58,563 nt of DNA, taken from contig CALWJU010000010.1 in NCBI GenBank assembly GCA_944381105.1, positions 1-58,563 of the forward strand, in the 5' to 3' direction. Each line of letters opens with the position of its first letter. The first letter of the stretch is position 1. Positions 1 through 58,563 of this stretch are shown here, piece by piece. The position numbers and the translations under genes are program-made. The notes beneath the pieces are model-generated. The model saw only the letters and a list, made by a program, of their open reading frames with translations, was not told the origin of the DNA and searched no databases. The stretch comes from an uncultured Clostridia bacterium (GTDB lineage Bacteria; Bacillota; Clostridia; Christensenellales; UBA1242).

Positions 1-254
1 TTATATTATCACACTCGCTCATCCTTTGTCAACACTTTTTTTCATTTTTTTTATCTTTTTTTATTATTTTTTTACTCTTTGTCCGATACACCCTAGCCCG
101 TTGTTATACTTTTATGTCGTTTGATGTTAAAAAAAAGACTTGTCTAGTGACAAATCTTAGTTTTTTTAACAATAGTTTCTAAAAAATTACAATAATTTAT
201 TTCTTAAAATTTACAATTTTATAAGATATTTTTTGAATATAATCCTTATCTTGA

Positions 255-333
255 CATGTGATGGCGTGATTTATCACGCAAATTCGTAAGAATTTAATAA
301 AATTTTATGCTAATAAAATTTTATCATCACATG
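255..333 (+). repeat. Four-way-junction palindromic element, subfamily A, copy A1
   Basis: CATGTGATG / GCGTGAT-tt-ATCACGC / AAATTC-gtaa-GAATTT / ATAAAATTTTAT-gcta-ATAAAATTTTAT / CATCACATG. Confidence 0.95.
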
Positions 334-364
334 GATTGTCCACCTTTAAAAGCGCATATAATTT

Positions 365-1393
365 TTACTCTCGCTCATCATTATCGTTTAACTGCAAATA
401 ATCTTTTACACTTTCACAAACATCTTTCATTCCTGATACCGACCTATAAGATAGGTACTCATCTGGTGTAAACATTCTATCCGCAGAATATCTAGCACCT
501 ATATCCTTATAAGTTGTAAAATTAGGGTTGAGGAAAAGTTTTAATAGATTGTTTTTTGCTTTCTCAGTTATCATATATTTAAAGAAGCCTTTTGCCTTAT
601 TCTGTCCCTCATCCTTTCTAGGCATAAAATAATACTCGGCAAGCACACTTTTATTCATATCCTTATAACTTGTACGATACTTTAAAATTGCTTCGAGAAG
701 CATTGAGTTAAGTTTGCATGTCGTAATATATTCTACATTTTTTAAATCATACTTGCCTAAATCTTTTGCGAGTTCTTGGTGCAATGGCGAATTTAGGTCG
801 CCATTTCTTCTTATCTTCTCCGATTTATCAAATATCTCTTGGTATGGCGAAAGTTTGCTAAGCAGGTCAATGGTATTTGCAAGTTTAAAAGCGAAATTGG
901 TCTTAGAAAGGACAATATCATAGTCCTCACCCTCTCTGTCTAAAATTGGATCAATATTGAAAAACACGCTTGCTAGCGAGAGGAATTTTATCTCCTCTAT
1001 GTTTGCCCCTTGTTTAACCACGTCAGTTACAAAGGCATCCAGCGTCAAAAGTTGGTGATTGTCAGGTTTCTTTGAGGTCAAAACATGAGTATAAGCACAC
1101 AGCAAATCAAAGAGTGCGTTTGTGTTATACAAATAATCTTGGCTCTTCACAGCCTTATCGTCTATTTTTTGCACCAACTCCTTTGCCTTATCTTTTAAAT
1201 TTCCGCTTATAATAAATCTCTCATCTGCTATATTTTCTTTTTTAGATTTTGTCCATTCATTTTTGAGAGCCTTTGTCGTAGAACTTGAAATTTTTTTATC
1301 AATTTGAGGATAATATGTAATACCTTTCATTTTCTTTTCCTTTCTAAAATCTATTATATCATATTCAACTATTTTTTCAAGCATTTTTTTCAT
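365..1393 (-). CDS. Hypothetical protein, 342 aa, Lys-rich
   Basis: Long ORF starting 2 bp after the cmk stop; no family recognised. Confidence 0.75.
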   Translation of the reverse strand: MKKMLEKIVEYDIIDFRKEKKMKGITYYPQIDKKISSSTTKALKNEWTKSKKENIADERFIISGNLKDKAKELVQKIDDKAVKSQDYLYNTNALFDLLCAYTHVLTSKKPDNHQLLTLDAFVTDVVKQGANIEEIKFLSLASVFFNIDPILDREGEDYDIVLSKTNFAFKLANTIDLLSKLSPYQEIFDKSEKIRRNGDLNSPLHQELAKDLGKYDLKNVEYITTCKLNSMLLEAILKYRTSYKDMNKSVLAEYYFMPRKDEGQNKAKGFFKYMITEKAKNNLLKLFLNPNFTTYKDIGARYSADRMFTPDEYLSYRSVSGMKDVCESVKDYLQLNDNDERE

Positions 1394-1395
1394 AA

Positions 1396-2085
1396 TTATT
1401 GCTTTATTCTCTTATTTTTACCATATTTATCATATTTTTTATTGATAATGTTAAGACAATATTCAATAGTCTGTTCAAGTGTCATCTGCGAATTGTCAAC
1501 TATAATTGAGTCTTTCGCAGGCTTTAATGGTGCGATCATTCTGTGTTCATCCCTATAATCTCGCTCTTTTAAGTCTTTAAGCACCTCTCCATAAGATATA
1601 TTTTTCTCTTGGCTTTGCTGATATCTTCTCATGGCACGTATTTCAGGTTTTGCAGTTAAAAAAAATTTAAAATCTGCATTTGGCAAGACGTCAGTTGCTA
1701 TGTCCCTGCCCTCAATTATACAATCATACTTCTTTGCAAATTCTTGTTGCAATTCCCTTACCTTCTCTCGTAGCACTGGATTGGGCGAAATCTGTGAGGC
1801 AAGGTTGGATATCTCCTCTTCTCTCAACATGTTTGTATAGTCTATTGCGTTAACACTGACATGTTGATTTTTCCCTACAAAAAACACCTCAATATTCTTA
1901 TCCTTTATAAACTCTTCCACCTCTTGCTCGTCAATCTTGTTATGTTTTTCATCTCGAAAGGAGCAAGCCAGTGCCCTATAAATTGCCCCTGTATCTAATA
2001 CGTGAAACCCTAGTCTGTCAGCAATTCCCCTTGCAAGTGTACTTTTACCGCTTCCGACAGTGCCATCAATTGCAATATTTATCAT
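1396..2085 (-). CDS. cmk: Cytidylate kinase
   Basis: IAIDGTVGSGKST P-loop, DTGAIYR, EGRDI, RDYRD motifs. Confidence 0.95.
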   Translation of the reverse strand: MINIAIDGTVGSGKSTLARGIADRLGFHVLDTGAIYRALACSFRDEKHNKIDEQEVEEFIKDKNIEVFFVGKNQHVSVNAIDYTNMLREEEISNLASQISPNPVLREKVRELQQEFAKKYDCIIEGRDIATDVLPNADFKFFLTAKPEIRAMRRYQQSQEKNISYGEVLKDLKERDYRDEHRMIAPLKPAKDSIIVDNSQMTLEQTIEYCLNIINKKYDKYGKNKRIKQ

Positions 2086-2225
2086 TTATTTCTCCTAAGG
2101 TTTATTATATCAAATTTCTTTGTTTCAAGCAAAACAATTGCAACAATTTAAAAAATTATTTGTATATTTGTTGAGTTTAAGTGGTAATATTTGAAAAAAT
2201 TTTCTTTGTATGCTATAATATTTTT

Positions 2226-2729
2226 ATGAGTAGTAGTTCAGACAAACATAACGATAATTTTATAGCAGGTTTTGAGCCCTTTATTAATATTAACAGCACA
2301 GTATTAATTTTAGGTTCTTTTCCGTCGGTATTATCAAGGAAAAACGGCTTTTATTATGGTAATAGTCGTAACAGATTTTGGTCTACACTTGCAAATATAT
2401 ATGAAGAAAAAACTCCACAAACAATAGAGGAAAAGAAAAGATTCTTAACAAAACATAACATTGCACTTTGGGATATTGTTACAAAAGCGGACTTTAAAGG
2501 TTCTAGCGATAAAGTGCTTGAAAAATCGTCGTTTCAATTTGCAGACATTGAAAAATTACTTAAAGAATATCCAAATATCAAGAAAATATTTTGTAATGGC
2601 AGGCTTGCTTACAAACTATTTAAAAGTCGATATGAAAATAGTAATTTAACAGCCGAATATCTTCCCTCAACGAGCCCAGCAAACACAAGATTTGCCCCAA
2701 AAACTTGGGAAAGTAATTTGAAAGGCTAA
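2226..2729 (+). CDS. Uracil-DNA glycosylase superfamily protein (DNA-deoxyinosine glycosylase type)
   Basis: LILGSFPS, YYGNSRNRFW, LWD, LPSTSPAN; ATG at 2226 preferred to GTG at 2181. Confidence 0.88.
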   Translation: MSSSSDKHNDNFIAGFEPFININSTVLILGSFPSVLSRKNGFYYGNSRNRFWSTLANIYEEKTPQTIEEKKRFLTKHNIALWDIVTKADFKGSSDKVLEKSSFQFADIEKLLKEYPNIKKIFCNGRLAYKLFKSRYENSNLTAEYLPSTSPANTRFAPKTWESNLKG

Positions 2730-2833
2730 AATAATCAAAAACAAAGTGCCAAAAAACACTATTTCAATTATATCTGTGCTTATTATAGATAGATTATAAA
2801 AAATATCAAAAATAAAAATATATAAATTTTACA

Positions 2834-2862
2834 AAAAATCACGAATATTTTTCGTGATTTTT
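2834..2862. terminator. Bidirectional intrinsic terminator
   Basis: AAAAATCACGAA-tattt-TTCGTGATTTTT between convergent genes. Confidence 0.7.
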
Positions 2863-2921
2863 ACGTTATAGCAAAGATTTACTAATTGTTTTAAAGTAAG
2901 GCATAGCGACATAAATTTTTA

Positions 2922-3935
2922 TTAGTCTACTTTAACAAACACATAGTATCGTGGCTTTCGCCCGCCAAAAGAATAATCACCAGACTTATGTTCCATAAAC
3001 ATATATTTTTTGCCATCTATTTCTTTTATTGTGTATGCCGAAGCAGTTTTATAATTAGTATTTAAAATAAAGCCTTTTGTCCATTTGAAATCTTGCTTGT
3101 TAGCCTTTCCGTCCGCATAAATGCAAATAGTTTCACCCCTGTCAAGCAAGACTAAATTGTCGTATAGTAGTTTAGACACTTGTTTTGTGTTTGGAGAAAA
3201 ATCTTCTATCTCTTTAACAAAACCATAAGTTTTCCACACTCCCTTAACGTCATCATCCTCAAAAGGTAAATCTACGTTATCTTTAATTTCAATATCATCA
3301 ATAGTGTAAACATTGTGGTCAATATTTTCATAGACTGCGTAATACTCAACTATTCCTGACCTATTCCAATCAAAAACTAGCACAAGTTTATCATCTTTAT
3401 AATAGTATTTCATAGGAACATCATTTATAAATATATAGCCCTTTGTCCAAAAATCTATTACCCAATAACCTTCGCCCTTTGGCATAATAAATAAATCTTT
3501 AAGAGCAAAATCTTTTGATTTATATAACTCTTTATTTTCTAATTCCTCTTCGCTATCACACAAACCTAATAGATGCCATTTACCTACCAGGCGTTCGTCG
3601 TTAATAAAATTTTTCATAATATACTCCCCCTTTTCGTTTTTGTAAAGGTTGGAGATGTCTCGAATTGCTTTTTTCGTTCTTTTAACCTGTTTTGAAAGGT
3701 CTTTAATCTTCTTGTTTAAAGTATCATCATTGAGGTTTTTTATTTCGCTAAGTTTAAAGCCCATCTTTTTAAGGTAAACTATTTTGAGTAGTTCTTCAAT
3801 GTTCTTTTCGTCAAAACGCCTATATCCTGTAATGGAGTCAATTTCTGCCGGCATTATGAGCCCCATTTCCTGATAATATCTAATTGTTTTGACAGGAACA
3901 CCTGTTAATTTTGAAAAATCGCTTATTCTTAACAT
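2922..3935 (-). CDS. MerR-family transcriptional regulator with a C-terminal duplicated beta-rich domain
   Basis: MLRISDFSKLTGVPVKTIRYY...GYRRF HTH; RBS AGGAGAAAGG before ATG at 3935; two similar C-terminal units (LVGKW..FWTKGYI / VKGVW..KWTKGFI). Confidence 0.9.
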   Translation of the reverse strand: MLRISDFSKLTGVPVKTIRYYQEMGLIMPAEIDSITGYRRFDEKNIEELLKIVYLKKMGFKLSEIKNLNDDTLNKKIKDLSKQVKRTKKAIRDISNLYKNEKGEYIMKNFINDERLVGKWHLLGLCDSEEELENKELYKSKDFALKDLFIMPKGEGYWVIDFWTKGYIFINDVPMKYYYKDDKLVLVFDWNRSGIVEYYAVYENIDHNVYTIDDIEIKDNVDLPFEDDDVKGVWKTYGFVKEIEDFSPNTKQVSKLLYDNLVLLDRGETICIYADGKANKQDFKWTKGFILNTNYKTASAYTIKEIDGKKYMFMEHKSGDYSFGGRKPRYYVFVKVD

Positions 3936-3958
3936 ATCCTTTCTCCTTTTACGCCTAT

Positions 3959-3989
3959 AATATATCATTACACCTTAGTGGAGAGTCAA
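3959..3989 (-). promoter_or_regulatory. MerR-type promoter with a 19-bp spacer
   Basis: TTGACT-ctccactaaggtgtaatga (19 bp)-TATATT with a partial dyad in the spacer, directly upstream of the merR gene. Confidence 0.7.
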
Positions 3990-4177
3990 TAGTTTTTTTA
4001 AAAAAGTCTATTTTATTTAATAGACCTTTTATTTCGATTTTGTTTTTCTTTGTTTTATATTTTTGTTTGATATTAGTATATTTCTTACTTATTTTTTATC
4101 TTTTTTACCTTAATTATTTTATTTGTAAGTTATTTGTTTTACTTTTATCCTACTAAAAAGCGGTTTACTAGAATACT

Positions 4178-4260
4178 TGCATGTGATGAGTGTGTGTAAC
4201 ACACAAATTCGCAAGAATTTAATAAAATTTTATGGCTATAAAATTTTATCATCACATGCA
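4178..4260 (+). repeat. Four-way-junction element A2
   Basis: TGCATGTGATG...GTGTGT-gta-ACACAC, AAATTC-gcaa-GAATTT, ATAAAATTTTAT-ggct-ATAAAATTTTAT...CATCACATGCA. Confidence 0.95.
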
Positions 4261-4277
4261 CACTTTACATATCTCTA

Positions 4278-5381
4278 TTAAGCAACTTTGTATTTTCCAA
4301 TCTTTTTCTTTAATGATTTTGTCAACTTTTTCTTGCGATACTTATATATGCTTTTAGTTAACAATTTGTTTTCATCGCAAGCAAGGGCTATTTTCATCTT
4401 TTTCTCTTTTATAGTATTGTTTATCATTTCCCTTTTTGCTTTATTCTTCAAAGACCTGCTTTTTAGAGCCTTAGTAAAATCAAAGTTTTCAAGATTAATC
4501 TCTTCCTTTTTATTTCGCACTTTTTCAACACGTTTTGGTATTCCGCTTTTTTCGACAGGAAGATTTACCTTGTCCTTTCTCTCTCGAATTTCTATTTGGT
4601 CATAAGGTATTGAAATATTGTTGCGTTTAAGTTCGTTATAGACAAGTTCTAAAATGTCATAATACACATCCCAATAGTCCTCGCTATCACAATAGCATCT
4701 TGCGGTAAACTGTATACTGCTTGCATTTAAGGCACTTAACCTACAAAATGGAGCAGGTTCTAATAGCACCTTACCATTGCTTATCATGCAGTCAATTATA
4801 AGTTTCTTAACCTGTTCAACATCGCTTTCGTAAGCCACATCAAATTTAAAATCGACACGGCGAGTCTTGTTTGTGTCATAGTCGACTACCGAACTGTTCA
4901 CAATGGTAGAATTTGGTATTGTAACCCTCTTGTTATCACCTGTAAGAATGGTTGTAAAAAGGAAATTTATAGCAATGACATTGCCCTCTTTTCCATCAAC
5001 TTCGATATAGTCTCCCTTTTTAAACATCTTATTTGAAACAATAACGATACCATTTGCAGCATTTGCTATGATATTTTCAAGAGCCATACCAATAGCAAGC
5101 ACGATAGCACTTAAAGCAGTTAAAAGTCCTGTGATTTGTATACCAATTATGCTCAATAAAATCAGCACAAACAACACATACAGACATATCTTTATTATTA
5201 CTACAATAAAGCCGACCGTTATCTTTTCCATGCTAGTTTTATTTAACAATCTACGAGTTAAATTAATAAGCAGTTTGATAACAATTAGTCCGACTAACAA
5301 CACTGCAAAGAATATCACTATATTCCAAGCATTTGTCTCAAAAAAGTTTACTATATCATTCCAAATACCTGCCCAATCCAT
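4278..5381 (-). CDS. mscS: MscS-family mechanosensitive channel with a basic C-terminal extension
   Basis: N-terminal TM helices, FKKGDYIEV, IPNS, RRVDFKFDVAY, ISIPY motifs. Confidence 0.9.
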   Translation of the reverse strand: MDWAGIWNDIVNFFETNAWNIVIFFAVLLVGLIVIKLLINLTRRLLNKTSMEKITVGFIVVIIKICLYVLFVLILLSIIGIQITGLLTALSAIVLAIGMALENIIANAANGIVIVSNKMFKKGDYIEVDGKEGNVIAINFLFTTILTGDNKRVTIPNSTIVNSSVVDYDTNKTRRVDFKFDVAYESDVEQVKKLIIDCMISNGKVLLEPAPFCRLSALNASSIQFTARCYCDSEDYWDVYYDILELVYNELKRNNISIPYDQIEIRERKDKVNLPVEKSGIPKRVEKVRNKKEEINLENFDFTKALKSRSLKNKAKREMINNTIKEKKMKIALACDENKLLTKSIYKYRKKKLTKSLKKKIGKYKVA

Positions 5382-5459
5382 AAAAAACCTCTTTTGTTAT
5401 ACCTATATAATAGAAGGATTTTGTATTTTTGTCAAATAATTTATTAACTTTTTATAATT

Positions 5460-6206
5460 TTAAAAAGATAATTTCTTTATTTCATTTAGATATAGAAAAA
5501 TGTCTTTTTTAAGAGAATTAAATTTCTTATTTTTCTTAAAATTTTCAAGGTATATTTCTCTATTAATTTCAAGCATGATTGAATAAAAATTGTCAACATT
5601 TTTATCAAAAATATTGTCAGGTATCATCGAACCAGAGTATGGAAAATTAATTCTTATTTTATAACCTTTATCTTTGAAAAATCCTGTCGTAAAGTTGATA
5701 AGATTTTCATCAATATACTTTTCATTTATCCCTATACAAATATCAGGAAAAGAACCTTTTTTCCAAAGCACTATCTCCTTAGAAAAGGAGTGGCAGTCGA
5801 CTAAAATCACACGGTTATTTTTTAAATATTTTGCTGTTAATTTGTCAAGTTTTTTATGTACAGGAAAATAATATTTTTTGAGAATTTTGTCTTTGTAGAC
5901 GCTATCCTCATCAATAAGTTTTTCGCCTTTATGAGTCTTAGTGTAAATTGCACCAAGCCCATATTTGCTCATACTCTCCTTATCGTCATCAATAAATTTT
6001 TCAACATCGCATACTATTCTTGATACCTTTGCTTTTACATGAGGAAACCTTTTGCACGAAAAAAGTTGTGAGGTTAGCAAATCTGTCATTGAATAATTAA
6101 ATTTTTCAACCTCTCTATCACTTATAAATTTTTCTTTTTCTTTAAATATTTTACTGAGTCTTAGGCTTGAATGTGGAACAAACAATACAACTTTATTATC
6201 TTTCAT
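5460..6206 (-). CDS. N-formylglutamate amidohydrolase family protein
   Basis: VPHS, TD, SRIVCDVE, YYFPVH, DCHSF, PDICIG, NFPYSG, MLEINR. Confidence 0.85.
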   Translation of the reverse strand: MKDNKVVLFVPHSSLRLSKIFKEKEKFISDREVEKFNYSMTDLLTSQLFSCKRFPHVKAKVSRIVCDVEKFIDDDKESMSKYGLGAIYTKTHKGEKLIDEDSVYKDKILKKYYFPVHKKLDKLTAKYLKNNRVILVDCHSFSKEIVLWKKGSFPDICIGINEKYIDENLINFTTGFFKDKGYKIRINFPYSGSMIPDNIFDKNVDNFYSIMLEINREIYLENFKKNKKFNSLKKDIFLYLNEIKKLSF

Positions 6207-6315
6207 ATATTTAGCCCATTAAAATTAAATTTTTCTATAAACATTTTTTACAACGCACTCATTTCGTTTCAAAAATATTTAAATTTATATATTAAAAGAA
6301 CAGACTATAAATATA

Positions 6316-7245
6316 TTACGCCTTTACAGTCTCTTCAATTTCTTCATCTTGCTCTTCTCTTTCTAAGTCCTCACCATGAAGAATGGCAATTTTTTCCTCA
6401 CATTCTTTAAAATAACGCTCATAGGACTTTTTACAATAATTTTTATGCACCTCGTCCTCAAACTTATTAGCGTTGTTAAAATTATAGACGCCATTTACCT
6501 TCCATTTATTGAAAAGACCTATTTTTATAGCATTTTTAGGACAAAGGAAAGAGCACCTCATACACATGAGACAATTTTTGCCAAAATGGAATTCTCCGTC
6601 TTTGAGGGTTATATTGTGAGTCGGACAAATATTTACACATTTTCCGCAGTGGATACAATTCTCTGAAACCTTATATTTCTTTCCATTAAAACGTCCGCCC
6701 CAATGTTCAATTCTAAATAGCCAGGCAATAAAACTGCCCATAAAAACTTTATCAAGCAGAGAGTACTTGCCACTTAAAAGTTCCTTGCAGTCAACAGGGA
6801 TGACTTCTTGTGCGGTTTTCCACATCTTATACGCCATATTGTCGGTGTGCCTAAATATGATGTTGTAAGGCATGCAGTAGTGATATTCGTTTGTTACGTT
6901 ATAGCCCTTTTCTTTCAAAACCTTGCAAAGTTTGATTGATGAGATATTGTTAAGTCTCAGTGGCTCGCCTGAGGTGTTGACTATAAACACACGTTTGCCC
7001 TTGCACTCTGGCAAAGATTTGGCAAAGTCGAGGATAATTGATGGTGCGTTAAAGGCATGCACAGGATAGGCAATACCTAGCATTTCATAATCTGTAACAT
7101 CAAAACCAAAATTGTTAGTCTCTATCTTATAGAGGTCGGTCTCCACCTCTTCGCTTTTTAAGTTTTCTACATATTTATTGACAACCATTCTTGTGTTGCC
7201 CGTTCCAGAAAAATAGCATATAAGAATTTTCATTTTATTTTCCAT
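6316..7245 (-). CDS. EFR1-family flavodoxin-ferredoxin fusion
   Basis: YFSGTGNT flavodoxin motif plus two CxxCxxCxxxCP motifs. Confidence 0.9.
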   Translation of the reverse strand: MENKMKILICYFSGTGNTRMVVNKYVENLKSEEVETDLYKIETNNFGFDVTDYEMLGIAYPVHAFNAPSIILDFAKSLPECKGKRVFIVNTSGEPLRLNNISSIKLCKVLKEKGYNVTNEYHYCMPYNIIFRHTDNMAYKMWKTAQEVIPVDCKELLSGKYSLLDKVFMGSFIAWLFRIEHWGGRFNGKKYKVSENCIHCGKCVNICPTHNITLKDGEFHFGKNCLMCMRCSFLCPKNAIKIGLFNKWKVNGVYNFNNANKFEDEVHKNYCKKSYERYFKECEEKIAILHGEDLEREEQDEEIEETVKA

Positions 7246-7271
7246 TATATCTATATCCCTTTATATTTACT

Positions 7272-8822
7272 TCAATTCTCAGTCCTTTCTATCCTTGCAT
7301 TATAATTTTCGTCAAAGAAATAACGATTGTTTTCACCCTCTTTATGACTATCAAGCCAAATTTGAGCAAATATCTTATCCTTTCTTGACAGTCTATCAAA
7401 ATCCCAAACATTTTCTTTGTAAATTGGGTTAAACCAATGTCCTGCTTTCATGACAGTAAATGTGCAAGCAAAGAACTCCTCTCCGTCCTGTGTACTCCAT
7501 CTAAGTTTTTCAAACAAATCTCCGCCATAAGACTTTGACAAAAGTTGTCCGCCATGAGCCTTAGCGACATTTTGTAGGTCCTTTATAGTTATATTCTCAT
7601 AATTATCTATATCAAAATAGTAGTAAATAAGTTTGGCGTTCTCTTTCTTTCTCAAATTTTGATAGTCAATTGTCTTTCCGTTCTCGTCCTTGTTCTCAAC
7701 CAAAAGATTAAATTTAGTCCAATCTTTACCAAGTTTATTATAATTCTCTTCACCGCCAAAATATGCCACCATTTTCGCATGGTCATTATGCTTAAACCAA
7801 TAGGCTGGCGAGTTTTTGCTCTTAAAAAGTCGTTTGATTGCAAAGGTTGAAATCAACCCCTTTGGAACAATTTTTCCAAGTCTATAATAACTGTACCTTT
7901 TTGCTATCTCTTGCCAATAGACATCTGTCGTCTGTTTTTGGTAGTCAAAAAGTTGGTCAAGCCTCTCTCCGTCATAAAACCACATGCCATGAAAATTTCG
8001 TGTAGCATTATAGTAAGGTTTAAAGAAATCTTTTGCTCCTCCGCCTATAATCTTAAAACCATCATTGAGAGTATCGTAACCTGTTATGCAGTTCTTCTCC
8101 CCTCCGCCAATATTAAATACATGCCTCCAAAAGACCTTTGACAAGTCCTCTCTCATATCTCTTTTAAGTATATTTGCAATAAGCACTCCGCTGTCATGTG
8201 CAGTTGCCCATTCGAGTGGTGCGTTAAAGCAGGTGTGGAACATAAGCCCATCACTCATATTGTCCTTTAACATATTTATATGTAGCATGGCGGTTTGCCT
8301 AAGTACTGCCCAGTACCTAATATTTGATTCCAGCACCCTAAATTCCCCTCTCAGTTTTGTAGCCGAGTAGATGTCAAATGGGCTAACTAAAAGTGGGTCG
8401 CCAACCTGTCCCCATGGGTGTTTTGAGTTTCTGTTTCCATAGAGTGCAACAGTCGAAATATGAATGTATTTAGGCTGTCTTACGCTGTTTTCAATGGCAG
8501 AGACCAAATTGTTAACACCTATCTCGTTGCAATCAACCGCCTTTTGAGGAAATTGGTCAGAGTGAGGCGGTATAACAGCGGCAAGGTTTATACAATAGTC
8601 GCAGTCTTTAATAAGCCTTACGCATGTATCCATATCTTTAAGATTGCCATCAATTATCTCAAATTTATCTTTGTAATTTTTATATTTTCTCAGTAGTTTT
8701 TTAATTCTGTTATCTTCTGGCAGAACAAGAAATTTAAATTTATCAATCTCGTCTATCTTAACCACTTGTTCGAGTGTGGCTTGTCCCATGTTTCCTGTTA
8801 TGCCTGTAATTGCTACTTGCAT
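7272..8822 (-). CDS. NAD-dependent epimerase/dehydratase family protein with a C-terminal extension
   Basis: TGITGNMG Rossmann motif, NLAA, YxxxK (YSATK). Confidence 0.85.
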   Translation of the reverse strand: MQVAITGITGNMGQATLEQVVKIDEIDKFKFLVLPEDNRIKKLLRKYKNYKDKFEIIDGNLKDMDTCVRLIKDCDYCINLAAVIPPHSDQFPQKAVDCNEIGVNNLVSAIENSVRQPKYIHISTVALYGNRNSKHPWGQVGDPLLVSPFDIYSATKLRGEFRVLESNIRYWAVLRQTAMLHINMLKDNMSDGLMFHTCFNAPLEWATAHDSGVLIANILKRDMREDLSKVFWRHVFNIGGGEKNCITGYDTLNDGFKIIGGGAKDFFKPYYNATRNFHGMWFYDGERLDQLFDYQKQTTDVYWQEIAKRYSYYRLGKIVPKGLISTFAIKRLFKSKNSPAYWFKHNDHAKMVAYFGGEENYNKLGKDWTKFNLLVENKDENGKTIDYQNLRKKENAKLIYYYFDIDNYENITIKDLQNVAKAHGGQLLSKSYGGDLFEKLRWSTQDGEEFFACTFTVMKAGHWFNPIYKENVWDFDRLSRKDKIFAQIWLDSHKEGENNRYFFDENYNARIERTEN

Positions 8823-9194
8823 AATTTCTCCTAAAAATTGCAGTTTAATCTGCTTTCTTTATGATAACATATTAAAAAACAAAAAGCAAACGATTTATTA
8901 ATAATCTAGGAGATATATAAATACTTTTTGTAACACCTTTTCTCAAACGAAACAGGGAAATTTAATCAACAAACCTTTATCAACTTTTTTTCTTCCAAAT
9001 TTCCTAAATTTATTGTACTTAATGAGAAATTTAAAGTAAGTTGATATTAAATTACCAATCTTTTTACTTAGCCAAAAAGATTACTCAGAATGTGTAAACT
9101 TTTTTTGCTACAAACCTTCAACATGTAAAAATCACAAATATTATGTGAGGTTTTTATACGCCTACTTTCATAACTTCTCCGTTATTGATTTCTA

Positions 9195-9271
9195 TGGAGC
9201 TGATGATGGGACTCGAACCCATGACCTGTGCATTACGAGTGCACTGCTCTTGCCAACTGAGCCACATCAGC
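9195..9271 (-). tRNA. tRNA-Thr (anticodon CGT)
   Basis: GCTGATG acceptor stem, anticodon arm GTGCA-CTCGTAA-TGCAC, T-loop GGTTCGAGTCC, encoded CCA end. Confidence 0.97.
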
Positions 9272-9507
9272 ATATGGGGTATTACCCCAAAGATTACTAA
9301 TTCACAAAATAAAGAGATTATCTAATCATGTCTACTTTTTTGTAATTAATTTAATTAAAATTTAATTTTTAATAATTAATATCTAGTTCATAACTTTTTA
9401 TTTTAAAAGATATTAATTTAAAATTAAACCGTTTACAATCTTTTGCATATTACCACTATATATAGTAGTATGTCTTGCATAAGTCTCATTACATATAGTA
9501 TTATGTC

Positions 9508-10644
9508 TTATTTATTTACTCCGACAAGTTTAAAAGATACACGCTCGTTTTCTTCGTCCTTGTCTAGCACTTCTACCTCTACTTGATCGTCAAGTTTGAC
9601 TATCTCGTATATTTGCTTATTGTTTGAGTCTGTCGCATTTTTAATATGAAGAAGTCCAGTCGCTCCGTTCTCAACTTTTATTATTGCACCAAATTGAAGT
9701 ATCTTTACAACCCTACCTTTATAAATTGCACCGACATGAAGTTCTTTTATAGCAAGAAGGCGAGGGCTTTCTTGCAAGGCTTTGAGGCTTAGTGCAACCT
9801 TTTTATTTTCTCTATCAAGTTCGATAACCTTAAAGTTGTATTCATCCCCCTCTTTGATAACCTCATCAGGCTTACCTATACGAGAATAGGACATGTTTGA
9901 TATATGAATAAAGCAGTCTACTCCGCCTACATCGACAAAAGCACCATAAGGCATTATCTTCTTAACCTTTCCTCTCACAACTTTATTGATAAATATCGAG
10001 TTCCAAAACAATGCCTCATTTGTCTCTTTTATCTTCTCTTCAAGCAGTTTTATGCTGGCTATAATCCTCTTTTTGTATTTATCTATTTCTGTTACTGTCG
10101 CCTCAAACTGTTTACCTATTGTCTTATGAATGTCTTTTGTCTTTGGAGATATTTCGCTCATCGGTACAAATATTGCGTACTCGCCGAGTTTTGAATGTAG
10201 TCCGTCTTTATCAACATGGGTTACAACAAAAGAAAATTTACTACCGAGTTTTAACCTGCTGGCGTTTTGCGTGGCAAGCACTATACCATCCGCCATTGAC
10301 TTTGACACCTCTATCATCCCCTCAGAATTTTTATTTATAATGACCACCTTAAATCTATCGCCCATTTTTAGCAAGTCATAATCATCAACCTCTTCTTTTG
10401 GCAAAAAAGCGTCATTTTTACCGCCAATGTTGAATATACAGCCATCTTCCCTCTTCTTTACAACTACACCATCGAACATCTGCCCACGTTTATAATTTGT
10501 AAAGGTCTTTTCAATAGCCGTCATATCAAATTTATCATCACTCTTTTTATTATCTTCCTTAATTGAATTATTTGACTGACGCATTTCATCTTCCTTGATC
10601 TCTTTTCTATCTTTTACATCCTTTTCATTAAAACTGTTTTCCAT
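9508..10644 (-). CDS. rpsA: S1 RNA-binding domain protein (ribosomal protein S1-like, about 4 S1 domains)
   Basis: Repeated S1 motifs (GKVKKIMPYGAFVDVGG..IHIS; GRVVKILQFGA); located after plsC. Confidence 0.85.
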   Translation of the reverse strand: MENSFNEKDVKDRKEIKEDEMRQSNNSIKEDNKKSDDKFDMTAIEKTFTNYKRGQMFDGVVVKKREDGCIFNIGGKNDAFLPKEEVDDYDLLKMGDRFKVVIINKNSEGMIEVSKSMADGIVLATQNASRLKLGSKFSFVVTHVDKDGLHSKLGEYAIFVPMSEISPKTKDIHKTIGKQFEATVTEIDKYKKRIIASIKLLEEKIKETNEALFWNSIFINKVVRGKVKKIMPYGAFVDVGGVDCFIHISNMSYSRIGKPDEVIKEGDEYNFKVIELDRENKKVALSLKALQESPRLLAIKELHVGAIYKGRVVKILQFGAIIKVENGATGLLHIKNATDSNNKQIYEIVKLDDQVEVEVLDKDEENERVSFKLVGVNK

Positions 10645-10671
10645 AGTTACCTCTAAGCAAAGTTTATCATG

Positions 10672-11280
10672 TTATTTCTTTTTTGTCAAAGAATTGAGTG
10701 CATATTCACGTAATTCATTCATTTTTGTTTTGACTATTTCCCCTGCCTCATCAAGAAGAGTGCTATCAAGCCTCTTCCCATAAAACTCTTCAAGTGTAAA
10801 AGGTTTGCCTACAAAAATTCTATTTCTTCTAAACAACTTCGGTTTTTTCATGATAAAAATAGGGACAATTGGCACTTTTGCTTTAACTGCAAACATGGCT
10901 ACACCGTGTTTGACCTCGCCAAGTTCCATATTTTCATTATGAACACGTGTCCCCTCTGGAAAAATAACCAACTTTTTATTGTCCTTTAACACTTTAAGGC
11001 AATTCTTTATAGCAGTCAGGTCATTTGACTGTCTATCTATCTTTATTGCACCTAGTTTTGTCAAAAAAAATCCAAAAACTTTATTTTGGAAGAGTTCTTT
11101 CTTCGCAAGGTAATACTTTTTCTCCCATGTTTTGACAGCAAGTATAACAGCGTCCATATTTGAGGTATGATTGCTTGAAAGTATACATGCACCATTTGGA
11201 ATATTTTCTTTCCCTATTATCTTTGTAGGAAAGAGAAATCTTACTGGTAACGCTAAAAGAATCTGCACAAAATGAAACAT
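10672..11280 (-). CDS. plsC: 1-acyl-sn-glycerol-3-phosphate acyltransferase
   Basis: NHTSNMD and FPEGTR motifs; AGGAG RBS before ATG at 11280. Confidence 0.92.
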   Translation of the reverse strand: MFHFVQILLALPVRFLFPTKIIGKENIPNGACILSSNHTSNMDAVILAVKTWEKKYYLAKKELFQNKVFGFFLTKLGAIKIDRQSNDLTAIKNCLKVLKDNKKLVIFPEGTRVHNENMELGEVKHGVAMFAVKAKVPIVPIFIMKKPKLFRRNRIFVGKPFTLEEFYGKRLDSTLLDEAGEIVKTKMNELREYALNSLTKKK

Positions 11281-11416
11281 AATAACTCCTTGTAATAGTA
11301 TAATCAAAATTAAAGCAAATTGCAAATAATAAGTTAAATTTTTTGCAAGTATAAATCAACAATAAAACACCTTTTCAAAGGTGCTTTGATTTGCAAAGGT
11401 GCTTTTATTTACAAAC

Positions 11417-11505
11417 TTGCTGTGTGATGAGTGCTAAAAGCACACGAATTCGTAAGAATTTAATAAAATTTTACAATTGTAAAATTTTATCTCATCACAC
11501 AGCAA
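11417..11505 (+). repeat. Four-way-junction element A3
   Basis: Perfect 15-bp closing stem TTGCTGTGTGATGAG / CTCATCACACAGCAA around three hairpins. Confidence 0.95.
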
Positions 11506-11638
11506 TATTAATACCTTTTATTTTCTTTGTTTCCTCAATTATAGTAATATTAATTGATACCTTTTATTTTCTTCATCTCCTCACGATATCTTTTATCTTC
11601 ATTGTCTTTTAAATTAAAATTGATAACTTCTATCTTCT

Positions 11639-12844
11639 TTAATTCACCTCTTCTATTATTGACGTTGCACATGAGTAAGCGGTGGAAAAAGCGGTTTGGA
11701 GATTATAACCTCCTGTTAGGCAGTCGATATCTAGCACCTCACCTATAAAATATAGTCCTTTAACCTTTTTGCACTCCATAGACCTTGGGTCTATCTCCTT
11801 TAAATCAATTCCGCCTGCTGTAACTATTCCGCTTTCAAGAGGATAGAGTCCGCCATAGTTAAGAGGAAAGTTTTTTAAGGTTTTGAGCATTGTCTCTTTC
11901 TCTTCTCTCGTAATTTGCCCCACCTTTTTAGACTTGTCAATCTTGCAAATGTCCAAAAAGACCTTGGCAAGTGATTTTGGCATAAGACCTTTTGCTATAA
12001 ACGAAATTTCTTTATTGTAAAACTCTTGAAAATCTCTTTTTAGGCGACTGTCAAGTTCCTCCTCGCTAAGTGCTGGCTTTAAATCTATTGTAAGTTTGAC
12101 AGATTGTGCATTTCCTATAAAACTTGATAAAGTTAGTGCAATAGGCCCTGATATTCCATCTTGGCAGAAGAGCATTTCACCAAAAAAGGAGTATTTTTTA
12201 CCTTCAACATCCCCCTTTAAAGTTACATTTCTAAGGCTAAGCCCTTGCAAGTCTTTTATAAAGTTATCTTTTAACCTTATTGGCACAAGTGCCGGTCTTG
12301 GTGGCACCATGCTAACCGAAAAAGCCTTTGCAAATCTATATCCGTCGCCTGTGCTACCTGTAAAACTGTAACTTTTGCCACCTGTTGCAACTATAACCTT
12401 ATCAAAAGCGAAACTGCCTTTTGTCGTTACAACTTCAAAGCCAGGCTTTACCTCTAATACCTTCTCGTTTAGCCTAATGTTTGCCTTATTTAAATTTTTC
12501 ATAAGGGCTTTTGTTATATCGCTTGCCTTGTCAGACTTTGGGAAAACTCGCTCCCCTCTTTCAACTTTTAAGGGACAGCCCAAATTTTCAAAAAATTCCA
12601 TAGCAGATTTGCTATCAAATTTATTTATAGCAGAGAACATAAACTTTTTGCCATTTACAACGTGTTCAAGATAGTTTTCCCTGTCCCCTGCATTTGTTAC
12701 ATTACACCTACCCTTGCCTGTTATGTACAACTTTTTGCCTGTCTTTTCATTTCCGTCGAATATGGTAACAGAAATACCGCTTTGGCAAAGTAATCCCCCT
12801 GCCATAAGTCCACTTGCACCGCCACCTATAATAGCAACTTTCAC
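11639..12844 (-). CDS. HI0933/BaiN-family flavoprotein
   Basis: GGGASG, ITGKGRCNVTN, ATGGKSY, GSTGDGY, TGGYNLQ motifs. Confidence 0.93.
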   Translation of the reverse strand: MKVAIIGGGASGLMAGGLLCQSGISVTIFDGNEKTGKKLYITGKGRCNVTNAGDRENYLEHVVNGKKFMFSAINKFDSKSAMEFFENLGCPLKVERGERVFPKSDKASDITKALMKNLNKANIRLNEKVLEVKPGFEVVTTKGSFAFDKVIVATGGKSYSFTGSTGDGYRFAKAFSVSMVPPRPALVPIRLKDNFIKDLQGLSLRNVTLKGDVEGKKYSFFGEMLFCQDGISGPIALTLSSFIGNAQSVKLTIDLKPALSEEELDSRLKRDFQEFYNKEISFIAKGLMPKSLAKVFLDICKIDKSKKVGQITREEKETMLKTLKNFPLNYGGLYPLESGIVTAGGIDLKEIDPRSMECKKVKGLYFIGEVLDIDCLTGGYNLQTAFSTAYSCATSIIEEVN

Positions 12845-13551
12845 GATTTTGCTCCAACGAGACTATTGAGTTCATCCTCTGTCAAGTCCTTATAGTCTCC
12901 TCGTCTCAATCTGCCTAAGGTAACCGAGCCAATTCTGACACGTTTAAGTAGTCTTATACTCTTTCCGATCGCCTCGAACATTCGTCTTATCTGCCTATTT
13001 TGTCCCTCATCAATCACAACAGAGAGTTTTGTAAAGCCATTCTCGCTTGACAAGAAATTCACTCTTGCACTAGGCAGTCTTTCTCCATCAATGACCACTC
13101 CCTTTCGCATAACTGCAAGTTCACTCTCCTTGATATCCCCCTCAATAGTAACTCTGTACTCTTTCTCTATGCTAAACTTTGGATGAGATACCTTATTTGC
13201 AAAGTCTCCGTCATTTGTGAGAATTATAAGCCCCTCGGTGTCATAATCAAGCCTACCTATTGAAAATAGTCTCTCGTCTGTGTCGATTAAGTCATAAATG
13301 GTCTTTCTACCCTTTTCGTCATGTGCAGTGCAGGCGTATCCCTTTGGCTTATTGAGTTTAATATACACAAAAGAGGAAGGTAGGGTTATCCTTTCTCCGT
13401 CAACTGTTACCTTGTCCTTCTTTTCGTTGATGATGGTGCCAAGTTCTGTAACAAGTTTACCGTTTACGTATACCTTTCCTTCCTTAATAAGCAAGTCGCA
13501 CTTTCGTCTTGACGCAACTCCGCTATTACTTAAAAATTTGTTTAATCTCAT
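12841..13551 (-). CDS. rluB: rRNA pseudouridine synthase (RluB/RsuA family)
   Basis: S4 domain RLNKFL..SRR, GRLD catalytic motif, EGQNRQIRRM. Confidence 0.88.
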   Translation of the reverse strand: MRLNKFLSNSGVASRRKCDLLIKEGKVYVNGKLVTELGTIINEKKDKVTVDGERITLPSSFVYIKLNKPKGYACTAHDEKGRKTIYDLIDTDERLFSIGRLDYDTEGLIILTNDGDFANKVSHPKFSIEKEYRVTIEGDIKESELAVMRKGVVIDGERLPSARVNFLSSENGFTKLSVVIDEGQNRQIRRMFEAIGKSIRLLKRVRIGSVTLGRLRRGDYKDLTEDELNSLVGAKS

Positions 13552-13552
13552 T

Positions 13553-14686
13553 TTACCACTGTTCTATTAGGTCTTGTAGTTTCTGCCAAATAGAATTTCT
13601 CCTTACATTTTCTATTGTATATATTTTTTCACTAAAATGCAAGTCTTTGTCAATAAAAATTTCTACCTTTCCTACTTCTCTACCCTTTTCAACAGGTGCT
13701 TCAACCTCATCTTGCAAGGTGTAGACATATTTGACCTTTTTAAGTTCGTCATTTTTGAGCGGATAGAAGAAACTTTCCTTTGTACCTATCTTTATATATT
13801 CCTTTTCTCCTGCGCTAACCTTTATCTTGCTAGGCAGAGCATATCCGCATGTTAGGTCTATCATTTGATAGGTCTTAAACGCCTCTTCAAGTAGAGTTCG
13901 ACTTTCCTCAAACATAGGCCCGCAGTTTAGCACTACGCAAACTACATTCATACCCTCTCGCTCACAACTAGACACGAGGCATCTGCCTGCGTTATCTGTA
14001 AAGCCTGTCTTAACACCATTGCAACCATCAAGCGATGAAAGGAGTTTATTCTTGTTCTTCAAATACCTGGTTTTGCCATCGCTGTTTGTTATCTTTGTGT
14101 TTTTGGTGGAGACTATCTCTTTAAATGTAGGGTTTTGCATGGCGTAACTTGTAATTAGTGCCAAATCGTAGGCTGTGGTATAGTGAGACTTTGAGTCTAG
14201 TCCGTGAGTGTTGTCAAAGTGAGAGGATGTCGCACCTATCTCCTTTGCCTTATTGTTCATCATATTTATAAAATTGTCTATCGTTCCGCCACAATACTCG
14301 CCTATTGCCACTGAGGCGTCATTGCCTGAGATGAGCATAAGCCCATATAACAGGTCTCGCAAGGTAAACACCTCGCCCTTTCTTAGATATAGACTTGTTC
14401 CGCTTATACCTACCGCTTTGGGAGATATTTCAAATGGACTGTCAAGGCTCGCTCCACTCTCAATGGCAGTTATTGCGGTCATTATCTTTGTCGTGCTTGC
14501 CATAGGAAGTTTTATCTCCTCATTCTTTGAAAAAAGCACCCTCTTTGATGAACTTTCCATTACGCACATGCCCTTTGCTGAGGTGTAACCTTGTCCGTGC
14601 GTCTCTTGCATAAGATTTATTGTCATAGTAAATGCGGTCAAAACAAAAAGCAGAGCAAAGATAAAACAAAGTGTTCTACTCCTCAT
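13553..14686 (-). CDS. dacB: D-alanyl-D-alanine carboxypeptidase (DacB/DacF type)
   Basis: ASTTK (SxxK), SGND, KTG, signal peptide; follows gerW as in clostridial loci; start 14686 or 14716. Confidence 0.85.
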   Translation of the reverse strand: MRSRTLCFIFALLFVLTAFTMTINLMQETHGQGYTSAKGMCVMESSSKRVLFSKNEEIKLPMASTTKIMTAITAIESGASLDSPFEISPKAVGISGTSLYLRKGEVFTLRDLLYGLMLISGNDASVAIGEYCGGTIDNFINMMNNKAKEIGATSSHFDNTHGLDSKSHYTTAYDLALITSYAMQNPTFKEIVSTKNTKITNSDGKTRYLKNKNKLLSSLDGCNGVKTGFTDNAGRCLVSSCEREGMNVVCVVLNCGPMFEESRTLLEEAFKTYQMIDLTCGYALPSKIKVSAGEKEYIKIGTKESFFYPLKNDELKKVKYVYTLQDEVEAPVEKGREVGKVEIFIDKDLHFSEKIYTIENVRRNSIWQKLQDLIEQW

Positions 14687-15083
14687 TTTCCTCACCCTCT
14701 TTTGTTTTTTCCTCATTTAACTTATTTAGCAGAGTATTAAACATATTTAGCACTGTCTGATAGAGTGATTTGTTTTCGACGTTGATAAATTTTACCTCTC
14801 CCTCGCCCACTATCAAAAATCCGACAGGGGTTACACTCATACCGCCACTCGAACCGCCAGCCATTGGAAAATGATTGGCAACTCGCCTCGCTGAGAGGTC
14901 GGCATATTCTCCGCCACCTACTACATATCCCACTGTAACCTTTGAGATTGGAAGTATAGTAGTTCCATCATCGGCAACCACCTTTTCACCTATTATGGTG
15001 CTTGAATCGACTATTGTCTTAATCTTTTCCATTGCACTGTCTATTAGTCCATTTATATTTTCATTACTTGTATAAAATCTCAT
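14676..15083 (-). CDS. gerW: GerW/YtfJ-family sporulation protein
   Basis: IVDSSTIIGE, ILPISKVTVG, GGSSGGMSVTPVGFL; AGGAG RBS before ATG at 15083. Confidence 0.88.
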   Translation of the reverse strand: MRFYTSNENINGLIDSAMEKIKTIVDSSTIIGEKVVADDGTTILPISKVTVGYVVGGGEYADLSARRVANHFPMAGGSSGGMSVTPVGFLIVGEGEVKFINVENKSLYQTVLNMFNTLLNKLNEEKTKEGEENEE

Positions 15084-15263
15084 ATTCCACTCCTTTAAAT
15101 TATCTTTTCTAAAATTATTAAAGTTATGCAAAGTTTAACAAAGTTTTTTTGCAAGGTTTTAAGTATAGTTTAAATTCAATCTTAATTAAAGTTTGTGTTA
15201 AATTTTTAATAAAGTTTTGTGATTAAAGTATCTTAACTTTATTATTAGATTTACTATATGCTT

Positions 15264-15866
15264 TTAGCATGCCCTTTCTTTTGCTGTTGTCTTTTCGTCC
15301 TCTTCCATTTCCTTTTGCATGTCCGCTTTTTTCTTCCTTGCAAGTACTACTGAGCGAAAAAATGAGTAGAGTATGTCAAACAGAGAGATTGTTAGAGTTA
15401 GCGTCAAAGCAAACTGGCATACTTCACGGTTGTAGGACACAGTATCGTTGAGCGATAGTGTGGCGGTAGGTTTTTGGTTTTTTATGTTGGTAAAAAATGA
15501 GGTTATCACAAAATTGACAAGCCCTGCCACAATTGACGAAAGAAAGGCATCGCCTACCCCTATATTGTAAAGGACGGTCATCTGTTTTAGCCTGGTCTTG
15601 TCCTTTATCTCGTCTGTCAAAGTCTCGATAAAAATAATCTCTTTGCTACTAAAATCCATCTCTTTTGTCTCAATACCATCCTCATTCTGTGTGATAATCT
15701 TTTTGCCCTTTATCCAAAATTGTTGATGCAAGATTTTTTTGCTATATAAAAATACACCTACAACACCTGAAAAATTTAATACATTAAAAGACAATCTTAC
15801 CTCTAACTTGATAGGCAGAAAAAAGATGATTATTATAAAAAACGGTATAAAAAGGTAGTAGTTCAT
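15264..15866 (-). CDS. YtfI/DUF2953-like membrane protein
   Basis: N-terminal TM, IGVGDAFLSSIVAG motif, position upstream of gerW. Confidence 0.6.
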   Translation of the reverse strand: MNYYLFIPFFIIIIFFLPIKLEVRLSFNVLNFSGVVGVFLYSKKILHQQFWIKGKKIITQNEDGIETKEMDFSSKEIIFIETLTDEIKDKTRLKQMTVLYNIGVGDAFLSSIVAGLVNFVITSFFTNIKNQKPTATLSLNDTVSYNREVCQFALTLTLTISLFDILYSFFRSVVLARKKKADMQKEMEEDEKTTAKERAC

Positions 15867-16075
15867 GTTCCCTCTTTCAATCTTTATTTTTTAGTGTAAA
15901 TGGCTTTAATATTTTTGGCAACTATGTTGTCAGTTCCCTCAAAACGATATATGTTTGTTTACTTTGCTAAATAAATATAGTGATTTTTCAAAACTTAATT
16001 GCCAAAAAGTATTTTTTTATTTGAAATTTCTTAAAAATGAATTTCTTTTGTAATCAACTTTTGTACTATATGCTT

Positions 16076-16837
16076 TTATGAAAGAACCTCATTTATGGCG
16101 TTTGAGATAATTTTCCCTGCTACCATAACGTTTTGCCTTATATCCTTTGGCGAGAGGAGCAGGTCTTGCGGACTTTTAACACTAAGGTCGCTTGCAAATA
16201 TCATAAATGGCACACCGATTGAAATACATGGCACTCCCATGCTCTCCTCGTCAATACGTCTATTGAATCTCACAACTCCACTGCCTGCGGTCATACCTGT
16301 TGTAGTTATTTGAAAGGATGTGCCTAGGCGATGGATATTGTTTGTGGTAAGCGAGTCGATGATTATACAATAGTCTATATACATACATTTGACTATCATC
16401 TCGACAAGGTCAACAGTCTCTATCCCTGTTAAAAAGTAGATGTTTGGGCAAAACTTAAATATATTATTGCTCTTTGAGAGGGCAACAATATCAACCCCGT
16501 CAAACACCTCTTTGCCTAGCCTATCTGCCATAATATCAGGGTTGCCGAGTCCTACCAAAAGCACCTTATCCTTTTTTCTTATCTTCAAACTTTTTAGCAT
16601 TTCACTCAGTTTTTCCGACAAGAGTGAGGATATATAGGCTTGACAATTTAGCCCATAATCGTAAAGGCGTGGAGCATTCAAAATAAAATAATCGCCCTCT
16701 CGCATACCATTTTTAAGGCTATCCTCTTCATCTTCAATTGTCAGCGAACCTACCGTTATACCAAACCTACCTAGTTTTTTAAGGTTATAACCAAACCTTT
16801 CAAGGTCCTGTCCGCACTCGTCTATTAGGTCAAACAT
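16076..16837 (-). CDS. gpr: GPR endopeptidase (spore germination protease), compact form
   Basis: LVGLGN..ADRLG, TGIET, IIDSL, GSGV, ISIGVP; divergent from rpsT as is usual. Confidence 0.85.
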   Translation of the reverse strand: MFDLIDECGQDLERFGYNLKKLGRFGITVGSLTIEDEEDSLKNGMREGDYFILNAPRLYDYGLNCQAYISSLLSEKLSEMLKSLKIRKKDKVLLVGLGNPDIMADRLGKEVFDGVDIVALSKSNNIFKFCPNIYFLTGIETVDLVEMIVKCMYIDYCIIIDSLTTNNIHRLGTSFQITTTGMTAGSGVVRFNRRIDEESMGVPCISIGVPFMIFASDLSVKSPQDLLLSPKDIRQNVMVAGKIISNAINEVLS

Positions 16838-16934
16838 ACCTTTATTTTGTCAAATTTTAAAAAAATTATTTATTTTACTTGATTTTCTTGTTTTTATATG
16901 CTATAATCATATAGAAATTTTAAAGGAGAATACT

Positions 16935-17210
16935 ATGCCTAATATTAAATCAGCAGAAAAAAGAGTTAAAATCATTGAAAGAAAAACAGCAGAAAACAAG
17001 TCTGTTAAGTCTAAAATCGCAACATATATCAAAAAATTTAAAACCGCTGTTGCAAACAAGGACGTCGCTGTTGCAGAAGTTGCATACAACGATTGTATCT
17101 CTTTGCTTGACAAGGCTGTTTCTAATAATGTTATACACAAGAACAGTGCGGACAGACGTAAGGCTCATTTTGCTAAACTTTTAGACGACCTCAAAAAAGA
17201 AGTTAAATAA
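16935..17210 (+). CDS. rpsT: 30S ribosomal protein S20
   Basis: MPNIKSAEKR...LDKA...IHKNSADRRK. Confidence 0.98.
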   Translation: MPNIKSAEKRVKIIERKTAENKSVKSKIATYIKKFKTAVANKDVAVAEVAYNDCISLLDKAVSNNVIHKNSADRRKAHFAKLLDDLKKEVK

Positions 17211-17431
17211 GTTTTTACTTAAATTAAAGCAAATAAAAAATAGAAGGATTTATTGTCATTTTATTTTTTGCTGATTTCATTATATTTTCAAAAAACTTAA
17301 AATGGGTATTGACTTTTATAAAAATAAATGTATAATAAAGTTATACTAGATATTTAAATTTTGTAGCGAATAGCAAAAGGGTTGCAAAGCACCTTTTTAT
17401 CTCTTAAAGGGTTGCAAAAAAGGAGGGATTT

Positions 17432-17845
17432 ATGAAAGGAAAATTGAAGAAAGGAATTACAATATTATCGCTTGCGAGCGTTATGGCTTTTGCCGGTACA
17501 AGTCTTTCTGCGTGCTCAGATGCAGAAAATGATAACTTGGAAACAATTGGAAATGGTTACATTATATTAAACGACAAACACCCTGATGTTTATAGACTAC
17601 ATAGATTTGTAATTAAAAATCACTCTTTATATGCAAGCAACAACACCTCATGTGGTTACACATTATATGATTGTAACATGAATAAACAACAATATATGTT
17701 TGTGCTCGAAAAACAAGATGCTTATGGCAATATAATTTCAAGACAATTCGAACCTTACATAAAAGTTATTGCTGATGGTGTTGAAATTGACCCAGAATGC
17801 TATGATGAAGTTTGTGAAGAATGCTTCCCTAACTCTATTGGATAA
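17432..17845 (+). CDS. Hypothetical lipoprotein
   Basis: AGGAGG RBS, signal peptide with lipobox LSAC, C-terminal CxxxCxxC; TTGACT/TATAAT promoter at 17309-17336. Confidence 0.75.
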   Translation: MKGKLKKGITILSLASVMAFAGTSLSACSDAENDNLETIGNGYIILNDKHPDVYRLHRFVIKNHSLYASNNTSCGYTLYDCNMNKQQYMFVLEKQDAYGNIISRQFEPYIKVIADGVEIDPECYDEVCEECFPNSIG

Positions 17846-17876
17846 AAAAACGGCTTTTTAAAAGCCGTTATTTTTT
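17844..17876. terminator. Bidirectional terminator
   Basis: AACGGCTTTT-t-AAAAGCCGTT flanked by A and T tracts. Confidence 0.7.
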
Positions 17877-17909
17877 AATATTTTATAAGTTTTTAATTCT
17901 TTAAACAAA

Positions 17910-18446
17910 TTAGTAATTTAAGTCGATAAGACCAAATTTACCATCCTTTCTTCTATAAAGAACGTTGATTTTGCCTGACTCTGCGTTTAGAAATACAAAG
18001 AAATCATGTCCTAGTCTTTCAATTGCAAATCTTGCGTCATCCACCATCATTGGATCAAGGTCAAAGGTCTTTTTCTTGTAGATAGATGGAAGTTCTTCTG
18101 GCTCTTCCTCCAAAAATTCAAATGGCAAGAAATTCTCTTGTTTTGAGCCTTTTGCTTTCTTTTCTTTGCGTTTTTCGTTGTTTCTAACAATTTGTTTTTC
18201 AAGTTTTGGAAGTGCGTAGTCAATATTATCATACATATTGTCGCTTGACACCTCACTTCTATACAAAAGTCCCTTGCTTTGAATGGTTATTTCAAGTTTT
18301 TCTTGTTTTGCCTCTCTCATGCAAACAACTTTTGCTTTTGTCTCATCATCAAAGTACTTTGAAAGACGTTCAAGTTTCTCATTGAGTATACGTTCAAGTC
18401 TTTGGCTGACTTTATAACCACCTCTTTCTAGTATTTCTATTTTCAT
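17910..18446 (-). CDS. hpf: Ribosome hibernation promoting factor (long HPF)
   Basis: KLERLSKYF, DNMYDNID, KLEKQI; C-terminal LGHDFFVF..INVLYRRKDG. Confidence 0.92.
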   Translation of the reverse strand: MKIEILERGGYKVSQRLERILNEKLERLSKYFDDETKAKVVCMREAKQEKLEITIQSKGLLYRSEVSSDNMYDNIDYALPKLEKQIVRNNEKRKEKKAKGSKQENFLPFEFLEEEPEELPSIYKKKTFDLDPMMVDDARFAIERLGHDFFVFLNAESGKINVLYRRKDGKFGLIDLNY

Positions 18447-18520
18447 AATTTTTCCTCCTATAACTATATATTAACAAAATATTCAATTTTTCACAAGTAA
18501 AAATCAAAGAATTTTGCAAA

Positions 18521-20968
18521 TTAGTCGTTTGTAAAGGTTAAATTTCCGTTTTCTACGTCAATTACTATATCGCCCTCGTTTTTAAGTTCTCCGAGAAGTA
18601 TCTTTTCGGCTATTTGGTCCTCAACCTCTTGTTGAATATATCGTTTGAGCGGTCTTGCACCATATTCTGAATTTGAACCCTTGCTTACTATAAATTCGAG
18701 TGCATCCTCGGTTATTTTGAGTGATAGATTTTTCTCTTTTAACCTCTTATTGATATTTGATATGAGTATTTTTGCAATCTTGACAAGGTCATCTTTGGTC
18801 AGAGGGTCAAAGATACAGATTACATCTATACGGTTGATAAGTTCTGGCTTAAACTTGCTCTTTAATGCGTCCATGTAAATCTTCTTGCTGTCTATCTCTT
18901 CGCTCTCTTCATGGTCGCCAAAGCCAAGTTGTTTACGATGCTCTTTAACCTCTTTTGCACCGAGGTTGCTTGTCATGATTATAATTGTGTTTTTAAAGGA
19001 TACCGTTCTGCCCTGTCCGTCGGTTAGACGTCCATCGTCCAAAATTTGAAGAAGAGAGTTAAGCACGTCTGGGTGTGCCTTTTCTATCTCATCAAACAGG
19101 ACAACTGAGTATGGATGACGACGAACTTGTTCGGTAAGTTGTCCGCCCTCGTCATAACCTACATATCCAGGAGGAGAACCTATGAGTTTGGAGACGCTAT
19201 GAGATTCCATGTACTCACTCATATCAATTCGCACGATATTGTTCTCGTCATCAAACATAGCCTCGGCAATAGCCTTACATAGTTCGGTTTTACCTACGCC
19301 TGTTTGCCCCATGAACAAGAATGAGCCTATTGGTCTTTTGTTATCTTGCAAGCCTACCCTTGATCGTCTTATCGCCTTTGCCACTGCCTCGACTGCCTGA
19401 TTTTGTCCGACAACTCGTTTGTGGAGTATATCTTCAAGGTGAATAAGCCTATCTTTCTCGCTCTCTGTTATCTTTGTAACAGGTATTCCTGTCCACTTTG
19501 ACACAACCTGAGCGATTTCATTTGCTCCGATTGAGTTTTTATTAGACTTTTCCTTTTTAACGTCAAGTTTATCTTCTTTCTTTTTGAGGTCGTTTTCAAG
19601 GTTGATTATCTCTGACTGCAATTTTGCCGCCTTTTCATAATTACGTTGCAAACTTGCCTCGTCTCTACTTGCTGAAAGAGATTTTATCTTATCTTCAAGT
19701 GCCCTAATCTCCTGAGGTTTAAGTGTAAAGTTTACCTTTGCCTTTGAACTTGCCTCGTCTATTAAGTCTATTGCCTTATCTGGCAGGCTACGATCGGAAA
19801 TGTACCTATCTGACAGAACCGCTGCCGCCTCGATTGCCTCGTCTGTTATGGTTATCTTATGGAATGCCTCATAACTGTCTTTAAGACCTTTCAAAATCTG
19901 TATAGTCTGTTCAACCGATGGCGGATTTACCATGATAGGCTGAAAACGTCTTTCAAGTGCCTTATCCTTTTCGATAAATTTTCGGTATTCATCTGTGGTT
20001 GTAGCACCTATTGTCTGCATTTCACCACGTGCGAGATATGGTTTGAGCATATCTGCTGGTGAGGTTTCGCCCTTCTCTGAGCCTGCCTGAGCAAGAGTGT
20101 GAATTTCGTCTATAAAGACTATAATATTCTTGCTTGCTATGATTGTCTCAATGGCGTCTTTGAGTTTTTCCTCCATTGAGCCTCGATACTTCGTGCCTGC
20201 CATAAGTCCGCCTATTTCAAGCGAGTAAATAACCTTATCTTTAAGCACCTCTGGTACGTCGCCTGAGACGATTGCCTGTGCAAGTCCCTCGACTACCGCC
20301 GTCTTACCTACACCTGCCTCGCCTATTAGAACAGGGTTATTTTTTGTTTTACGACAAAGTATTTCAACAACCCGTTGAATCTCCTCTTCTCGTCCTATGA
20401 CTGGGTCGAGTTTATGTTCCTTTGCCTTTAAGGTTATATCTGTACCCATGTCGAGAAGTTTCTCAGGCAATGTACTTCCTGCCTGCTTATTGCTAGACTC
20501 GCTCTTTTCCTCGTTTGGCGAAGATGAAGACAATGCACGTGTTACCTTATCTTGAAGAGAGGATATATCTACACCATACTGACCTACAAGAATACGATAA
20601 GCAACCGAGCCTGTGCTTGAAAGTATAGCAAGAAGCAGATGCTCTGTGCCGAGGAATGAATGGTTCATCTGCAAGGCGATTTGCTGAGCAATTCGGAACA
20701 AATCTTTTGTTCTCGGTGTCATTTCTACCTCATTTGAAAAGAGAATATTGTCATTATCTATATTCTCTTCGAAAAATTCGAATAGACTAGGTTCGGTAAC
20801 TCCTACCTCTGCCAAAAACTTGCTGGCAAGGCAGTCTTTTACACTTGTTAGACCATAAAGAATATGCTCGCTTCCTATTAAGTTTGAGCCAAACCTTAGG
20901 GCGAACTTACTTGCATTTTTTATAACCTTTTGTATGTTATCTGAAAATGCTGATGATTGATAATTCAT
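18521..20968 (-). CDS. clpC: ATP-dependent Clp protease ATP-binding subunit ClpC
   Basis: Two Clp-N repeats, two AAA+ modules ([16 protein letters not shown]), UVR coiled coil, LGF loop. Confidence 0.95.
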
Positions 20969-20969
20969 A

Positions 20970-21977
20970 TTACACCTCCTTTGTGAGTTCTTTGACCTTG
21001 TTAGATATATACTCCGCTCTAACTACATTTTCCTCTTTTTTATCAGAAAAAACGAAAACTTCTTTTAAATTTGCACTCATGCCCTGATAGTAGAGTTTTT
21101 GAAATTTCTGCTCGTTTGTTATCTCTAAAAAACCGAGAACTGAGCCTAGTTTGACAAGAGAGAGAAGTTCTATCATCTCCTCTTCGTCAAGGATATGGGC
21201 ATAGAGCAGTGTACCATAGGCACGAAGGCACTTATCCTTATAAAAATTATAGTTTTTTTCAAACAGACTTTCTCTTAAATCCTTTTCTTGCTGGCAAAGT
21301 GAATATATAAACTCGCTGACCTTGTCTATAACCTCGTCCTCGCTTAGTCCGAGCGAGCCTTGGTTTGATATTTGGTAGAAATATCCAAGTCCCTTACTGC
21401 CCTCGCCATATATCCCTCTGACTGTGAGACCACCCTCCTTTGCTCGCAATAACACCTCCTCCAAATTTCCACTGAGTGCTATTGCAGGCAAAAAGCACAT
21501 GACCGACGCTCTCATCCCTGTGCCGAGGTTTGAAGGACTTGCTGTTATAAAACCAAGGTCGCTGTTAAAGGCTATCGGCAGGCTGGCAAGTATTTCGTCA
21601 TCAATCTTATTTATCCGCCTATATGGTTTATAAAGGTTGAAACCATTTTCAAGACACTGCTCTCTTATGTGGTCCTCCTCGTTTATCATAACAATTATCT
21701 TCTCGTCCTCGCTGATTGCGACCGAGGAAATGTCCTTATTTTCTATAAGTTCCTTGCTGATGAGGTGTTGCTCAAAGAGTGCGTTACACTCATTTAAAGA
21801 CAGGTCTTTGAGCGAAAAAAAGTTGAAAGAGTCAAATTTTTCAAGTGTTTTCATGACAGAACCTGTGATATACTGTGCGTCTATATCACTTTGAAGTTTG
21901 GTGAAAAAGTGTAACCCCTCCACATTTCTTGCAAGTCTGATACGTGAAGATATGGCAATGCTATCATATATTTCCAT
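20970..21977 (-). CDS. mcsB: McsB-like ATP:guanido phosphotransferase (protein arginine kinase family)
   Basis: SSRIRLARN, NEEDH, PSNLGTG, RGIYGEGS, YQISNQ; upstream of clpC. Confidence 0.9.
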   Translation of the reverse strand: MEIYDSIAISSRIRLARNVEGLHFFTKLQSDIDAQYITGSVMKTLEKFDSFNFFSLKDLSLNECNALFEQHLISKELIENKDISSVAISEDEKIIVMINEEDHIREQCLENGFNLYKPYRRINKIDDEILASLPIAFNSDLGFITASPSNLGTGMRASVMCFLPAIALSGNLEEVLLRAKEGGLTVRGIYGEGSKGLGYFYQISNQGSLGLSEDEVIDKVSEFIYSLCQQEKDLRESLFEKNYNFYKDKCLRAYGTLLYAHILDEEEMIELLSLVKLGSVLGFLEITNEQKFQKLYYQGMSANLKEVFVFSDKKEENVVRAEYISNKVKELTKEV

Positions 21978-22131
21978 TTTTTGCCCTCTTGCCCTTGTGT
22001 TTCTTGCCTTGATACATCGCTTTGACCGCCTCTTTTAGTGGCTCTATCTCCTCATAACAATGCTCGCATCCAACAAAGCCTGTTTGCAAGATTTCGTTAT
22101 GTGTGGTGTTACAATATGGACATTTATTCAT
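21964..22131 (-). CDS. mcsA: Mini McsA-like zinc-finger protein, 55 aa (absent from the ORF track)
   Basis: My translation: MNKCPYCNTTHNEILQTGFVGCEHCYEEIEPLKEAVKAMYQGKKHKGKRAKNGNI; AGGGA RBS; overlaps the mcsB start. Confidence 0.8.
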   Translation of the reverse strand: MNKCPYCNTTHNEILQTGFVGCEHCYEEIEPLKEAVKAMYQGKKHKGKRAKNGNI

Positions 22132-22483
22132 ATATTCCCTTTTAAAATAAAAATTAAATTTTCCTATTGAAAATGATATAATTGTATAAATTTAGTTGAT
22201 TTTTTAATTCTGTCCACTTTCTAATTTTTATACAAGTCTTATATCCATATATATTATACCATATTTAAATTTTATTTCCATTTATTTAACCTACTTTTAT
22301 CAAAAAACAGTAAGAATTTTGGCAGAAATAAATTAAATTATAAAAAATATCAAAAAACCTTATTAAATATTTATTACTTTAAAAGGTTTTCCAATAAAAA
22401 AGACACATTAAAAATATTAGTGTGTCTATTAAAAATCATATTGAATCTTACTAAATAATTATATTGAATGAAGTCATCGTAAT

Positions 22484-22816
22484 TTAACAATTCTCTCGGC
22501 TTGACAATGCCTCGTCGAGCGAACTATATATTTTTGGTAGCATATTAGCCAAATCTTTTTTCATTTCTCCGCTTTTTGCCTTGCTATAAATAAAATTGTT
22601 CATCTCTTGCGTAAGGTCTCTTTCAGCCTGTTTTGGATTTTGAGAAGAGTTATAGTAGTCATTAATCTTATTTATCCTATCAGCAAAGCAAGGTAAATCT
22701 TCCATTCTTAGACCATTGTCTCTTATGTTTGACTTAATATTTTCATTCTCAACAAGAATTGATATTAAAATACATTCATAGTTGAGTCTAATAATTTCCT
22801 CTTTTGTTATGCTCAT
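22484..22816 (-). CDS. Hypothetical protein, 110 aa
   Basis: ORF with AGGGTG RBS and an upstream TTGACA/TATAAT-like promoter. Confidence 0.65.
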   Translation of the reverse strand: MSITKEEIIRLNYECILISILVENENIKSNIRDNGLRMEDLPCFADRINKINDYYNSSQNPKQAERDLTQEMNNFIYSKAKSGEMKKDLANMLPKIYSSLDEALSSRENC

Positions 22817-23065
22817 ATTTCACCCTTATATAAGCATTATATCATATTTTGTCGAATTTTGTCAAGATGTATTGTTTTTAAAACTAAACTTTCTATAAAA
22901 TATGACCGCAAATTTGTATGGTTTTTATCGAAATTTTGTTTTTTTGACTTCTTGCGAATTTTTTTCGCCTTTATTTTCTTTCCTTACGCACTTTCCTTTC
23001 TTATTTTTTAACTGTCCTTACGAACTTTTATTTCTTCTTTTATCCTTATGGAACTATCAGGCTGA

Positions 23066-25219
23066 TTATTTTTCTTCCTCTATTCCTTTCATCGTCAGTG
23101 ATATCCTTTTCTTCGCCATATCAACTGAAATCACTTTGACTTTTACTCGGTCGCCTACTTTTAAAATTTCGCTTGGATGTTTTACATAGGAATCTGAAAT
23201 TTGACTTATATGAACAAGTCCATCTTGATGCACACCTATATCCACAAACGCACCAAAGTCAACAACGTTTCTGACAACTCCGTCAAACACCATGCCCTCT
23301 TTCAAGTCCTCCATTGTGATAACATCACTTCGAAGGACAGGTTTTGGCATGCTTTCACGAATATCTCTACCAGGTTTAAGCAGTTCTTTTACTATATCGT
23401 TGAGGGTTGGAACACCTATTTCACACTCCTTTGCCACCTTTTCTTCACCTTTAAGTTCGATAAGTTTTGGAAGTGAGGCAATATTGCCATTTTTAACATC
23501 TTCCTCGCTTAAATCAAAGAGTTTGAGTAGTTTTCTTGTTGCTGGGTAACTTTCTGGATGCACAGCGGTGTTATCAAGTATTTCGTCGCCACCTACTACA
23601 CGCAAGAAACCTGCACACTGCTCGTACGCCTTTGGCCCTAGTTTTGAGACATTCAAAAGTTCTTCACGGTTTTTTATTCCCTTTGCTTTTGCCCTATATG
23701 ATACGATATTTTTAGCAATCGACATATTAAGTCCTGACACGTAACTTAATAGTGATGGGCTTGCTGTGTTAAGGTCGACACCAACAGAGTTTACGCAGTC
23801 CTCAACTACCCCTGTAAGCACCTCGGTGAGCCTATTTTGTGGCATATCATGTTGATACTGTCCCACTCCTATCGACTTAACGTCAATCTTGATAAGTTCG
23901 GCTAGCGGATCTTGAAGCCTTCTTGCAATTGAGACCGCACTTCTTAGTGATACGTCATAGTCAGGAAACTCCTCAGCACCGAGTTTTGAGGCTGAGTAAA
24001 CGCTCGCACCCGCCTCGCTTACAACCGCATAACTTACAGGGCGAGAGACATGCTTTATAAGTTCGCTGACAAATATCTCTGCCTCTTTTGAGGCTGTTCC
24101 ATTTCCGATAGAGATGACGTCAACATTATATTTTTCAATAAGTTTTTTAAGTTTTTCGATAGACTCCTCCGTCTTTGATTGAGGTGGAGTTGGATAGACA
24201 ACGGCGGTGTCAAGCACGTTGCCATTCTTATCGATTACCGCTATCTTGCAACCTGTCCTATACGCTGGGTCAAGTCCTAGGATGATATTATTTTTAAGCG
24301 GTGCTTCCATAAGAAGAGGTTTTAAATTTACCTCAAACATCTTGATAGCCTGCTCGTCCGCCCTATCTGTGAGGTTATTTCGGCACTCCCTTTCAAGTGC
24401 TGGGAAGAGCAGTCTTTCATAGGCGTCAACAAGCGTCTCTTCCATAAGTTTATCAGTATCTGGGTTATTCTTCTTAAAGTGCTTATTTATTACCGCCATG
24501 GTAAGTTCTGGGTTTATAACCACGCTAACTTTGAGGCATTTCTCGCTCTCGCCACGGTTGATAGCAAGTATTCGGTGGCTTGGCAGAGTTTTAACCTCTT
24601 CTTTAAAGTTTGCATAGGTCTCATAGGTGGCACTATTTTCATTTTCTACAAGTTCGCACTCAACTGATGCCTTGTTTTCAATGAGCGTGCGTAACTCTTT
24701 TCTTAGTTCTGCATCATCAGAAACACGCTCGGCGACAATATCCTTCGCACCCTCTAATGCCTCGTCAATTGTTGTTACCTCATCATTTAGGTATTTTTCT
24801 GCCTCCTTTCTAATTTCATAGTTTTTGCTTTGAGCAAGCAGTATATCGGCAAGAGGAGATAGCCCTTTTGCGATTGCTACCGACGCTCTTGTCTTACGTT
24901 TTGGCTTGTAAGGTCTATAAATATCCTCGACTTCTGTCAAGGTTTTGGCGTTTTCAAGTGCGACTTTTAACTCCTCCGTCCACTTGCCTTGCTCGGTGAT
25001 TGCCTTTTCAACTTTTGCCTTTTCATCATTTAGATTTCTTAGATATTTAAGCCTATCTGCAAAGGCACGCAAGGTCTGGTCGTCGCATGTGCCGTGCATC
25101 TCCTTTCTATACCTTGCTATAAATGGTATTGTGCATCCCTCGTCAATGAGGTTGATAATATTTTGACTGTATTCTTGTTTTAGTCCAAATTCTTGGGCAA
25201 GTGTGGTTGTAATATCCAT
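23066..25219 (-). CDS. tex: Tex/YhgF-family RNA-binding transcriptional accessory protein
   Basis: TIPFIARYRKE, LDPAYRTGCK, SEAGASVYSAS, HPESY, C-terminal S1 domain. Confidence 0.95.
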   Translation of the reverse strand: MDITTTLAQEFGLKQEYSQNIINLIDEGCTIPFIARYRKEMHGTCDDQTLRAFADRLKYLRNLNDEKAKVEKAITEQGKWTEELKVALENAKTLTEVEDIYRPYKPKRKTRASVAIAKGLSPLADILLAQSKNYEIRKEAEKYLNDEVTTIDEALEGAKDIVAERVSDDAELRKELRTLIENKASVECELVENENSATYETYANFKEEVKTLPSHRILAINRGESEKCLKVSVVINPELTMAVINKHFKKNNPDTDKLMEETLVDAYERLLFPALERECRNNLTDRADEQAIKMFEVNLKPLLMEAPLKNNIILGLDPAYRTGCKIAVIDKNGNVLDTAVVYPTPPQSKTEESIEKLKKLIEKYNVDVISIGNGTASKEAEIFVSELIKHVSRPVSYAVVSEAGASVYSASKLGAEEFPDYDVSLRSAVSIARRLQDPLAELIKIDVKSIGVGQYQHDMPQNRLTEVLTGVVEDCVNSVGVDLNTASPSLLSYVSGLNMSIAKNIVSYRAKAKGIKNREELLNVSKLGPKAYEQCAGFLRVVGGDEILDNTAVHPESYPATRKLLKLFDLSEEDVKNGNIASLPKLIELKGEEKVAKECEIGVPTLNDIVKELLKPGRDIRESMPKPVLRSDVITMEDLKEGMVFDGVVRNVVDFGAFVDIGVHQDGLVHISQISDSYVKHPSEILKVGDRVKVKVISVDMAKKRISLTMKGIEEEK

Positions 25220-26160
25220 TATTTATTCTCCTTTATCTTTCTTGCAATTTCTTTTGTCTTTTCTTTTAGCATGGCAATTTCTTCACGATTGAGTTCAATC
25301 TTCTTGCAAAGCAGACCTTCCTCGCTTTCATAGTCTACTGCGAGTTTTTCATCTCCGCCTTGAAGAGATTTTACTATCTCCTCTGCCTTGACTATTCCGC
25401 CCTCATGCATGAGGTTTGAGGTGTTTATCTCGGCAAGCAAGCCCTCTAAAAGCATGTCTATATTATAACATTTTCCGCTCGAAAAACCAAACTTTAATTG
25501 GTTAAAAATGAAATTATATAAATTTATTGCACCTTTTCCCTGCAAACCGTCGCTTTGAGGAGAAAATATGCACATCTTTTCATACCTTTTTATTAATTTT
25601 TGGTCGTCTTTATCAAGGTAATTTAGTCCATAGACAAAGCACTCTCTGTCAAGGAGACCAAAACTTTCAAGCACCTCGGCAGGCGAGAGTGAGTAGAGAT
25701 TGACAATTTTTCCTATCTCTTCAAGGTCGCTTGACAGGTTGATAGCAAGAGGAATATCCGCCCTTGCAGAAAAGTCGGAAATTTGACTGAGCAGGTCAGC
25801 ATTATAGTCAAGTAAACTTTCAATGTCGAGTATAACTCTTCCGCCTATTAGGTCGTTTGTTGTCAAAGTGCAATAGTCTTTGGCTGAGATTATAGCCTTT
25901 CCCTTTAAGTGATATTTATCAAGCAGACTTAGAGTGCCTTGAATGTCTTGTGTCTTAATATTGACCTCTCCTACTCCTGCACCAATATTTTTAAGGATAG
26001 CATACTCAATAAGGGTATTTCTCTCCTCTCCTGTAAGACTTGCGACCTTTTCTTGCACCTCTTGACAGCCAAGGATACCTAAAAACTCGCCGAGAGCACA
26101 AGGGTAGCCGTCGCAATAGTAATTTAAAAACTTTTTGATAACTTTTTTCTCTTCACGCAT
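25219..26160 (-). CDS. Degenerate amidohydrolase-superfamily (MTA/SAH-deaminase-like) protein
   Basis: Residual pattern GVGEVN..NLSSDLEE..SPAEVLESFGLLD..FSPQSD; metal-binding His residues not seen. Confidence 0.55.
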   Translation of the reverse strand: MREEKKVIKKFLNYYCDGYPCALGEFLGILGCQEVQEKVASLTGEERNTLIEYAILKNIGAGVGEVNIKTQDIQGTLSLLDKYHLKGKAIISAKDYCTLTTNDLIGGRVILDIESLLDYNADLLSQISDFSARADIPLAINLSSDLEEIGKIVNLYSLSPAEVLESFGLLDRECFVYGLNYLDKDDQKLIKRYEKMCIFSPQSDGLQGKGAINLYNFIFNQLKFGFSSGKCYNIDMLLEGLLAEINTSNLMHEGGIVKAEEIVKSLQGGDEKLAVDYESEEGLLCKKIELNREEIAMLKEKTKEIARKIKENK

Positions 26161-26209
26161 AAAACACCTAAAACTAACCTATTATACAATAAAAAAGGGG
26201 TTTTGGCAA

Positions 26210-27400
26210 ATGAAAGAGCGTGTTATTTTACATTCTGACGTAAATAATTTCTTTGCCTCTGTCGAGGTTGTCTCTCGGCCAGAACTTGCCTCTCTCCCTG
26301 TCGCTGTTACTGGTAACCCTGAAAAGAGAAATGGTATCATACTTGCTAAAAACGAGATAGCAAAAAGGGCAGGAGTAAAGACAGGACAGGTTATAGGCGA
26401 GGCTAAGGCGTTATGTCCAAACCTTGTATGTCTGCCTCCGCACTACTCCTTATACGAGGAGATAAGTCAAAGGCTACACAACATATACCTTGAATACACA
26501 AATTTTGTCGAACCGCTCGGACTTGACGAGTGTTTTCTTGACGTAACACCCTCTTTAAAATACCTCAACAAGTCTGGCGTGGAGATTGCTGACGAGATAA
26601 GAGAGAGGGTTAAAAAAAAGTTCGGCTTTACCGTCTCTGTCGGTGTATCTTTCTCGAAAATCTTTGCCAAACTCGGCTCAGACCTAAGAAAACCTGACTA
26701 CACCACGGTTATTGAAAGAAAGGACTTGAAAGACAAAATCTACCCTCTTCCTCTTGGCTCAATTGTAGGTATAGGCAGAAGGCTGGAAGGAAAATTTCAC
26801 GCCATATCGGTGGATACCATAGGCGATTTTGTCGCACTTGACGACTCCTTTCTTGAAAATAAAATGGGCGTGAATGGGACTAGGCTTAAAGAAGATTTAC
26901 TAGGAGTGCGAATAGAACCTGTGTGCGACTATTTCTCTCTTCCGCCACCTAAGAGTATAGGCAACGGGACAACCACTTTAAAGGACATAGAAAAACGTAA
27001 AGATGTTGAAAAAGTGATATATTTTCTTGCCGAAAAGGTATCTTACCGCATGATTAAACATAAGGTTTTGGCAGGAACGCTCTCTATCACAATCAAGACC
27101 AAAGACCTAAAAACCTACCATATATCAAGAAAGGTCAATCCAACAAACAGCGTTGACGGTATAGCAAAGGGCTGTCTCGCACTTGCCGACAAGATATGGA
27201 AATATAACTATCCTATCCGTGCTATAAGGATAAAAGGTTCGAATTTTACCTCATCTCTATCAAGACAACTCTCCTTTTTCGACAATGAAAAACCTGATTT
27301 CTCCGAGACGCTAAATATAATCAACGACAAGTACGGCAAGATAATTCTTGCTAGTGATATGGCAAATTTTATTAACAGAAACTCTCATCCGCAAGAATAA
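26210..27400 (+). CDS. dinB: DNA polymerase IV (Y family)
   Basis: ILHSDVNNFFASVE, LDECFLD, SVGVS..KIFAKLGSD.RKP. Confidence 0.93.
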   Translation: MKERVILHSDVNNFFASVEVVSRPELASLPVAVTGNPEKRNGIILAKNEIAKRAGVKTGQVIGEAKALCPNLVCLPPHYSLYEEISQRLHNIYLEYTNFVEPLGLDECFLDVTPSLKYLNKSGVEIADEIRERVKKKFGFTVSVGVSFSKIFAKLGSDLRKPDYTTVIERKDLKDKIYPLPLGSIVGIGRRLEGKFHAISVDTIGDFVALDDSFLENKMGVNGTRLKEDLLGVRIEPVCDYFSLPPPKSIGNGTTTLKDIEKRKDVEKVIYFLAEKVSYRMIKHKVLAGTLSITIKTKDLKTYHISRKVNPTNSVDGIAKGCLALADKIWKYNYPIRAIRIKGSNFTSSLSRQLSFFDNEKPDFSETLNIINDKYGKIILASDMANFINRNSHPQE

Positions 27401-27778
27401 GTGTTACAAAATGACACTTTTCGCAACATTTATAAAACAATTTCGTCATTTTATTTTGATATTTTTTAGGTTTGTAATATACTTGTTATGAGATTAGACA
27501 AATCTCGCTTTTGTAATATATAAATTTCGATTAAAATTTGGCTTATATTTACATGCAATAATTTATGAAAATATCAGAACATTAAGCACAATCCATAAGT
27601 GTTTTGTGTTTGACTTGCCTATTAAACCTAACCTATTATATTTTATAGAGTAATTGGAGAATTTTTAAATTGCAAAAGTATGTATTAGAAAGTTAAAAAT
27701 TTATTCTGAGAATAAAATAATTGTCAAAAGTAAATTTAATCTAAAAAAACATCATATATTAAAAAATAGGAGTTTATT

Positions 27779-28606
27779 ATGAAATATCAGATTCTTGTTG
27801 ATAGCGCCTCAGACCTAATGAGCGACTATCTTGTTGACAGTGAGATAGGTTTTAAAGTTGTACCTCTCACTATAAATGTTGGAGAGAAAGAGTATGTCGA
27901 CAATGACAGCCTCGACATCCAAAAAATGCTTGATGATATGCATGCAAACAAAAAATCTTCTTCCGCCTGCCCTGCTCCTGAGTCTTTTATGCGTGAGTTT
28001 GACAATGCCGAGTACACCTTTATTGTTACAATCACCTCAAAACTTTCTGGCTGTTACAATTCGGCGGTAGTTGCTAAAAATTCTTATTCAAAGCCTGAAA
28101 ATATCTGTGTTATTGACTCAAAAGCGGTCAGCGGAACTGAAATATTGATTGTAGATAAGTTAGTTGAACTTATTAAACAAGGTTTATCTTACCAAAAAAT
28201 CATTGAGCAGATCAATGCTTTCAGAGATAAAAAGTCGCTATTCTTTATCTTACAAAAGTTTGACAACCTTGTAAATAATGGACGCATGAGCAAGATTGCT
28301 GGGCTTATTGCAAGCAAACTTGTTATCCGCCCTATCTGTATCGCTTATGAGGGCGAAATTAAAATCGCTAAGAAGATAATAGGTATAAAGAACACTTTTT
28401 CTAAACTTGTTCAAATGATATGCGAAAAGGCAAAAGATTTTTCAAAAGAGACACTTATTATAACTCATTGCTACACTGAGGAAGAGGCAAATCTTATCAA
28501 AAGCGACCTTGAAAAGAAATGCAACTTTAAAGAAATAAGAATTTTATCTATGCGTGGGCTTTGCTCTTACTATGCCCTTGAAAAAGGTCTTATCTTCTGT
28601 CTCTAA
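27779..28606 (+). CDS. DegV-family fatty-acid-binding protein
   Basis: DSASD, VPLTI, SSSACP, ITSKLSGCY, IDSK, NGR motifs. Confidence 0.92.
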   Translation: MKYQILVDSASDLMSDYLVDSEIGFKVVPLTINVGEKEYVDNDSLDIQKMLDDMHANKKSSSACPAPESFMREFDNAEYTFIVTITSKLSGCYNSAVVAKNSYSKPENICVIDSKAVSGTEILIVDKLVELIKQGLSYQKIIEQINAFRDKKSLFFILQKFDNLVNNGRMSKIAGLIASKLVIRPICIAYEGEIKIAKKIIGIKNTFSKLVQMICEKAKDFSKETLIITHCYTEEEANLIKSDLEKKCNFKEIRILSMRGLCSYYALEKGLIFCL

Positions 28607-28920
28607 GACTTTGGCAATTTTTGGCAATAAAGATTTGATAATCATATAGTAGTTGTTTTTTCTTGCATAAGCGTTTGCAATGCTTTTGTTATGCTTTCTA
28701 CTTGTTTTCTATACCCCCTCTTGCAAATATATTTTATCAGAAGTTTAATATTTTTATTGAACATTTTAAATTTAAAGCGATTGACAGTACTCCCCACTTT
28801 GTTAATATCAATTTATTTTCTTTTTCATTTTAAACTTTTTGTTTAAATCGCTTGACAGTAATTTAACCGACGTTGTATAATCAAACTATGGATATTAAGT
28901 CCAAAATTTAAGGAGGGAAA

Positions 28921-29628
28921 ATGCAATTGACAAAAACTAAAAAAATCTTTGTGGCTGTTTTTGCTACAATCTTACTTATCTGTGGTATGCTTATTCTTAC
29001 TGCGTGTGATGACGACACAACTCAAAATGTTTCAACTTATGAGGAACTTGTAAATGCTATGAACGGCGATAGCGACATTATTAGACTTACAGACGATATC
29101 GTAGTCGAAGGACAAATTGACGTAACAAGAGATGTTGAACTTGATATGAACGGCAAGACATTATCAAATACAGAAATGATATATAATCTTGATATAAATT
29201 CTTGGGCAATACTCTGCGTTCAAAAAGATGGAGACTTGACTATAACAGGTAATGGCAAAATTTTGACTTTGGAAGATGACTGCTTTGCTGTATGCGTTGT
29301 AGATGGCGGAAATCTCGTTATCGAAAATGGCGAATATGTTGGCAACATTCACTCTATCTATGTTATGCAAGGCACTGCTTTAATCAACGGAGGCACTTAT
29401 TCTATACAACAAGTTCAATCAGTAGATAAACCTTATGAATATATATTAAACCTGCTAGACGAAAATTATACAAACAAAACCGCATCTATCGTTGTAACAG
29501 GTGGAACATTTGTTAAATTTAACCCACAAAACAATCAAGCAGAAGGAGCAAACACAAACTTCCTTGCTGACGGATATGTTTCACAATATGATGAAGAAAG
29601 TGAAACTTATACTGTTACGAGAGCATAA
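28921..29628 (+). CDS. Lipoprotein with beta-helix-like extracellular repeats
   Basis: Lipobox LTAC; VSTYEELVNA, LDMNGKTL, LTITG, INGGTY, VTGGTF repeats; TTGACA-18-TATAAT at 28852-28881. Confidence 0.78.
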   Translation: MQLTKTKKIFVAVFATILLICGMLILTACDDDTTQNVSTYEELVNAMNGDSDIIRLTDDIVVEGQIDVTRDVELDMNGKTLSNTEMIYNLDINSWAILCVQKDGDLTITGNGKILTLEDDCFAVCVVDGGNLVIENGEYVGNIHSIYVMQGTALINGGTYSIQQVQSVDKPYEYILNLLDENYTNKTASIVVTGGTFVKFNPQNNQAEGANTNFLADGYVSQYDEESETYTVTRA

Positions 29629-29851
29629 CATTTTAATTACTAAAATATAACTTTTATCTTTTAAACTATGATAATCAAGTATTAAAACATACCGATTTTT
29701 AAAAATAAAATCATAGCAAAAATCGCCTTTGTTATAAAAACGCAGTTTTATTTTATATTTAGATAAAAATTTTTAAAGGCAAAATTAAAATATTTAAAAA
29801 TGTGAAATCATAACATTTACATCTCAAAAGTAAAATCTTAAAATTCAAATC

Positions 29852-29889
29852 AAAAAAACTTCTATTTTCATCAGAATAGAAGTTTTTTT
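29852..29889. terminator. Bidirectional terminator
   Basis: AAAAAAACTTCTATT...AATAGAAGTTTTTTT. Confidence 0.7.
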
Positions 29890-29906
29890 ATTGTACATAT
29901 ATTGAA

Positions 29907-30020
29907 TATGAAATCAAATTATTTAAATTTAAATTGATTATGATAACAAATTATTTAAATTTAAATTGATTATGATAACAAATTATTTAACTTTAAATTG
30001 ATTATGAAATCAAATTATTT
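29907..30020. repeat. 32-bp tandem repeat, about 3.5 copies
   Basis: TATGA(A/T)A(T/A)CAAATTATTTAA(A/C)TTTAAATTGAT starting at 29907, 29939, 29971 and (partial) 30003. Confidence 0.9.
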
Positions 30021-30031
30021 TCTCTTTAAAA

Positions 30032-30958
30032 TCATTTTTGAATTTTAGAAAACTTTCTTAAAACATACTTATTTGCCTCTGTTCCTGCTATCGCACCATC
30101 ACCAACCGCTGTTGCTATCTGCTTGATAGGGCTTTTTCTTACATCTCCGCAAGCAAACACGCCCTCAGACGAGGTTTTCATCTGCTCATCTGTTTCAATA
30201 AAACCTCTTTCAGTGAGATTTATCTTCCCTTTCAAATTGTCTGTGTCTGGTTTTCTACCTATTGCCACAAATACCGCACTTACATCTATTTTTTCGTCTT
30301 TGTCTTGCATTGTATAATCAAGTGCCTTAACACTCCCCTCGCCCTCAATCTTTTTTGACATTGCACCATGAAGCAAGACTATATTGTCTCTATCTTTTAA
30401 ATCGTCCTCGCTGTAATTGTTGAGTTTGAGTTGACCTTTTGTCAAAACATAGACCTTTGTGCATATGTTTGAAAGATATAGTGCGTCGGAGACTGCTGAG
30501 TCGCCTGAGCCTACTACTGCGACAGATTGACCTTTAAAGAAATTGCCATCACAGAGGGCACAATAACTCACTCCTCGCCCTATAAACTCCTTTTCGCCCT
30601 CAATATTAAGTTCCTTTGAATGACTGCCCATGGCAAGTATGACCGCTTTTGCTCTATACTCCTGCTTACCACCCTTTAAAACCTTTATCTCTTTTGAAAA
30701 GTCATAGTCTGTAATGTCATCATAAATAAATGGTACGTCAAGGCTTTTTGCATGGTTCTTAAATGCCTTTGTCAGTTCATCGCCTGCAACAACAGGAAAA
30801 CCAGGATAATTATCAATATGTCCGATAAGTGCAACCTGTCCGCCAACTACAAACTTTTCTAAAATTGCAACATCTCTGCCTGCACGCTTTGCATAAATTC
30901 CAGCAGTTATACCGCTAGGCCCTCCGCCTACTATTAAAATATCATAAACCTTTTCCAT
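30032..30958 (-). CDS. trxB: Thioredoxin reductase
   Basis: GGGPSG, NYPGF, GVSYCALCDG, GVFACGD, QIATAVGDG. Confidence 0.93.
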   Translation of the reverse strand: MEKVYDILIVGGGPSGITAGIYAKRAGRDVAILEKFVVGGQVALIGHIDNYPGFPVVAGDELTKAFKNHAKSLDVPFIYDDITDYDFSKEIKVLKGGKQEYRAKAVILAMGSHSKELNIEGEKEFIGRGVSYCALCDGNFFKGQSVAVVGSGDSAVSDALYLSNICTKVYVLTKGQLKLNNYSEDDLKDRDNIVLLHGAMSKKIEGEGSVKALDYTMQDKDEKIDVSAVFVAIGRKPDTDNLKGKINLTERGFIETDEQMKTSSEGVFACGDVRKSPIKQIATAVGDGAIAGTEANKYVLRKFSKIQK

Positions 30959-31211
30959 AACTCTCCTTTTTATTTAAAATGTTTATTAAAATCTTCCGAT
31001 TTAATATATTCAAAATTCTCTTTTAATTCTTTCGATTTTAAATGTATGAAATTTTTATTAAATTCTTCCGACTTTATGTATATTTCACACTCATTATAAA
31101 GTATAAAAACATAAGTCTCGCCCTTGTAAGCAATTCTGGCTTATATCTTTATAATACACAATTTAACCAAAAATTACAAATTAATTTTAAAAAAAAACTA
31201 CTATTTAAATA

Positions 31212-31239
31212 AAAAAAGCGGACACATAATCCGCCTTTT
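31212..31239 (-). terminator. Terminator downstream of rpsI
   Basis: GGCGGA-ttatgtg-TCCGCT followed by a T tract on the minus strand. Confidence 0.7.
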
Positions 31240-31323
31240 AAGAAAATACATAATTATGCAAAAACAAGTGAGACAAGGTAATAGCAAAGTCCCTTGCTAA
31301 CAACATTTTTGCTATCCCTAATA

Positions 31324-31734
31324 CTATCTCTTTGAGAATTGTGATGCCTTTCTTGCCTTTTTGAGACCATATTTCTTTCTCTCTTTCATTCTTGAATCAC
31401 GAGTAAGAAGTCCTGCCTCTTTAAGTTCTTTCTTAGTCATCTCGTCAGCCTTAACAAGTGCTCTTGCAAGTCCATGGCTTATTGCACCTGCTTGACCTGA
31501 CACACCACCACCATTAACTTTAATGATTGCGTCATATTTATTCTCTGTATTTGTTACAGCAAAAGGACGTTTTGCAACTAAAAGAAGAGTATCGCTTTGA
31601 AGGTAGTCTTTGATATCCCTATCATTGACAACGATTTTGCCATTTCCAGCAAAAAGTCTAACTCTTGCTATTGATTTCTTACGTCTACCTGTTGAAATAA
31701 CTTGCTCTACTGCTTTTACTTTCTTCTCTGCCAT
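31324..31734 (-). CDS. rpsI: 30S ribosomal protein S9
   Basis: [34 protein letters not shown]. Confidence 0.99.
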
Positions 31735-32177
31735 TAGTCTCTAACTCCTTTTATTTCAACTTTTTCAGGTTTTTGAGCGATATGATTATGCTCCTCCCCT
31801 TTGTATACATGAAGTCTAGTAATTTGTTTTCTTCCTAAACTTGTCTTTGGAAGCATACCTTTAACAGCATGTTCTATTGCCTTTGGTGAGTTCTTTTCAA
31901 GAAGTGTACCATAGTCAACCTCTTTAAGTCCTCCGATATAACCTGTATACCATCTTAGTTTTTTATCTGTGTGTTTTTTACCTGTAAGGGCTACCTTATC
32001 AGAATTTATAACAATCACAAAATCTCCACAATCAACATGTGGTGTGTATATAGTCTTGTTTTTGCCTGTCAAAATGTCAGCAACTTGGCTTGCAACACGT
32101 CCAAGAGGAACATTTTCAGCATCAACAACATACCATTTTCTTTCTATCTCGGCTGGTTTTGCCATAAATGTTTTCAT
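31734..32177 (-). CDS. rplM: 50S ribosomal protein L13
   Basis: [28 protein letters not shown]. Confidence 0.99.
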
Positions 32178-32184
32178 TGATTTT

Positions 32185-32339
32185 CCTCCGAATATAATCT
32201 CTCTTGCAACCTTTAAACCTTCGGGATTTTATTGATTGCCTGTCTTTAAAGGCAAATTTTTATATGCGGGGCTAATGCAACAAAAAACGCCTTAAACATA
32301 AGACGTCTTTATTCTATACTATCAAAAGAATTTTGTCAA
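32185..32339 (-). promoter_or_regulatory. rplM-rpsI sigma-A promoter and probable structured (L13-type) leader
   Basis: TTGACA-17-TAGAAT at 32339-32311; the leader has a TTTGCC..GGCAA hairpin and TAGCCCCG, which I recall from Firmicute rplM leaders. Confidence 0.55.
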
Positions 32340-32468
32340 GCATTTTTACTATATTTTTAGTAATTTTTGTAAAATTTATTATATAAATGTGTTTTAACAT
32401 AATTAAATAGAGACATACCAAATAAGGCATTTTTCTAAAAAACAATCTATCATATTTTAAAACCTTAT

Positions 32469-33104
32469 CTAGCCGTAAACCTTTTCTTCTCTTGAAGCAA
32501 TCTCATTATCGGCATAAAAATCGACGAGATAATCGGTCATACGTTGATAATAACTCAGTTCATCATTGATAGCACTTTCTGCAAGGTTTTTGCATAAATA
32601 TTCATATTTTTTGATGCAAGCCTCCTCACTTTCTTTGCTATCATCTCCGATTTTAGCAAGGCTTTGCTTGATAAATTCTGGGGTAAACTTTTGAGTAGCA
32701 AACTCAAAATCGGCAATGTTGTTTGTATAATTTGTCCTATCGTTTATAATATTTATACCACTATTCTTACTAAATTTACCGAGTTCTGCCTGCATCAAAA
32801 CCACCTTTTTAGCAAGAGCAGAAATAGATTTTTCAATGTTTGACTCATTAAAATCTATACCCTCAGCAAGTGATTTTTTATATTCCTTTATCTCCTTATT
32901 ATAATCGCTATTGTCAAAATATTTACTATACTTTGGTAATGATTTTATAACTTTCTTTATATCGCATTTATCACCACCATCTAAAATTAAAATCTTCATA
33001 TATTTGTTTACCAGGCTGTCAAATATAATAAGTGCCTCCTCTGTTTCCATCTTCTGTTTCACTAGCAGTCTTTTGTTTATATCCTCTAAAAATTTCTCTT
33101 GCAT
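32469..33104 (-). CDS. Hypothetical protein, 211 aa, probably helical
   Basis: ORF with AGGAG RBS; no family recognised. Confidence 0.7.
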   Translation of the reverse strand: MQEKFLEDINKRLLVKQKMETEEALIIFDSLVNKYMKILILDGGDKCDIKKVIKSLPKYSKYFDNSDYNKEIKEYKKSLAEGIDFNESNIEKSISALAKKVVLMQAELGKFSKNSGINIINDRTNYTNNIADFEFATQKFTPEFIKQSLAKIGDDSKESEEACIKKYEYLCKNLAESAINDELSYYQRMTDYLVDFYADNEIASREEKVYG

Positions 33105-33300
33105 AATTTCTCCTTTGCATTACTATTATAACACACAGCAACTATCATTGCAAGCAAATTTTGAATAATTATACATAAAAATTAATATTTTAGACTTTGT
33201 GCGGATAAAATTTTTCCTTCTATTGCCATAAATGCCTATATAATTAAATTGTTATATTTTACCCTTTTTTGTAACATTTTCAGTAAATGTCGAAAAATCG

Positions 33301-33329
33301 TTGACAAAACTTTTTTTATGTTATATAAT
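33301..33329 (+). promoter_or_regulatory. Consensus sigma-A promoter
   Basis: TTGACA-17 bp-TATAAT. Confidence 0.8.
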
Positions 33330-33407
33330 TATGCTAGCAATAAGGTAAAATTTATTGTGTTTTCATTTAATTACTCGTGCTATTGCACTTTTACATATAA
33401 ATTTTTT

Positions 33408-33555
33408 TTGGGAGATAGATAGCAATGCTACTATCTGCTCAGCATAAACTTTTGGTTTTTGACCAATTTTCAAATACGCTGATCTTTCACACCTTTTATG
33501 GTGTATACATATATATAAACTGAATATGTCAAATTATAGAGTGTGCTGAGCCCAA
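33408..33555 (+). ncRNA. Candidate structured 5' leader RNA
   Basis: TTGGG/CCCAA and GCTCAGCATA/TGTGCTGAGC long-range stems with internal hairpins. Confidence 0.4.
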
Positions 33556-33573
33556 GTCAGAGGGGTTTTCAAC

Positions 33574-35139
33574 ATGTCAAATAATAAGAAAAATAAAAAT
33601 TTAACACCAACATCCTCAGATAGTGAGGTTATTTTTGCTGAAAATGATAAAGTTGTCTCTGCTGAAAAAAACAGCAAGGCTAAATCTAGTGATAAAAGGG
33701 CTACTTACAAGGAAAACACTAGGGTTGAGGAGCAAATTAATAAAACAAATTCTTTGCAAACTGCTGATAGCAAAAAAAGTGATATAGACCTTATAAATAG
33801 TGGCGAAGAGAAATCAAAGAGCAAACAAATTTCAAAAAAAGCAAAGGTTTTAAATGTCGCCTCGGATAAACAAAAGGACAATACAAATAACATAAATCTA
33901 AATGACAGCATTGAAACAAAAAAACTCACAAATGACAAAGCAGGTAATTATGACAATGCCAGTGGCACAACCCTAAATGCAAAGTCGGATATCGTAAAAA
34001 CAGACGTAAATAATGATATATATAATATATATAATGATAACGTTATATATAAAGAGAGGCTCTCAAACGACAATTTCGGCAAGGTTGAGGGCGAAGATAA
34101 GGGAGTTGATGAAAACTTACCCCTTCAAACAATTAAACCTAAAAAACATAAGAAATCTTTCAAACAACGAATGAAGGCTCTTGCTATTTTAATTGTTCTT
34201 GGTATCTTTACAGGAAGTGGTCTTGGTGTATGGTATTATAACTCCATTGCAGGCTCTTTCATAGATTACAGTCAATACGACGTTAACGACTACATCGTTT
34301 CCCCTGAGGTTGTGATCGAGCAGATTGAGGAACAATTCAATTTTGAAGCGTCCAGTTATCAAAATTTCTTTAACGAGGCAAAATCGCAAGGTGTTACCCC
34401 TGCCGACCTTACCCCTGCTCAAAACTTTATACTTGCTGAGTACAAAGCATCCCTTGCCTCCTCCTTCCATATTGTTGGTAGTGGAAGTGTGGTAGCAGAC
34501 ATCTTCGGTGGCATTACTCAACCTGTATACAGCGAAAAGAACTTTGATGGCAACAACTACACCTTTGAAAGCCTTAGCAGTGGTACTGTTACCGTCGGAA
34601 GATGTGCTATCATGGAAGACGGCGGTCAAAATGTAAGATTTTATTCGGCTTGGGATGATGCTATTCATATTAATAATTCAAATATTAATCAAAGTTACGC
34701 TGACTGGTCAGACTATCAAGATTATACCGAAGAGTCCTATATCGACCTTGCAGGTTCAACACCTGACGGAGTGCAATCTTATATAGTTTCAGAAAAGACT
34801 ATTATAAGTCAAAACGATAGTTCGGTCATCGAGTATGACGAGACAAGCGGTTACTACAATTTCTCCTTTAAACTTGACCCTACTACAAGCGTGCTTAGGT
34901 ATGTAAAACAAGTTCAGCAGACAAGCGGACTTGAATCCCCTCCTTCGTTTAGTTCTCTATCTCAAAATGTAACTATTGACGAAGATTGGAATTTTATTAC
35001 TATCTCAGTGGAAGAACACTATTCGGTGTTTATGGTAATGTCGGTTGGTTGCGTTGGTACTCTTACCTCTCATTTCACTTTCAATGATCCTGAGGCTGTT
35101 GATTTTCCTGACGGAGTTGACTTGACAAATATTGGTTAA
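33574..35139 (+). CDS. Membrane-anchored protein: low-complexity N-terminus, single TM, acidic extracellular domain
   Basis: About 200 K/N/D/S-rich residues, TM ALAILIVLGIFTGSGLGVWYY, beta-rich acidic C-terminal part. Confidence 0.75.
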   Translation: MSNNKKNKNLTPTSSDSEVIFAENDKVVSAEKNSKAKSSDKRATYKENTRVEEQINKTNSLQTADSKKSDIDLINSGEEKSKSKQISKKAKVLNVASDKQKDNTNNINLNDSIETKKLTNDKAGNYDNASGTTLNAKSDIVKTDVNNDIYNIYNDNVIYKERLSNDNFGKVEGEDKGVDENLPLQTIKPKKHKKSFKQRMKALAILIVLGIFTGSGLGVWYYNSIAGSFIDYSQYDVNDYIVSPEVVIEQIEEQFNFEASSYQNFFNEAKSQGVTPADLTPAQNFILAEYKASLASSFHIVGSGSVVADIFGGITQPVYSEKNFDGNNYTFESLSSGTVTVGRCAIMEDGGQNVRFYSAWDDAIHINNSNINQSYADWSDYQDYTEESYIDLAGSTPDGVQSYIVSEKTIISQNDSSVIEYDETSGYYNFSFKLDPTTSVLRYVKQVQQTSGLESPPSFSSLSQNVTIDEDWNFITISVEEHYSVFMVMSVGCVGTLTSHFTFNDPEAVDFPDGVDLTNIG

Positions 35140-35576
35140 AACACCTTTCAAGAGCAAACAAAATAAATACTCTAACAATTCGAAGTTTAAAAAAGCAAAT
35201 AATTAGAAGATTAAAAATGTGAACAAATCGAAGATTAAAAGTTAGTAAAAGAAAATTTTTGGAGCAAATTAACAAATCAAATTTATTTAGGCTATTGCAA
35301 ACATTACAAAGGCTTGATAAGCAAATTAACAACTTTCATCTGTCCGTTAAATATACAAAAAATATAAAAACAACTTTCCATTTTGTTTTGCAAGCAAACT
35401 TAACGCACAAATTTTAGAACTATTAGCAAGCAAGTTTAAGGTAAAAAACACAAATGACAATGACGGCTATGATTAAAATATACAATATGTAACTTCTATA
35501 TCGATTTTACAATTTAAAGAAGATATACAAAAATGTTTAAAATATAACTTTTGGTTAAAATAAAAAGGAATGAGTT

Positions 35577-38500
35577 ATGAGAAAGATTTTTAAGTTTTTA
35601 TCCTATTCAATATTATATTTAGTCGTATCGGTGGCGTCCGCTTATGGTGTCATCACCTTTTCCATGAACAATGTTTCGGACGACTCATCTGGTATAAGTT
35701 CTGGCGGTACGCAAGAGGTTGAAATCGCTGAGGAAATTAACACTCTGCTTTCAAATCTAACATCTTCAAGTGCGATTGACATTGATTTAACTGCCTCAAT
35801 TGACAGCGAAGAATATAGTGTTGACATTGTTGTTGATGGACTTGTTGACCTATCGCAAGGTATTGACAATATCGCCCTTGCGGGACAGATTAATGTTGTA
35901 ATTGACGAGCAAAATTTTGATGCTGGAATTATTTACCAAAACGGCAATATTTACTTTGAACTTTTAAATCACAAATTTATGATGGCAAGTAGCGAGATTG
36001 GTTCTTCTCTTTCACAATTACTTTCAGTTGTTGGCGTTACCATGCCTGAGATGAGTTCTCTTCTTGACGGACTTGACCTTAACAGTATTCTCTCCTTGCT
36101 TTCTAACTTTACCGAAAGGATAAACGAGGACGGAAACAAGACTTTGGAGATTGATATTCCTATGGTTTCTGGGCTGACAATCGCCCTTAACTGCACAAGC
36201 GACTATCACCTAATCGGTTTTGCTCTACCTAATTTATCACTTAGTGGTATGAATATTAGTGCATCGGCTTCCATTAATTATCCAGAAAGCGTGAACATTG
36301 AAAATGTTGATGAAAGCCAGTATGTTGACCTTAACAATCTTATTAGCGTTGCAACAAATGTCTACGAATATTTACTAGACAAAGAGTACTATCTTACTAT
36401 CGATGCGTCATATGAGGATATTAAAATCAATGGTGTAATCAACTATTCGGGATCACTAAACGCCTCACTCGCCCTTTCATACAAGGACTTGACCGCTCAG
36501 GTTATCATATATAATAACAGCCTCTATATCTCTGCCGAGAATATTAGACTTGTCTTTAACCTTGACGATATTGGTCTTGTAAAGGAGTTTTTAAACAACT
36601 ACCTATCCATCGACATTGACGAGGTACTATCAAGTGTCTTAGGACAAGAAATTGTACTTTCCTCTGACATTGAAAATATGATTTCTTCTCTCGATATAAA
36701 TAGTCTTTTAAATAAATTCACCGCAAATGATAGTTCTACCTCTAAGGAAAGTGATACCAGTGTTGAAAGCAATTCCTCTGCCCTTGATTTAGAAAACATT
36801 AAGGATATAATAAGCAATATTGAATTGACTCTCACTGATAACCTATTTGCTATTAACTATGACGGACTTAATGTAACTGTTTATTTAAATGAAAATATGG
36901 TTCAATCAATAAATGCTTCTTATCTTCTTGAAGAAAAGCAGATTGAGGCAAGTGTGGTACTCAATGATAGCGCTTCCCCTTGCACGCCTGCTGGACAATA
37001 CACAGATGTGAGCGACCTTCTTGAATTTGCTGAGATGGCTATCGACCTATTCAAAACAGGAAGATTTGAACTCGGTCTTGACCTGGCACTTGGGGAAAGC
37101 GAGATTTCAGGACATGCAAAATTTGACCTCACTGACACCCTTTTAATTGATGCAGGAATTACTTTTGACTCAAACGACATCAATGTCAATGTGGAAGAGG
37201 GAATGTTATACTTTGACTATAACGGACTCTTGCTCAAAATGGACAATAATGGTTTCAATGAACTATTATACATTGTTCTTGAAGTTCTAGGCATAGACGC
37301 AAATTCTATTCCTTTCCTATCAGACATCAACCTTGACCTTGATTTTTCTATGATTGACACTGATATTGCAAGCATGAATATTACGCTTGAAGATATTATT
37401 TCTATGCTAGATATTATTAGTTTTATTGAGGTAAAAAATAACAACTTAGTCATCTCTCTTAGCGGAAAAGCAATATATGGCGAGGAGACGGCAGAGGATA
37501 TTCTCATAACCCTTTCAAGCAAGGATGGAAAACTTCATAGCCTCACTCTTGAAAACTGCTATCTTAACAGCGAGATGTCAAGTAAGATTGAGGGCACTAT
37601 CACATTTGCTAGTCTTGAAACCTTTGAAAGCGACCTAGACACAAGCAAAAACTACATTGATATTTCTGGTGCAAACGAACTTGTTAAAGCCATTGTAAAT
37701 ATGTCTAACGACAAGCAATTCCATGTGTCTGGTGCTCTTGATATTGTTGCTACTATAAATATTGTCAGTGAAATGCCTATCAATATTAGTGTGCCTATCG
37801 ACGTGTACATCAACGTTGTTGGCAAGGGCGATATTGAACTCTATGGCGTTCTTGGCGAAATCCCTGCTATTATCGGCTTAAATAATGACGTACCTTACGA
37901 GTTCGGTGATACTGAGAGTGGCTCAGATAGATACCTTTATTTCTACTACCAAAATGGTTATGTATACCTTTACAGAACAGAGTATGTGGATATTATGTTT
38001 GGTGCAAGCCAGCGCCATTATGAAAAATGCACAAAAATACCACTTGACACCCTACTTGCCGACCCACTTTACTACCTACAATATGGTATTGGGCTCACTG
38101 ACACTATTATGGATGTTATCATTGAGGCTATGGATAACCCTCGAACAGAACCTATGGATATGGGTAACATTATAAACTCTTTCGTCGCAGATGAGAGCAG
38201 GACAAATTATACTGTAAACCTCAACATGTATGAACTTACTAACAACTCAGACCTTGGCAACCTTGCAATTTCTCTCGGTATTATGCAAGACGAAAATGGG
38301 CGAAACTATATTGGCAACTATGGTATTAATCTTGAATTGCCTCTTGCAGATGCCTTCTATATGAGTCTATCTACAAACAATCTACGCATGGTTGACTATG
38401 GCAAAGATGTGGATATGACACCGCTTTATGATTTTGTAAACAACTATCATTACGCAAGCGAGACTGAGTGGGAGGCGAGCAATGGCGACTGGCATATGTC

Positions 38501-39083
38501 TAATGAGATCGTTTACTCAATCAATTTCAACACAAACAGCAACATAACTGTTGAAAGTCAGAACTATCACTATAAAGACAGCATAAGCCTCCCTACAATA
38601 GATGAGTACTACATTGTCGACGACAGTGCAAGCAGAACTCGTTACTATTATAGTTTTGCTGGCTGGTATGAGGATGAGGGACTTACCGTTCCATTTGACA
38701 CCACTATCATGCCACGTGGAGATATCAACCTATACGCTAAATGGGACTATGTAAAATCTGAAAAAAGTGTTTTAATCAACTTTGTAACAAACAGTAATAC
38801 CTCTTATGAGAGCATCTATGCAACAGAAAATACCACTCTTGACCTTTCGGCATACCAACCTACTAAGGATACCGAATATGTAGACCAAGGCTATAATTGG
38901 ATTGGCAGTAATGCAGGTAAATGGACATACCAAGTTACTCGCTATACCTTTGCTGGCTGGTACACCGACTCATCTCTTAACAATAAGTTTAGTGGCGTTG
39001 TAGGTTCGAAAGACATTACATTGCACGCAAAGTATGATGCAACTGTAACGACAGAGTATTATTACAACTGGGAAAGACCATAA
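35577..39083 (+). CDS. Large secreted or anchored protein with internal beta-rich repeats and two C-terminal InlB B-type (Flg_new) repeats
   Basis: N-terminal hydrophobic segment; INFNTN...FAGWYED...INLYAKW and INFVTN...FAGWYTD...ITLHAKY. Confidence 0.82.
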   Translation: MRKIFKFLSYSILYLVVSVASAYGVITFSMNNVSDDSSGISSGGTQEVEIAEEINTLLSNLTSSSAIDIDLTASIDSEEYSVDIVVDGLVDLSQGIDNIALAGQINVVIDEQNFDAGIIYQNGNIYFELLNHKFMMASSEIGSSLSQLLSVVGVTMPEMSSLLDGLDLNSILSLLSNFTERINEDGNKTLEIDIPMVSGLTIALNCTSDYHLIGFALPNLSLSGMNISASASINYPESVNIENVDESQYVDLNNLISVATNVYEYLLDKEYYLTIDASYEDIKINGVINYSGSLNASLALSYKDLTAQVIIYNNSLYISAENIRLVFNLDDIGLVKEFLNNYLSIDIDEVLSSVLGQEIVLSSDIENMISSLDINSLLNKFTANDSSTSKESDTSVESNSSALDLENIKDIISNIELTLTDNLFAINYDGLNVTVYLNENMVQSINASYLLEEKQIEASVVLNDSASPCTPAGQYTDVSDLLEFAEMAIDLFKTGRFELGLDLALGESEISGHAKFDLTDTLLIDAGITFDSNDINVNVEEGMLYFDYNGLLLKMDNNGFNELLYIVLEVLGIDANSIPFLSDINLDLDFSMIDTDIASMNITLEDIISMLDIISFIEVKNNNLVISLSGKAIYGEETAEDILITLSSKDGKLHSLTLENCYLNSEMSSKIEGTITFASLETFESDLDTSKNYIDISGANELVKAIVNMSNDKQFHVSGALDIVATINIVSEMPINISVPIDVYINVVGKGDIELYGVLGEIPAIIGLNNDVPYEFGDTESGSDRYLYFYYQNGYVYLYRTEYVDIMFGASQRHYEKCTKIPLDTLLADPLYYLQYGIGLTDTIMDVIIEAMDNPRTEPMDMGNIINSFVADESRTNYTVNLNMYELTNNSDLGNLAISLGIMQDENGRNYIGNYGINLELPLADAFYMSLSTNNLRMVDYGKDVDMTPLYDFVNNYHYASETEWEASNGDWHMSNEIVYSINFNTNSNITVESQNYHYKDSISLPTIDEYYIVDDSASRTRYYYSFAGWYEDEGLTVPFDTTIMPRGDINLYAKWDYVKSEKSVLINFVTNSNTSYESIYATENTTLDLSAYQPTKDTEYVDQGYNWIGSNAGKWTYQVTRYTFAGWYTDSSLNNKFSGVVGSKDITLHAKYDATVTTEYYYNWERP

Positions 39084-39308
39084 AAATAAAAACGCTTAAA
39101 AAGTGTGATATTAGATAATAAGGCTTAAAAAACAAAAGAAATAAAAAAGTGAGCATTCGTACAGAAAGAATATCTAGGCATTGATAAAAATAATGAAGCA
39201 TAAATGAAGGTGCTTGGGTATATACGTGTAAGTACAGATAAAATGCTTAAAATAAAATTTTAAAAGACTTTATAAGCACTGTTTAAAAACGAAAATATTA
39301 GTACAGAT

Positions 39309-39343
39309 AAAAGCATAGTTATAAAAACATAACTATGCTTTTT
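39309..39343. terminator. Bidirectional terminator
   Basis: AAAAGCATAGTTAT-aaaaac-ATAACTATGCTTTT. Confidence 0.75.
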
Positions 39344-39595
39344 GTTAGACTGAAATTTTTTATAAAATATATTAAAATCATAAAAATTAAAATAGGTCAT
39401 TTGAAAACAATTTTAAAAATGAAAAAATAAGTATTATAATAAAACGAAATTTTATTAAATAATTAAGAAAATAGACGTTTAAAAACAACTATATAGCGAA
39501 AGAAATTATCGTAAAAATAGAATAGTATAAGGAAAATTAGGCTTATAAAATATAAAAAACTTGAATTACCCTTTGTTTTTTAATGAATGGACAAA

Positions 39596-39823
39596 TCATA
39601 TTTTATAGCCAAACGGTTTTATCCGTTCTGCACAAAACTCTATGAAAAATATGTTTCTGTTATCCTCTTTTTTAAACCGCACTTTGACTTCGCTCGAAAG
39701 AACTATATAACTTGTTATTATCGGCTTTAACTCCTCTTCTAATACCTTGCACACATGTTGCGGGTCGCCTATCTTATCACTTGTTAAAATATTCTCTATT
39801 CTCTCCTCTATTTTATAATTCAT
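39596..39823 (-). CDS. Divergent MinE-like protein
   Basis: EERIENILTSDK..LEEELKPIITSYI resembles MinE; downstream of minD; AGGAGG RBS. Confidence 0.55.
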   Translation of the reverse strand: MNYKIEERIENILTSDKIGDPQHVCKVLEEELKPIITSYIVLSSEVKVRFKKEDNRNIFFIEFCAERIKPFGYKI

Positions 39824-40002
39824 AACCCCTCCTATCTTAAATTATTATAATGCCAAAAAAGACTGAAAAATATCATAAATCTCCTATCTACTCAATTTCA
39901 AGCAACTTTACTCTCGGTCAAATGTTACTATGTTTGCCAAAAAGTCAAAACAATCATTGCCAAAAATGTAAAAATATTATCAAAGCAAACTGAATACAAA
40001 TT

Positions 40003-40794
40003 TTACACATGCTTTTTTATGTTACGCTTGATGTAGCCTACAAGTCCTCGATATTTGTATGTGCAATCAAATATCTTCTTTGAGCCATTATGAATATTTT
40101 CGCTCAGCAGTGTGAATGCCCTAGCACTCTCAATTGACTGCACCCTAAGTCCTAACGAGTTTGATGCCCCTATTGCGTCATCCTCTGGTATTACGCCAAG
40201 TAGTGGCAAATTTAAAGCCCTGACTATGTTCTCAACAGTCATCATCTCGCCGTTTAAGAGCAAATCTCCTCGAACACGATTGATTACAAGTCCTTTATAG
40301 TCTATGTTATAATCATTTAAAAGACCTATCACTTTATCAGCGTCTCTAATTGATGAGAGATGAGGTGTTACTACCACAATAGCCTCATTGGCAGGCAAAA
40401 CTGCACGCCTAAACCCGTCATCGACGCCAGCAGGACAATCGATTAAAATATAGTCAAAACTGCTATCAAGAATGTCAATCACATTTTTTATATGCTCACC
40501 TAAGATATTTATTTTGTTGTAGGCGTGTGATGAGGGCAAGACGTAAAGAGATGATATGTTTTTATCTTGAACGAGTGCCTGTCGTGGTCTGCACCTTCCC
40601 ATTATGACATCTGTAATGTCGAAGATAATTCTATCCTCAATATTCATAACGACATCGAGATTGTTAAGACCTATATCAACGTCAAACAGTACCACACGAA
40701 AGCCTAGTTTTGCAAGATTGATTCCAAGGTTTGCACACACAGTAGTCTTACCTACACCACCCTTACCACTTGTCAAAACAATTTTTCTCGCCAT
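40003..40794 (-). CDS. minD: Septum site-determining ATPase MinD
   Basis: SGKGGVGKTT, DIGLNNLD, DCPAG, RDAD, C-terminal amphipathic helix. Confidence 0.95.
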   Translation of the reverse strand: MARKIVLTSGKGGVGKTTVCANLGINLAKLGFRVVLFDVDIGLNNLDVVMNIEDRIIFDITDVIMGRCRPRQALVQDKNISSLYVLPSSHAYNKINILGEHIKNVIDILDSSFDYILIDCPAGVDDGFRRAVLPANEAIVVVTPHLSSIRDADKVIGLLNDYNIDYKGLVINRVRGDLLLNGEMMTVENIVRALNLPLLGVIPEDDAIGASNSLGLRVQSIESARAFTLLSENIHNGSKKIFDCTYKYRGLVGYIKRNIKKHV

Positions 40795-41122
40795 AAACTC
40801 CCCCTTTAAAATAATCTTCTCAAAAAGTCAAGACGCCAGGTCTTTATCTTAAAAGAATAAAAATCGTTTAGTCCTAGTTACTATTTTAACAAATCTAGTT
40901 ATTTTCAAAAAGAGAAGAATTGTCGCATTTTCCCTATATTTGTCTTTTTTGGACAGATTTCCAAGCCATGTTTAAACTTTCGTAATTTCTCATATATAAT
41001 CCAAGAATACAAATCTTTTTAAAATTTTGAGAACTATACTCTCATATTTTTTGATTAAGAAAAATATTTATAAAAAAATCAACCTAATAAAAAATGGTTG
41101 ATTTAATTATTATTTTACATTA

Positions 41123-41248
41123 TCGGATGTCGAACTTGCTTGCGAGAGTGAGACTGATAGGTTTTCTTGCTGTATGATGACACAATTTATTGTATCTATG
41201 TGCTACCAAAACTTAAAATTTAACTTGTTTAATTTCTATCATCTCATG
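41123..41248 (+). repeat. Leader plus degenerate subfamily-B element B1
   Basis: TCGGA..AACTTGCTTG..GTGAGACTGATAGGTTTT leader, then ACACAAT-tt-ATTGT..CAAAACTTAAAATTTAACTTGTTTAA shared with B2. Confidence 0.8.
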
Positions 41249-41268
41249 GTTTTATTGTTAGAAACCAA

Positions 41269-41446
41269 GTCAAGCAAGGCGAGGTGGTATTTAAGTGAGA
41301 CTGATAAGGTTTTCTTGCTATGTGATGAGTGTGCAAAGCACACAAATTCGCAAGAATTTAATAAAATTTTATTGCTATAAAATTTTATTATCACATAGCA
41401 AGAAGACCTATCAGTTGCTATCAAATATGGCTTCGCCTTGCTTGAC
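41269..41446 (+). repeat. Four-way-junction element A4 with long outer inverted arms (MITE-like)
   Basis: GTCAAGCAAGGCGA...ACTGATAAGGTTTTCTTGCTATGTGAT [core] ATCACATAGCAAGAAGACCTATCAGT...TCGCCTTGCTTGAC. Confidence 0.9.
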
Positions 41447-41483
41447 GACAACTATCGAAAATATATCAACTTTGTATTATGTT

Positions 41484-42488
41484 TTATGTGTTTTCATAGA
41501 TTTTTTCCAGCAAGTCTTGGTCATCAAGGAGTTTACCAGCACCTAGTATAGTTACGTTCTCTCCGTCCTCAACAATCTTAAATGGATAACGGAAATTGCG
41601 TTTAAGATAGTTTTCAAGTCCTGATATCTTGCTCATTCCACCTACAAACTGAACACCATTATTGATTATATCGGTGGTTATTTCAGGAGAAAGTGAGGTT
41701 ATTGTAACGTCTATACTACGTATAATTTCGTCAAAAAATGGTTCTAACACTGTCAAAAGGTCGCTTGATGAGATTATGTACGAACGAGGAACTTTACTCT
41801 CAATATCCACGCCTGTTACTTCCATATTGAGTGTATCGTTTGGATAGAGACTGCCGACTTCATTTTTAAGTTTTTCACTCGCCCCTATTCCTATCACAAG
41901 TCCATGATTGTAGGCTATTTGATTGGAGATTGCCACGTCAACGGCACGTCCGCCCAAGCCGATTGTAGCACCTTTGATGATTGAGTTCATATTGATAACG
42001 GCAATATCAGTATTCGCACCGCCAATATTTACAATCATATTTGCCTTTGTAGAACTGACGTTCTTGCCTATTCCTATCATGGAGCAGAAAACTGCTGGAA
42101 TAAGCACCACCTCTTTAAAACCTATTTCGTACATGAGGGAGAGAAGTGTTTCTTTATCTTTGTCTGCAAGTCCGCAATTTACAAGAACTAAGGCAGAGTC
42201 TCTTTTCTTTTTAAAGTCCAATTTTTCTAGGAAATAATTCATCAAAGCCTTTGTATATTCATAGTTTTTTATCTGTCCATTAGATATAGGGCTGAAAACC
42301 TCGACACTGTCGCTTGTCTTTCCCATCATCTTTTTTGCCTCCTCACCTAATCCAACGATTTGGTAACCCTGAGGTGTAGGTTCGGCAGAGACCAAAGTCG
42401 GCTCGCAAAGTGCATAGCCATTATCTCTTACATATATTCTTGTGAACGAGCCACCTATTTCAATGGCGTATTTATATTTCCCTAACAT
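41484..42488 (-). CDS. Divergent MreB/Mbl-family actin homologue
   Basis: EPT, GEEAKKMMGKT, PISNGQI, NIGGANTDIAVI, SEKLK, GGMS; AGGAGG RBS before ATG at 42488. Confidence 0.85.
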   Translation of the reverse strand: MLGKYKYAIEIGGSFTRIYVRDNGYALCEPTLVSAEPTPQGYQIVGLGEEAKKMMGKTSDSVEVFSPISNGQIKNYEYTKALMNYFLEKLDFKKKRDSALVLVNCGLADKDKETLLSLMYEIGFKEVVLIPAVFCSMIGIGKNVSSTKANMIVNIGGANTDIAVINMNSIIKGATIGLGGRAVDVAISNQIAYNHGLVIGIGASEKLKNEVGSLYPNDTLNMEVTGVDIESKVPRSYIISSSDLLTVLEPFFDEIIRSIDVTITSLSPEITTDIINNGVQFVGGMSKISGLENYLKRNFRYPFKIVEDGENVTILGAGKLLDDQDLLEKIYENT

Positions 42489-42747
42489 TCTCCCCTCCTT
42501 GCCTAATTTTTGCATTATTGTAGCACCTATTTTTGACTAATTTCTCTAAAAATTTTATTTACATCATTCTTATTATTTAAATTTATATCTTGCTTTTTTG
42601 AATTTATTTTTGACTTAATTTTTATCTTGTTTGAATTGTAGGTACATTTTGACTTAAACTAACATCTGTTTTTCCATCCTTATTTAAGTCAAAAATTGTC
42701 GTAGAACTAAATTATAGTGCCTTATATAAACTCTGGCTAACATTATT

Positions 42748-42831
42748 CAAACTGTGATGGCACAATTTATTGTGCTTTTGCGTAAGCAAAACTTAAAATT
42801 TAACTTGTTTAAATTTTAAAATCACAGTTTG
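42748..42831 (+). repeat. Four-way-junction element B2
   Basis: CAAACTGTGAT / GCACAAT-tt-ATTGTGC / TTTTGC-gtaa-GCAAAA / TTAAAATTTA..TAAATTTTAA / ATCACAGTTTG. Confidence 0.95.
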
Positions 42832-42859
42832 TAAGAGATAATTTTTAAAACCATCTGAT

Positions 42860-44233
42860 TTAAAACTCAATTGTTACAGACGAATTCACATAACCACTTA
42901 GGAAATTTATCTCTAAACTATCACCCTCTTGCACCTTTAAAAGAATATAGGCAAGGTCATTTCTATTTTCAATAATTGACAACTGCCCATTAAGAGAAAC
43001 GCTGTTAATAACAGTATCTTTTACAAGTAAACTCAAATCACTATACAAATTTTCGTTATCAAGCACATATAGACCACTACCTTTATAAGAAAAGGCTCGT
43101 GAATATGAGGTTGCATTATAATTTTCGCCGTCAAAAGTATAGTACTGATATTGTCCGATTGCATTGAGAGCCTCTTCGAACTCCTCTCTTAGATAACTCG
43201 CATATGCTATCTCATTGCTATCTATTGCCTTTATACTTAACTCATCAAGTGTATAGATAGCAAAGTTTGTTGAGTTTTCATTATTTGAAATTACCCTATC
43301 AAGAACTTGCATAATAGGATAGATAGGCACAACACCATTCATTTGATTTCCGTTTGTACTTGTATAAGAGGTGCTTGCAGTGGCTAGCCCTATCAAGTTG
43401 CCCTCCTTATCAAACACTCCGCCACCCGAATTACCTGGCGAAATGCCTAGGCTGACATCAATAACATCCTCATATACATTGTTTAATGTTGCGACAGGAT
43501 AGTATTCCACCCCCTCTTCGAGTAGATTTGCGTCGGTTAAATATTTAAGTTCTCCACCATCTTCACTATCAAAATAGTAGTAATATGAGTTTGTTGTTGC
43601 TATTGTCAAATCATTATCACTGGCGACATTGCCGAAAGTTACTCTATTAAGGTACTGCAAACTAAGTGGAGTCCCTATTGTGAATATCTCTTCAATGTCG
43701 AGTTTATCCTCCCCCTCAATTGAGCGGTCAGACATTCTCACATAGTTCATTGAAAGTCCTTCGCAATAGAGCAAAGCAACATCAAAATCTTGACTTGCCC
43801 ATAGAACCTCACAAGAGAATTGTCTTTCATCTTCTGTAATTACATTGACAGAAACGTTACTATAAGACTCATCATATATAAAGTCAATAACATGGTAGTT
43901 TGTAGCGATATAGCATCCACCATTTACCTGTCCCTCTTCTCCGCCAGCAACATAGGTATATCCATTTGAGGCAACAACTACTCCACTGCCGAGGCTTGAA
44001 TAACTTACCATTTCCTCGCTATTGACGCCATTTACACGGACAGCAACTGCGACGTTGTCTCTATATAATTGAGATATATCCCATATGGACATATCATCTG
44101 TAATCCTATCATTTATACAATAGGAGTTTGAGTAAGTCCTATTGCTAGGCAAAATAACCCCTGTTACTAACAAAGACACTAGTAACACAAACACAAGAGT
44201 AGAAAATACCGATATATACACTTTTTTATTCAA
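42860..44233 (-). CDS. Membrane-anchored trypsin-like (HtrA/S1C-type) serine protease
   Basis: GSG, TNYHV, DVALL, GNSGGG catalytic triad; N-terminal TM; degenerate PDZ-like tail; TTG start. Confidence 0.85.
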   Translation of the reverse strand: MNKKVYISVFSTLVFVLLVSLLVTGVILPSNRTYSNSYCINDRITDDMSIWDISQLYRDNVAVAVRVNGVNSEEMVSYSSLGSGVVVASNGYTYVAGGEEGQVNGGCYIATNYHVIDFIYDESYSNVSVNVITEDERQFSCEVLWASQDFDVALLYCEGLSMNYVRMSDRSIEGEDKLDIEEIFTIGTPLSLQYLNRVTFGNVASDNDLTIATTNSYYYYFDSEDGGELKYLTDANLLEEGVEYYPVATLNNVYEDVIDVSLGISPGNSGGGVFDKEGNLIGLATASTSYTSTNGNQMNGVVPIYPIMQVLDRVISNNENSTNFAIYTLDELSIKAIDSNEIAYASYLREEFEEALNAIGQYQYYTFDGENYNATSYSRAFSYKGSGLYVLDNENLYSDLSLLVKDTVINSVSLNGQLSIIENRNDLAYILLKVQEGDSLEINFLSGYVNSSVTIEF

Positions 44234-44347
44234 AATTTTGCCTTCTTTTTAATATTTTATCTTTTATGTCTTTATTGCATTTTCGTTTTGTCAAGGTTGT
44301 TATGATTTCTAAATTTGCTGTCATTGTTTAAAATTTTTGACTTTTTA

Positions 44348-45832
44348 CTAAATTATCTGTAAACTCTTTTTATAGACCTTTTTATAATCATGAGCAACTT
44401 TCATACCCTCAATTATCTCAAATGAGGCATCCTTTTCGGCTACCGTTTTCATGATGATAGAGTCGCCTAAAATATCGCATACAATATCTTGTATAATAGG
44501 TTTTCTTGATGCGTTAAGTGCAACTGCAAGTTTAACAATTATTCCAAGTTTTCTCACTGCTTCAAGGTCCTCTTCTGTCAAAATATCCTTGTACTTTATC
44601 CAGTCATTGAGCGAAAAGTCATCAAGATTTTGACAAATACAAATAAATCCAGCAATCAATAGTTCTCGGTGCGACACACCTACAATATCTGAGTATACGA
44701 TTTTATCAAAACCATATTTTGCATAGTTTTCACTATTTATGCACTTTCCGCAGTCAAACATATATGAGGCAATACGCAGAGGTTTAACGTAGAACCTTGG
44801 CAGTTTGTGCATTACCTTCAATTGTTTAAATAATATTGTCGCCATATTGTATACTTGTGGATTGATTGAAAATTCGTCGTTATTGAACTCTAAATAACTT
44901 TCAAGTGAGTTTGTAAGCAAATCATTAAATTTCTCTTGACTTGCACTCAATACATTGACCTGCAACAATCCTCCTCTTAGTGAGGCTGTTGACACTGCAA
45001 GTTCTTTTAACCCTAGTTCCTCAAATATAGCCTTTATGATAGCAAAACCTGCTGTTATTTTTTCAGCGTCATCATAGTCAATGCCCTTTATCTTTCTAAT
45101 TTTGTCAAGTTCGAGTCCCTCAACAAATTTGAAAGTACTATCCATCGCCTCTTTCGTCAAGATGTAGTTATTGTCGATATTGAGAGAGTACTTTTGTATC
45201 TTCTTCGCAATTCTTCCCATGGAGATAAAGGCATCACCCATGCCGACAATTTTTAAATCTTCTTCAAGGTTTGTTAAAAAGCCCTCTTTTTTGATGGTCT
45301 TTCTTATCTCTTTAACTACGCTATCAAGACCTTTTCCATTGACATCTAATGTAAAAGTTCCCACATTGTAAACAAGGCTACCCAGAATTGCCCGTCTATT
45401 GTACTTTACAATATAGGTCTTATATGAACCCACGTATACAAACATTCCCTTGGCACTATCAATGCTGTTTACCACAGAGTTAAAGAGATATTTTATATAG
45501 TCCTCATCACTTACAACAACAAAGTTTAGTCCTGTATTGTTGTAAATCTCGTCCAAAAATCCCCTATAATTTCTTGCTTTATAGATAACGCTTGAACATG
45601 CCGATATAATTTTGCTAACACCATGGTCCTCTATCATCTGCCTATACACTTTTAAAAATTCAATCAGTTGATTTTTGGTGGCAGGAGATAAAAGTTCATT
45701 CTTTGCAAGTTCATCCCCCAAAGGATAACTTTGATTTTTAACAAGTGCTATCATACTTTTTCCATTGCTAACCTTATATATTGTAAGTTTTAAGGTTTTC
45801 TCATTAAGTTCAATTATTGCTATCTTTTCCAT
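44348..45832 (-). CDS. Ppx/GppA-family protein with degenerate catalytic motifs
   Basis: Ppx-like layout (ARNY..EIYNNTG, KIKGI, SLRGG, HRELL); start 45832 or 45838. Confidence 0.75.
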   Translation of the reverse strand: MEKIAIIELNEKTLKLTIYKVSNGKSMIALVKNQSYPLGDELAKNELLSPATKNQLIEFLKVYRQMIEDHGVSKIISACSSVIYKARNYRGFLDEIYNNTGLNFVVVSDEDYIKYLFNSVVNSIDSAKGMFVYVGSYKTYIVKYNRRAILGSLVYNVGTFTLDVNGKGLDSVVKEIRKTIKKEGFLTNLEEDLKIVGMGDAFISMGRIAKKIQKYSLNIDNNYILTKEAMDSTFKFVEGLELDKIRKIKGIDYDDAEKITAGFAIIKAIFEELGLKELAVSTASLRGGLLQVNVLSASQEKFNDLLTNSLESYLEFNNDEFSINPQVYNMATILFKQLKVMHKLPRFYVKPLRIASYMFDCGKCINSENYAKYGFDKIVYSDIVGVSHRELLIAGFICICQNLDDFSLNDWIKYKDILTEEDLEAVRKLGIIVKLAVALNASRKPIIQDIVCDILGDSIIMKTVAEKDASFEIIEGMKVAHDYKKVYKKSLQII

Positions 45833-46007
45833 TATCACTCCTACTTAAATCTATTGCTTCAACTGGACAACTTGCCTGACAAGAACCACATCTGATACAT
45901 TTTGTCTTGTCTATCTTTGCCTGTCCATTTTCATCAAAACTTATAGCACCAACAGGACAAATAGCCACGCAAGTCCCACATCCTATACATTTTGTTTTGT
46001 CTACCAT
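45810..46007 (-). CDS. 2[4Fe-4S] ferredoxin
   Basis: CIGCGTCVAICP and CIRCGSCQASCP; GGAGG RBS before ATG at 46007. Confidence 0.92.
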   Translation of the reverse strand: MVDKTKCIGCGTCVAICPVGAISFDENGQAKIDKTKCIRCGSCQASCPVEAIDLSRSDNGKDSNN

Positions 46008-46059
46008 CTTTTGTTCCTCCATTACACCTAATTTTAGCATATTTTTCGACGTTTGTAAA

Positions 46060-46428
46060 CTATTTTTTTATTACTTTTATAAGTTCGATAATAGAAAGAA
46101 GGGATAAAAACACTCCATAGATAGTTCGAAGCACCCCAGCCTGCAAAATTCCAGCAAGAAAAGAGCCAAACACTGAAAAAACAACACCGCTTAAAATGAT
46201 ATAGATTATTCCCCTTGTATTAATGTAACCATTCTTGTAATGGATGATAAGAGCAAAGAGAGACATGACAAGAAAGGAGACAAGATTTATCCCCTGACTG
46301 AGTTTTTGGTCAAAGCCTAAAAATATGGTGAGCAATGGTATTAGCACAGTTCCGCCACCCATACCTAGTCCGCCAAATATACCTGCTAGCAAACCGCAAA
46401 CTATGTAAAGAAAAATTGTTAAAGCCAT
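46060..46428 (-). CDS. Half-size TauE/SafE (TSUP) membrane protein
   Basis: GGLGMGGGTVLIP, QGINL. Confidence 0.85.
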   Translation of the reverse strand: MALTIFLYIVCGLLAGIFGGLGMGGGTVLIPLLTIFLGFDQKLSQGINLVSFLVMSLFALIIHYKNGYINTRGIIYIILSGVVFSVFGSFLAGILQAGVLRTIYGVFLSLLSIIELIKVIKK

Positions 46429-46476
46429 ATCTCCTCCATTTAATTTTTATTTATCTAAAAGTTAAAAGTTTTATTT

Positions 46477-46650
46477 TTTTCGACATTTACGTGATATTTT
46501 CGACGTTTGCATTTTTTGAATTTAATTTTCGACGTTTATTTGATTTTTTCGACATTTACAAGAGATTTTCGTCATTTATATGTTTTTTTCGACAATTGCA
46601 AGAGATTTTCGACATTTATATGTTTTTTTCGACAATTGCAAGAGATTATC
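46477..46650. repeat. Array of eight TTTTCG(A/T)C motifs, mostly phased at 20 bp
   Basis: Motif starts at 46477, 46497, 46526, 46546, 46566, 46586, 46606, 46626; a 40-bp higher-order unit occurs twice. Confidence 0.9.
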
Positions 46651-46682
46651 ATCCTTTTAAAAATAAAATCCTATTTTTTTTG

Positions 46683-46764
46683 GCTATGTGATGCGTGCGT
46701 AAAACGCACAAATTCGCAAGAATTTATAAAATTTTACCAAAGTAAAATTTTAGCATCACATAGC
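46683..46764 (+). repeat. Four-way-junction element A5
   Basis: GCTATGTGATGC / GTGCGT-aaa-ACGCAC / AAATTC-gcaa-GAATTT / TAAAATTTTAC-caaa-GTAAAATTTTA / GCATCACATAGC. Confidence 0.95.
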
Positions 46765-46869
46765 GTTTTAATAATCACAACATTTTAAGATAATTTAACG
46801 TTTACGACATTATTTTTAAGTTTTTTTAATGTTTTTTCTGCGTTTTCACCTATTTTCATATAAATTTTT

Positions 46870-47403
46870 TCAAATTATCATCTTTATACCACCAGCAAGC
46901 ATGATAAGAGCAAAGATAATTCTGACCGCTTTGGGAGGTAAAAATTTTAATGCAAATGCTCCTATCACTCCGCCAACCACTACGCCTATTCCCACCGTCA
47001 AGAGAGGAAGAGAGTCAACAAAACCATTTATTACATAAATTGAGGCGGATATTAGAGATAGCGGAAATATAACTGCAATAGCGGTTGCATGCGAGGTTTT
47101 AGCGTCAAGCGATAACGATTTTTGGAGTAATGGCACACATATCATTCCACCGCCACCACCAAAAAATCCATTCAAAAAACCTATTAAACTACCACACAGC
47201 AAGAGGACAAACTTATTCAACTTTTTTGTCTCTTTTTGACCTGTTTTGCTATCTTTTGTCGAAAAGTTATCCTTATCTCTTTGCTCTCCATTTTTCGACA
47301 TTCTTTGCAGACAAAACAAGGTCTTGCCTAACATAATTTTAGTCCTTTTTACACATTTTAGGTTTGTAAGGCGTTGCTTTATAATAATTCTCTTCTTTTT
47401 CAT
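46870..47403 (-). CDS. Half-size TauE/SafE (TSUP) membrane protein; true start probably further downstream
   Basis: NGFFGGGGGMICVP, HATAIAVIFP. Confidence 0.82.
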   Translation of the reverse strand: MKKKRIIIKQRLTNLKCVKRTKIMLGKTLFCLQRMSKNGEQRDKDNFSTKDSKTGQKETKKLNKFVLLLCGSLIGFLNGFFGGGGGMICVPLLQKSLSLDAKTSHATAIAVIFPLSLISASIYVINGFVDSLPLLTVGIGVVVGGVIGAFALKFLPPKAVRIIFALIMLAGGIKMII

Positions 47404-47509
47404 ACATTTATTATGAATAAATATGGTAAAAATATTTGATTAATCAAGATAAATGTTGTATAATATCTAGGTATTAAACTTACTTAATCTTATATTATAA
47501 AGGTGGATT

Positions 47510-50500
47510 ATGCTAAAAACTAGAAAAAGTAAATCAAATTTATTAAAATTATGTGTGGCGTTTCTTTTCCCATTCACCCTTTTTGGTGGGCTTATGACAA
47601 CTCAGTTTGCTCATGCTGACGGAGAGAACTATGCCTACTACTATCAAGAGAATGTCTCTGTAACCAACGGCGACTTTACCTCTGGCTCGGTGCTTTCATC
47701 TGGCGATAACCTTTCTGGCTGGACTGTTACTGATGAGACTTCTTCCTCTAATGCGACAGGCATGTTTGTCGATACAGGTACAGGCAGTAGTACAAGTGAT
47801 GATGAGTCAAATGCTACCTTCTCTGAAAATCAAGAGAGATATTTGCTAAACGAAAATCCTGGTGCTAACCTAGGCGACGATAGCAGAATTTTGATGATTA
47901 ACTCAAAGTCTAACTCAAATTCTACAAATGTTAGTGCATCAAAGGGATATTATTCAGACTCCATTTCTTTGGAGGCTAACTCATTCTATAAATTCACAAT
48001 TGCTGTAAGAACTATGACTAATGGCGATAGCAAACCTGTCAGTGCCTCTATTTATGTAGATGGTCTTACCGACAGTGAGGGCGAGGAAGTTAAGGCAGGA
48101 ATTGAGGACATTACCTCGCAGGTTTGGCATGAGTACTTTATCTACATTGCAACAGGTGCGTCTAGTCAAGAGGTCAACATTCAGTTATATCTCGGCGGTG
48201 ATGACGGAGTGGTAAGTTCTGGTGCAGTTTTCTTTGACAGCGTCAGCGGTGTTCGTCTATCTGAAAACGCTTTCTTTGAAGAGTGCTACTCATCTAACGC
48301 TGGCTATCAAGGTCAAGACAGGCTTATAGCAAGTGGAGAAGAAAGGTGCTTTGTTATAGACAGTTTAGTGGACAACTCCTCCCTTATCGACACCAGCGCA
48401 GGACAAAATTTCGACTTTGAATTTAAAGATGTAAATGACGATGCAAATTCACTAAATACTCTTGGCAACTACTGGTCTATTTTAGAGGCTCACGACGGAC
48501 ATGCTTACATTGAAAATATTCGTGATATGCAACCTACCTATTTTAAAAATACCTATGGTTATGAGTATGTCGGCGACGATTTAACCTATAACAACAAAAA
48601 CGCTATGATACTTACCACATTAGGCGAAAGCGGTTATGTTGGAGTGCAGTCGAGTGAATTTGAGATAAAAGCACACACCGTTTATAAGATTTCTTTCAAT
48701 ATCAAAGTGGCTGGAATAGAAAGCGGTTCTTTCTATTTCAAAGTTCAAGAAAATGATACCATTTACTCACTTTATAGCGACATTTTGACAGATGACGAAG
48801 AGGATACAACAAAGGACTACCTCGCTTTGCAAGACGGGCAGACAAGCAGTATCTCCTCTAACAGTGAAAACGCTCCTATGAATGACTATCAAACTGTTGA
48901 AATGTATGTTAAAGGACATTCACTCTATGACACTTCTGTAAATTTCCAGTTATGGCTTGGCGATAGCGAGACCTCGGCAAATGGTACTGTTGTAATTGAC
49001 AATATAACTGTTGAATATGCAAGTGATGAAGAGTTCTCTTCCGCTTCAAACTCGGTAGAATTTACTTCATTTAGTTCTGACCCTGCTACAATTCCAAACT
49101 CATATTTTAACTCCACTGAGGCTGATGGTCCTGGCTCTTATCCTATCTCTGCAACCGACTGGACAAGTGAGATAGAAAGTGAAGATTATAATACCTCTGG
49201 TGTCGTTTACCTTTATGACCTTGCTCACTACAATGAAAACTACTTAGGTAAATATGACTGGGCAGGAATTTATCCTGGACAGATACGAAATGATATAAAT
49301 GGTGTAGTTCTTCCTAACAATGTGTACATGATGTACAACTCGGTAAACTCATACCAGTCTCTTACCTCATCAACATACACCCTCGACAATGATTCCTACT
49401 ATAAGTTGTCATTTAACTACTACAATGAAAACAGAGGTTCACTTAACGCCTCTAAAATCAAGGTTGAGGTCGTTGACGAAAATGGTATTGTTTTGTTCTC
49501 GCAAGACAACATCTCCTCTCGTGATAATTGGAACACTATGAACATCTTCTTCCACACTGCCGAACTTGTTTCGCATAATATTCAAGTTGTAATCCATTTC
49601 GGAGAGGATGACCCAGACAAGAAAGTTGGCGGTATTGTATACCTCGACAATTTCGTGGTTGAAGAGTCTAATGAGACTGAATTTAATGCCTATACGTCTA
49701 TATATAAGGCTGACCTTACAAATTATTTCTTAAATCTCACAGAAAATGGAGAGGTTTCAAGTACTATTACTACAACATCTGCCTATGACTTTGCGGTTGA
49801 ACCTATCTACGACCTTGCTGGCGAAGAGGAGTTCGACTTCGCAAATGGTGGCATAATAAGTGGCAACAACAACCCTTATGGCAACGAGTTTGTAATTAAC
49901 GATTCCAACTATCTTGCCATTCAGACCTTCCTTGCATCTCGTGCAAGTTTGACCTCTGCCTACACTATTAGCATGGATGCTGACGGATACTACAAACTCA
50001 CCTTTGACCTTGCTACTATCTTCGGTGAAAGTGCCTTAAATGCTAGCACTGATGAGCATGACTGTCAGTATGGTGTTACAATCACAGTTGACGGATTTGA
50101 GCCTATCACTGAAATTGTTACAGGCGGAGATCTTAAATCATACACTATATACTTTAACGCTAGTGAAGCAGTTGCTCCTACAATATCCTTTACTTTGGTA
50201 AGTGATTGCCATGAGACTATCGGTACTGCCCTAATCACCCACCTTGATTTTAACTCTGTAACTGAGAGCGAGTACAACAACGCAGTCCTTTCTAGCAACT
50301 ATGGTTCTACCGTCTTTACCTCTGCTCAAAATGCAACTGAGAGCGACGAAGATACCGACACTGACGAGGATACCGACGAGGACACTAGCACCGATGATAC
50401 AACTGAGCCTGAGGCTACTTCTCCATGGCTACTTGTATCCTCTCTTATCTTTGCAGTTGCAATCATAATTGCTATAATCGGCTTTGCTCTTAGACATGTT

Positions 50501-50977
50501 AAGATTAAAAAGATTGAAAGAATTAGACAAGAAAGTTATGACAGAAAGTTATCGAAGAACCATGACGTCATACTAGTAGAGGCACAAAAACGAAGAGACG
50601 AAGAGGTTAGGCAGTTGCAAAATGCTAAGAAGATGTTTGAAGAAGATAAGGCTAGACTTGAAGAAGAACACAAAGCCTTTGTTCGAGAAAACAGACTTAA
50701 TAGCAAAGGAAAGATATCAAAGGAAATTGAAAAGTCCATCAAGAAATACAATAACGATATAATCAACCTTGATGAAAAGATTTCTATTATTTCTGAAAAG
50801 ATTGATACAGTTATGTCTGCCGACTATCTCTTAACTATTGAGCGAAGAATAGTTGCCGAAGAGGACAGCCAACTCAAAAAAGACAAAAGAGAGTACAAAA
50901 AAGAACTCAAAAGAATTAAAGAAATGGAAAAGAACTCTCGTAAGTCAGAACCTCAAAACAATGATGAGGAACAATAG
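47510..50977 (+). CDS. Large acidic surface protein: signal peptide, repeated carbohydrate-binding-like modules, TM, cytoplasmic coiled coil
   Basis: AHA cleavage site; repeated NGDF / YKxxF / LxLG / GxVxxD units; D/E/T linker; TM PWLLVSSLIFAVAIIIAIIGF; TTGATT-17-TATAAT promoter at 47436-47464. Confidence 0.82.
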   Translation: MLKTRKSKSNLLKLCVAFLFPFTLFGGLMTTQFAHADGENYAYYYQENVSVTNGDFTSGSVLSSGDNLSGWTVTDETSSSNATGMFVDTGTGSSTSDDESNATFSENQERYLLNENPGANLGDDSRILMINSKSNSNSTNVSASKGYYSDSISLEANSFYKFTIAVRTMTNGDSKPVSASIYVDGLTDSEGEEVKAGIEDITSQVWHEYFIYIATGASSQEVNIQLYLGGDDGVVSSGAVFFDSVSGVRLSENAFFEECYSSNAGYQGQDRLIASGEERCFVIDSLVDNSSLIDTSAGQNFDFEFKDVNDDANSLNTLGNYWSILEAHDGHAYIENIRDMQPTYFKNTYGYEYVGDDLTYNNKNAMILTTLGESGYVGVQSSEFEIKAHTVYKISFNIKVAGIESGSFYFKVQENDTIYSLYSDILTDDEEDTTKDYLALQDGQTSSISSNSENAPMNDYQTVEMYVKGHSLYDTSVNFQLWLGDSETSANGTVVIDNITVEYASDEEFSSASNSVEFTSFSSDPATIPNSYFNSTEADGPGSYPISATDWTSEIESEDYNTSGVVYLYDLAHYNENYLGKYDWAGIYPGQIRNDINGVVLPNNVYMMYNSVNSYQSLTSSTYTLDNDSYYKLSFNYYNENRGSLNASKIKVEVVDENGIVLFSQDNISSRDNWNTMNIFFHTAELVSHNIQVVIHFGEDDPDKKVGGIVYLDNFVVEESNETEFNAYTSIYKADLTNYFLNLTENGEVSSTITTTSAYDFAVEPIYDLAGEEEFDFANGGIISGNNNPYGNEFVINDSNYLAIQTFLASRASLTSAYTISMDADGYYKLTFDLATIFGESALNASTDEHDCQYGVTITVDGFEPITEIVTGGDLKSYTIYFNASEAVAPTISFTLVSDCHETIGTALITHLDFNSVTESEYNNAVLSSNYGSTVFTSAQNATESDEDTDTDEDTDEDTSTDDTTEPEATSPWLLVSSLIFAVAIIIAIIGFALRHVKIKKIERIRQESYDRKLSKNHDVILVEAQKRRDEEVRQLQNAKKMFEEDKARLEEEHKAFVRENRLNSKGKISKEIEKSIKKYNNDIINLDEKISIISEKIDTVMSADYLLTIERRIVAEEDSQLKKDKREYKKELKRIKEMEKNSRKSEPQNNDEEQ

Positions 50978-51056
50978 GGTTAAAAAATAGTCAAAAATAT
51001 TTAAACAGTATAACTCTTAAATAAAGCAGTGAAATATTGCTTAAATTGAACTCAAA

Positions 51057-51358
51057 CAAAAAACCGCCAGACTATATCTGGTGGTTTTTCATATAACGGG
51101 TAAAACCCTCCATTACAAGTAGCAAGAAAATCGTGCTAACTTACCTAGGCATAGGTTATTCACTCCTATTTTTTCATAATCTTTTACATTGTTCTATCTT
51201 TCATTATTTGTTGCTCCATTTTATTGATTGTGTAGTATTCTCCCTTCGCTCTCCTTATTCTTTGATTTTTTTCGTTCAACGGCAAACCTAAAACAATCAC
51301 CAGATTATCTGGTGGTTTTATTATACAACAAAAAACCGTCAGAATATCTGGCAGTTTT
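51057..51358. repeat. Three related terminator-like hairpins
   Basis: AAACCGCCAGA..TCTGGTGGTTT (51057-51089), ATCACCAGA..TCTGGTGGT (51295-51318), AAACCGTCAGA..TCTGGCAGTTT (51332-51358). Confidence 0.75.
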
Positions 51359-51613
51359 ATTAAACAAATAATAGATAATAAAAAATAATGACACTTTAAT
51401 AGTCATTATTTTTTATTATTATGAAGTTTTAAACCATTTATATGTTTCAAAGAAAAGTATAAAAATATATAATAGTTATTGAAAAACATTAAAGATTAAT
51501 AAGATTAATTATTTTTCAAAACATAATCTACGAGAGGCTCTATATATTTTTCATCCGTCCAATCACAATTTTTATCTTTCGCCTCCATTAAAGCCATACT
51601 ACCATAGTAGGTA

Positions 51614-52144
51614 TCAATCCTCGTCATCGTCGTCATAGTCATAGTCGTCATCGTCTATATCATCATCGTCGTCTATATCGTCGATATCGTCGTCATCATC
51701 ATTATCATCGTCATCGTCATCATCCGAAAAAACTTCATCATCAAAAGAGATATCCGAGTCATCCTCGTCAAATGATAAATCTTGCGTCAAATCATCGTCA
51801 TCGTCAAGCAATGAAGACTTTGTTATATCGTTGACAGAAGCCATTTCTCCTGTCTCGTCGTCTATTGTCATTATGTCGTCCTCATCCTCACGAACCATAT
51901 AGTCCTCCCAATCGGAGTTAAGTTCGCCGTCTTCATTCTGATGTTCTTTTAAACAACTTGAACACATAATCTCATCTGGTTGTATATAGTTGGTCTTGCA
52001 TATAGGGCAAAGTTCGAGGTCAATATCATCGACATAGTCCCGTCTTGCCTCCATTTCAGCCTTACAAACAGGGCAGAATTTATCTTTTTTTTGTATATAA
52101 TTTATCTCACATCTAGGACATCTTATATAAACAGGTTTTTTCAT
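51614..52144 (-). CDS. Double zinc-ribbon protein with a poly-Asp tail
   Basis: CPRC..NYI..CPVC and CPIC..NYI..CSSC, then an Asp-dominated C-terminus; AGGAG RBS. Confidence 0.85.
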   Translation of the reverse strand: MKKPVYIRCPRCEINYIQKKDKFCPVCKAEMEARRDYVDDIDLELCPICKTNYIQPDEIMCSSCLKEHQNEDGELNSDWEDYMVREDEDDIMTIDDETGEMASVNDITKSSLLDDDDDLTQDLSFDEDDSDISFDDEVFSDDDDDDDNDDDDDIDDIDDDDDIDDDDYDYDDDDED

Positions 52145-52239
52145 ATTTCACTCCTTAACATACATTTTTTAATGTCTAACACATTATACATATATATTAT
52201 AAAAAAGTCTAATGTTTTTCTTAATTTTTTATAATTTTT

Positions 52240-52878
52240 TTAAGATTTTTTTGTAACCCTTTCCTCTAAACTTAACTCTGCTTGGCTCTTTCTCAAATAT
52301 AACGGAACAAGTTGATTTTCTCCTATCTCAAAGCCACTATCTTTCATTTTTAAGGATAGCATTAGTAATTCCTCTGCGGTAGGGCTAACCTTCTTTTCAG
52401 CCACATCCTCCTCTTCAAGCCCTATCTTGACTAAACTTAGGCTATCAAGTTCCTTTTTTGTAATAACTTTTGCCTCTTCAATCGCCTTTCCTCTCTTGTC
52501 CCTTTTTTGTATGTAGACAAGACCGCTAAGTGCGTCTACAACAGTTAGAAAGTCGCCCTTTATAGTATGACTACGCAAATAACTATATGATATTAAATCA
52601 AAAGTGGTTATCGGTATTACCTTGCTTTCTTTACCAGCACAGAATCCTTTTACAAGTGCCATTCCTATCCTTATCCCTGTGAATGAGCCTGGTCCTACCA
52701 CCAGCGCATAGCGGTCATTTTTGTCAATACTACTGCCTATATTATCAAGCATTTTATCAATTTTATACAGTATATTTTCTGAATGTTTGCAGTTTGAGTC
52801 AAGCGTGGCAAAATCTCTCTTATTATTTATTTCAACCGCTATCAGTGCTTGTTTGCCAGATGACGATATCGCTATCAT
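52240..52878 (-). CDS. tsaB: tRNA threonylcarbamoyladenosine biosynthesis protein TsaB
   Basis: HSE, GPGSFTGIRIG, PLYLRKSQAE. Confidence 0.92.
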   Translation of the reverse strand: MIAISSSGKQALIAVEINNKRDFATLDSNCKHSENILYKIDKMLDNIGSSIDKNDRYALVVGPGSFTGIRIGMALVKGFCAGKESKVIPITTFDLISYSYLRSHTIKGDFLTVVDALSGLVYIQKRDKRGKAIEEAKVITKKELDSLSLVKIGLEEEDVAEKKVSPTAEELLMLSLKMKDSGFEIGENQLVPLYLRKSQAELSLEERVTKKS

Positions 52879-53060
52879 ATTGCTCCCCTTTATTCTTAAT
52901 AATTTTACTTTAACTTATATACTAAATATTTTTGAATATTCCTTTAAAATTTATTTTAAATATTTTTATTATAAATTGACCATATAAAGATATAAAAAAT
53001 TCTTTCATTAGGTTAAAATTTAATCATACTCAAAAAGAATTTAAATTTCTTATTTACCTT

Positions 53061-53501
53061 TTAAACCTCATTTCCTACAATAATTTTTCTACTGTCGCCG
53101 TCAAGTTTTTCTATTATTATCTCAATATGAGGGCATGTAATAAGACCTGACACATTCTCTGGCCACTCGACAAGCACAACTCCGTCAAGGTGTTTGAGGT
53201 CAAAATATTCATTAAAACCTAGTTCCTCAGCCTCTTCCTTTGAAGAAAGTCTATACATATCAAAGTGATAAATAGGCACTTTCCCGCCCTCATAAACGTT
53301 CATAATGGTAAAAGTTGGGCTTGTTACGAGAGCGTTACTCCCCATGCCTTTGACAAACCCCTTTACAAAGTGCGTTTTGCCTGCACCGAGGTCGCCAACA
53401 AGTGTAAATACCACCCCTTTGCCGACTGTCTTTGCAAGTTTTTCAGCCACTAGCATAGTTTCTTCTTCATTTTTTGTTATAACCGAAAATATCTCTTCCA
53501 T
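53061..53501 (-). CDS. tsaE: tRNA threonylcarbamoyladenosine biosynthesis ATPase TsaE
   Basis: GDLGAGKT, SPTF, HFDMYRL, VEW. Confidence 0.96.
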   Translation of the reverse strand: MEEIFSVITKNEEETMLVAEKLAKTVGKGVVFTLVGDLGAGKTHFVKGFVKGMGSNALVTSPTFTIMNVYEGGKVPIYHFDMYRLSSKEEAEELGFNEYFDLKHLDGVVLVEWPENVSGLITCPHIEIIIEKLDGDSRKIIVGNEV

Positions 53502-53641
53502 ATTTTTCTTATCCTTATACTGAAATTTATAATTTTATTTTCTAAGTTTATTAAGTTCAAATTTTTGTCCTTGTTAAACCTTTTTATGTAAATTAATTAT
53601 ACCGCTTTTTAAGATTATTTTTATATTGAGTTTTTTAAACT

Positions 53642-53724
53642 GGCATGCGATAGCACAATAAATTGTGCTTTTGCGTCAGCAAAACTTAAAATTTAAGCGT
53701 GCTTAAATTTTAATATCGCATGCC
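53642..53724 (+). repeat. Four-way-junction element B3
   Basis: GGCATGCGATA / GCACAAT-aa-ATTGTGC / TTTTGC-gtca-GCAAAA / TTAAAATTTAAGC-gt-GCTTAAATTTTAA / TATCGCATGCC. Confidence 0.95.
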
Positions 53725-53760
53725 GTCCTAATATCACTTATCTCTTACAACAATCTTATA

Positions 53761-54318
53761 TCACTCTTTTTTTATCCTTACAACCACCTTTATCTTTCTG
53801 ACATATTTGTGATAGACAAACAAACCAAGACATGCAAAGAAAATTCCAACTGCCATGCCAACAAGAGTGTCTGACAGATAATGCGCACCTAGCACCATAC
53901 GTGAAAAGGCTATTGCAAAAGGAAAGATTACGCAAAAAAGTCCGCCTAACACCTTAGTGCTATTATATTTCGTTGTAGTTAAGATATGATAAAATAGAAA
54001 TGTCGCAAAGAGTCCTCCGCATAGGCTATGTCCTGACGGCATACTATATCCGCTCTCCCCACCATAGTTTAATATAGTAGGGTCAGCCTCAAACGGTCTT
54101 TCTCGTCCAATTATTACCTTTAAGATTTGATTAATAATTGAAGCAATAGCAAAGGTTACAAGAAAAACATAACTGAGCCGTCTCTGTCTTATAAAGAATA
54201 CCACAAACAGAATGACAAAGCCGAGATAACTGCCAAACAGGGTTATAAATTGAAACAGAGCCACAAAATTTACACTAGCATTAGACTGCAAAAATTTTAT
54301 TATTTCCACTTCATTCAT
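53761..54318 (-). CDS. PAP2-family membrane phosphatase
   Basis: KxxxxRxRP, PSGH, SRMVLGAHYLSD; start 54318 or 54336. Confidence 0.92.
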   Translation of the reverse strand: MNEVEIIKFLQSNASVNFVALFQFITLFGSYLGFVILFVVFFIRQRRLSYVFLVTFAIASIINQILKVIIGRERPFEADPTILNYGGESGYSMPSGHSLCGGLFATFLFYHILTTTKYNSTKVLGGLFCVIFPFAIAFSRMVLGAHYLSDTLVGMAVGIFFACLGLFVYHKYVRKIKVVVRIKKE

Positions 54319-54424
54319 ACCCTTATATTGTAACATATTACGACAAAAAATACAACAGATTTTTAGTTGTCTGTTGTATAGTTTTGTTTTTAGTTAATTT
54401 TTATATTGACTTAAAGATTATGTT

Positions 54425-55006
54425 TTAATTTAACTTCACACTCACACTAAAACCGTCATCAATATCATAAAATGTGGTTGACATATTTTTGTCTTCTTTC
54501 AAGGTCTCTATAAACTGTCTTAAATGTTCCACCATTGAGCGATGTTTATGAGGAATTTTTCCCTCGCTCTTGACAAGTCCTAGCAAGTTCATATTGTCGC
54601 AGAATAGCACACCGTCCTTTTCTAAGAGATTTTTCAGAATTGGATAGTAATTTTTATACTGCCCTTTTGCTCCGTCTAAAAATATAAAATCATAGGTTTG
54701 CCCCTGACTTTCTAGTTCTTTAAGAACTTTAAGTGCGTCATCGACGTAGAGGGTTACTCGCCCTAAAAGGTTAAGCCTCCTAAAATTTTCTATCGCCTTA
54801 TTTGCACGAGTCTCGTCCTTTTCAATGGTTGTAAGGTGCCCGTCGCAACTTTTTAGTAGTAACGAACCTGAATAGCCTATCGCAGTCCCTATCTCCAAAA
54901 TCCTCTTTGCCTTTTTATCTCTACAAAATTCACAGAGTTTCTTTGCTGTCTCCTCTCGTACAATAGGTATATAGTTCTGCCTTGCCTCTTTTTTTATCTC
55001 TTCCAT
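54425..55006 (-). CDS. O-methyltransferase (YrrM/TrmR-like)
   Basis: LEIGTAIGYS, DFIFLDGAKGQY, DN. Confidence 0.88.
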   Translation of the reverse strand: MEEIKKEARQNYIPIVREETAKKLCEFCRDKKAKRILEIGTAIGYSGSLLLKSCDGHLTTIEKDETRANKAIENFRRLNLLGRVTLYVDDALKVLKELESQGQTYDFIFLDGAKGQYKNYYPILKNLLEKDGVLFCDNMNLLGLVKSEGKIPHKHRSMVEHLRQFIETLKEDKNMSTTFYDIDDGFSVSVKLN

Positions 55007-55018
55007 AACAGCCCTTAA

Positions 55019-56671
55019 TTAGTCAAGTGAGACAATTGTCAAAATCATAGGACGACGTTTTGTACGTCTAAATATAAAGTTTGACAGATTTCGACGAAGA
55101 GAGGCTCTTATCACTGATGGTTCAACGCCTCTAAGGTCAGATTCTTTTAGTGAGGCTATAATTGTGGCTTTGGCGTCTTGAACAAAACTTTCTTGCTCGT
55201 CAGCATACACCACTCCTCTTGTGATTATAAATGGATCGCTGGTAACCTCGCCTGCAACATTGTTGATATTTACGCAGACAACACAGATTCCGTCCTCAGC
55301 AAGTTGTTTTCTCTCCCTCAGTACATTGCTATCCATATCGCCTATTCCCATACCATCAACTAGACGCTGACCTGCCTTAACAAAACCTACCTCTTTCATT
55401 GAGTTTGCCCCTAGTTCAACCTGCATGCCTATGCTTGGCAATATTATATTGCGACTATCCATACCTAAGGTCATAGCAAGTTCCTTATGAGTTTTTAGGT
55501 GTCGATATTCGCCATGCACTGGCATGAAAAACTTAGGTTTAACAAGGCTGTGCATGAGTTTGAGTTCCTCTTGACATGCGTGCCCCGAGGTATGAACATC
55601 GGCAAGTTCGTCATAGATTACATCAGCACCAAGTTTATAGAGTGCGTTTATAACGTTGTACACATTCTTCTCGTTTCCAGGTATTGGAGAGGCAGAGAGG
55701 ATAACAAGGTCGTTTGGTCTTATCTTGACGCTCTTAAACTCACCCGCAGCCATACGAGTCAGTGCACTCATAGGCTCGCCCTGACTGCCTGTTGTCATGA
55801 TAAGCACCTCTTTATCGTCAAGTTTATCAACCTTTTCTATATCAACAATATTCTCTCTATTAAAGTGAAGTTCTCCAATCTTCATAGCAACTTCGCTGAC
55901 ATTTATCATGCTTCTGCCTGTAAAGGCTATCTTTCTATTATACCTCTCTGCAATATCCATAATCTGTTGCATTCTATGGATGTTTGAGGCAAACGTAGCA
56001 ACTATTATACGATTGCTAGCGTGATTTTTGATTATCTCGTCAAGAGTTCGGCCTACCGATTTCTCGCTCATAGAATAACCCTTTCGACAAACGTTTGTAC
56101 TTTCGCATAAAAGAAGATTTACCCCCTTTCTCCCTATCTCGCCAAGTCTTGAAATGTCGGTCATAACTCCGTCAATTGGCTCATAGTCAATCTTGAAATC
56201 GCCTGTATGCACAACCGTTCCTACTGGGGTGGTGATTGCAAGAGCGAGAGAGCCTGCTATTGAGTGGCTAACCTTAATAAATTCTATTGAAAACGAGCCG
56301 AGTTTAAGTACATTTCTAGGCTTTACTGATATAGCCTTATATTTAATCTTTGGATGCTCTTTCATCTTGTTTTCGACTAATGCAAGTGTAAGCCTTGTAC
56401 CATAGATTGGTACATTCAACTGTTGAAGCAAAAATGGTACTGCTCCTATATGGTCCTCATGACCATGAGTGAGAAGAAGTGCCTTAACTTTATTTTTGTT
56501 CTCTACAAGGTAGGTCATATCAGGTATAACTATATCTACACCTGGCAAATCGTCGTCTGGAAAAGTTAGTCCAGCATCTATAAGTATGATTTCGTCATTA
56601 TATTCAAGTGCGGTCATATTTTTTCCTATCTCGCCCACACCACCGAGAAAGGTAACTTTTAATTTGTTCAT
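55019..56671 (-). CDS. rnj: Ribonuclease J
   Basis: LGGVGEIGKN, THGHEDHIG, TGSQGEPM, HTSGH, PVHGE. Confidence 0.97.
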   Translation of the reverse strand: MNKLKVTFLGGVGEIGKNMTALEYNDEIILIDAGLTFPDDDLPGVDIVIPDMTYLVENKNKVKALLLTHGHEDHIGAVPFLLQQLNVPIYGTRLTLALVENKMKEHPKIKYKAISVKPRNVLKLGSFSIEFIKVSHSIAGSLALAITTPVGTVVHTGDFKIDYEPIDGVMTDISRLGEIGRKGVNLLLCESTNVCRKGYSMSEKSVGRTLDEIIKNHASNRIIVATFASNIHRMQQIMDIAERYNRKIAFTGRSMINVSEVAMKIGELHFNRENIVDIEKVDKLDDKEVLIMTTGSQGEPMSALTRMAAGEFKSVKIRPNDLVILSASPIPGNEKNVYNVINALYKLGADVIYDELADVHTSGHACQEELKLMHSLVKPKFFMPVHGEYRHLKTHKELAMTLGMDSRNIILPSIGMQVELGANSMKEVGFVKAGQRLVDGMGIGDMDSNVLRERKQLAEDGICVVCVNINNVAGEVTSDPFIITRGVVYADEQESFVQDAKATIIASLKESDLRGVEPSVIRASLRRNLSNFIFRRTKRRPMILTIVSLD

Positions 56672-56721
56672 TGTTTTCTCCTTTTAAATATTTTTTATTG
56701 TTAAAAATACAAAATATATCG

Positions 56722-56852
56722 ACTATGTGATGATTAAATTTTATTAACATAAAATTTTATTAAATTCTTGCGAATTTATGTGCTTTTAGCACACTCATCA
56801 CATAGTTTGTAAAACCATCAGTCTCACCCTTACAAGCAAGTTGGAATTCCGA
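56722..56852 (-). repeat. Four-way-junction element A6 (inverted orientation) plus shared leader
   Basis: Core 56722-56806; reverse complement reads TCGGA..AACTTGCTTG..GTGAGACTGATGGTTTT..ACTATGTGATGA GTGTGC..GCAC AAATTCGCAAGAATTT... Confidence 0.93.
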
Positions 56853-56883
56853 TTATTTTGTATTTTGTAAAACTATTTTAAAC

Positions 56884-57040
56884 CTGCGTGATAGCACAAT
56901 TTTTTGTTCTTGCTCCTCCACATGCACGACAGCGAGAGGTGAATTGTCTAACCTCGGCTATAACGTCCCCTAGCACAAAAAATTGTGCGTTTTGCGAAAG
57001 CAAAACTAAAATTTAAAGAATTTAAATTTTAATCACGCAG
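56884..57040 (+). repeat. Four-way-junction element B4 with an insert in arm 1
   Basis: CTGCGTGAT / GCACAATTTTTTGT [67 nt] ACAAAAAATTGTGC / GTTTTGC-gaaa-GCAAAAC / TAAAATTTAAA-gaa-TTTAAATTTTA / ATCACGCAG. Confidence 0.92.
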
Positions 57041-57366
57041 TATATGTCAAACTCTTCTTAGAGTGAACTTTCGCAATTTATTTTTTTTACTGATGTCATT
57101 CAAGTAAAGATTATTGTAAAATTTGTTGACATTAACTTTTTTAAAATTTAATTTTTCTAATAAGAACATGTTAATATGTCAAGTTTGTTATTGATTTTCA
57201 TAATACTTAATTTTTGATTGTCAATACCTAAATTTTTCTGTTTTTTAGGGTTATTTGAAAGTCTTACCCTTTTTTATCCTAATATTCAATTGACTTAGTG
57301 AATTTCTTTAAAAGGGCACACAAAAAACCTAAGCCTTGTTTGGCTTTACCTTTTGTTAAAACATGA

Positions 57367-58290
57367 TTAAAGGATATATTTTGCATCCTCAATCTTATCG
57401 ACTTCTTCAAGTTTCTTAGGGGTAAGAATGGTGTCGCTATCAACATAAAACCTCATACCTTGACTTGAAAAGAACATTACCATCTCAAAGATATGGATAA
57501 GAGGAGAAATTAGTGGCAAAATGATAATTATTGCGTAGAGACCTAGCACCATAGAAAGCACTATGGCGAGCAAAAAGATTACAAAAGCGGTGGAGAAAAC
57601 TCTTGCACCTCGACGCAAAACCGCCCTCATTCCTATCATAAAAGACTTAAAAATATTTTGATTATATACCACTTTTGCAGGTGCCCAGCCAGCAGTAAAG
57701 GTCTCCTTGAATGCCATAAAGATAGCAGGGACGATTACAAAAGCAAAAGGCATAATATAGTCAAAAATTTCATTATCAACACGAGTGAGCGACCACATAG
57801 AAAGTACTATCAATACGTTGAAAGGCATGGAATAAAAGGTCTTTAATAGCGAATAAATAAGTGAAGATTTGAGTGTTTTAAGATATGTGCCTGTGAAAGA
57901 TTGTTTTTGGCAAGAGGACATATATCCATACATCATCTCACACATAACAAACTTTCCTATGTTAAGAAGTAATGGCAAAAGGACAAAGGAGATGATGATA
58001 AAATACACACCTATTGCCACATTTGAAAAAATCTCTCTAAAAAACAAGATGACAAAATCGGCAACAGCAGTCAGACCACTTGCTATAATTGAGCCGTAGA
58101 GAGTTCCTGACTCAAACATGCTACTAAGTCCAGAGTCATCAAATGCCACTCCACCAGCAGAGATAAAGTAGTCATAGAAAATACATAGCAGTCCGAAACA
58201 TGCACCAATAGATAAAATATGGTAAACAAGTAGTTTCCACACCTTATCAAAATTTGCACACAAAAGTCTTAATGAGTTTCTAAACATCAT
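57367..58290 (-). CDS. Multi-pass membrane protein of unknown function
   Basis: About 6-7 hydrophobic segments; start probably at MMFRNS (58290). Confidence 0.78.
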   Translation of the reverse strand: MMFRNSLRLLCANFDKVWKLLVYHILSIGACFGLLCIFYDYFISAGGVAFDDSGLSSMFESGTLYGSIIASGLTAVADFVILFFREIFSNVAIGVYFIIISFVLLPLLLNIGKFVMCEMMYGYMSSCQKQSFTGTYLKTLKSSLIYSLLKTFYSMPFNVLIVLSMWSLTRVDNEIFDYIMPFAFVIVPAIFMAFKETFTAGWAPAKVVYNQNIFKSFMIGMRAVLRRGARVFSTAFVIFLLAIVLSMVLGLYAIIIILPLISPLIHIFEMVMFFSSQGMRFYVDSDTILTPKKLEEVDKIEDAKYIL

Positions 58291-58563
58291 AATCTTAAAT
58301 TCCAAACTTAACTTATAGATATAGTATAGTATATTTATTTGAAATTTGCAAGAAAAATTAGTCAAAAATATGAAAAAAATAGGTTATTTAGTCACTTACT
58401 TTTGAAACTAGCAGAATATTAAAGAGAAACATAGACAAAAAATCGTCTATGTTTCTCTTTTTACACCTAACTCTCTTAATTGCAAAAAAACGAATACTTC
58501 TGTCGTTGTCATAGGTTGTCGTGAGAAACACAACATCTACAAATCTTTTGACATGCACTTTAA

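What the first reader, a model, noticed from the sequence alone, without database searches (positions are those of the whole stretch)
255..57040. Dispersed family of four-way-junction palindromic elements (10 copies in 58 kb) with covarying stems
Seen: six A copies (255, 4178, 11417, 41314, 46683, 56722 inverted) and four B copies (41170 degenerate, 42748, 53642, 56884). All are intergenic and share one architecture: a closing stem around TG(T/C)GAT...ATC(A/G)CA, then three abutting hairpins. Structure is conserved where sequence is not. Arm 1 is GCGTGAT/ATCACGC, GTGTGT/ACACAC, GTGTGC/GCACAC, GTGCGT/ACGCAC or GCACAAT/ATTGTGC. Arm 2 is AAATTC/GAATTT (A) or TTTTGC/GCAAAA (B), capped by GTAA, GCAA, GAAA or GTCA. 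Arm 3 swaps TTTTAT..ATAAAA for TTTTAC..GTAAAA. The outer part of the closing stem differs per copy yet still pairs. Known: REP/BIME and IS200/IS605-derived non-autonomous elements are structure-defined ssDNA substrates of HUH (Y1) nucleases. Inference: this is a structure-selected mobile or functional element that I cannot match to a described family, either a folded ssDNA substrate or a 3'-UTR RNA module. No mobilising gene is present in the window.
Basis: partly seen in the sequence, partly recalled or inferred. Interest (0 to 1): 0.92.

Follow-up and report, generated by a model that had tools for sequence, protein, structure and literature searches.

The report
Cloverleaf-shaped mobile repeats in gut Clostridia
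A small chicken-gut bacterium carries about sixty copies of a short non-coding repeat that folds into a four-armed cloverleaf, a new family of structured "junk-like" mobile DNA whose way of spreading is still unknown.

Summary
All 10 window copies are recovered by a covariance model built from 9 of them. The same model finds about 60 places in the 1.18-Mb genome and copies in 45 of 150 other species of the genus. The four-way junction is kept by compensatory changes: 93.8% and 95.3% of cells are paired, against 32.6-48.8% when partners are slid.

New points:
- Many copies carry a second structured module, a 45-56-nt hairpin with two tandem G.A motifs. Module plus cloverleaf form a ~137-nt unit that occurs singly or in tandem.
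- Units are bounded by TTTAT(A/T)(A/T)TAT.
- One strand folds better.
- Leaderless copies lie 0-65 nt after stop codons, antisense to the gene. Three window sites lie before the intrinsic terminator.
- Sites filled here are empty in relatives.

No Rfam family, plasmid or phage record matches. The genome holds no Y1 transposase, no TnpB and no IS-like repeat.

Best reading: a new family of non-autonomous, modular, structure-constrained interspersed repeats of the BOX/REP/MITE kind. The mobilising enzyme is unidentified. A dif-like 11-6-11 core at unit junctions is an untested lead.

The parts
248..339 (+). A-type cloverleaf copy, 26 nt downstream of the stop of the minus-strand gene 365..1393
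   Evidence: R1 86.6 bits; sequence; gene relation
135..158 (-). Terminator-like hairpin plus T run that follows copy 248-339 in the sense of the upstream gene
   Evidence: scan_promoters_terminators
4173..4264 (+). A-type cloverleaf copy, 14 nt downstream of the stop of an MscS-like channel gene (4278..5381, minus)
   Evidence: R1 99.3 bits; Pfam; folds at -30.2 kcal/mol, z -7.0
11414..11507 (+). A-type cloverleaf copy between the stop of gene 11639..12844 (minus) and its terminator. Short local duplications lie on both flanks.
   Evidence: R1 86.3 bits; terminator 11387->11364; 18-nt tandem repeat 11372-11415; flank duplication read
11364..11387 (-). Terminator-like hairpin that follows copy 11414-11507 in the sense of the upstream gene
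41072..41104 (-). Hairpin AAATCAACC..GGTTGATTT plus T run: the likely mreB terminator, lying beyond the composite element
   Evidence: Read by eye. The scan tool did not list it. Relatives have a terminator directly after the mreB stop.
41119..41161 (+). GA-hairpin ('leader') module, short form, in front of the degenerate B copy
   Evidence: Sequence; same module as alignment A4
41164..41254 (+). Degenerate B-type cloverleaf copy
   Evidence: R1 56.9 bits
41269..41309 (+). Partial leader-like module in front of copy 41312
   Evidence: Sequence, read by eye
41312..41403 (+). A-type cloverleaf copy, the best-scoring copy in the genome. It lies in the mreB 3' region, 81 nt from the stop.
   Evidence: R1 101.1 bits; fold -31.7 kcal/mol, z -6.75
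41407..41462 (-). Inverted long-form leader module, which extends the closing stem of copy 41312
   Evidence: Sequence, compared by eye with the long-form leaders
42744..42834 (+). B-type cloverleaf copy, 26 nt downstream of the stop of an HtrA-like protease gene (42860..44233, minus)
   Evidence: R1 78.2 bits; site empty in relatives
46477..46647 (+). Tandem array of degenerate 20/40-nt leader-like units in front of copy 46678
   Evidence: TRF. The likeness to the leader is by eye. The ~440 nt around it are absent from G010.
46678..46768 (+). A-type cloverleaf copy, 102 nt downstream of the stop of a TauE-like gene
   Evidence: R1 95.7 bits; also present in contigs of other chicken-gut runs (record 21)
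53637..53728 (+). B-type cloverleaf copy, 33 nt downstream of the stop of a PAP2 gene (53761..54336, minus)
   Evidence: R1 86.1 bits; Pfam; also present in contigs of other runs (records 15 and 30)
56718..56811 (-). Inverted A-type copy, 47 nt upstream of the RNase J1 start, in the same sense as that gene
   Evidence: R1 87.6 bits; NCBIfam RNase J1
56813..56857 (-). Leader-like module belonging to the inverted copy
   Evidence: Sequence, compared by eye
56884..57040 (+). B-type copy interrupted in arm 1 by a 71-nt G+C-richer insert (56900-56970). The insert is flanked by 8-nt direct repeats TAGCACAA.
   Evidence: Sequence. R1 finds the intact 3' part, 56972-57032. The insert is unique in the genome.

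Best explanation
This is a family of short, non-coding, modular interspersed repeats that spreads, or recently spread, as a non-autonomous mobile element within one genus of small-genome gut Clostridia.

The full unit is about 137 nt and has two parts:
- a 45-56-nt hairpin with two tandem G.A motifs. Its first 11 bases, ATTATCGGAAG, are nearly invariant.
- an 80-92-nt cloverleaf: a closing stem plus three abutting hairpins.

Units are bounded on both sides by TTTAT(A/T)(A/T)TAT, occur singly or head to tail, and sit in AT-rich intergenic DNA. Older, leaderless cloverleaves survive mainly just after stop codons.

The fold of one particular strand is kept by compensatory change. I therefore infer that propagation passes through a folded single strand, either ssDNA or RNA, recognised by an enzyme supplied in trans. 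That enzyme is not identified.

Shown here: the family, both folds, covariation, strand asymmetry, the boundary motif, patchy distribution, empty sites and the absence of a linked gene.

Inferred: mobility through a folded single strand, action in trans, and the orientation bias arising from selection or from a strand-specific mechanism.
For: **Family size and spread**
- 61 R1 matches at about 60 places in the genome.
- 45 of 150 other species of the genus carry matches.
- Outside the genus, 1 weak hit in 146 genomes of the order.

**Cloverleaf structure**
- 93.8% of cells paired and 23 of 33 pairs with double changes on 59 distinct own copies.
- 95.3% paired and 26 of 33 pairs with double changes on 93 distinct copies from other species.
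- Slid controls give 32.6-48.8% paired.

**Second module**
- 42 distinct leaders are 89.8% paired.
- Pair 12-51 is UA in 22 and CG in 14. Pair 13-50 is CG in 33 and UA in 7. The apical pairs covary as well.

**Strand asymmetry**
- The model strand is the more stable RNA in 99 of 132 cloverleaves and 41 of 42 leaders.
- A full unit folds at -47.6 against -37.3 kcal/mol.
- R1 hits the opposite strand of only one copy.

**Mobility**
- The mreB-minD and htrA-mreB sites are empty in 19 of 19 relatives.
- No R1 match lies on the two G010 contigs syntenic with the window, although G010 has 17-18 matches elsewhere.
- The C41 site is empty in G121, G113 and G010. G113 keeps a single ATAAAT core there.
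- Copies are 84-94% identical across species whose mreB DNA is 65-78% identical.
- Many contigs end inside arrays.

**Boundaries:** TTTAT(A/T)(A/T)TAT lies on both sides of units in the own genome and in other species.

**No linked gene**
- No Y1_Tnp or TnpB match in G000.
- No long high-identity repeat in G000.
- No match in plasmid or phage records.
Against: - No clean filled/empty pair at base resolution was obtained. The closest species are too diverged in intergenic DNA.
- Strains about 99% identical in three other chicken-gut runs hold the same copies at 46678 and 53637. No current insertion polymorphism was seen.
- No mobilising enzyme was found.
- The boundary motif is the same everywhere. 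It cannot be told whether it is a target duplication, a preferred target or part of the element.
- Copies are related by descent, so the counts of compensatory cells overstate the number of independent events.
- Both cloverleaf alignments were fitted to the model.
- ORFs for the orientation counts were called crudely.
- Gene direction and replication direction are confounded: 45 of 60 copies lie on the C-rich strand.
Confidence: 0.62

Rival explanations
1. It is a host-serving RNA module. Either the cloverleaf acts in the 3' UTR of the upstream mRNA (stabiliser, processing site or terminator), or leader plus cloverleaf is a multi-copy small RNA.
For: - Leaderless copies lie 0-65 nt after stop codons: 19-20 antisense against 1 sense in the own genome and 16 against 5 in other species.
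- Three window sites lie between the stop codon and a terminator-like hairpin.
- The arm-2 loops on the better-folding strand are GNRA-like: GCAA, GTAA, GAAA.
- The leader has two tandem G.A motifs and G.U pairs that work on one strand only.
- Contigs of one metatranscriptome run contain element pieces.
Against: - The better-folding strand is antisense to the neighbouring gene. The mRNA would carry the weaker complement.
- Sites are not orthologous between species.
- Most species of the genus lack the element: 105 of 150 have no match.
- No convincing promoter lies in front of units (read by eye).
- The RNA evidence consists of contigs without strand, and DNA carry-over is possible.
- Arrays sit in all kinds of intergenic contexts.
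Confidence: 0.15
2. The repeats are ssDNA substrates of an HUH (Y1) transposase acting in trans, as REP/RAYT or IS200/IS605-derived elements are.
For: - The fold is selected and strand-specific.
- Units start after and end with TTTAT-like pentamers. This resembles insertion 3' of a fixed short target.
- Y1_Tnp genes occur in 17 of 151 genomes of the genus. 12 of those 17 are carriers, against 33 of 133 genomes without one (Fisher p = 3e-4).
- One unit lies about 40 nt beyond an IS200-like right end in G082.
Against: - No Y1_Tnp was found in G000, which is 97.6% complete and has about 60 copies. 33 of 45 carriers also lack one.
- The IS200-like ends are G+C-rich hairpins unlike either module.
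- 5 of 6 IS200-like loci have no R1 match within the stored flanks.
- The better-folding strand lies mostly on the C-rich strand. By my own reasoning, not by any search, that is not the lagging-strand template that IS608-type elements use.
Confidence: 0.13
3. Units are tiny integrative elements moved by a tyrosine recombinase, Xer-like. A circular or tandem junction forms an 11-6-11 core site that recombines with AT-rich pseudo-sites.
For: - The junction of two units, read on the other strand, is ACTTCCGATAA-TATAAA-CTATGTGATGA. It matches 20 of 28 positions of the B. subtilis dif printed in PMC3025954.
- Element leader starts give the two best dif-like 28-mers of the whole genome, with 6 and 7 mismatches. 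They also give 5 of the 13 hits with 8 mismatches or fewer.
- The left arm is the near-invariant start of the leader.
- Units are flanked by direct repeats of the central region and form head-to-tail arrays, as site-specific integration would give.
- A XerS-like recombinase is conserved in the genus. It scores 182 bits against NF003462 (cut-off 267), and its DNA was found in 143 of 151 genomes.
- That gene sits at the GC-skew switch of contig C41, with a two-unit array 210-440 nt upstream.
Against: - I noticed the resemblance after the fact.
- The right arm matches only 6 of 11 positions, and its outer part varies between subfamilies while staying paired.
- No junction-like 28-mer lies near the XerS-like gene in 11 relatives; the best has 10 mismatches.
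- A degenerate dif pattern gave no more hits than its control.
- Copies are dispersed over at least 40 loci, not gathered at one dif site.
- Leaderless copies lack the left arm.
Confidence: 0.12
4. It is an ordinary DDE-type MITE. The closing stem is a terminal inverted repeat, the 10-nt flank is a target duplication, and the internal hairpins are a by-product.
For: - The elements are AT-rich, 80-140 nt long, with terminal inverted repeats and direct repeats at both ends. They are intergenic and vary in copy number.
- This is how MITEs are described in the background section of PMC3049150 (passages read).
Against: - Three internal hairpins and the leader helix keep pairing through changes on both sides, both between and within subfamilies. 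TIR binding alone does not explain this.
- The flanking repeat has the same sequence at all sites.
- No IS with matching ends and no multi-copy long repeat occurs in G000.
- The two strands are not equivalent.
Confidence: 0.12

Closest known systems
BOX elements of Streptococcus pneumoniae (boxA-boxB-boxC) and the related RUP and SPRITE repeats
   Same: - They are small non-coding interspersed repeats of a Firmicute, built from modules. One module can be absent or present in several copies.
- They are predicted to fold tightly, lie in intergenic DNA, and have an orientation that follows the coding bias.
- They are present at lower frequency in close relatives, and their mobilising enzyme is uncertain.

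Source: PMC3049150, passages read.
   Different: - No sequence relation was tested, because I had no BOX sequences to hand.
- Here the main module is a four-way junction, not a long hairpin.
- The second module carries tandem G.A motifs.
- Units share one 10-nt boundary motif.
- The host is an uncultured gut Clostridia genus with genomes of 0.6-1.5 Mb.
REP/BIME repeats with RAYT transposases
   Same: They are structure-defined extragenic palindromes, often at gene ends and arranged in composite mosaics. They are thought to move as folded single strands. Source: abstracts of PMC2817692 and PMC3733652, seen in the listings.
   Different: - REPs are 20-40 nt single hairpins with a tagged end (abstract and title of PMC3733652).
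- The elements here are 80-137 nt, AT-rich and multi-branched.
- No Y1/RAYT-like gene is in the genome.
IS200/IS605-derived non-autonomous elements
   Same: They are short units with structured ends, and insertion next to a fixed short sequence would give the observed TTTAT boundaries. Y1 genes are enriched among carrier genomes.
   Different: The IS200-like copies of relatives have unrelated end hairpins. There is no TnpA or TnpB in G000.
Xer/dif recombination sites and elements that exploit them
   Same: The unit junction has an 11-6-11 layout and matches 20 of 28 positions of B. subtilis dif. Direct repeats of the core flank the units, and the units form tandem arrays.
   Different: - Copies are dispersed, not gathered at one terminus site.
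- The host's own dif is unknown and does not resemble the junction near its XerS-like gene in relatives.

Membership tests
Any Rfam 15 RNA family | Match to a curated covariance model at its gathering score | tested here: not met
   Whole window: only a tRNA at 9198-9271. Two-unit stretch at E<=10: the best hit is asd/MarS at 25.1 bits against a gathering score of 84. The rest are snoRNA noise.
REP/RAYT | 20-40 nt palindrome with a conserved GTAG or CGTC head | tested here: not met
   Copies are 80-92 nt four-way junctions with 19-37% G+C and have no such head. The feature is taken from the title and abstract of PMC3733652.
REP/RAYT | A RAYT (Y1 transposase-like) gene in the same genome | tested here: not met
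   PF01797 gives no match in G000 at 97.6% completeness. The control search hits 6 of 14 known genomes.
IS200/IS605-derived element | Ends resemble the left and right end hairpins of a resident IS200/IS605 element | tested here: not met
   The ends of six IS200-like copies of relatives are G+C-rich hairpins unlike either module. R1 hits none of them, apart from one neighbouring unit in G082.
IS200/IS605-derived element | Insertion 3' of a fixed tetra- or pentanucleotide, without target duplication | tested here: inconclusive
   Units begin after and end with TTTAT or CTAT. But ATTAT/AATAT is also repeated after the last unit, so a duplication or a shared core is equally possible.
Classical MITE (DDE transposase) | Terminal inverted repeats | tested here: met
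   The closing stem of 9-16 bp forms the two ends of the cloverleaf.
Classical MITE (DDE transposase) | Target-site duplication that differs from site to site | tested here: not met
   The flanking 10-mer is the same, TTTAT(A/T)(A/T)TAT, at nearly all unit boundaries in several species.
Classical MITE (DDE transposase) | A parent IS with the same terminal repeats in the host | tested here: not met
   The self-comparison of G000 shows no multi-copy, high-identity repeat of 250 nt or more that looks like an IS. DDE families were not searched by profile.
BOX-type modular repeats | Built from separable modules, one of which varies in copy number | tested here: met
   The leader is present, absent, inverted or tandemly amplified independently of the cloverleaf. 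The feature is taken from PMC3049150.
BOX-type modular repeats | Sequence similarity to boxA, boxB or boxC | not tested
Integron attC site | RYYYAAC ... GTTRRRY core pair, cassette arrays and an integron integrase | tested here: not met
   No such cores occur at the ends of the copies (read). Copies are dispersed beside housekeeping genes. The motif definition is recalled from memory. An integron integrase was not searched for specifically.
dif-like site or Xer-exploiting element | 28-nt core of two 11-nt arms around a 6-nt centre, similar to the host dif | tested here: inconclusive
   The junction matches 20 of 28 positions of B. subtilis dif. But no junction-like site lies near the XerS-like gene in 11 relatives, and the host dif was not identified.
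dif-like site or Xer-exploiting element | Integration at the single chromosomal dif site | tested here: not met
   Copies lie at about 60 places on 24 contigs. Only one array lies at the skew switch beside the XerS-like gene.
Intrinsic terminator or SPRITE-like repeat | A single G+C-rich stem followed by a U tract, in the sense of the upstream gene | tested here: not met
   The fold is a four-way junction. The T-rich tail (TTTAT) follows the closing stem only on the strand antisense to the upstream gene. Separate terminator hairpins follow three window sites.

The most novel reading that the evidence does not exclude
The ~137-nt unit is a gene-less integrative element. Its two structured modules present the two arms of a dif-like 11-6-11 core to a tyrosine recombinase, perhaps the genus-wide XerS-like enzyme, as a folded single strand or a mini-circle. 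A non-coding DNA of about 130 nt would then hitch-hike on the chromosome-dimer resolution machinery and scatter to AT-rich pseudo-sites. That would be the smallest Xer-exploiting mobile element known, and the first one dispersed around a genome.
Probability: 0.12. Interest if true: 0.85.

Novelty: new variant of a known kind. Interest (0 to 1): 0.55.

Why it matters
Small structured interspersed repeats such as REP, BOX, ERIC and Correia elements shape transcription, mRNA decay and genome rearrangement. For most of them the means of movement is still argued.

This family offers an unusually clear case:
- a branched fold and a second hairpin, both kept by compensatory change;
- a preferred strand;
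- a sharp common boundary;
- a host genus with very small genomes, few mobile genes and many sequenced species, of which about a third carry it.

That makes the questions of who moves it and through which intermediate tractable by comparative genomics and by simple binding or recombination assays.

It also matters in practice. The repeats break short-read assemblies of these gut genomes, since many contigs end inside arrays. They also sit in the 3' regions of housekeeping genes.

Tried and rejected
1. **Rfam.** The gathering scan of the window and an E<=10 scan of two units gave no family.

2. **Viral contigs.** The A pattern gave one chance hit that R1 does not confirm. The B pattern gave none.

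3. **Hits outside Clostridia.** The genome contigs pattern scan also hit Campylobacter, Latilactobacillus, Nitrospirae, Flavobacterium and Bacteroidetes records. None is confirmed by R1, so I take them as chance.

4. **Wobble test for the folded strand.** G.T against A.C counts are 75:36 and 42:24. Most of the excess comes from one loop-closing pair, and arm 1 is partly out of register, so I do not use it.

5. **Boundary motif downstream of stop codons.** The count is contaminated by the elements' own junctions and was dropped.

6. **Sequencing runs.** Contigs of one RNA run and three DNA runs were laid on 40900-57200.
   - No contig skips an element.
   - The listed joints are repeat-mediated or have short sides.
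   - The RNA run gives no strand and no ends.
   - Stretches without RNA cover are no finding.

7. **Base-level insertion boundaries.** Alignment with G010, G121 and G113 did not resolve them, because intergenic DNA is too diverged.

8. **Other candidate partners.**
   - Reverse transcriptase: one RVT_1 gene in G000, beside an integrase on C5. One also occurs in a non-carrier, and no element is near.
   - Tyrosine recombinases: 5 in G000, 10 and 6 in two carriers, 1 and 4 in two non-carriers. One on C28 sits among genes I take, by position only, for a restriction-modification locus. None is adjacent to arrays except the conserved XerS-like gene.

9. **Host dif.** A degenerate dif pattern with 2 mismatches gave counts like its reversed control. 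A palindromic motif seen upstream of the XerS-like gene in some relatives is not unique in G000.

10. **Closed or unused tools.** ISfinder could not be consulted. No search was made of supplements, which are closed. Supplements of PMC3049150 or PMC3025954 could hold repeat or dif tables that I did not see.

11. **Literature.** Searches found no description of this family. They were word searches for the terms of those calls only, not proof that nothing is in print.

Full report
**What is there**

I aligned nine of them and wrote the four-way junction as a structure string. From this I built covariance model R1.

R1 finds 61 matches in the window's own genome. That genome is 1.18 Mb in 43 contigs, 33% G+C and 97.6% complete. 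One match is the opposite strand of a copy and one is the intact half of the interrupted copy, so there are about 60 places. The window holds 10 of them in 58.6 kb, about three times the genome average.

Two subfamilies exist:
- A has arm 2 AAATTC-GNAA-GAATTT.
- B has arm 2 TTTTGC-G..A-GCAAAA.

Arms 1 and 3 differ between them as well.

**Is the fold real**

| Test | Own genome | Other species |
|---|---|---|
| Distinct copies | 59 | 93 |
| Cells that are standard pairs | 93.8% | 95.3% |
| Shuffled mean | 78.3% | 85.5% |
| Slid controls | 35.5-46.2% | 32.6-48.8% |
| Pairs with changes on both sides | 23 of 33 | 26 of 33 |

- In the own genome every pair of arms 1 and 2 shows such changes.
- Single copies fold into exactly this shape, with z-scores of -5.7 to -7.3 as RNA and -7.3 to -8.2 as DNA.
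- Caveats: the alignments are fitted to the model, the copies are kin, and much of the arm-2 and arm-3 signal is the A/B split. Arm 1 and the closing stem vary within subfamilies.

**A second module and a unit**

Many copies are preceded by a 45-56-nt module that starts with the near-invariant ATTATCGGAAG and ends with CTGATGG.
- Forty-two distinct versions from several species align as one hairpin.
- Its helices covary. Pair 12-51 is UA in 22 and CG in 14. Pair 13-50 is CG in 33 and UA in 7. Pair 18-47 is AU in 34 and GC in 3. The apical pairs change on both sides too.
- The helices are interrupted by two conserved tandem G.A juxtapositions. The apical part comes in at least four length forms.
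- Module plus cloverleaf make a unit of about 137 nt.
- Units occur singly or head to tail (B-A, A-B, B-B). Many contigs end inside such arrays.
- The module can also stand inverted after a cloverleaf, as at 41407-41462. It can be tandemly amplified in degenerate form, as at 46477-46647.

**Boundaries**

In the own genome and in other species the unit is preceded and followed by TTTAT(A/T)(A/T)TAT. The same ten bases link units in arrays. At the C41 site a relative without the array keeps one ATAAAT core where G000 has two cores around the array. I could not decide whether this is a target duplication, a preferred target or a recombination core.

**Which strand**

- The cloverleaf alone folds almost equally well on both strands.
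- The full unit does not: -47.6 against -37.3 kcal/mol as RNA.
- Over all distinct copies the model strand is the more stable RNA in 99 of 132 cloverleaves, by 1.8 kcal/mol on average. It is the more stable in 41 of 42 leaders, by 4.9 kcal/mol on average.
- The G.A motifs, the G.U pairs of the basal helix and the G..A loops of arm 2 exist only on that strand.

**Where the copies sit**

The neighbouring genes are ordinary: MscS-like channel, MerR, MreB, MinD-like, HtrA-like, TsaE, PAP2, TauE, RNase J1 and ClpB.

With crude ORF calls, copies whose 3' end lies within 65 nt of a stop codon are antisense to that gene:
- 19-20 cases against 1 in the own genome;
- 16 against 5 in other species.

Forty-five of 60 copies lie on the C-rich strand, so gene direction and replication direction cannot be separated.

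At 248-339 and 11414-11507 a terminator-like hairpin follows the element in the sense of the gene. The same holds at the mreB composite by eye. In relatives the mreB stop is followed directly by a terminator. These elements therefore lie inside 3' untranslated regions, but with the weaker-folding strand in the mRNA.

Leader-bearing units sit in all kinds of intergenic contexts.

**Mobility**

- The host belongs to a large genus of uncultured chicken-gut Clostridia with genomes of 0.6-1.5 Mb. Record titles include Candidatus Caccovivens faecavium, and the runs are chicken gut.
It finds one weak hit in 146 genomes of other genera of the order.
- Copies are 84-94% identical between species whose mreB DNA is 65-78% identical.
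- The sites after the HtrA-like gene and after mreB are empty in 19 of 19 relatives examined.
- The closest species searched, G010, is syntenic with the window on two contigs. It has no R1 match on either, although it has 17-18 elsewhere.
- One array with its flanks is 93% identical between G000 and G010. It was either inherited or transferred with its surroundings.
- Against current activity: contigs of about 99%-identical strains in three other runs keep the copies at 46678 and 53637.

**Who moves it**

Nothing in the window does, and nothing I could find in the genome does.
- There is no Y1_Tnp and no TnpB zinc ribbon.
- There is no IS-like long repeat.
- There is one RT beside an integrase, far from any copy.
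- There are five tyrosine recombinases, of which only the conserved XerS-like gene has an array near it.
- In the genus, Y1_Tnp genes occur in 17 of 151 genomes. Twelve of the 17 are carriers, against 33 of 133 without (p = 3e-4). This assumes that searches drew the same 150 genomes, as the handles suggest.
- However, the IS200-like ends are unrelated hairpins, and only one of six loci has a unit nearby. Carriers also tend to have the larger genomes.

**A lead**

Read on the other strand, the junction between two units is ACTTCCGATAA-TATAAA-CTATGTGATGA. That is an 11-6-11 layout with imperfectly inverted arms.
- It matches 20 of 28 positions of the B. subtilis dif printed in PMC3025954 (section 'Software and sequences', passage read).
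- Leader starts with their flanks are the two best dif-like 28-mers of the whole genome.
- The XerS-like gene lies at the plus-to-minus GC-skew switch of contig C41, where genes converge. A two-unit array lies 210-440 nt upstream. In streptococci difSL lies directly upstream of xerS (PMC1914069, passages read).

Against this lead:
- I saw the likeness after the fact.
- The right arm is weak.
- Eleven relatives have nothing like the junction near that gene.
- The host dif could not be found.
- The copies are dispersed.

I keep it as the boldest reading the data allow, at about one in eight.

**Comparison with what is known**

- No Rfam family matches. No PLSDB plasmid or INPHARED phage record matches.
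- The closest described kind is the small interspersed repeats of Firmicutes, above all pneumococcal BOX elements. These are modular, with a module of variable copy number. They are tightly folded and intergenic, with an orientation that follows the coding bias and an uncertain mobiliser (PMC3049150, passages read).
- REP/BIME and IS200/IS605-derived elements share the idea of a folded single strand, but their defining features were tested and not met.
- The differences here are the branched four-way fold, the G.A hairpin, the single common boundary and the host.
- I therefore file it as a new variant of a known kind, not as a member of any named family.

**Limits**

- No strand-resolved RNA data were available.
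- The genome is a fragmented metagenome bin.
- Gene calls for the orientation counts are my own crude ORFs.
- The literature searches were word searches only.

Noticed in passing
window 56900-56970: A 71-nt G+C-richer insert sits inside arm 1 of the B copy. It is flanked by 8-nt direct repeats TAGCACAA (56892-56899 and 56971-56978) and is unique in this genome. Its origin is unknown.
   Followed up: partly
window 11372-11415 and 11508-11680: Both flanks of copy 11414-11507 carry local duplications. On one side is an 18-nt tandem repeat of half the terminator. On the other is a ~37-nt second copy of the 3' end of the upstream gene. This may be a scar of insertion or repair.
   Followed up: partly
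window 46429-46869: The whole ~440-nt intergenic stretch, with leader-like 20/40-nt tandem repeats plus a cloverleaf, is replaced by about 8 nt between the matching genes in the closest species G010.
   Followed up: partly
G000 contig C41, 16-24 kb (L214): GC skew switches from +0.14..+0.30 to about -0.15 and genes converge, which is terminus-like. A 344-aa XerS-like tyrosine recombinase gene (C41:19058-20092), conserved in 143 of 151 genomes, sits exactly there. The genus probably uses a single-recombinase Xer system.
   Followed up: partly
L021 (G000:C21:2096-5187) against L186 (G010:C51): This 3.1-kb stretch is 93% identical between the two species, while mreB and its neighbours are 70-83% identical. 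This suggests possible recent exchange between species or uneven divergence.
   Followed up: no
G000 contig C5, 39851-42691 (L231, L229): A reverse transcriptase gene (RVT_1, about 338 aa) lies beside a 452-aa tyrosine recombinase at a contig end. A similar pair occurs in the non-carrier G002. The type (retron, group II intron, other) was not determined.
   Followed up: no
G000 contig C28 (L244): A small 4.1-kb contig of 27.8% G+C carries a 266-aa tyrosine recombinase between oppositely oriented ORFs. By position it looks like a phase-variable type I restriction-modification locus. This was not checked by profile.
   Followed up: no
L208-L213 (relatives G054, G078, G066, G082, G074, G115): IS200-like elements with classic G+C-rich end hairpins occur in 17 of 151 genomes of the genus. 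Several of the Y1 matches contain in-frame stop codons.
   Followed up: partly
L049 (G009:C47), upstream of the unit: An ORF ending directly before a unit reads like the C-terminal catalytic region of a tyrosine recombinase. A possible tRNA gene lies downstream, so the unit sits at the edge of an integrated element. This was read by eye only.
   Followed up: no
window 29901-30020: A 32-nt tandem repeat, 3.8 copies, 93% matches, unrelated to the cloverleaf family.
   Followed up: no

Follow-up and report, generated by a model that had tools for sequence, protein, structure and literature searches.

The sequence between the genes for MreB and a ParA/MinD-type protein at positions 41119-41455 of the window (the whole stretch of DNA that was analysed, 58,563 nucleotides) is an old, partly decayed array in which an L1 leader joined to a B core is followed by a long leader joined to an A core and then by an inverted L2 leader. 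The array contains two old copies of a gene-less, strongly folded repeat of about 140 bases. The reading that we prefer, and hold with somewhat more confidence than doubt, is that the array represents a modular, strongly structured interspersed repeat of the bcr1 type, that its units spread in trans, and that the long-armed copy within it, A4, arose as a one-off.

The window is one entire contig of a 1.18-Mb genome (G000) with a G+C content of 33%, a completeness of 97.6% and 43 contigs; the public sequencing runs that contain the window are chicken-gut metagenomes. The array sits between the stop of the MreB gene (41484-42515, minus strand) and the ParA/MinD-type gene (40003-40794, minus strand). 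Gene order around it is conserved in the four nearest relatives, and the parA-mreB spacer, 691 nt in the window, measures 95-186 nt in 11 relatives and 265 and 406 nt in two more. A separate motif upstream of the ParA/MinD-type gene (40915-40960), GAGAAGAAWTGTCG-N-TTTCTTCCCTTT-N-TTGTCA, is conserved across the genus, in the corresponding spacer of 13 relatives (L010-L024), and is probably the promoter or operator of that gene.

The elements of the window are as follows, with scores from R1, a covariance model built from A cores alone:

41119-41262, plus strand: B1, a decayed unit of L1 leader and B core, recognised by leader-block matches and by a B core 80% identical to the reference copy; unit 5' end ATTATCGGATG at ~41119, leader at 41123-41165, B core at ~41173-41246.
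41263-41319, plus strand: left arm of A4, a chimeric leader of the long type followed by the linker TTTTCTTGC, recognised by comparison with L2 and L3 copies and between the two arms.
41320-41396, plus strand: A4 core, 92% to the A reference (R1 103 bits at 41307-41408), folding into a closing stem P1, P2 (GTGTGC/GCACAC), P3 (AAATTC-GCAA-GAATTT) and P4 (TAAAATTTTAT/ATAAAATTTTA).
41387-41455, minus strand: right arm of A4, a complete inverted leader of the L2 type (blastn match to L2 at 41410-41451, minus strand, 93%).
56713-56856, minus strand: A6, an intact unit of L1 leader and A core, the inverted partner of the B1 leader block (R1 99 bits at 56713-56816).
243-344, plus strand: A1, an A core without leader (R1 90.5 bits).
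4168-4269, plus strand: A2, an A core without leader (R1 102.9 bits).
11409-11512, plus strand: A3, an A core without leader, with a 15-bp closing stem (R1 96.4 bits).
46673-46773, plus strand: A5, an A core without leader, inside the 441-nt spacer between TauE half-genes (R1 99 bits).
42753-42826, plus strand: B2, a B core without leader, the reference copy for the B repeats.
53646-53720, plus strand: B3, a B core without leader, 90% to the B reference.
56884-57040, plus strand: B4, a B core whose first hairpin is broken by ~65 nt, 65% to the B reference.

The insertion of ~65 nt in the first hairpin of B4 is accompanied by a duplication of the 5' half of that hairpin (AGCACAATTTTTTGT ... AGCACAAAAAATTGTGC). 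Several other repetitive features were seen in the window. The half-size TauE genes that flank A5 overlap by 4 nt in the nearest relative and stand 441 nt apart here (46429-46869); besides the A5 core, the spacer holds at least seven motifs of the TGTCGAAAA type at 20-nt spacing (repeats at 46476-46657), a series that looks like an array of protein-binding sites, and a motif resembling this type also occurs at 27418-27451. Three 32-nt tandem repeats lie in an AT-rich spacer (29898-30020). A run of GAT/GAC-type 9-nt repeats at 51608-51751 probably encodes, on the minus strand, an acidic stretch of low complexity.

The original prediction described imperfect inverted arms of about 60 bp around A4, and indeed the segments 41269-41328 and 41387-41446 form arms around the A core that contain 47 Watson-Crick and 6 G-T pairs over ~59 nt per side in the minimum-energy fold of 41262-41455. 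The fold energy, -98 kcal/mol (z = -15.4), was equalled by none of 200 shuffles, and a repeat search found the outer 38 nt of the arms to be 76% complementary. A leader shared by B1, A4 and A6 had also been proposed. Its short motif, GTGAGACTGAT-N0-2-GGTTTT, occurs three times in the window (41148 and 41295 on the plus strand, 56811 on the minus strand), each copy immediately 5' of B1, A4 or A6, while 100 shuffles gave an expectation of none. The longer block said to be common to B1 and the inverted A6, TCGGA-N5-AACTTGCTTG-N4-RGTGAGACT, was found twice (41123-41155, plus; 56820-56852, minus), again with none expected. The B1 sequence (41119-41262) folds at -18.6 kcal/mol (z = +1.9), no better than shuffles, which identifies it as a decayed copy.

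The anatomy of the intact repeat was derived from 12 arrays on other contigs and from an alignment of 39 A-type and 43 B-type units. The full-length form that recurs throughout the genome is a unit 137-150 nt long, which runs from its 5' end through a leader hairpin, a linker and a four-way-junction core to a tail. The 5' end is sharp across copies, with the boundary falling between (T)TATATT and ATCGGAAG, which bears out the suggestion that the leader holds the true end of the element. The linker, CTGATGG-TYWTACATAC, is conserved; the core consists of an 11-bp closing stem (ACTATGTGATG/CATCACATAGT) enclosing three hairpins; and the tail reads TAGTTTATAWT. The motif TTTATAWT both precedes and ends nearly every unit, and the canonical ends themselves (ATCGGAAG... 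and ...CACATAG) carry no terminal inverted repeats. Leaders come in three variants, namely L1 (31 nt), L2 (44 nt) and L3, which is L1-like with the extra small hairpin of L2, and cores come in two, A and B, which have the same architecture. Units are solitary or follow one another head to tail, in arrays that comprise up to four modules and have one junction in common, and six contigs of this genome terminate inside arrays. On contig C18 of this genome (C18:52370-52404; L121:871-905), the last 35 nt of an A core are fused directly to TATATTAT, so that a 5'-truncated copy heads an array. In another assembly (L095:4881-5900), tRNA genes are followed by repeated fragments of tRNA 3' parts and then by an array of three units.

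A blastn census of this genome (E<1e-3) returned 54 cores, 33 leaders and 29 leader-core pairs, the last made up of 15 L1-B, 6 L1-A, 5 L2-B and 3 L2-A pairs and hence of all four combinations. In 75 stretches from other assemblies, L1 was joined to a B core 26 times and to an A core 22 times. The claim that A and B are modules of one larger unit, with the same leader attached to either core, is upheld by these pairings, and the two are homologous core variants: R1 detects B cores full-length at 31-66 bits. With this model, 57 matches were obtained in the genome at E<=0.01, at least two of which are opposite-strand echoes of A cores. Leaders almost never occur independently of cores. Four leaders were without a called core: the B1 leader (its core having decayed too far), A4's inverted arm, one that precedes a variant A core, and a single truly core-less leader among the 33. 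Leaderless cores have a mean identity of 93.8% over 74% of the core, compared with 96.6% over 98% for leader-bearing ones. The leaderless cores would be the older copies, and it is plausible that the short copies are trimmed derivatives, as had been proposed.

The further proposal that the 178-bp long-armed form is the parent of the short copies found no support. The left arm of A4 is a chimeric leader of the long type, with an L2-like 5' part (GTCAAGCAAGGCGA, common to L2) and an L1/L3-like 3' part (AGTGAGACTGATAAGG); it has AACCAAG...ATTTAAGTGAGACTGAT in common with L3. On the minus strand the right arm reads as a complete L2 leader, whose own unit 5' end lies at ~41455; this arm also provides the 3' half of the closing stem. 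The two arms are therefore different leader variants, only ~80% alike, and not recent copies of each other. By blastn, the right arm is the sole inverted leader among the 33 of this genome; the arm pattern occurs in one of 154 genus genomes, in the window itself; and arrays of mixed orientation were absent from the 75 stretches from other assemblies and from 17 metagenome stretches. In A4, a core has come to lie between one direct leader and one inverted leader; the copy is a singleton rearrangement and not a parent form. It may have arisen through a single recombination of two oppositely oriented units inside the palindromic closing stem, an event whose expected product matches A4 exactly.

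Miniature inverted-repeat elements (MITEs) are defined by terminal inverted repeats and by target duplication through the DDE transposase of a related insertion sequence. Descent of the whole family from a longer autonomous element of this kind, with the 60-bp arms of A4 as ancestral terminal inverted repeats and the short copies trimmed from it, would fit the presence of the unit's terminal motif at the ends of both long arms and the greater divergence of leaderless cores. However, A4 is the only copy of its form, its arms are dissimilar variants and the canonical units have no such repeats. Moreover, neither a transposase nor an autonomous, ORF-bearing copy, for which a search had been suggested, was found in the genome, in the 75 and 17 other stretches, or in phages and plasmids. 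This derivation is largely refuted, and we regard it as barely credible.

A two-unit blastn query detected the family in 53 of the 154 genus genomes (34 of the 103 of high quality), leaving 101 without it. The exact L1 26-mer was present in 75 stretches, which belong to 29 assemblies by their accession prefixes and are labelled uncultured Clostridia or Firmicutes, and in no viral contig; the two-unit query had no blastn match in phage or plasmid records (72,556 plasmid records), and the structure model found nothing in 120 other genomes sampled across the order. A metagenome scan added 17 stretches with unchanged leader-to-core order and nothing new. The exact L2 25-mer was found in no stretch of the collection of genome contigs because an exact match was demanded; L2-like leaders exist in other genus genomes at 76-86% identity.

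Insertion sites turn over between species. None of the seven elements between 40 and 58 kb of the window is present in the syntenic 12-20 kb of the four nearest relatives. A further locus is empty in this genome; in one species it holds a single unit that begins directly after an intact -35/-10 pair, and in a third, three oppositely oriented units lie nearby. Near-identical copies of the unit occupy many loci. Four species have retained an L1-A unit at one and the same site, with a sequence far more conserved than the diverged flanks, which speaks for function or homogenisation and not only for selfish spread. Within the window, contigs of three chicken-gut DNA runs aligned to 40000-58563 enter B1/A4 and A6, and no contig passes over an element. 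In cross-species spacer alignments at B2, B3 and A6/B4, divergence is too great to place the insertion points. One empty/filled comparison, at ~80% flank identity, is compatible with a duplication of ~8 bp, and since no filled and empty pair is close enough to fix the junction to the base, target duplication is inseparable from the ends of the element. In a different part of the genome, over 8 kb of contig C21 (C21:1525-9551), encoding Hsp20, GNAT, a BspA-type LRR protein and LeuRS, this genome is 95% identical to L040, compared with ~80% in other regions of that species, which suggests recent recombination between the two. As a vehicle of the repeat this stretch was ruled out, as it holds ordinary genes only.

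Pairing in all helices of the unit is kept through compensatory changes. An alignment of 23 L1-A units drawn from many assemblies has 96.4% of its cells paired; sliding the partners lowers this to 37-47%. Seven pairs changed on both sides, a number reached by 1 of 500 shuffles, and both 25 cells changed on both sides and a covariation score of 0.125 (compared with 0.092) were reached by none of 500. In the leader stem AGYC/GRCU, 12 sequences have C-G where 10 have U-A, and the extra small hairpin of L2 and L3 covaries as GCGAC/GTCGC, ACAAC/GTTGT, GTGAC/GTCAC and GGC/GCC. When diverged leaderless copies were included (27 A cores), compensatory changes were seen in 9 of 29 pairs, mostly in the closing stem.

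The strand read from leader to core is favoured as the one that folds. Its energy is lower than that of its complement in A4 (-98 vs -81.8 kcal/mol), in an L2-A unit (-46.3 vs -38.7) and in an L1-B unit (-38.6 vs -28.8), that is, by 8-16 kcal/mol in three of three intact copies tested. Deviations from Watson-Crick pairing on this strand of the A units are of the G-U type in 30 cells and of the A-C type in 4 (11 vs 4 column pairs), and in the arms of A4 they number 6 vs 1. Of 27 cores in the alignment, 19 have a GNRA loop in P3, and in the basal leader stem AUCGG/CUGAU the G-U pair becomes A-U in ATCAG variants. Counter-examples exist: one ortholog has an A-C intermediate, and P3 of one copy pairs better on the other strand. 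The G-U excess and the GNRA loops of P3 are signs of a role at the RNA level that would be superfluous for a pure DNA parasite.

These signs, together with the compensatory changes in every helix and the unit kept in four species while its flanks decay, invite the view that the units are primarily functional structured RNA modules, such as stabilisers, terminators or small RNAs in untranslated message ends, that were multiplied because they are useful, their mobility being secondary. Their positions also lend themselves to this view. A convergent ORF ends 12-56 nt from the 3' end of the match in 13 of 41 arrays, the unit that follows the -35/-10 pair in one species would form the 5' end of a message, and L2 itself resembles a promoter (TTGACA-N16/18-CATACT/TACTAT, matching the consensus at 10 of 12 positions). 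In one metatranscriptome run, contigs with unit junctions were present, but at a depth too low to show expression, from a library that is unstranded and in which DNA carry-over is possible. Yet no Rfam family apart from tRNAs reaches its gathering threshold (the best sub-threshold match scored 25 bits against a threshold of 84), and no site resembling an intrinsic terminator was found within the units. Absence from 101 genus genomes, and from the same sites in sister species, likewise sits poorly with a useful module, as does the decay of B1 beyond folding. In 27 of the 36 arrays with clear GC skew, moreover, the better-folding strand is the C-rich one, opposite the G-rich strand that carries most genes, which would be odd for RNA genes. 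Overall, a primary function as RNA is possible but doubtful.

In the preferred reading, units would spread in trans through an enzyme encoded elsewhere, and candidates were sought in this 97.6%-complete genome. Searches for Y1 (PF01797), TnpB, IS110, rve and DDE_Tnp_1 returned no match there, while five tyrosine recombinases and one retron-type reverse transcriptase were found. The reverse transcriptase (338 aa) adjoins a tyrosine integrase at a contig end (C5:39851-42589 of G000; L129/L131). Of 60 other genus genomes, 2 also have it, with an identity of 88-90%; such identity in two distant members of the genus makes it likely that it is carried on a mobile island. It was rejected as the mobiliser, being missing from the carrier genomes G005, G009, G010 and G024.

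Mobilisation in trans as single strands, by an HUH/Y1 enzyme of the IS200/IS605 kind that would paste hairpin-bearing strands behind TTTATAWT without duplication, would explain both the direct arrays and the strand bias. Arrays are head-to-tail with one junction shared, the same motif precedes and terminates the unit, and the 27 of 36 arrays noted above are oriented alike with respect to GC skew. Of the 60 other genus genomes searched, 7 have a Y1 transposase; the repeat is present in 6 of these 7 compared with 13 of the 53 without Y1 (hypergeometric p ~0.003, kinship ignored). This genome, however, has 54 cores and no Y1 gene. The IS200-like copies of its relatives have GC-rich end hairpins unlike the units and no unit beside them, and the strand expected on the lagging-strand template is the one that folds worse. 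We consider this route unlikely.

The host itself supplies another candidate. A single Xer-type tyrosine recombinase, best matched by the XerS model (182 bits, below that model's cut-off of 267), is present as one copy in 39 of 41 genus genomes and could swap the units as cassettes at the junction motif. A four-module array stands 179 nt upstream of the Xer-type gene in this genome (contig C41:18631-20092 of G000; L130/L135), and a unit stands ~390 nt upstream of the ortholog in one other assembly (L113). Against this, the 260 nt upstream of the same gene in the nearest relative (G010) show no unit motifs by eye, nhmmer and an ungapped matrix revealed no clean conserved motif upstream of the gene, and on inspection the junction shows no two-armed dyad of the sort that makes up the 28-31-bp, dif-like flanking sites of Xer/dif modules (IMEX). 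Cassette exchange by this recombinase is very unlikely in our judgement.

It is also conceivable, if quite unlikely, that the family is one of self-propagating structured RNAs with no gene of their own. Here, the -10-like hexamer at the 5' edge (TATAAT/TATATT) would drive transcription of the leader-to-core strand and the RNA form would act: the hairpin and the four-way junction with its GNRA loops would guide or template insertion at TTTATAWT or recruit a host enzyme. If true, this would be a bacterial mobile element that works at the RNA level without a gene of its own.

Our preferred model remains that of a bcr1-type repeat spreading in trans through an enzyme that the unit does not encode. 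Units would insert in one orientation into AT-rich sites resembling TTTATAWT. Because each unit ends in its own target-like motif, new units would land behind old ones and build head-to-tail arrays that share one junction. Leaders and cores would be reshuffled by recombination in the shared linker and the closing stem. The acting molecule may be RNA or single-stranded DNA.

Genomes of ~1 Mb from uncultured gut Clostridia are usually thought to be streamlined. Nevertheless, one species in three of this genus harbours a gene-less element in dozens of copies. These interrupt assemblies and lie at the ends of genes and at promoters; the five helices of the element are kept by compensatory change, yet no enzyme is known for it. 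For bcr1 of Bacillus, the riddle has been the same since 2004. The present family, unrelated and more modular, is a second case and offers natural swaps among three leaders and two cores, which give a comparative handle on what spread requires and bear on whether such elements act as RNA or DNA. With the true ends and variants known, annotators can mask the unit and assemblers can bridge the contig breaks that it causes.

A full-text literature search returned no description of this repeat family, which is not proof that none exists. Among known kinds of bacterial repeat, the units resemble MITEs such as Correia/nemis and RUP in being small, gene-less, multi-copy and intergenic and in folding as RNA; they differ from them in that canonical units lack terminal inverted repeats and no related insertion sequence was found. 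REP sequences are 20-40 bp long, have GTAG/CGTC heads and accompany a RAYT gene. REP/BIME elements are described as short extragenic palindromes in mosaic clusters, often behind genes (PMC3733652). Unlike these, the units described here are 140 nt long, their arrays are direct and not alternating, and the genome has no Y1/RAYT gene. A different kind of modularity is seen in BOX elements, which are composed as boxA-boxB(n)-boxC. A review passage describes BOX of Streptococcus pneumoniae as modular, variable in sub-unit number, non-autonomous, predicted to fold and transcribed. Both families are non-autonomous repeats assembled from a few kinds of sub-unit and predicted to fold; here, however, each unit is complete, the modules are alternatives for a single position, and there is no sequence relation between the two.

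The closest described analogue is bcr1 of the Bacillus cereus group. In published accounts, bcr1 (group A) is ~155 bp long, is transcribed, has TTTAT direct repeats of 5 bp that are thought to be duplicated on insertion, occupies positions that are not conserved, moves by a mechanism given as unknown, and is predicted to adopt a cruciform-like fold kept by compensatory changes (PMC3184786, PMC6542083, PMC6199540). As portrayed there, the two families share a gene-less length of ~150 bp, tens of copies, a Firmicute host, a TTTAT-containing direct repeat at both ends, a distribution of sites that is not conserved among relatives, and a cruciform-like fold with compensatory changes. Three hallmarks of the type were found here, namely a gene-less, multi-copy form with a length inside the range of about 100-400 bp, a fold kept by compensation and non-conserved positions, the last with the one exception of the unit kept in four species. 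The present family differs from those accounts of bcr1 in its alternative leaders and cores, in a four-way junction in place of two stem-loops, in its frequent head-to-tail arrays and in its hosts, uncultured gut Clostridia with genomes of ~1 Mb; the likeness is one of description and not of consensus sequence. As the host belongs to a different class from the B. cereus group, to which bcr1-bcr3 are restricted, the repeat is at most an analogue of bcr1. It is a more modular one, built from interchangeable leaders and cores and with its true end in the leader.
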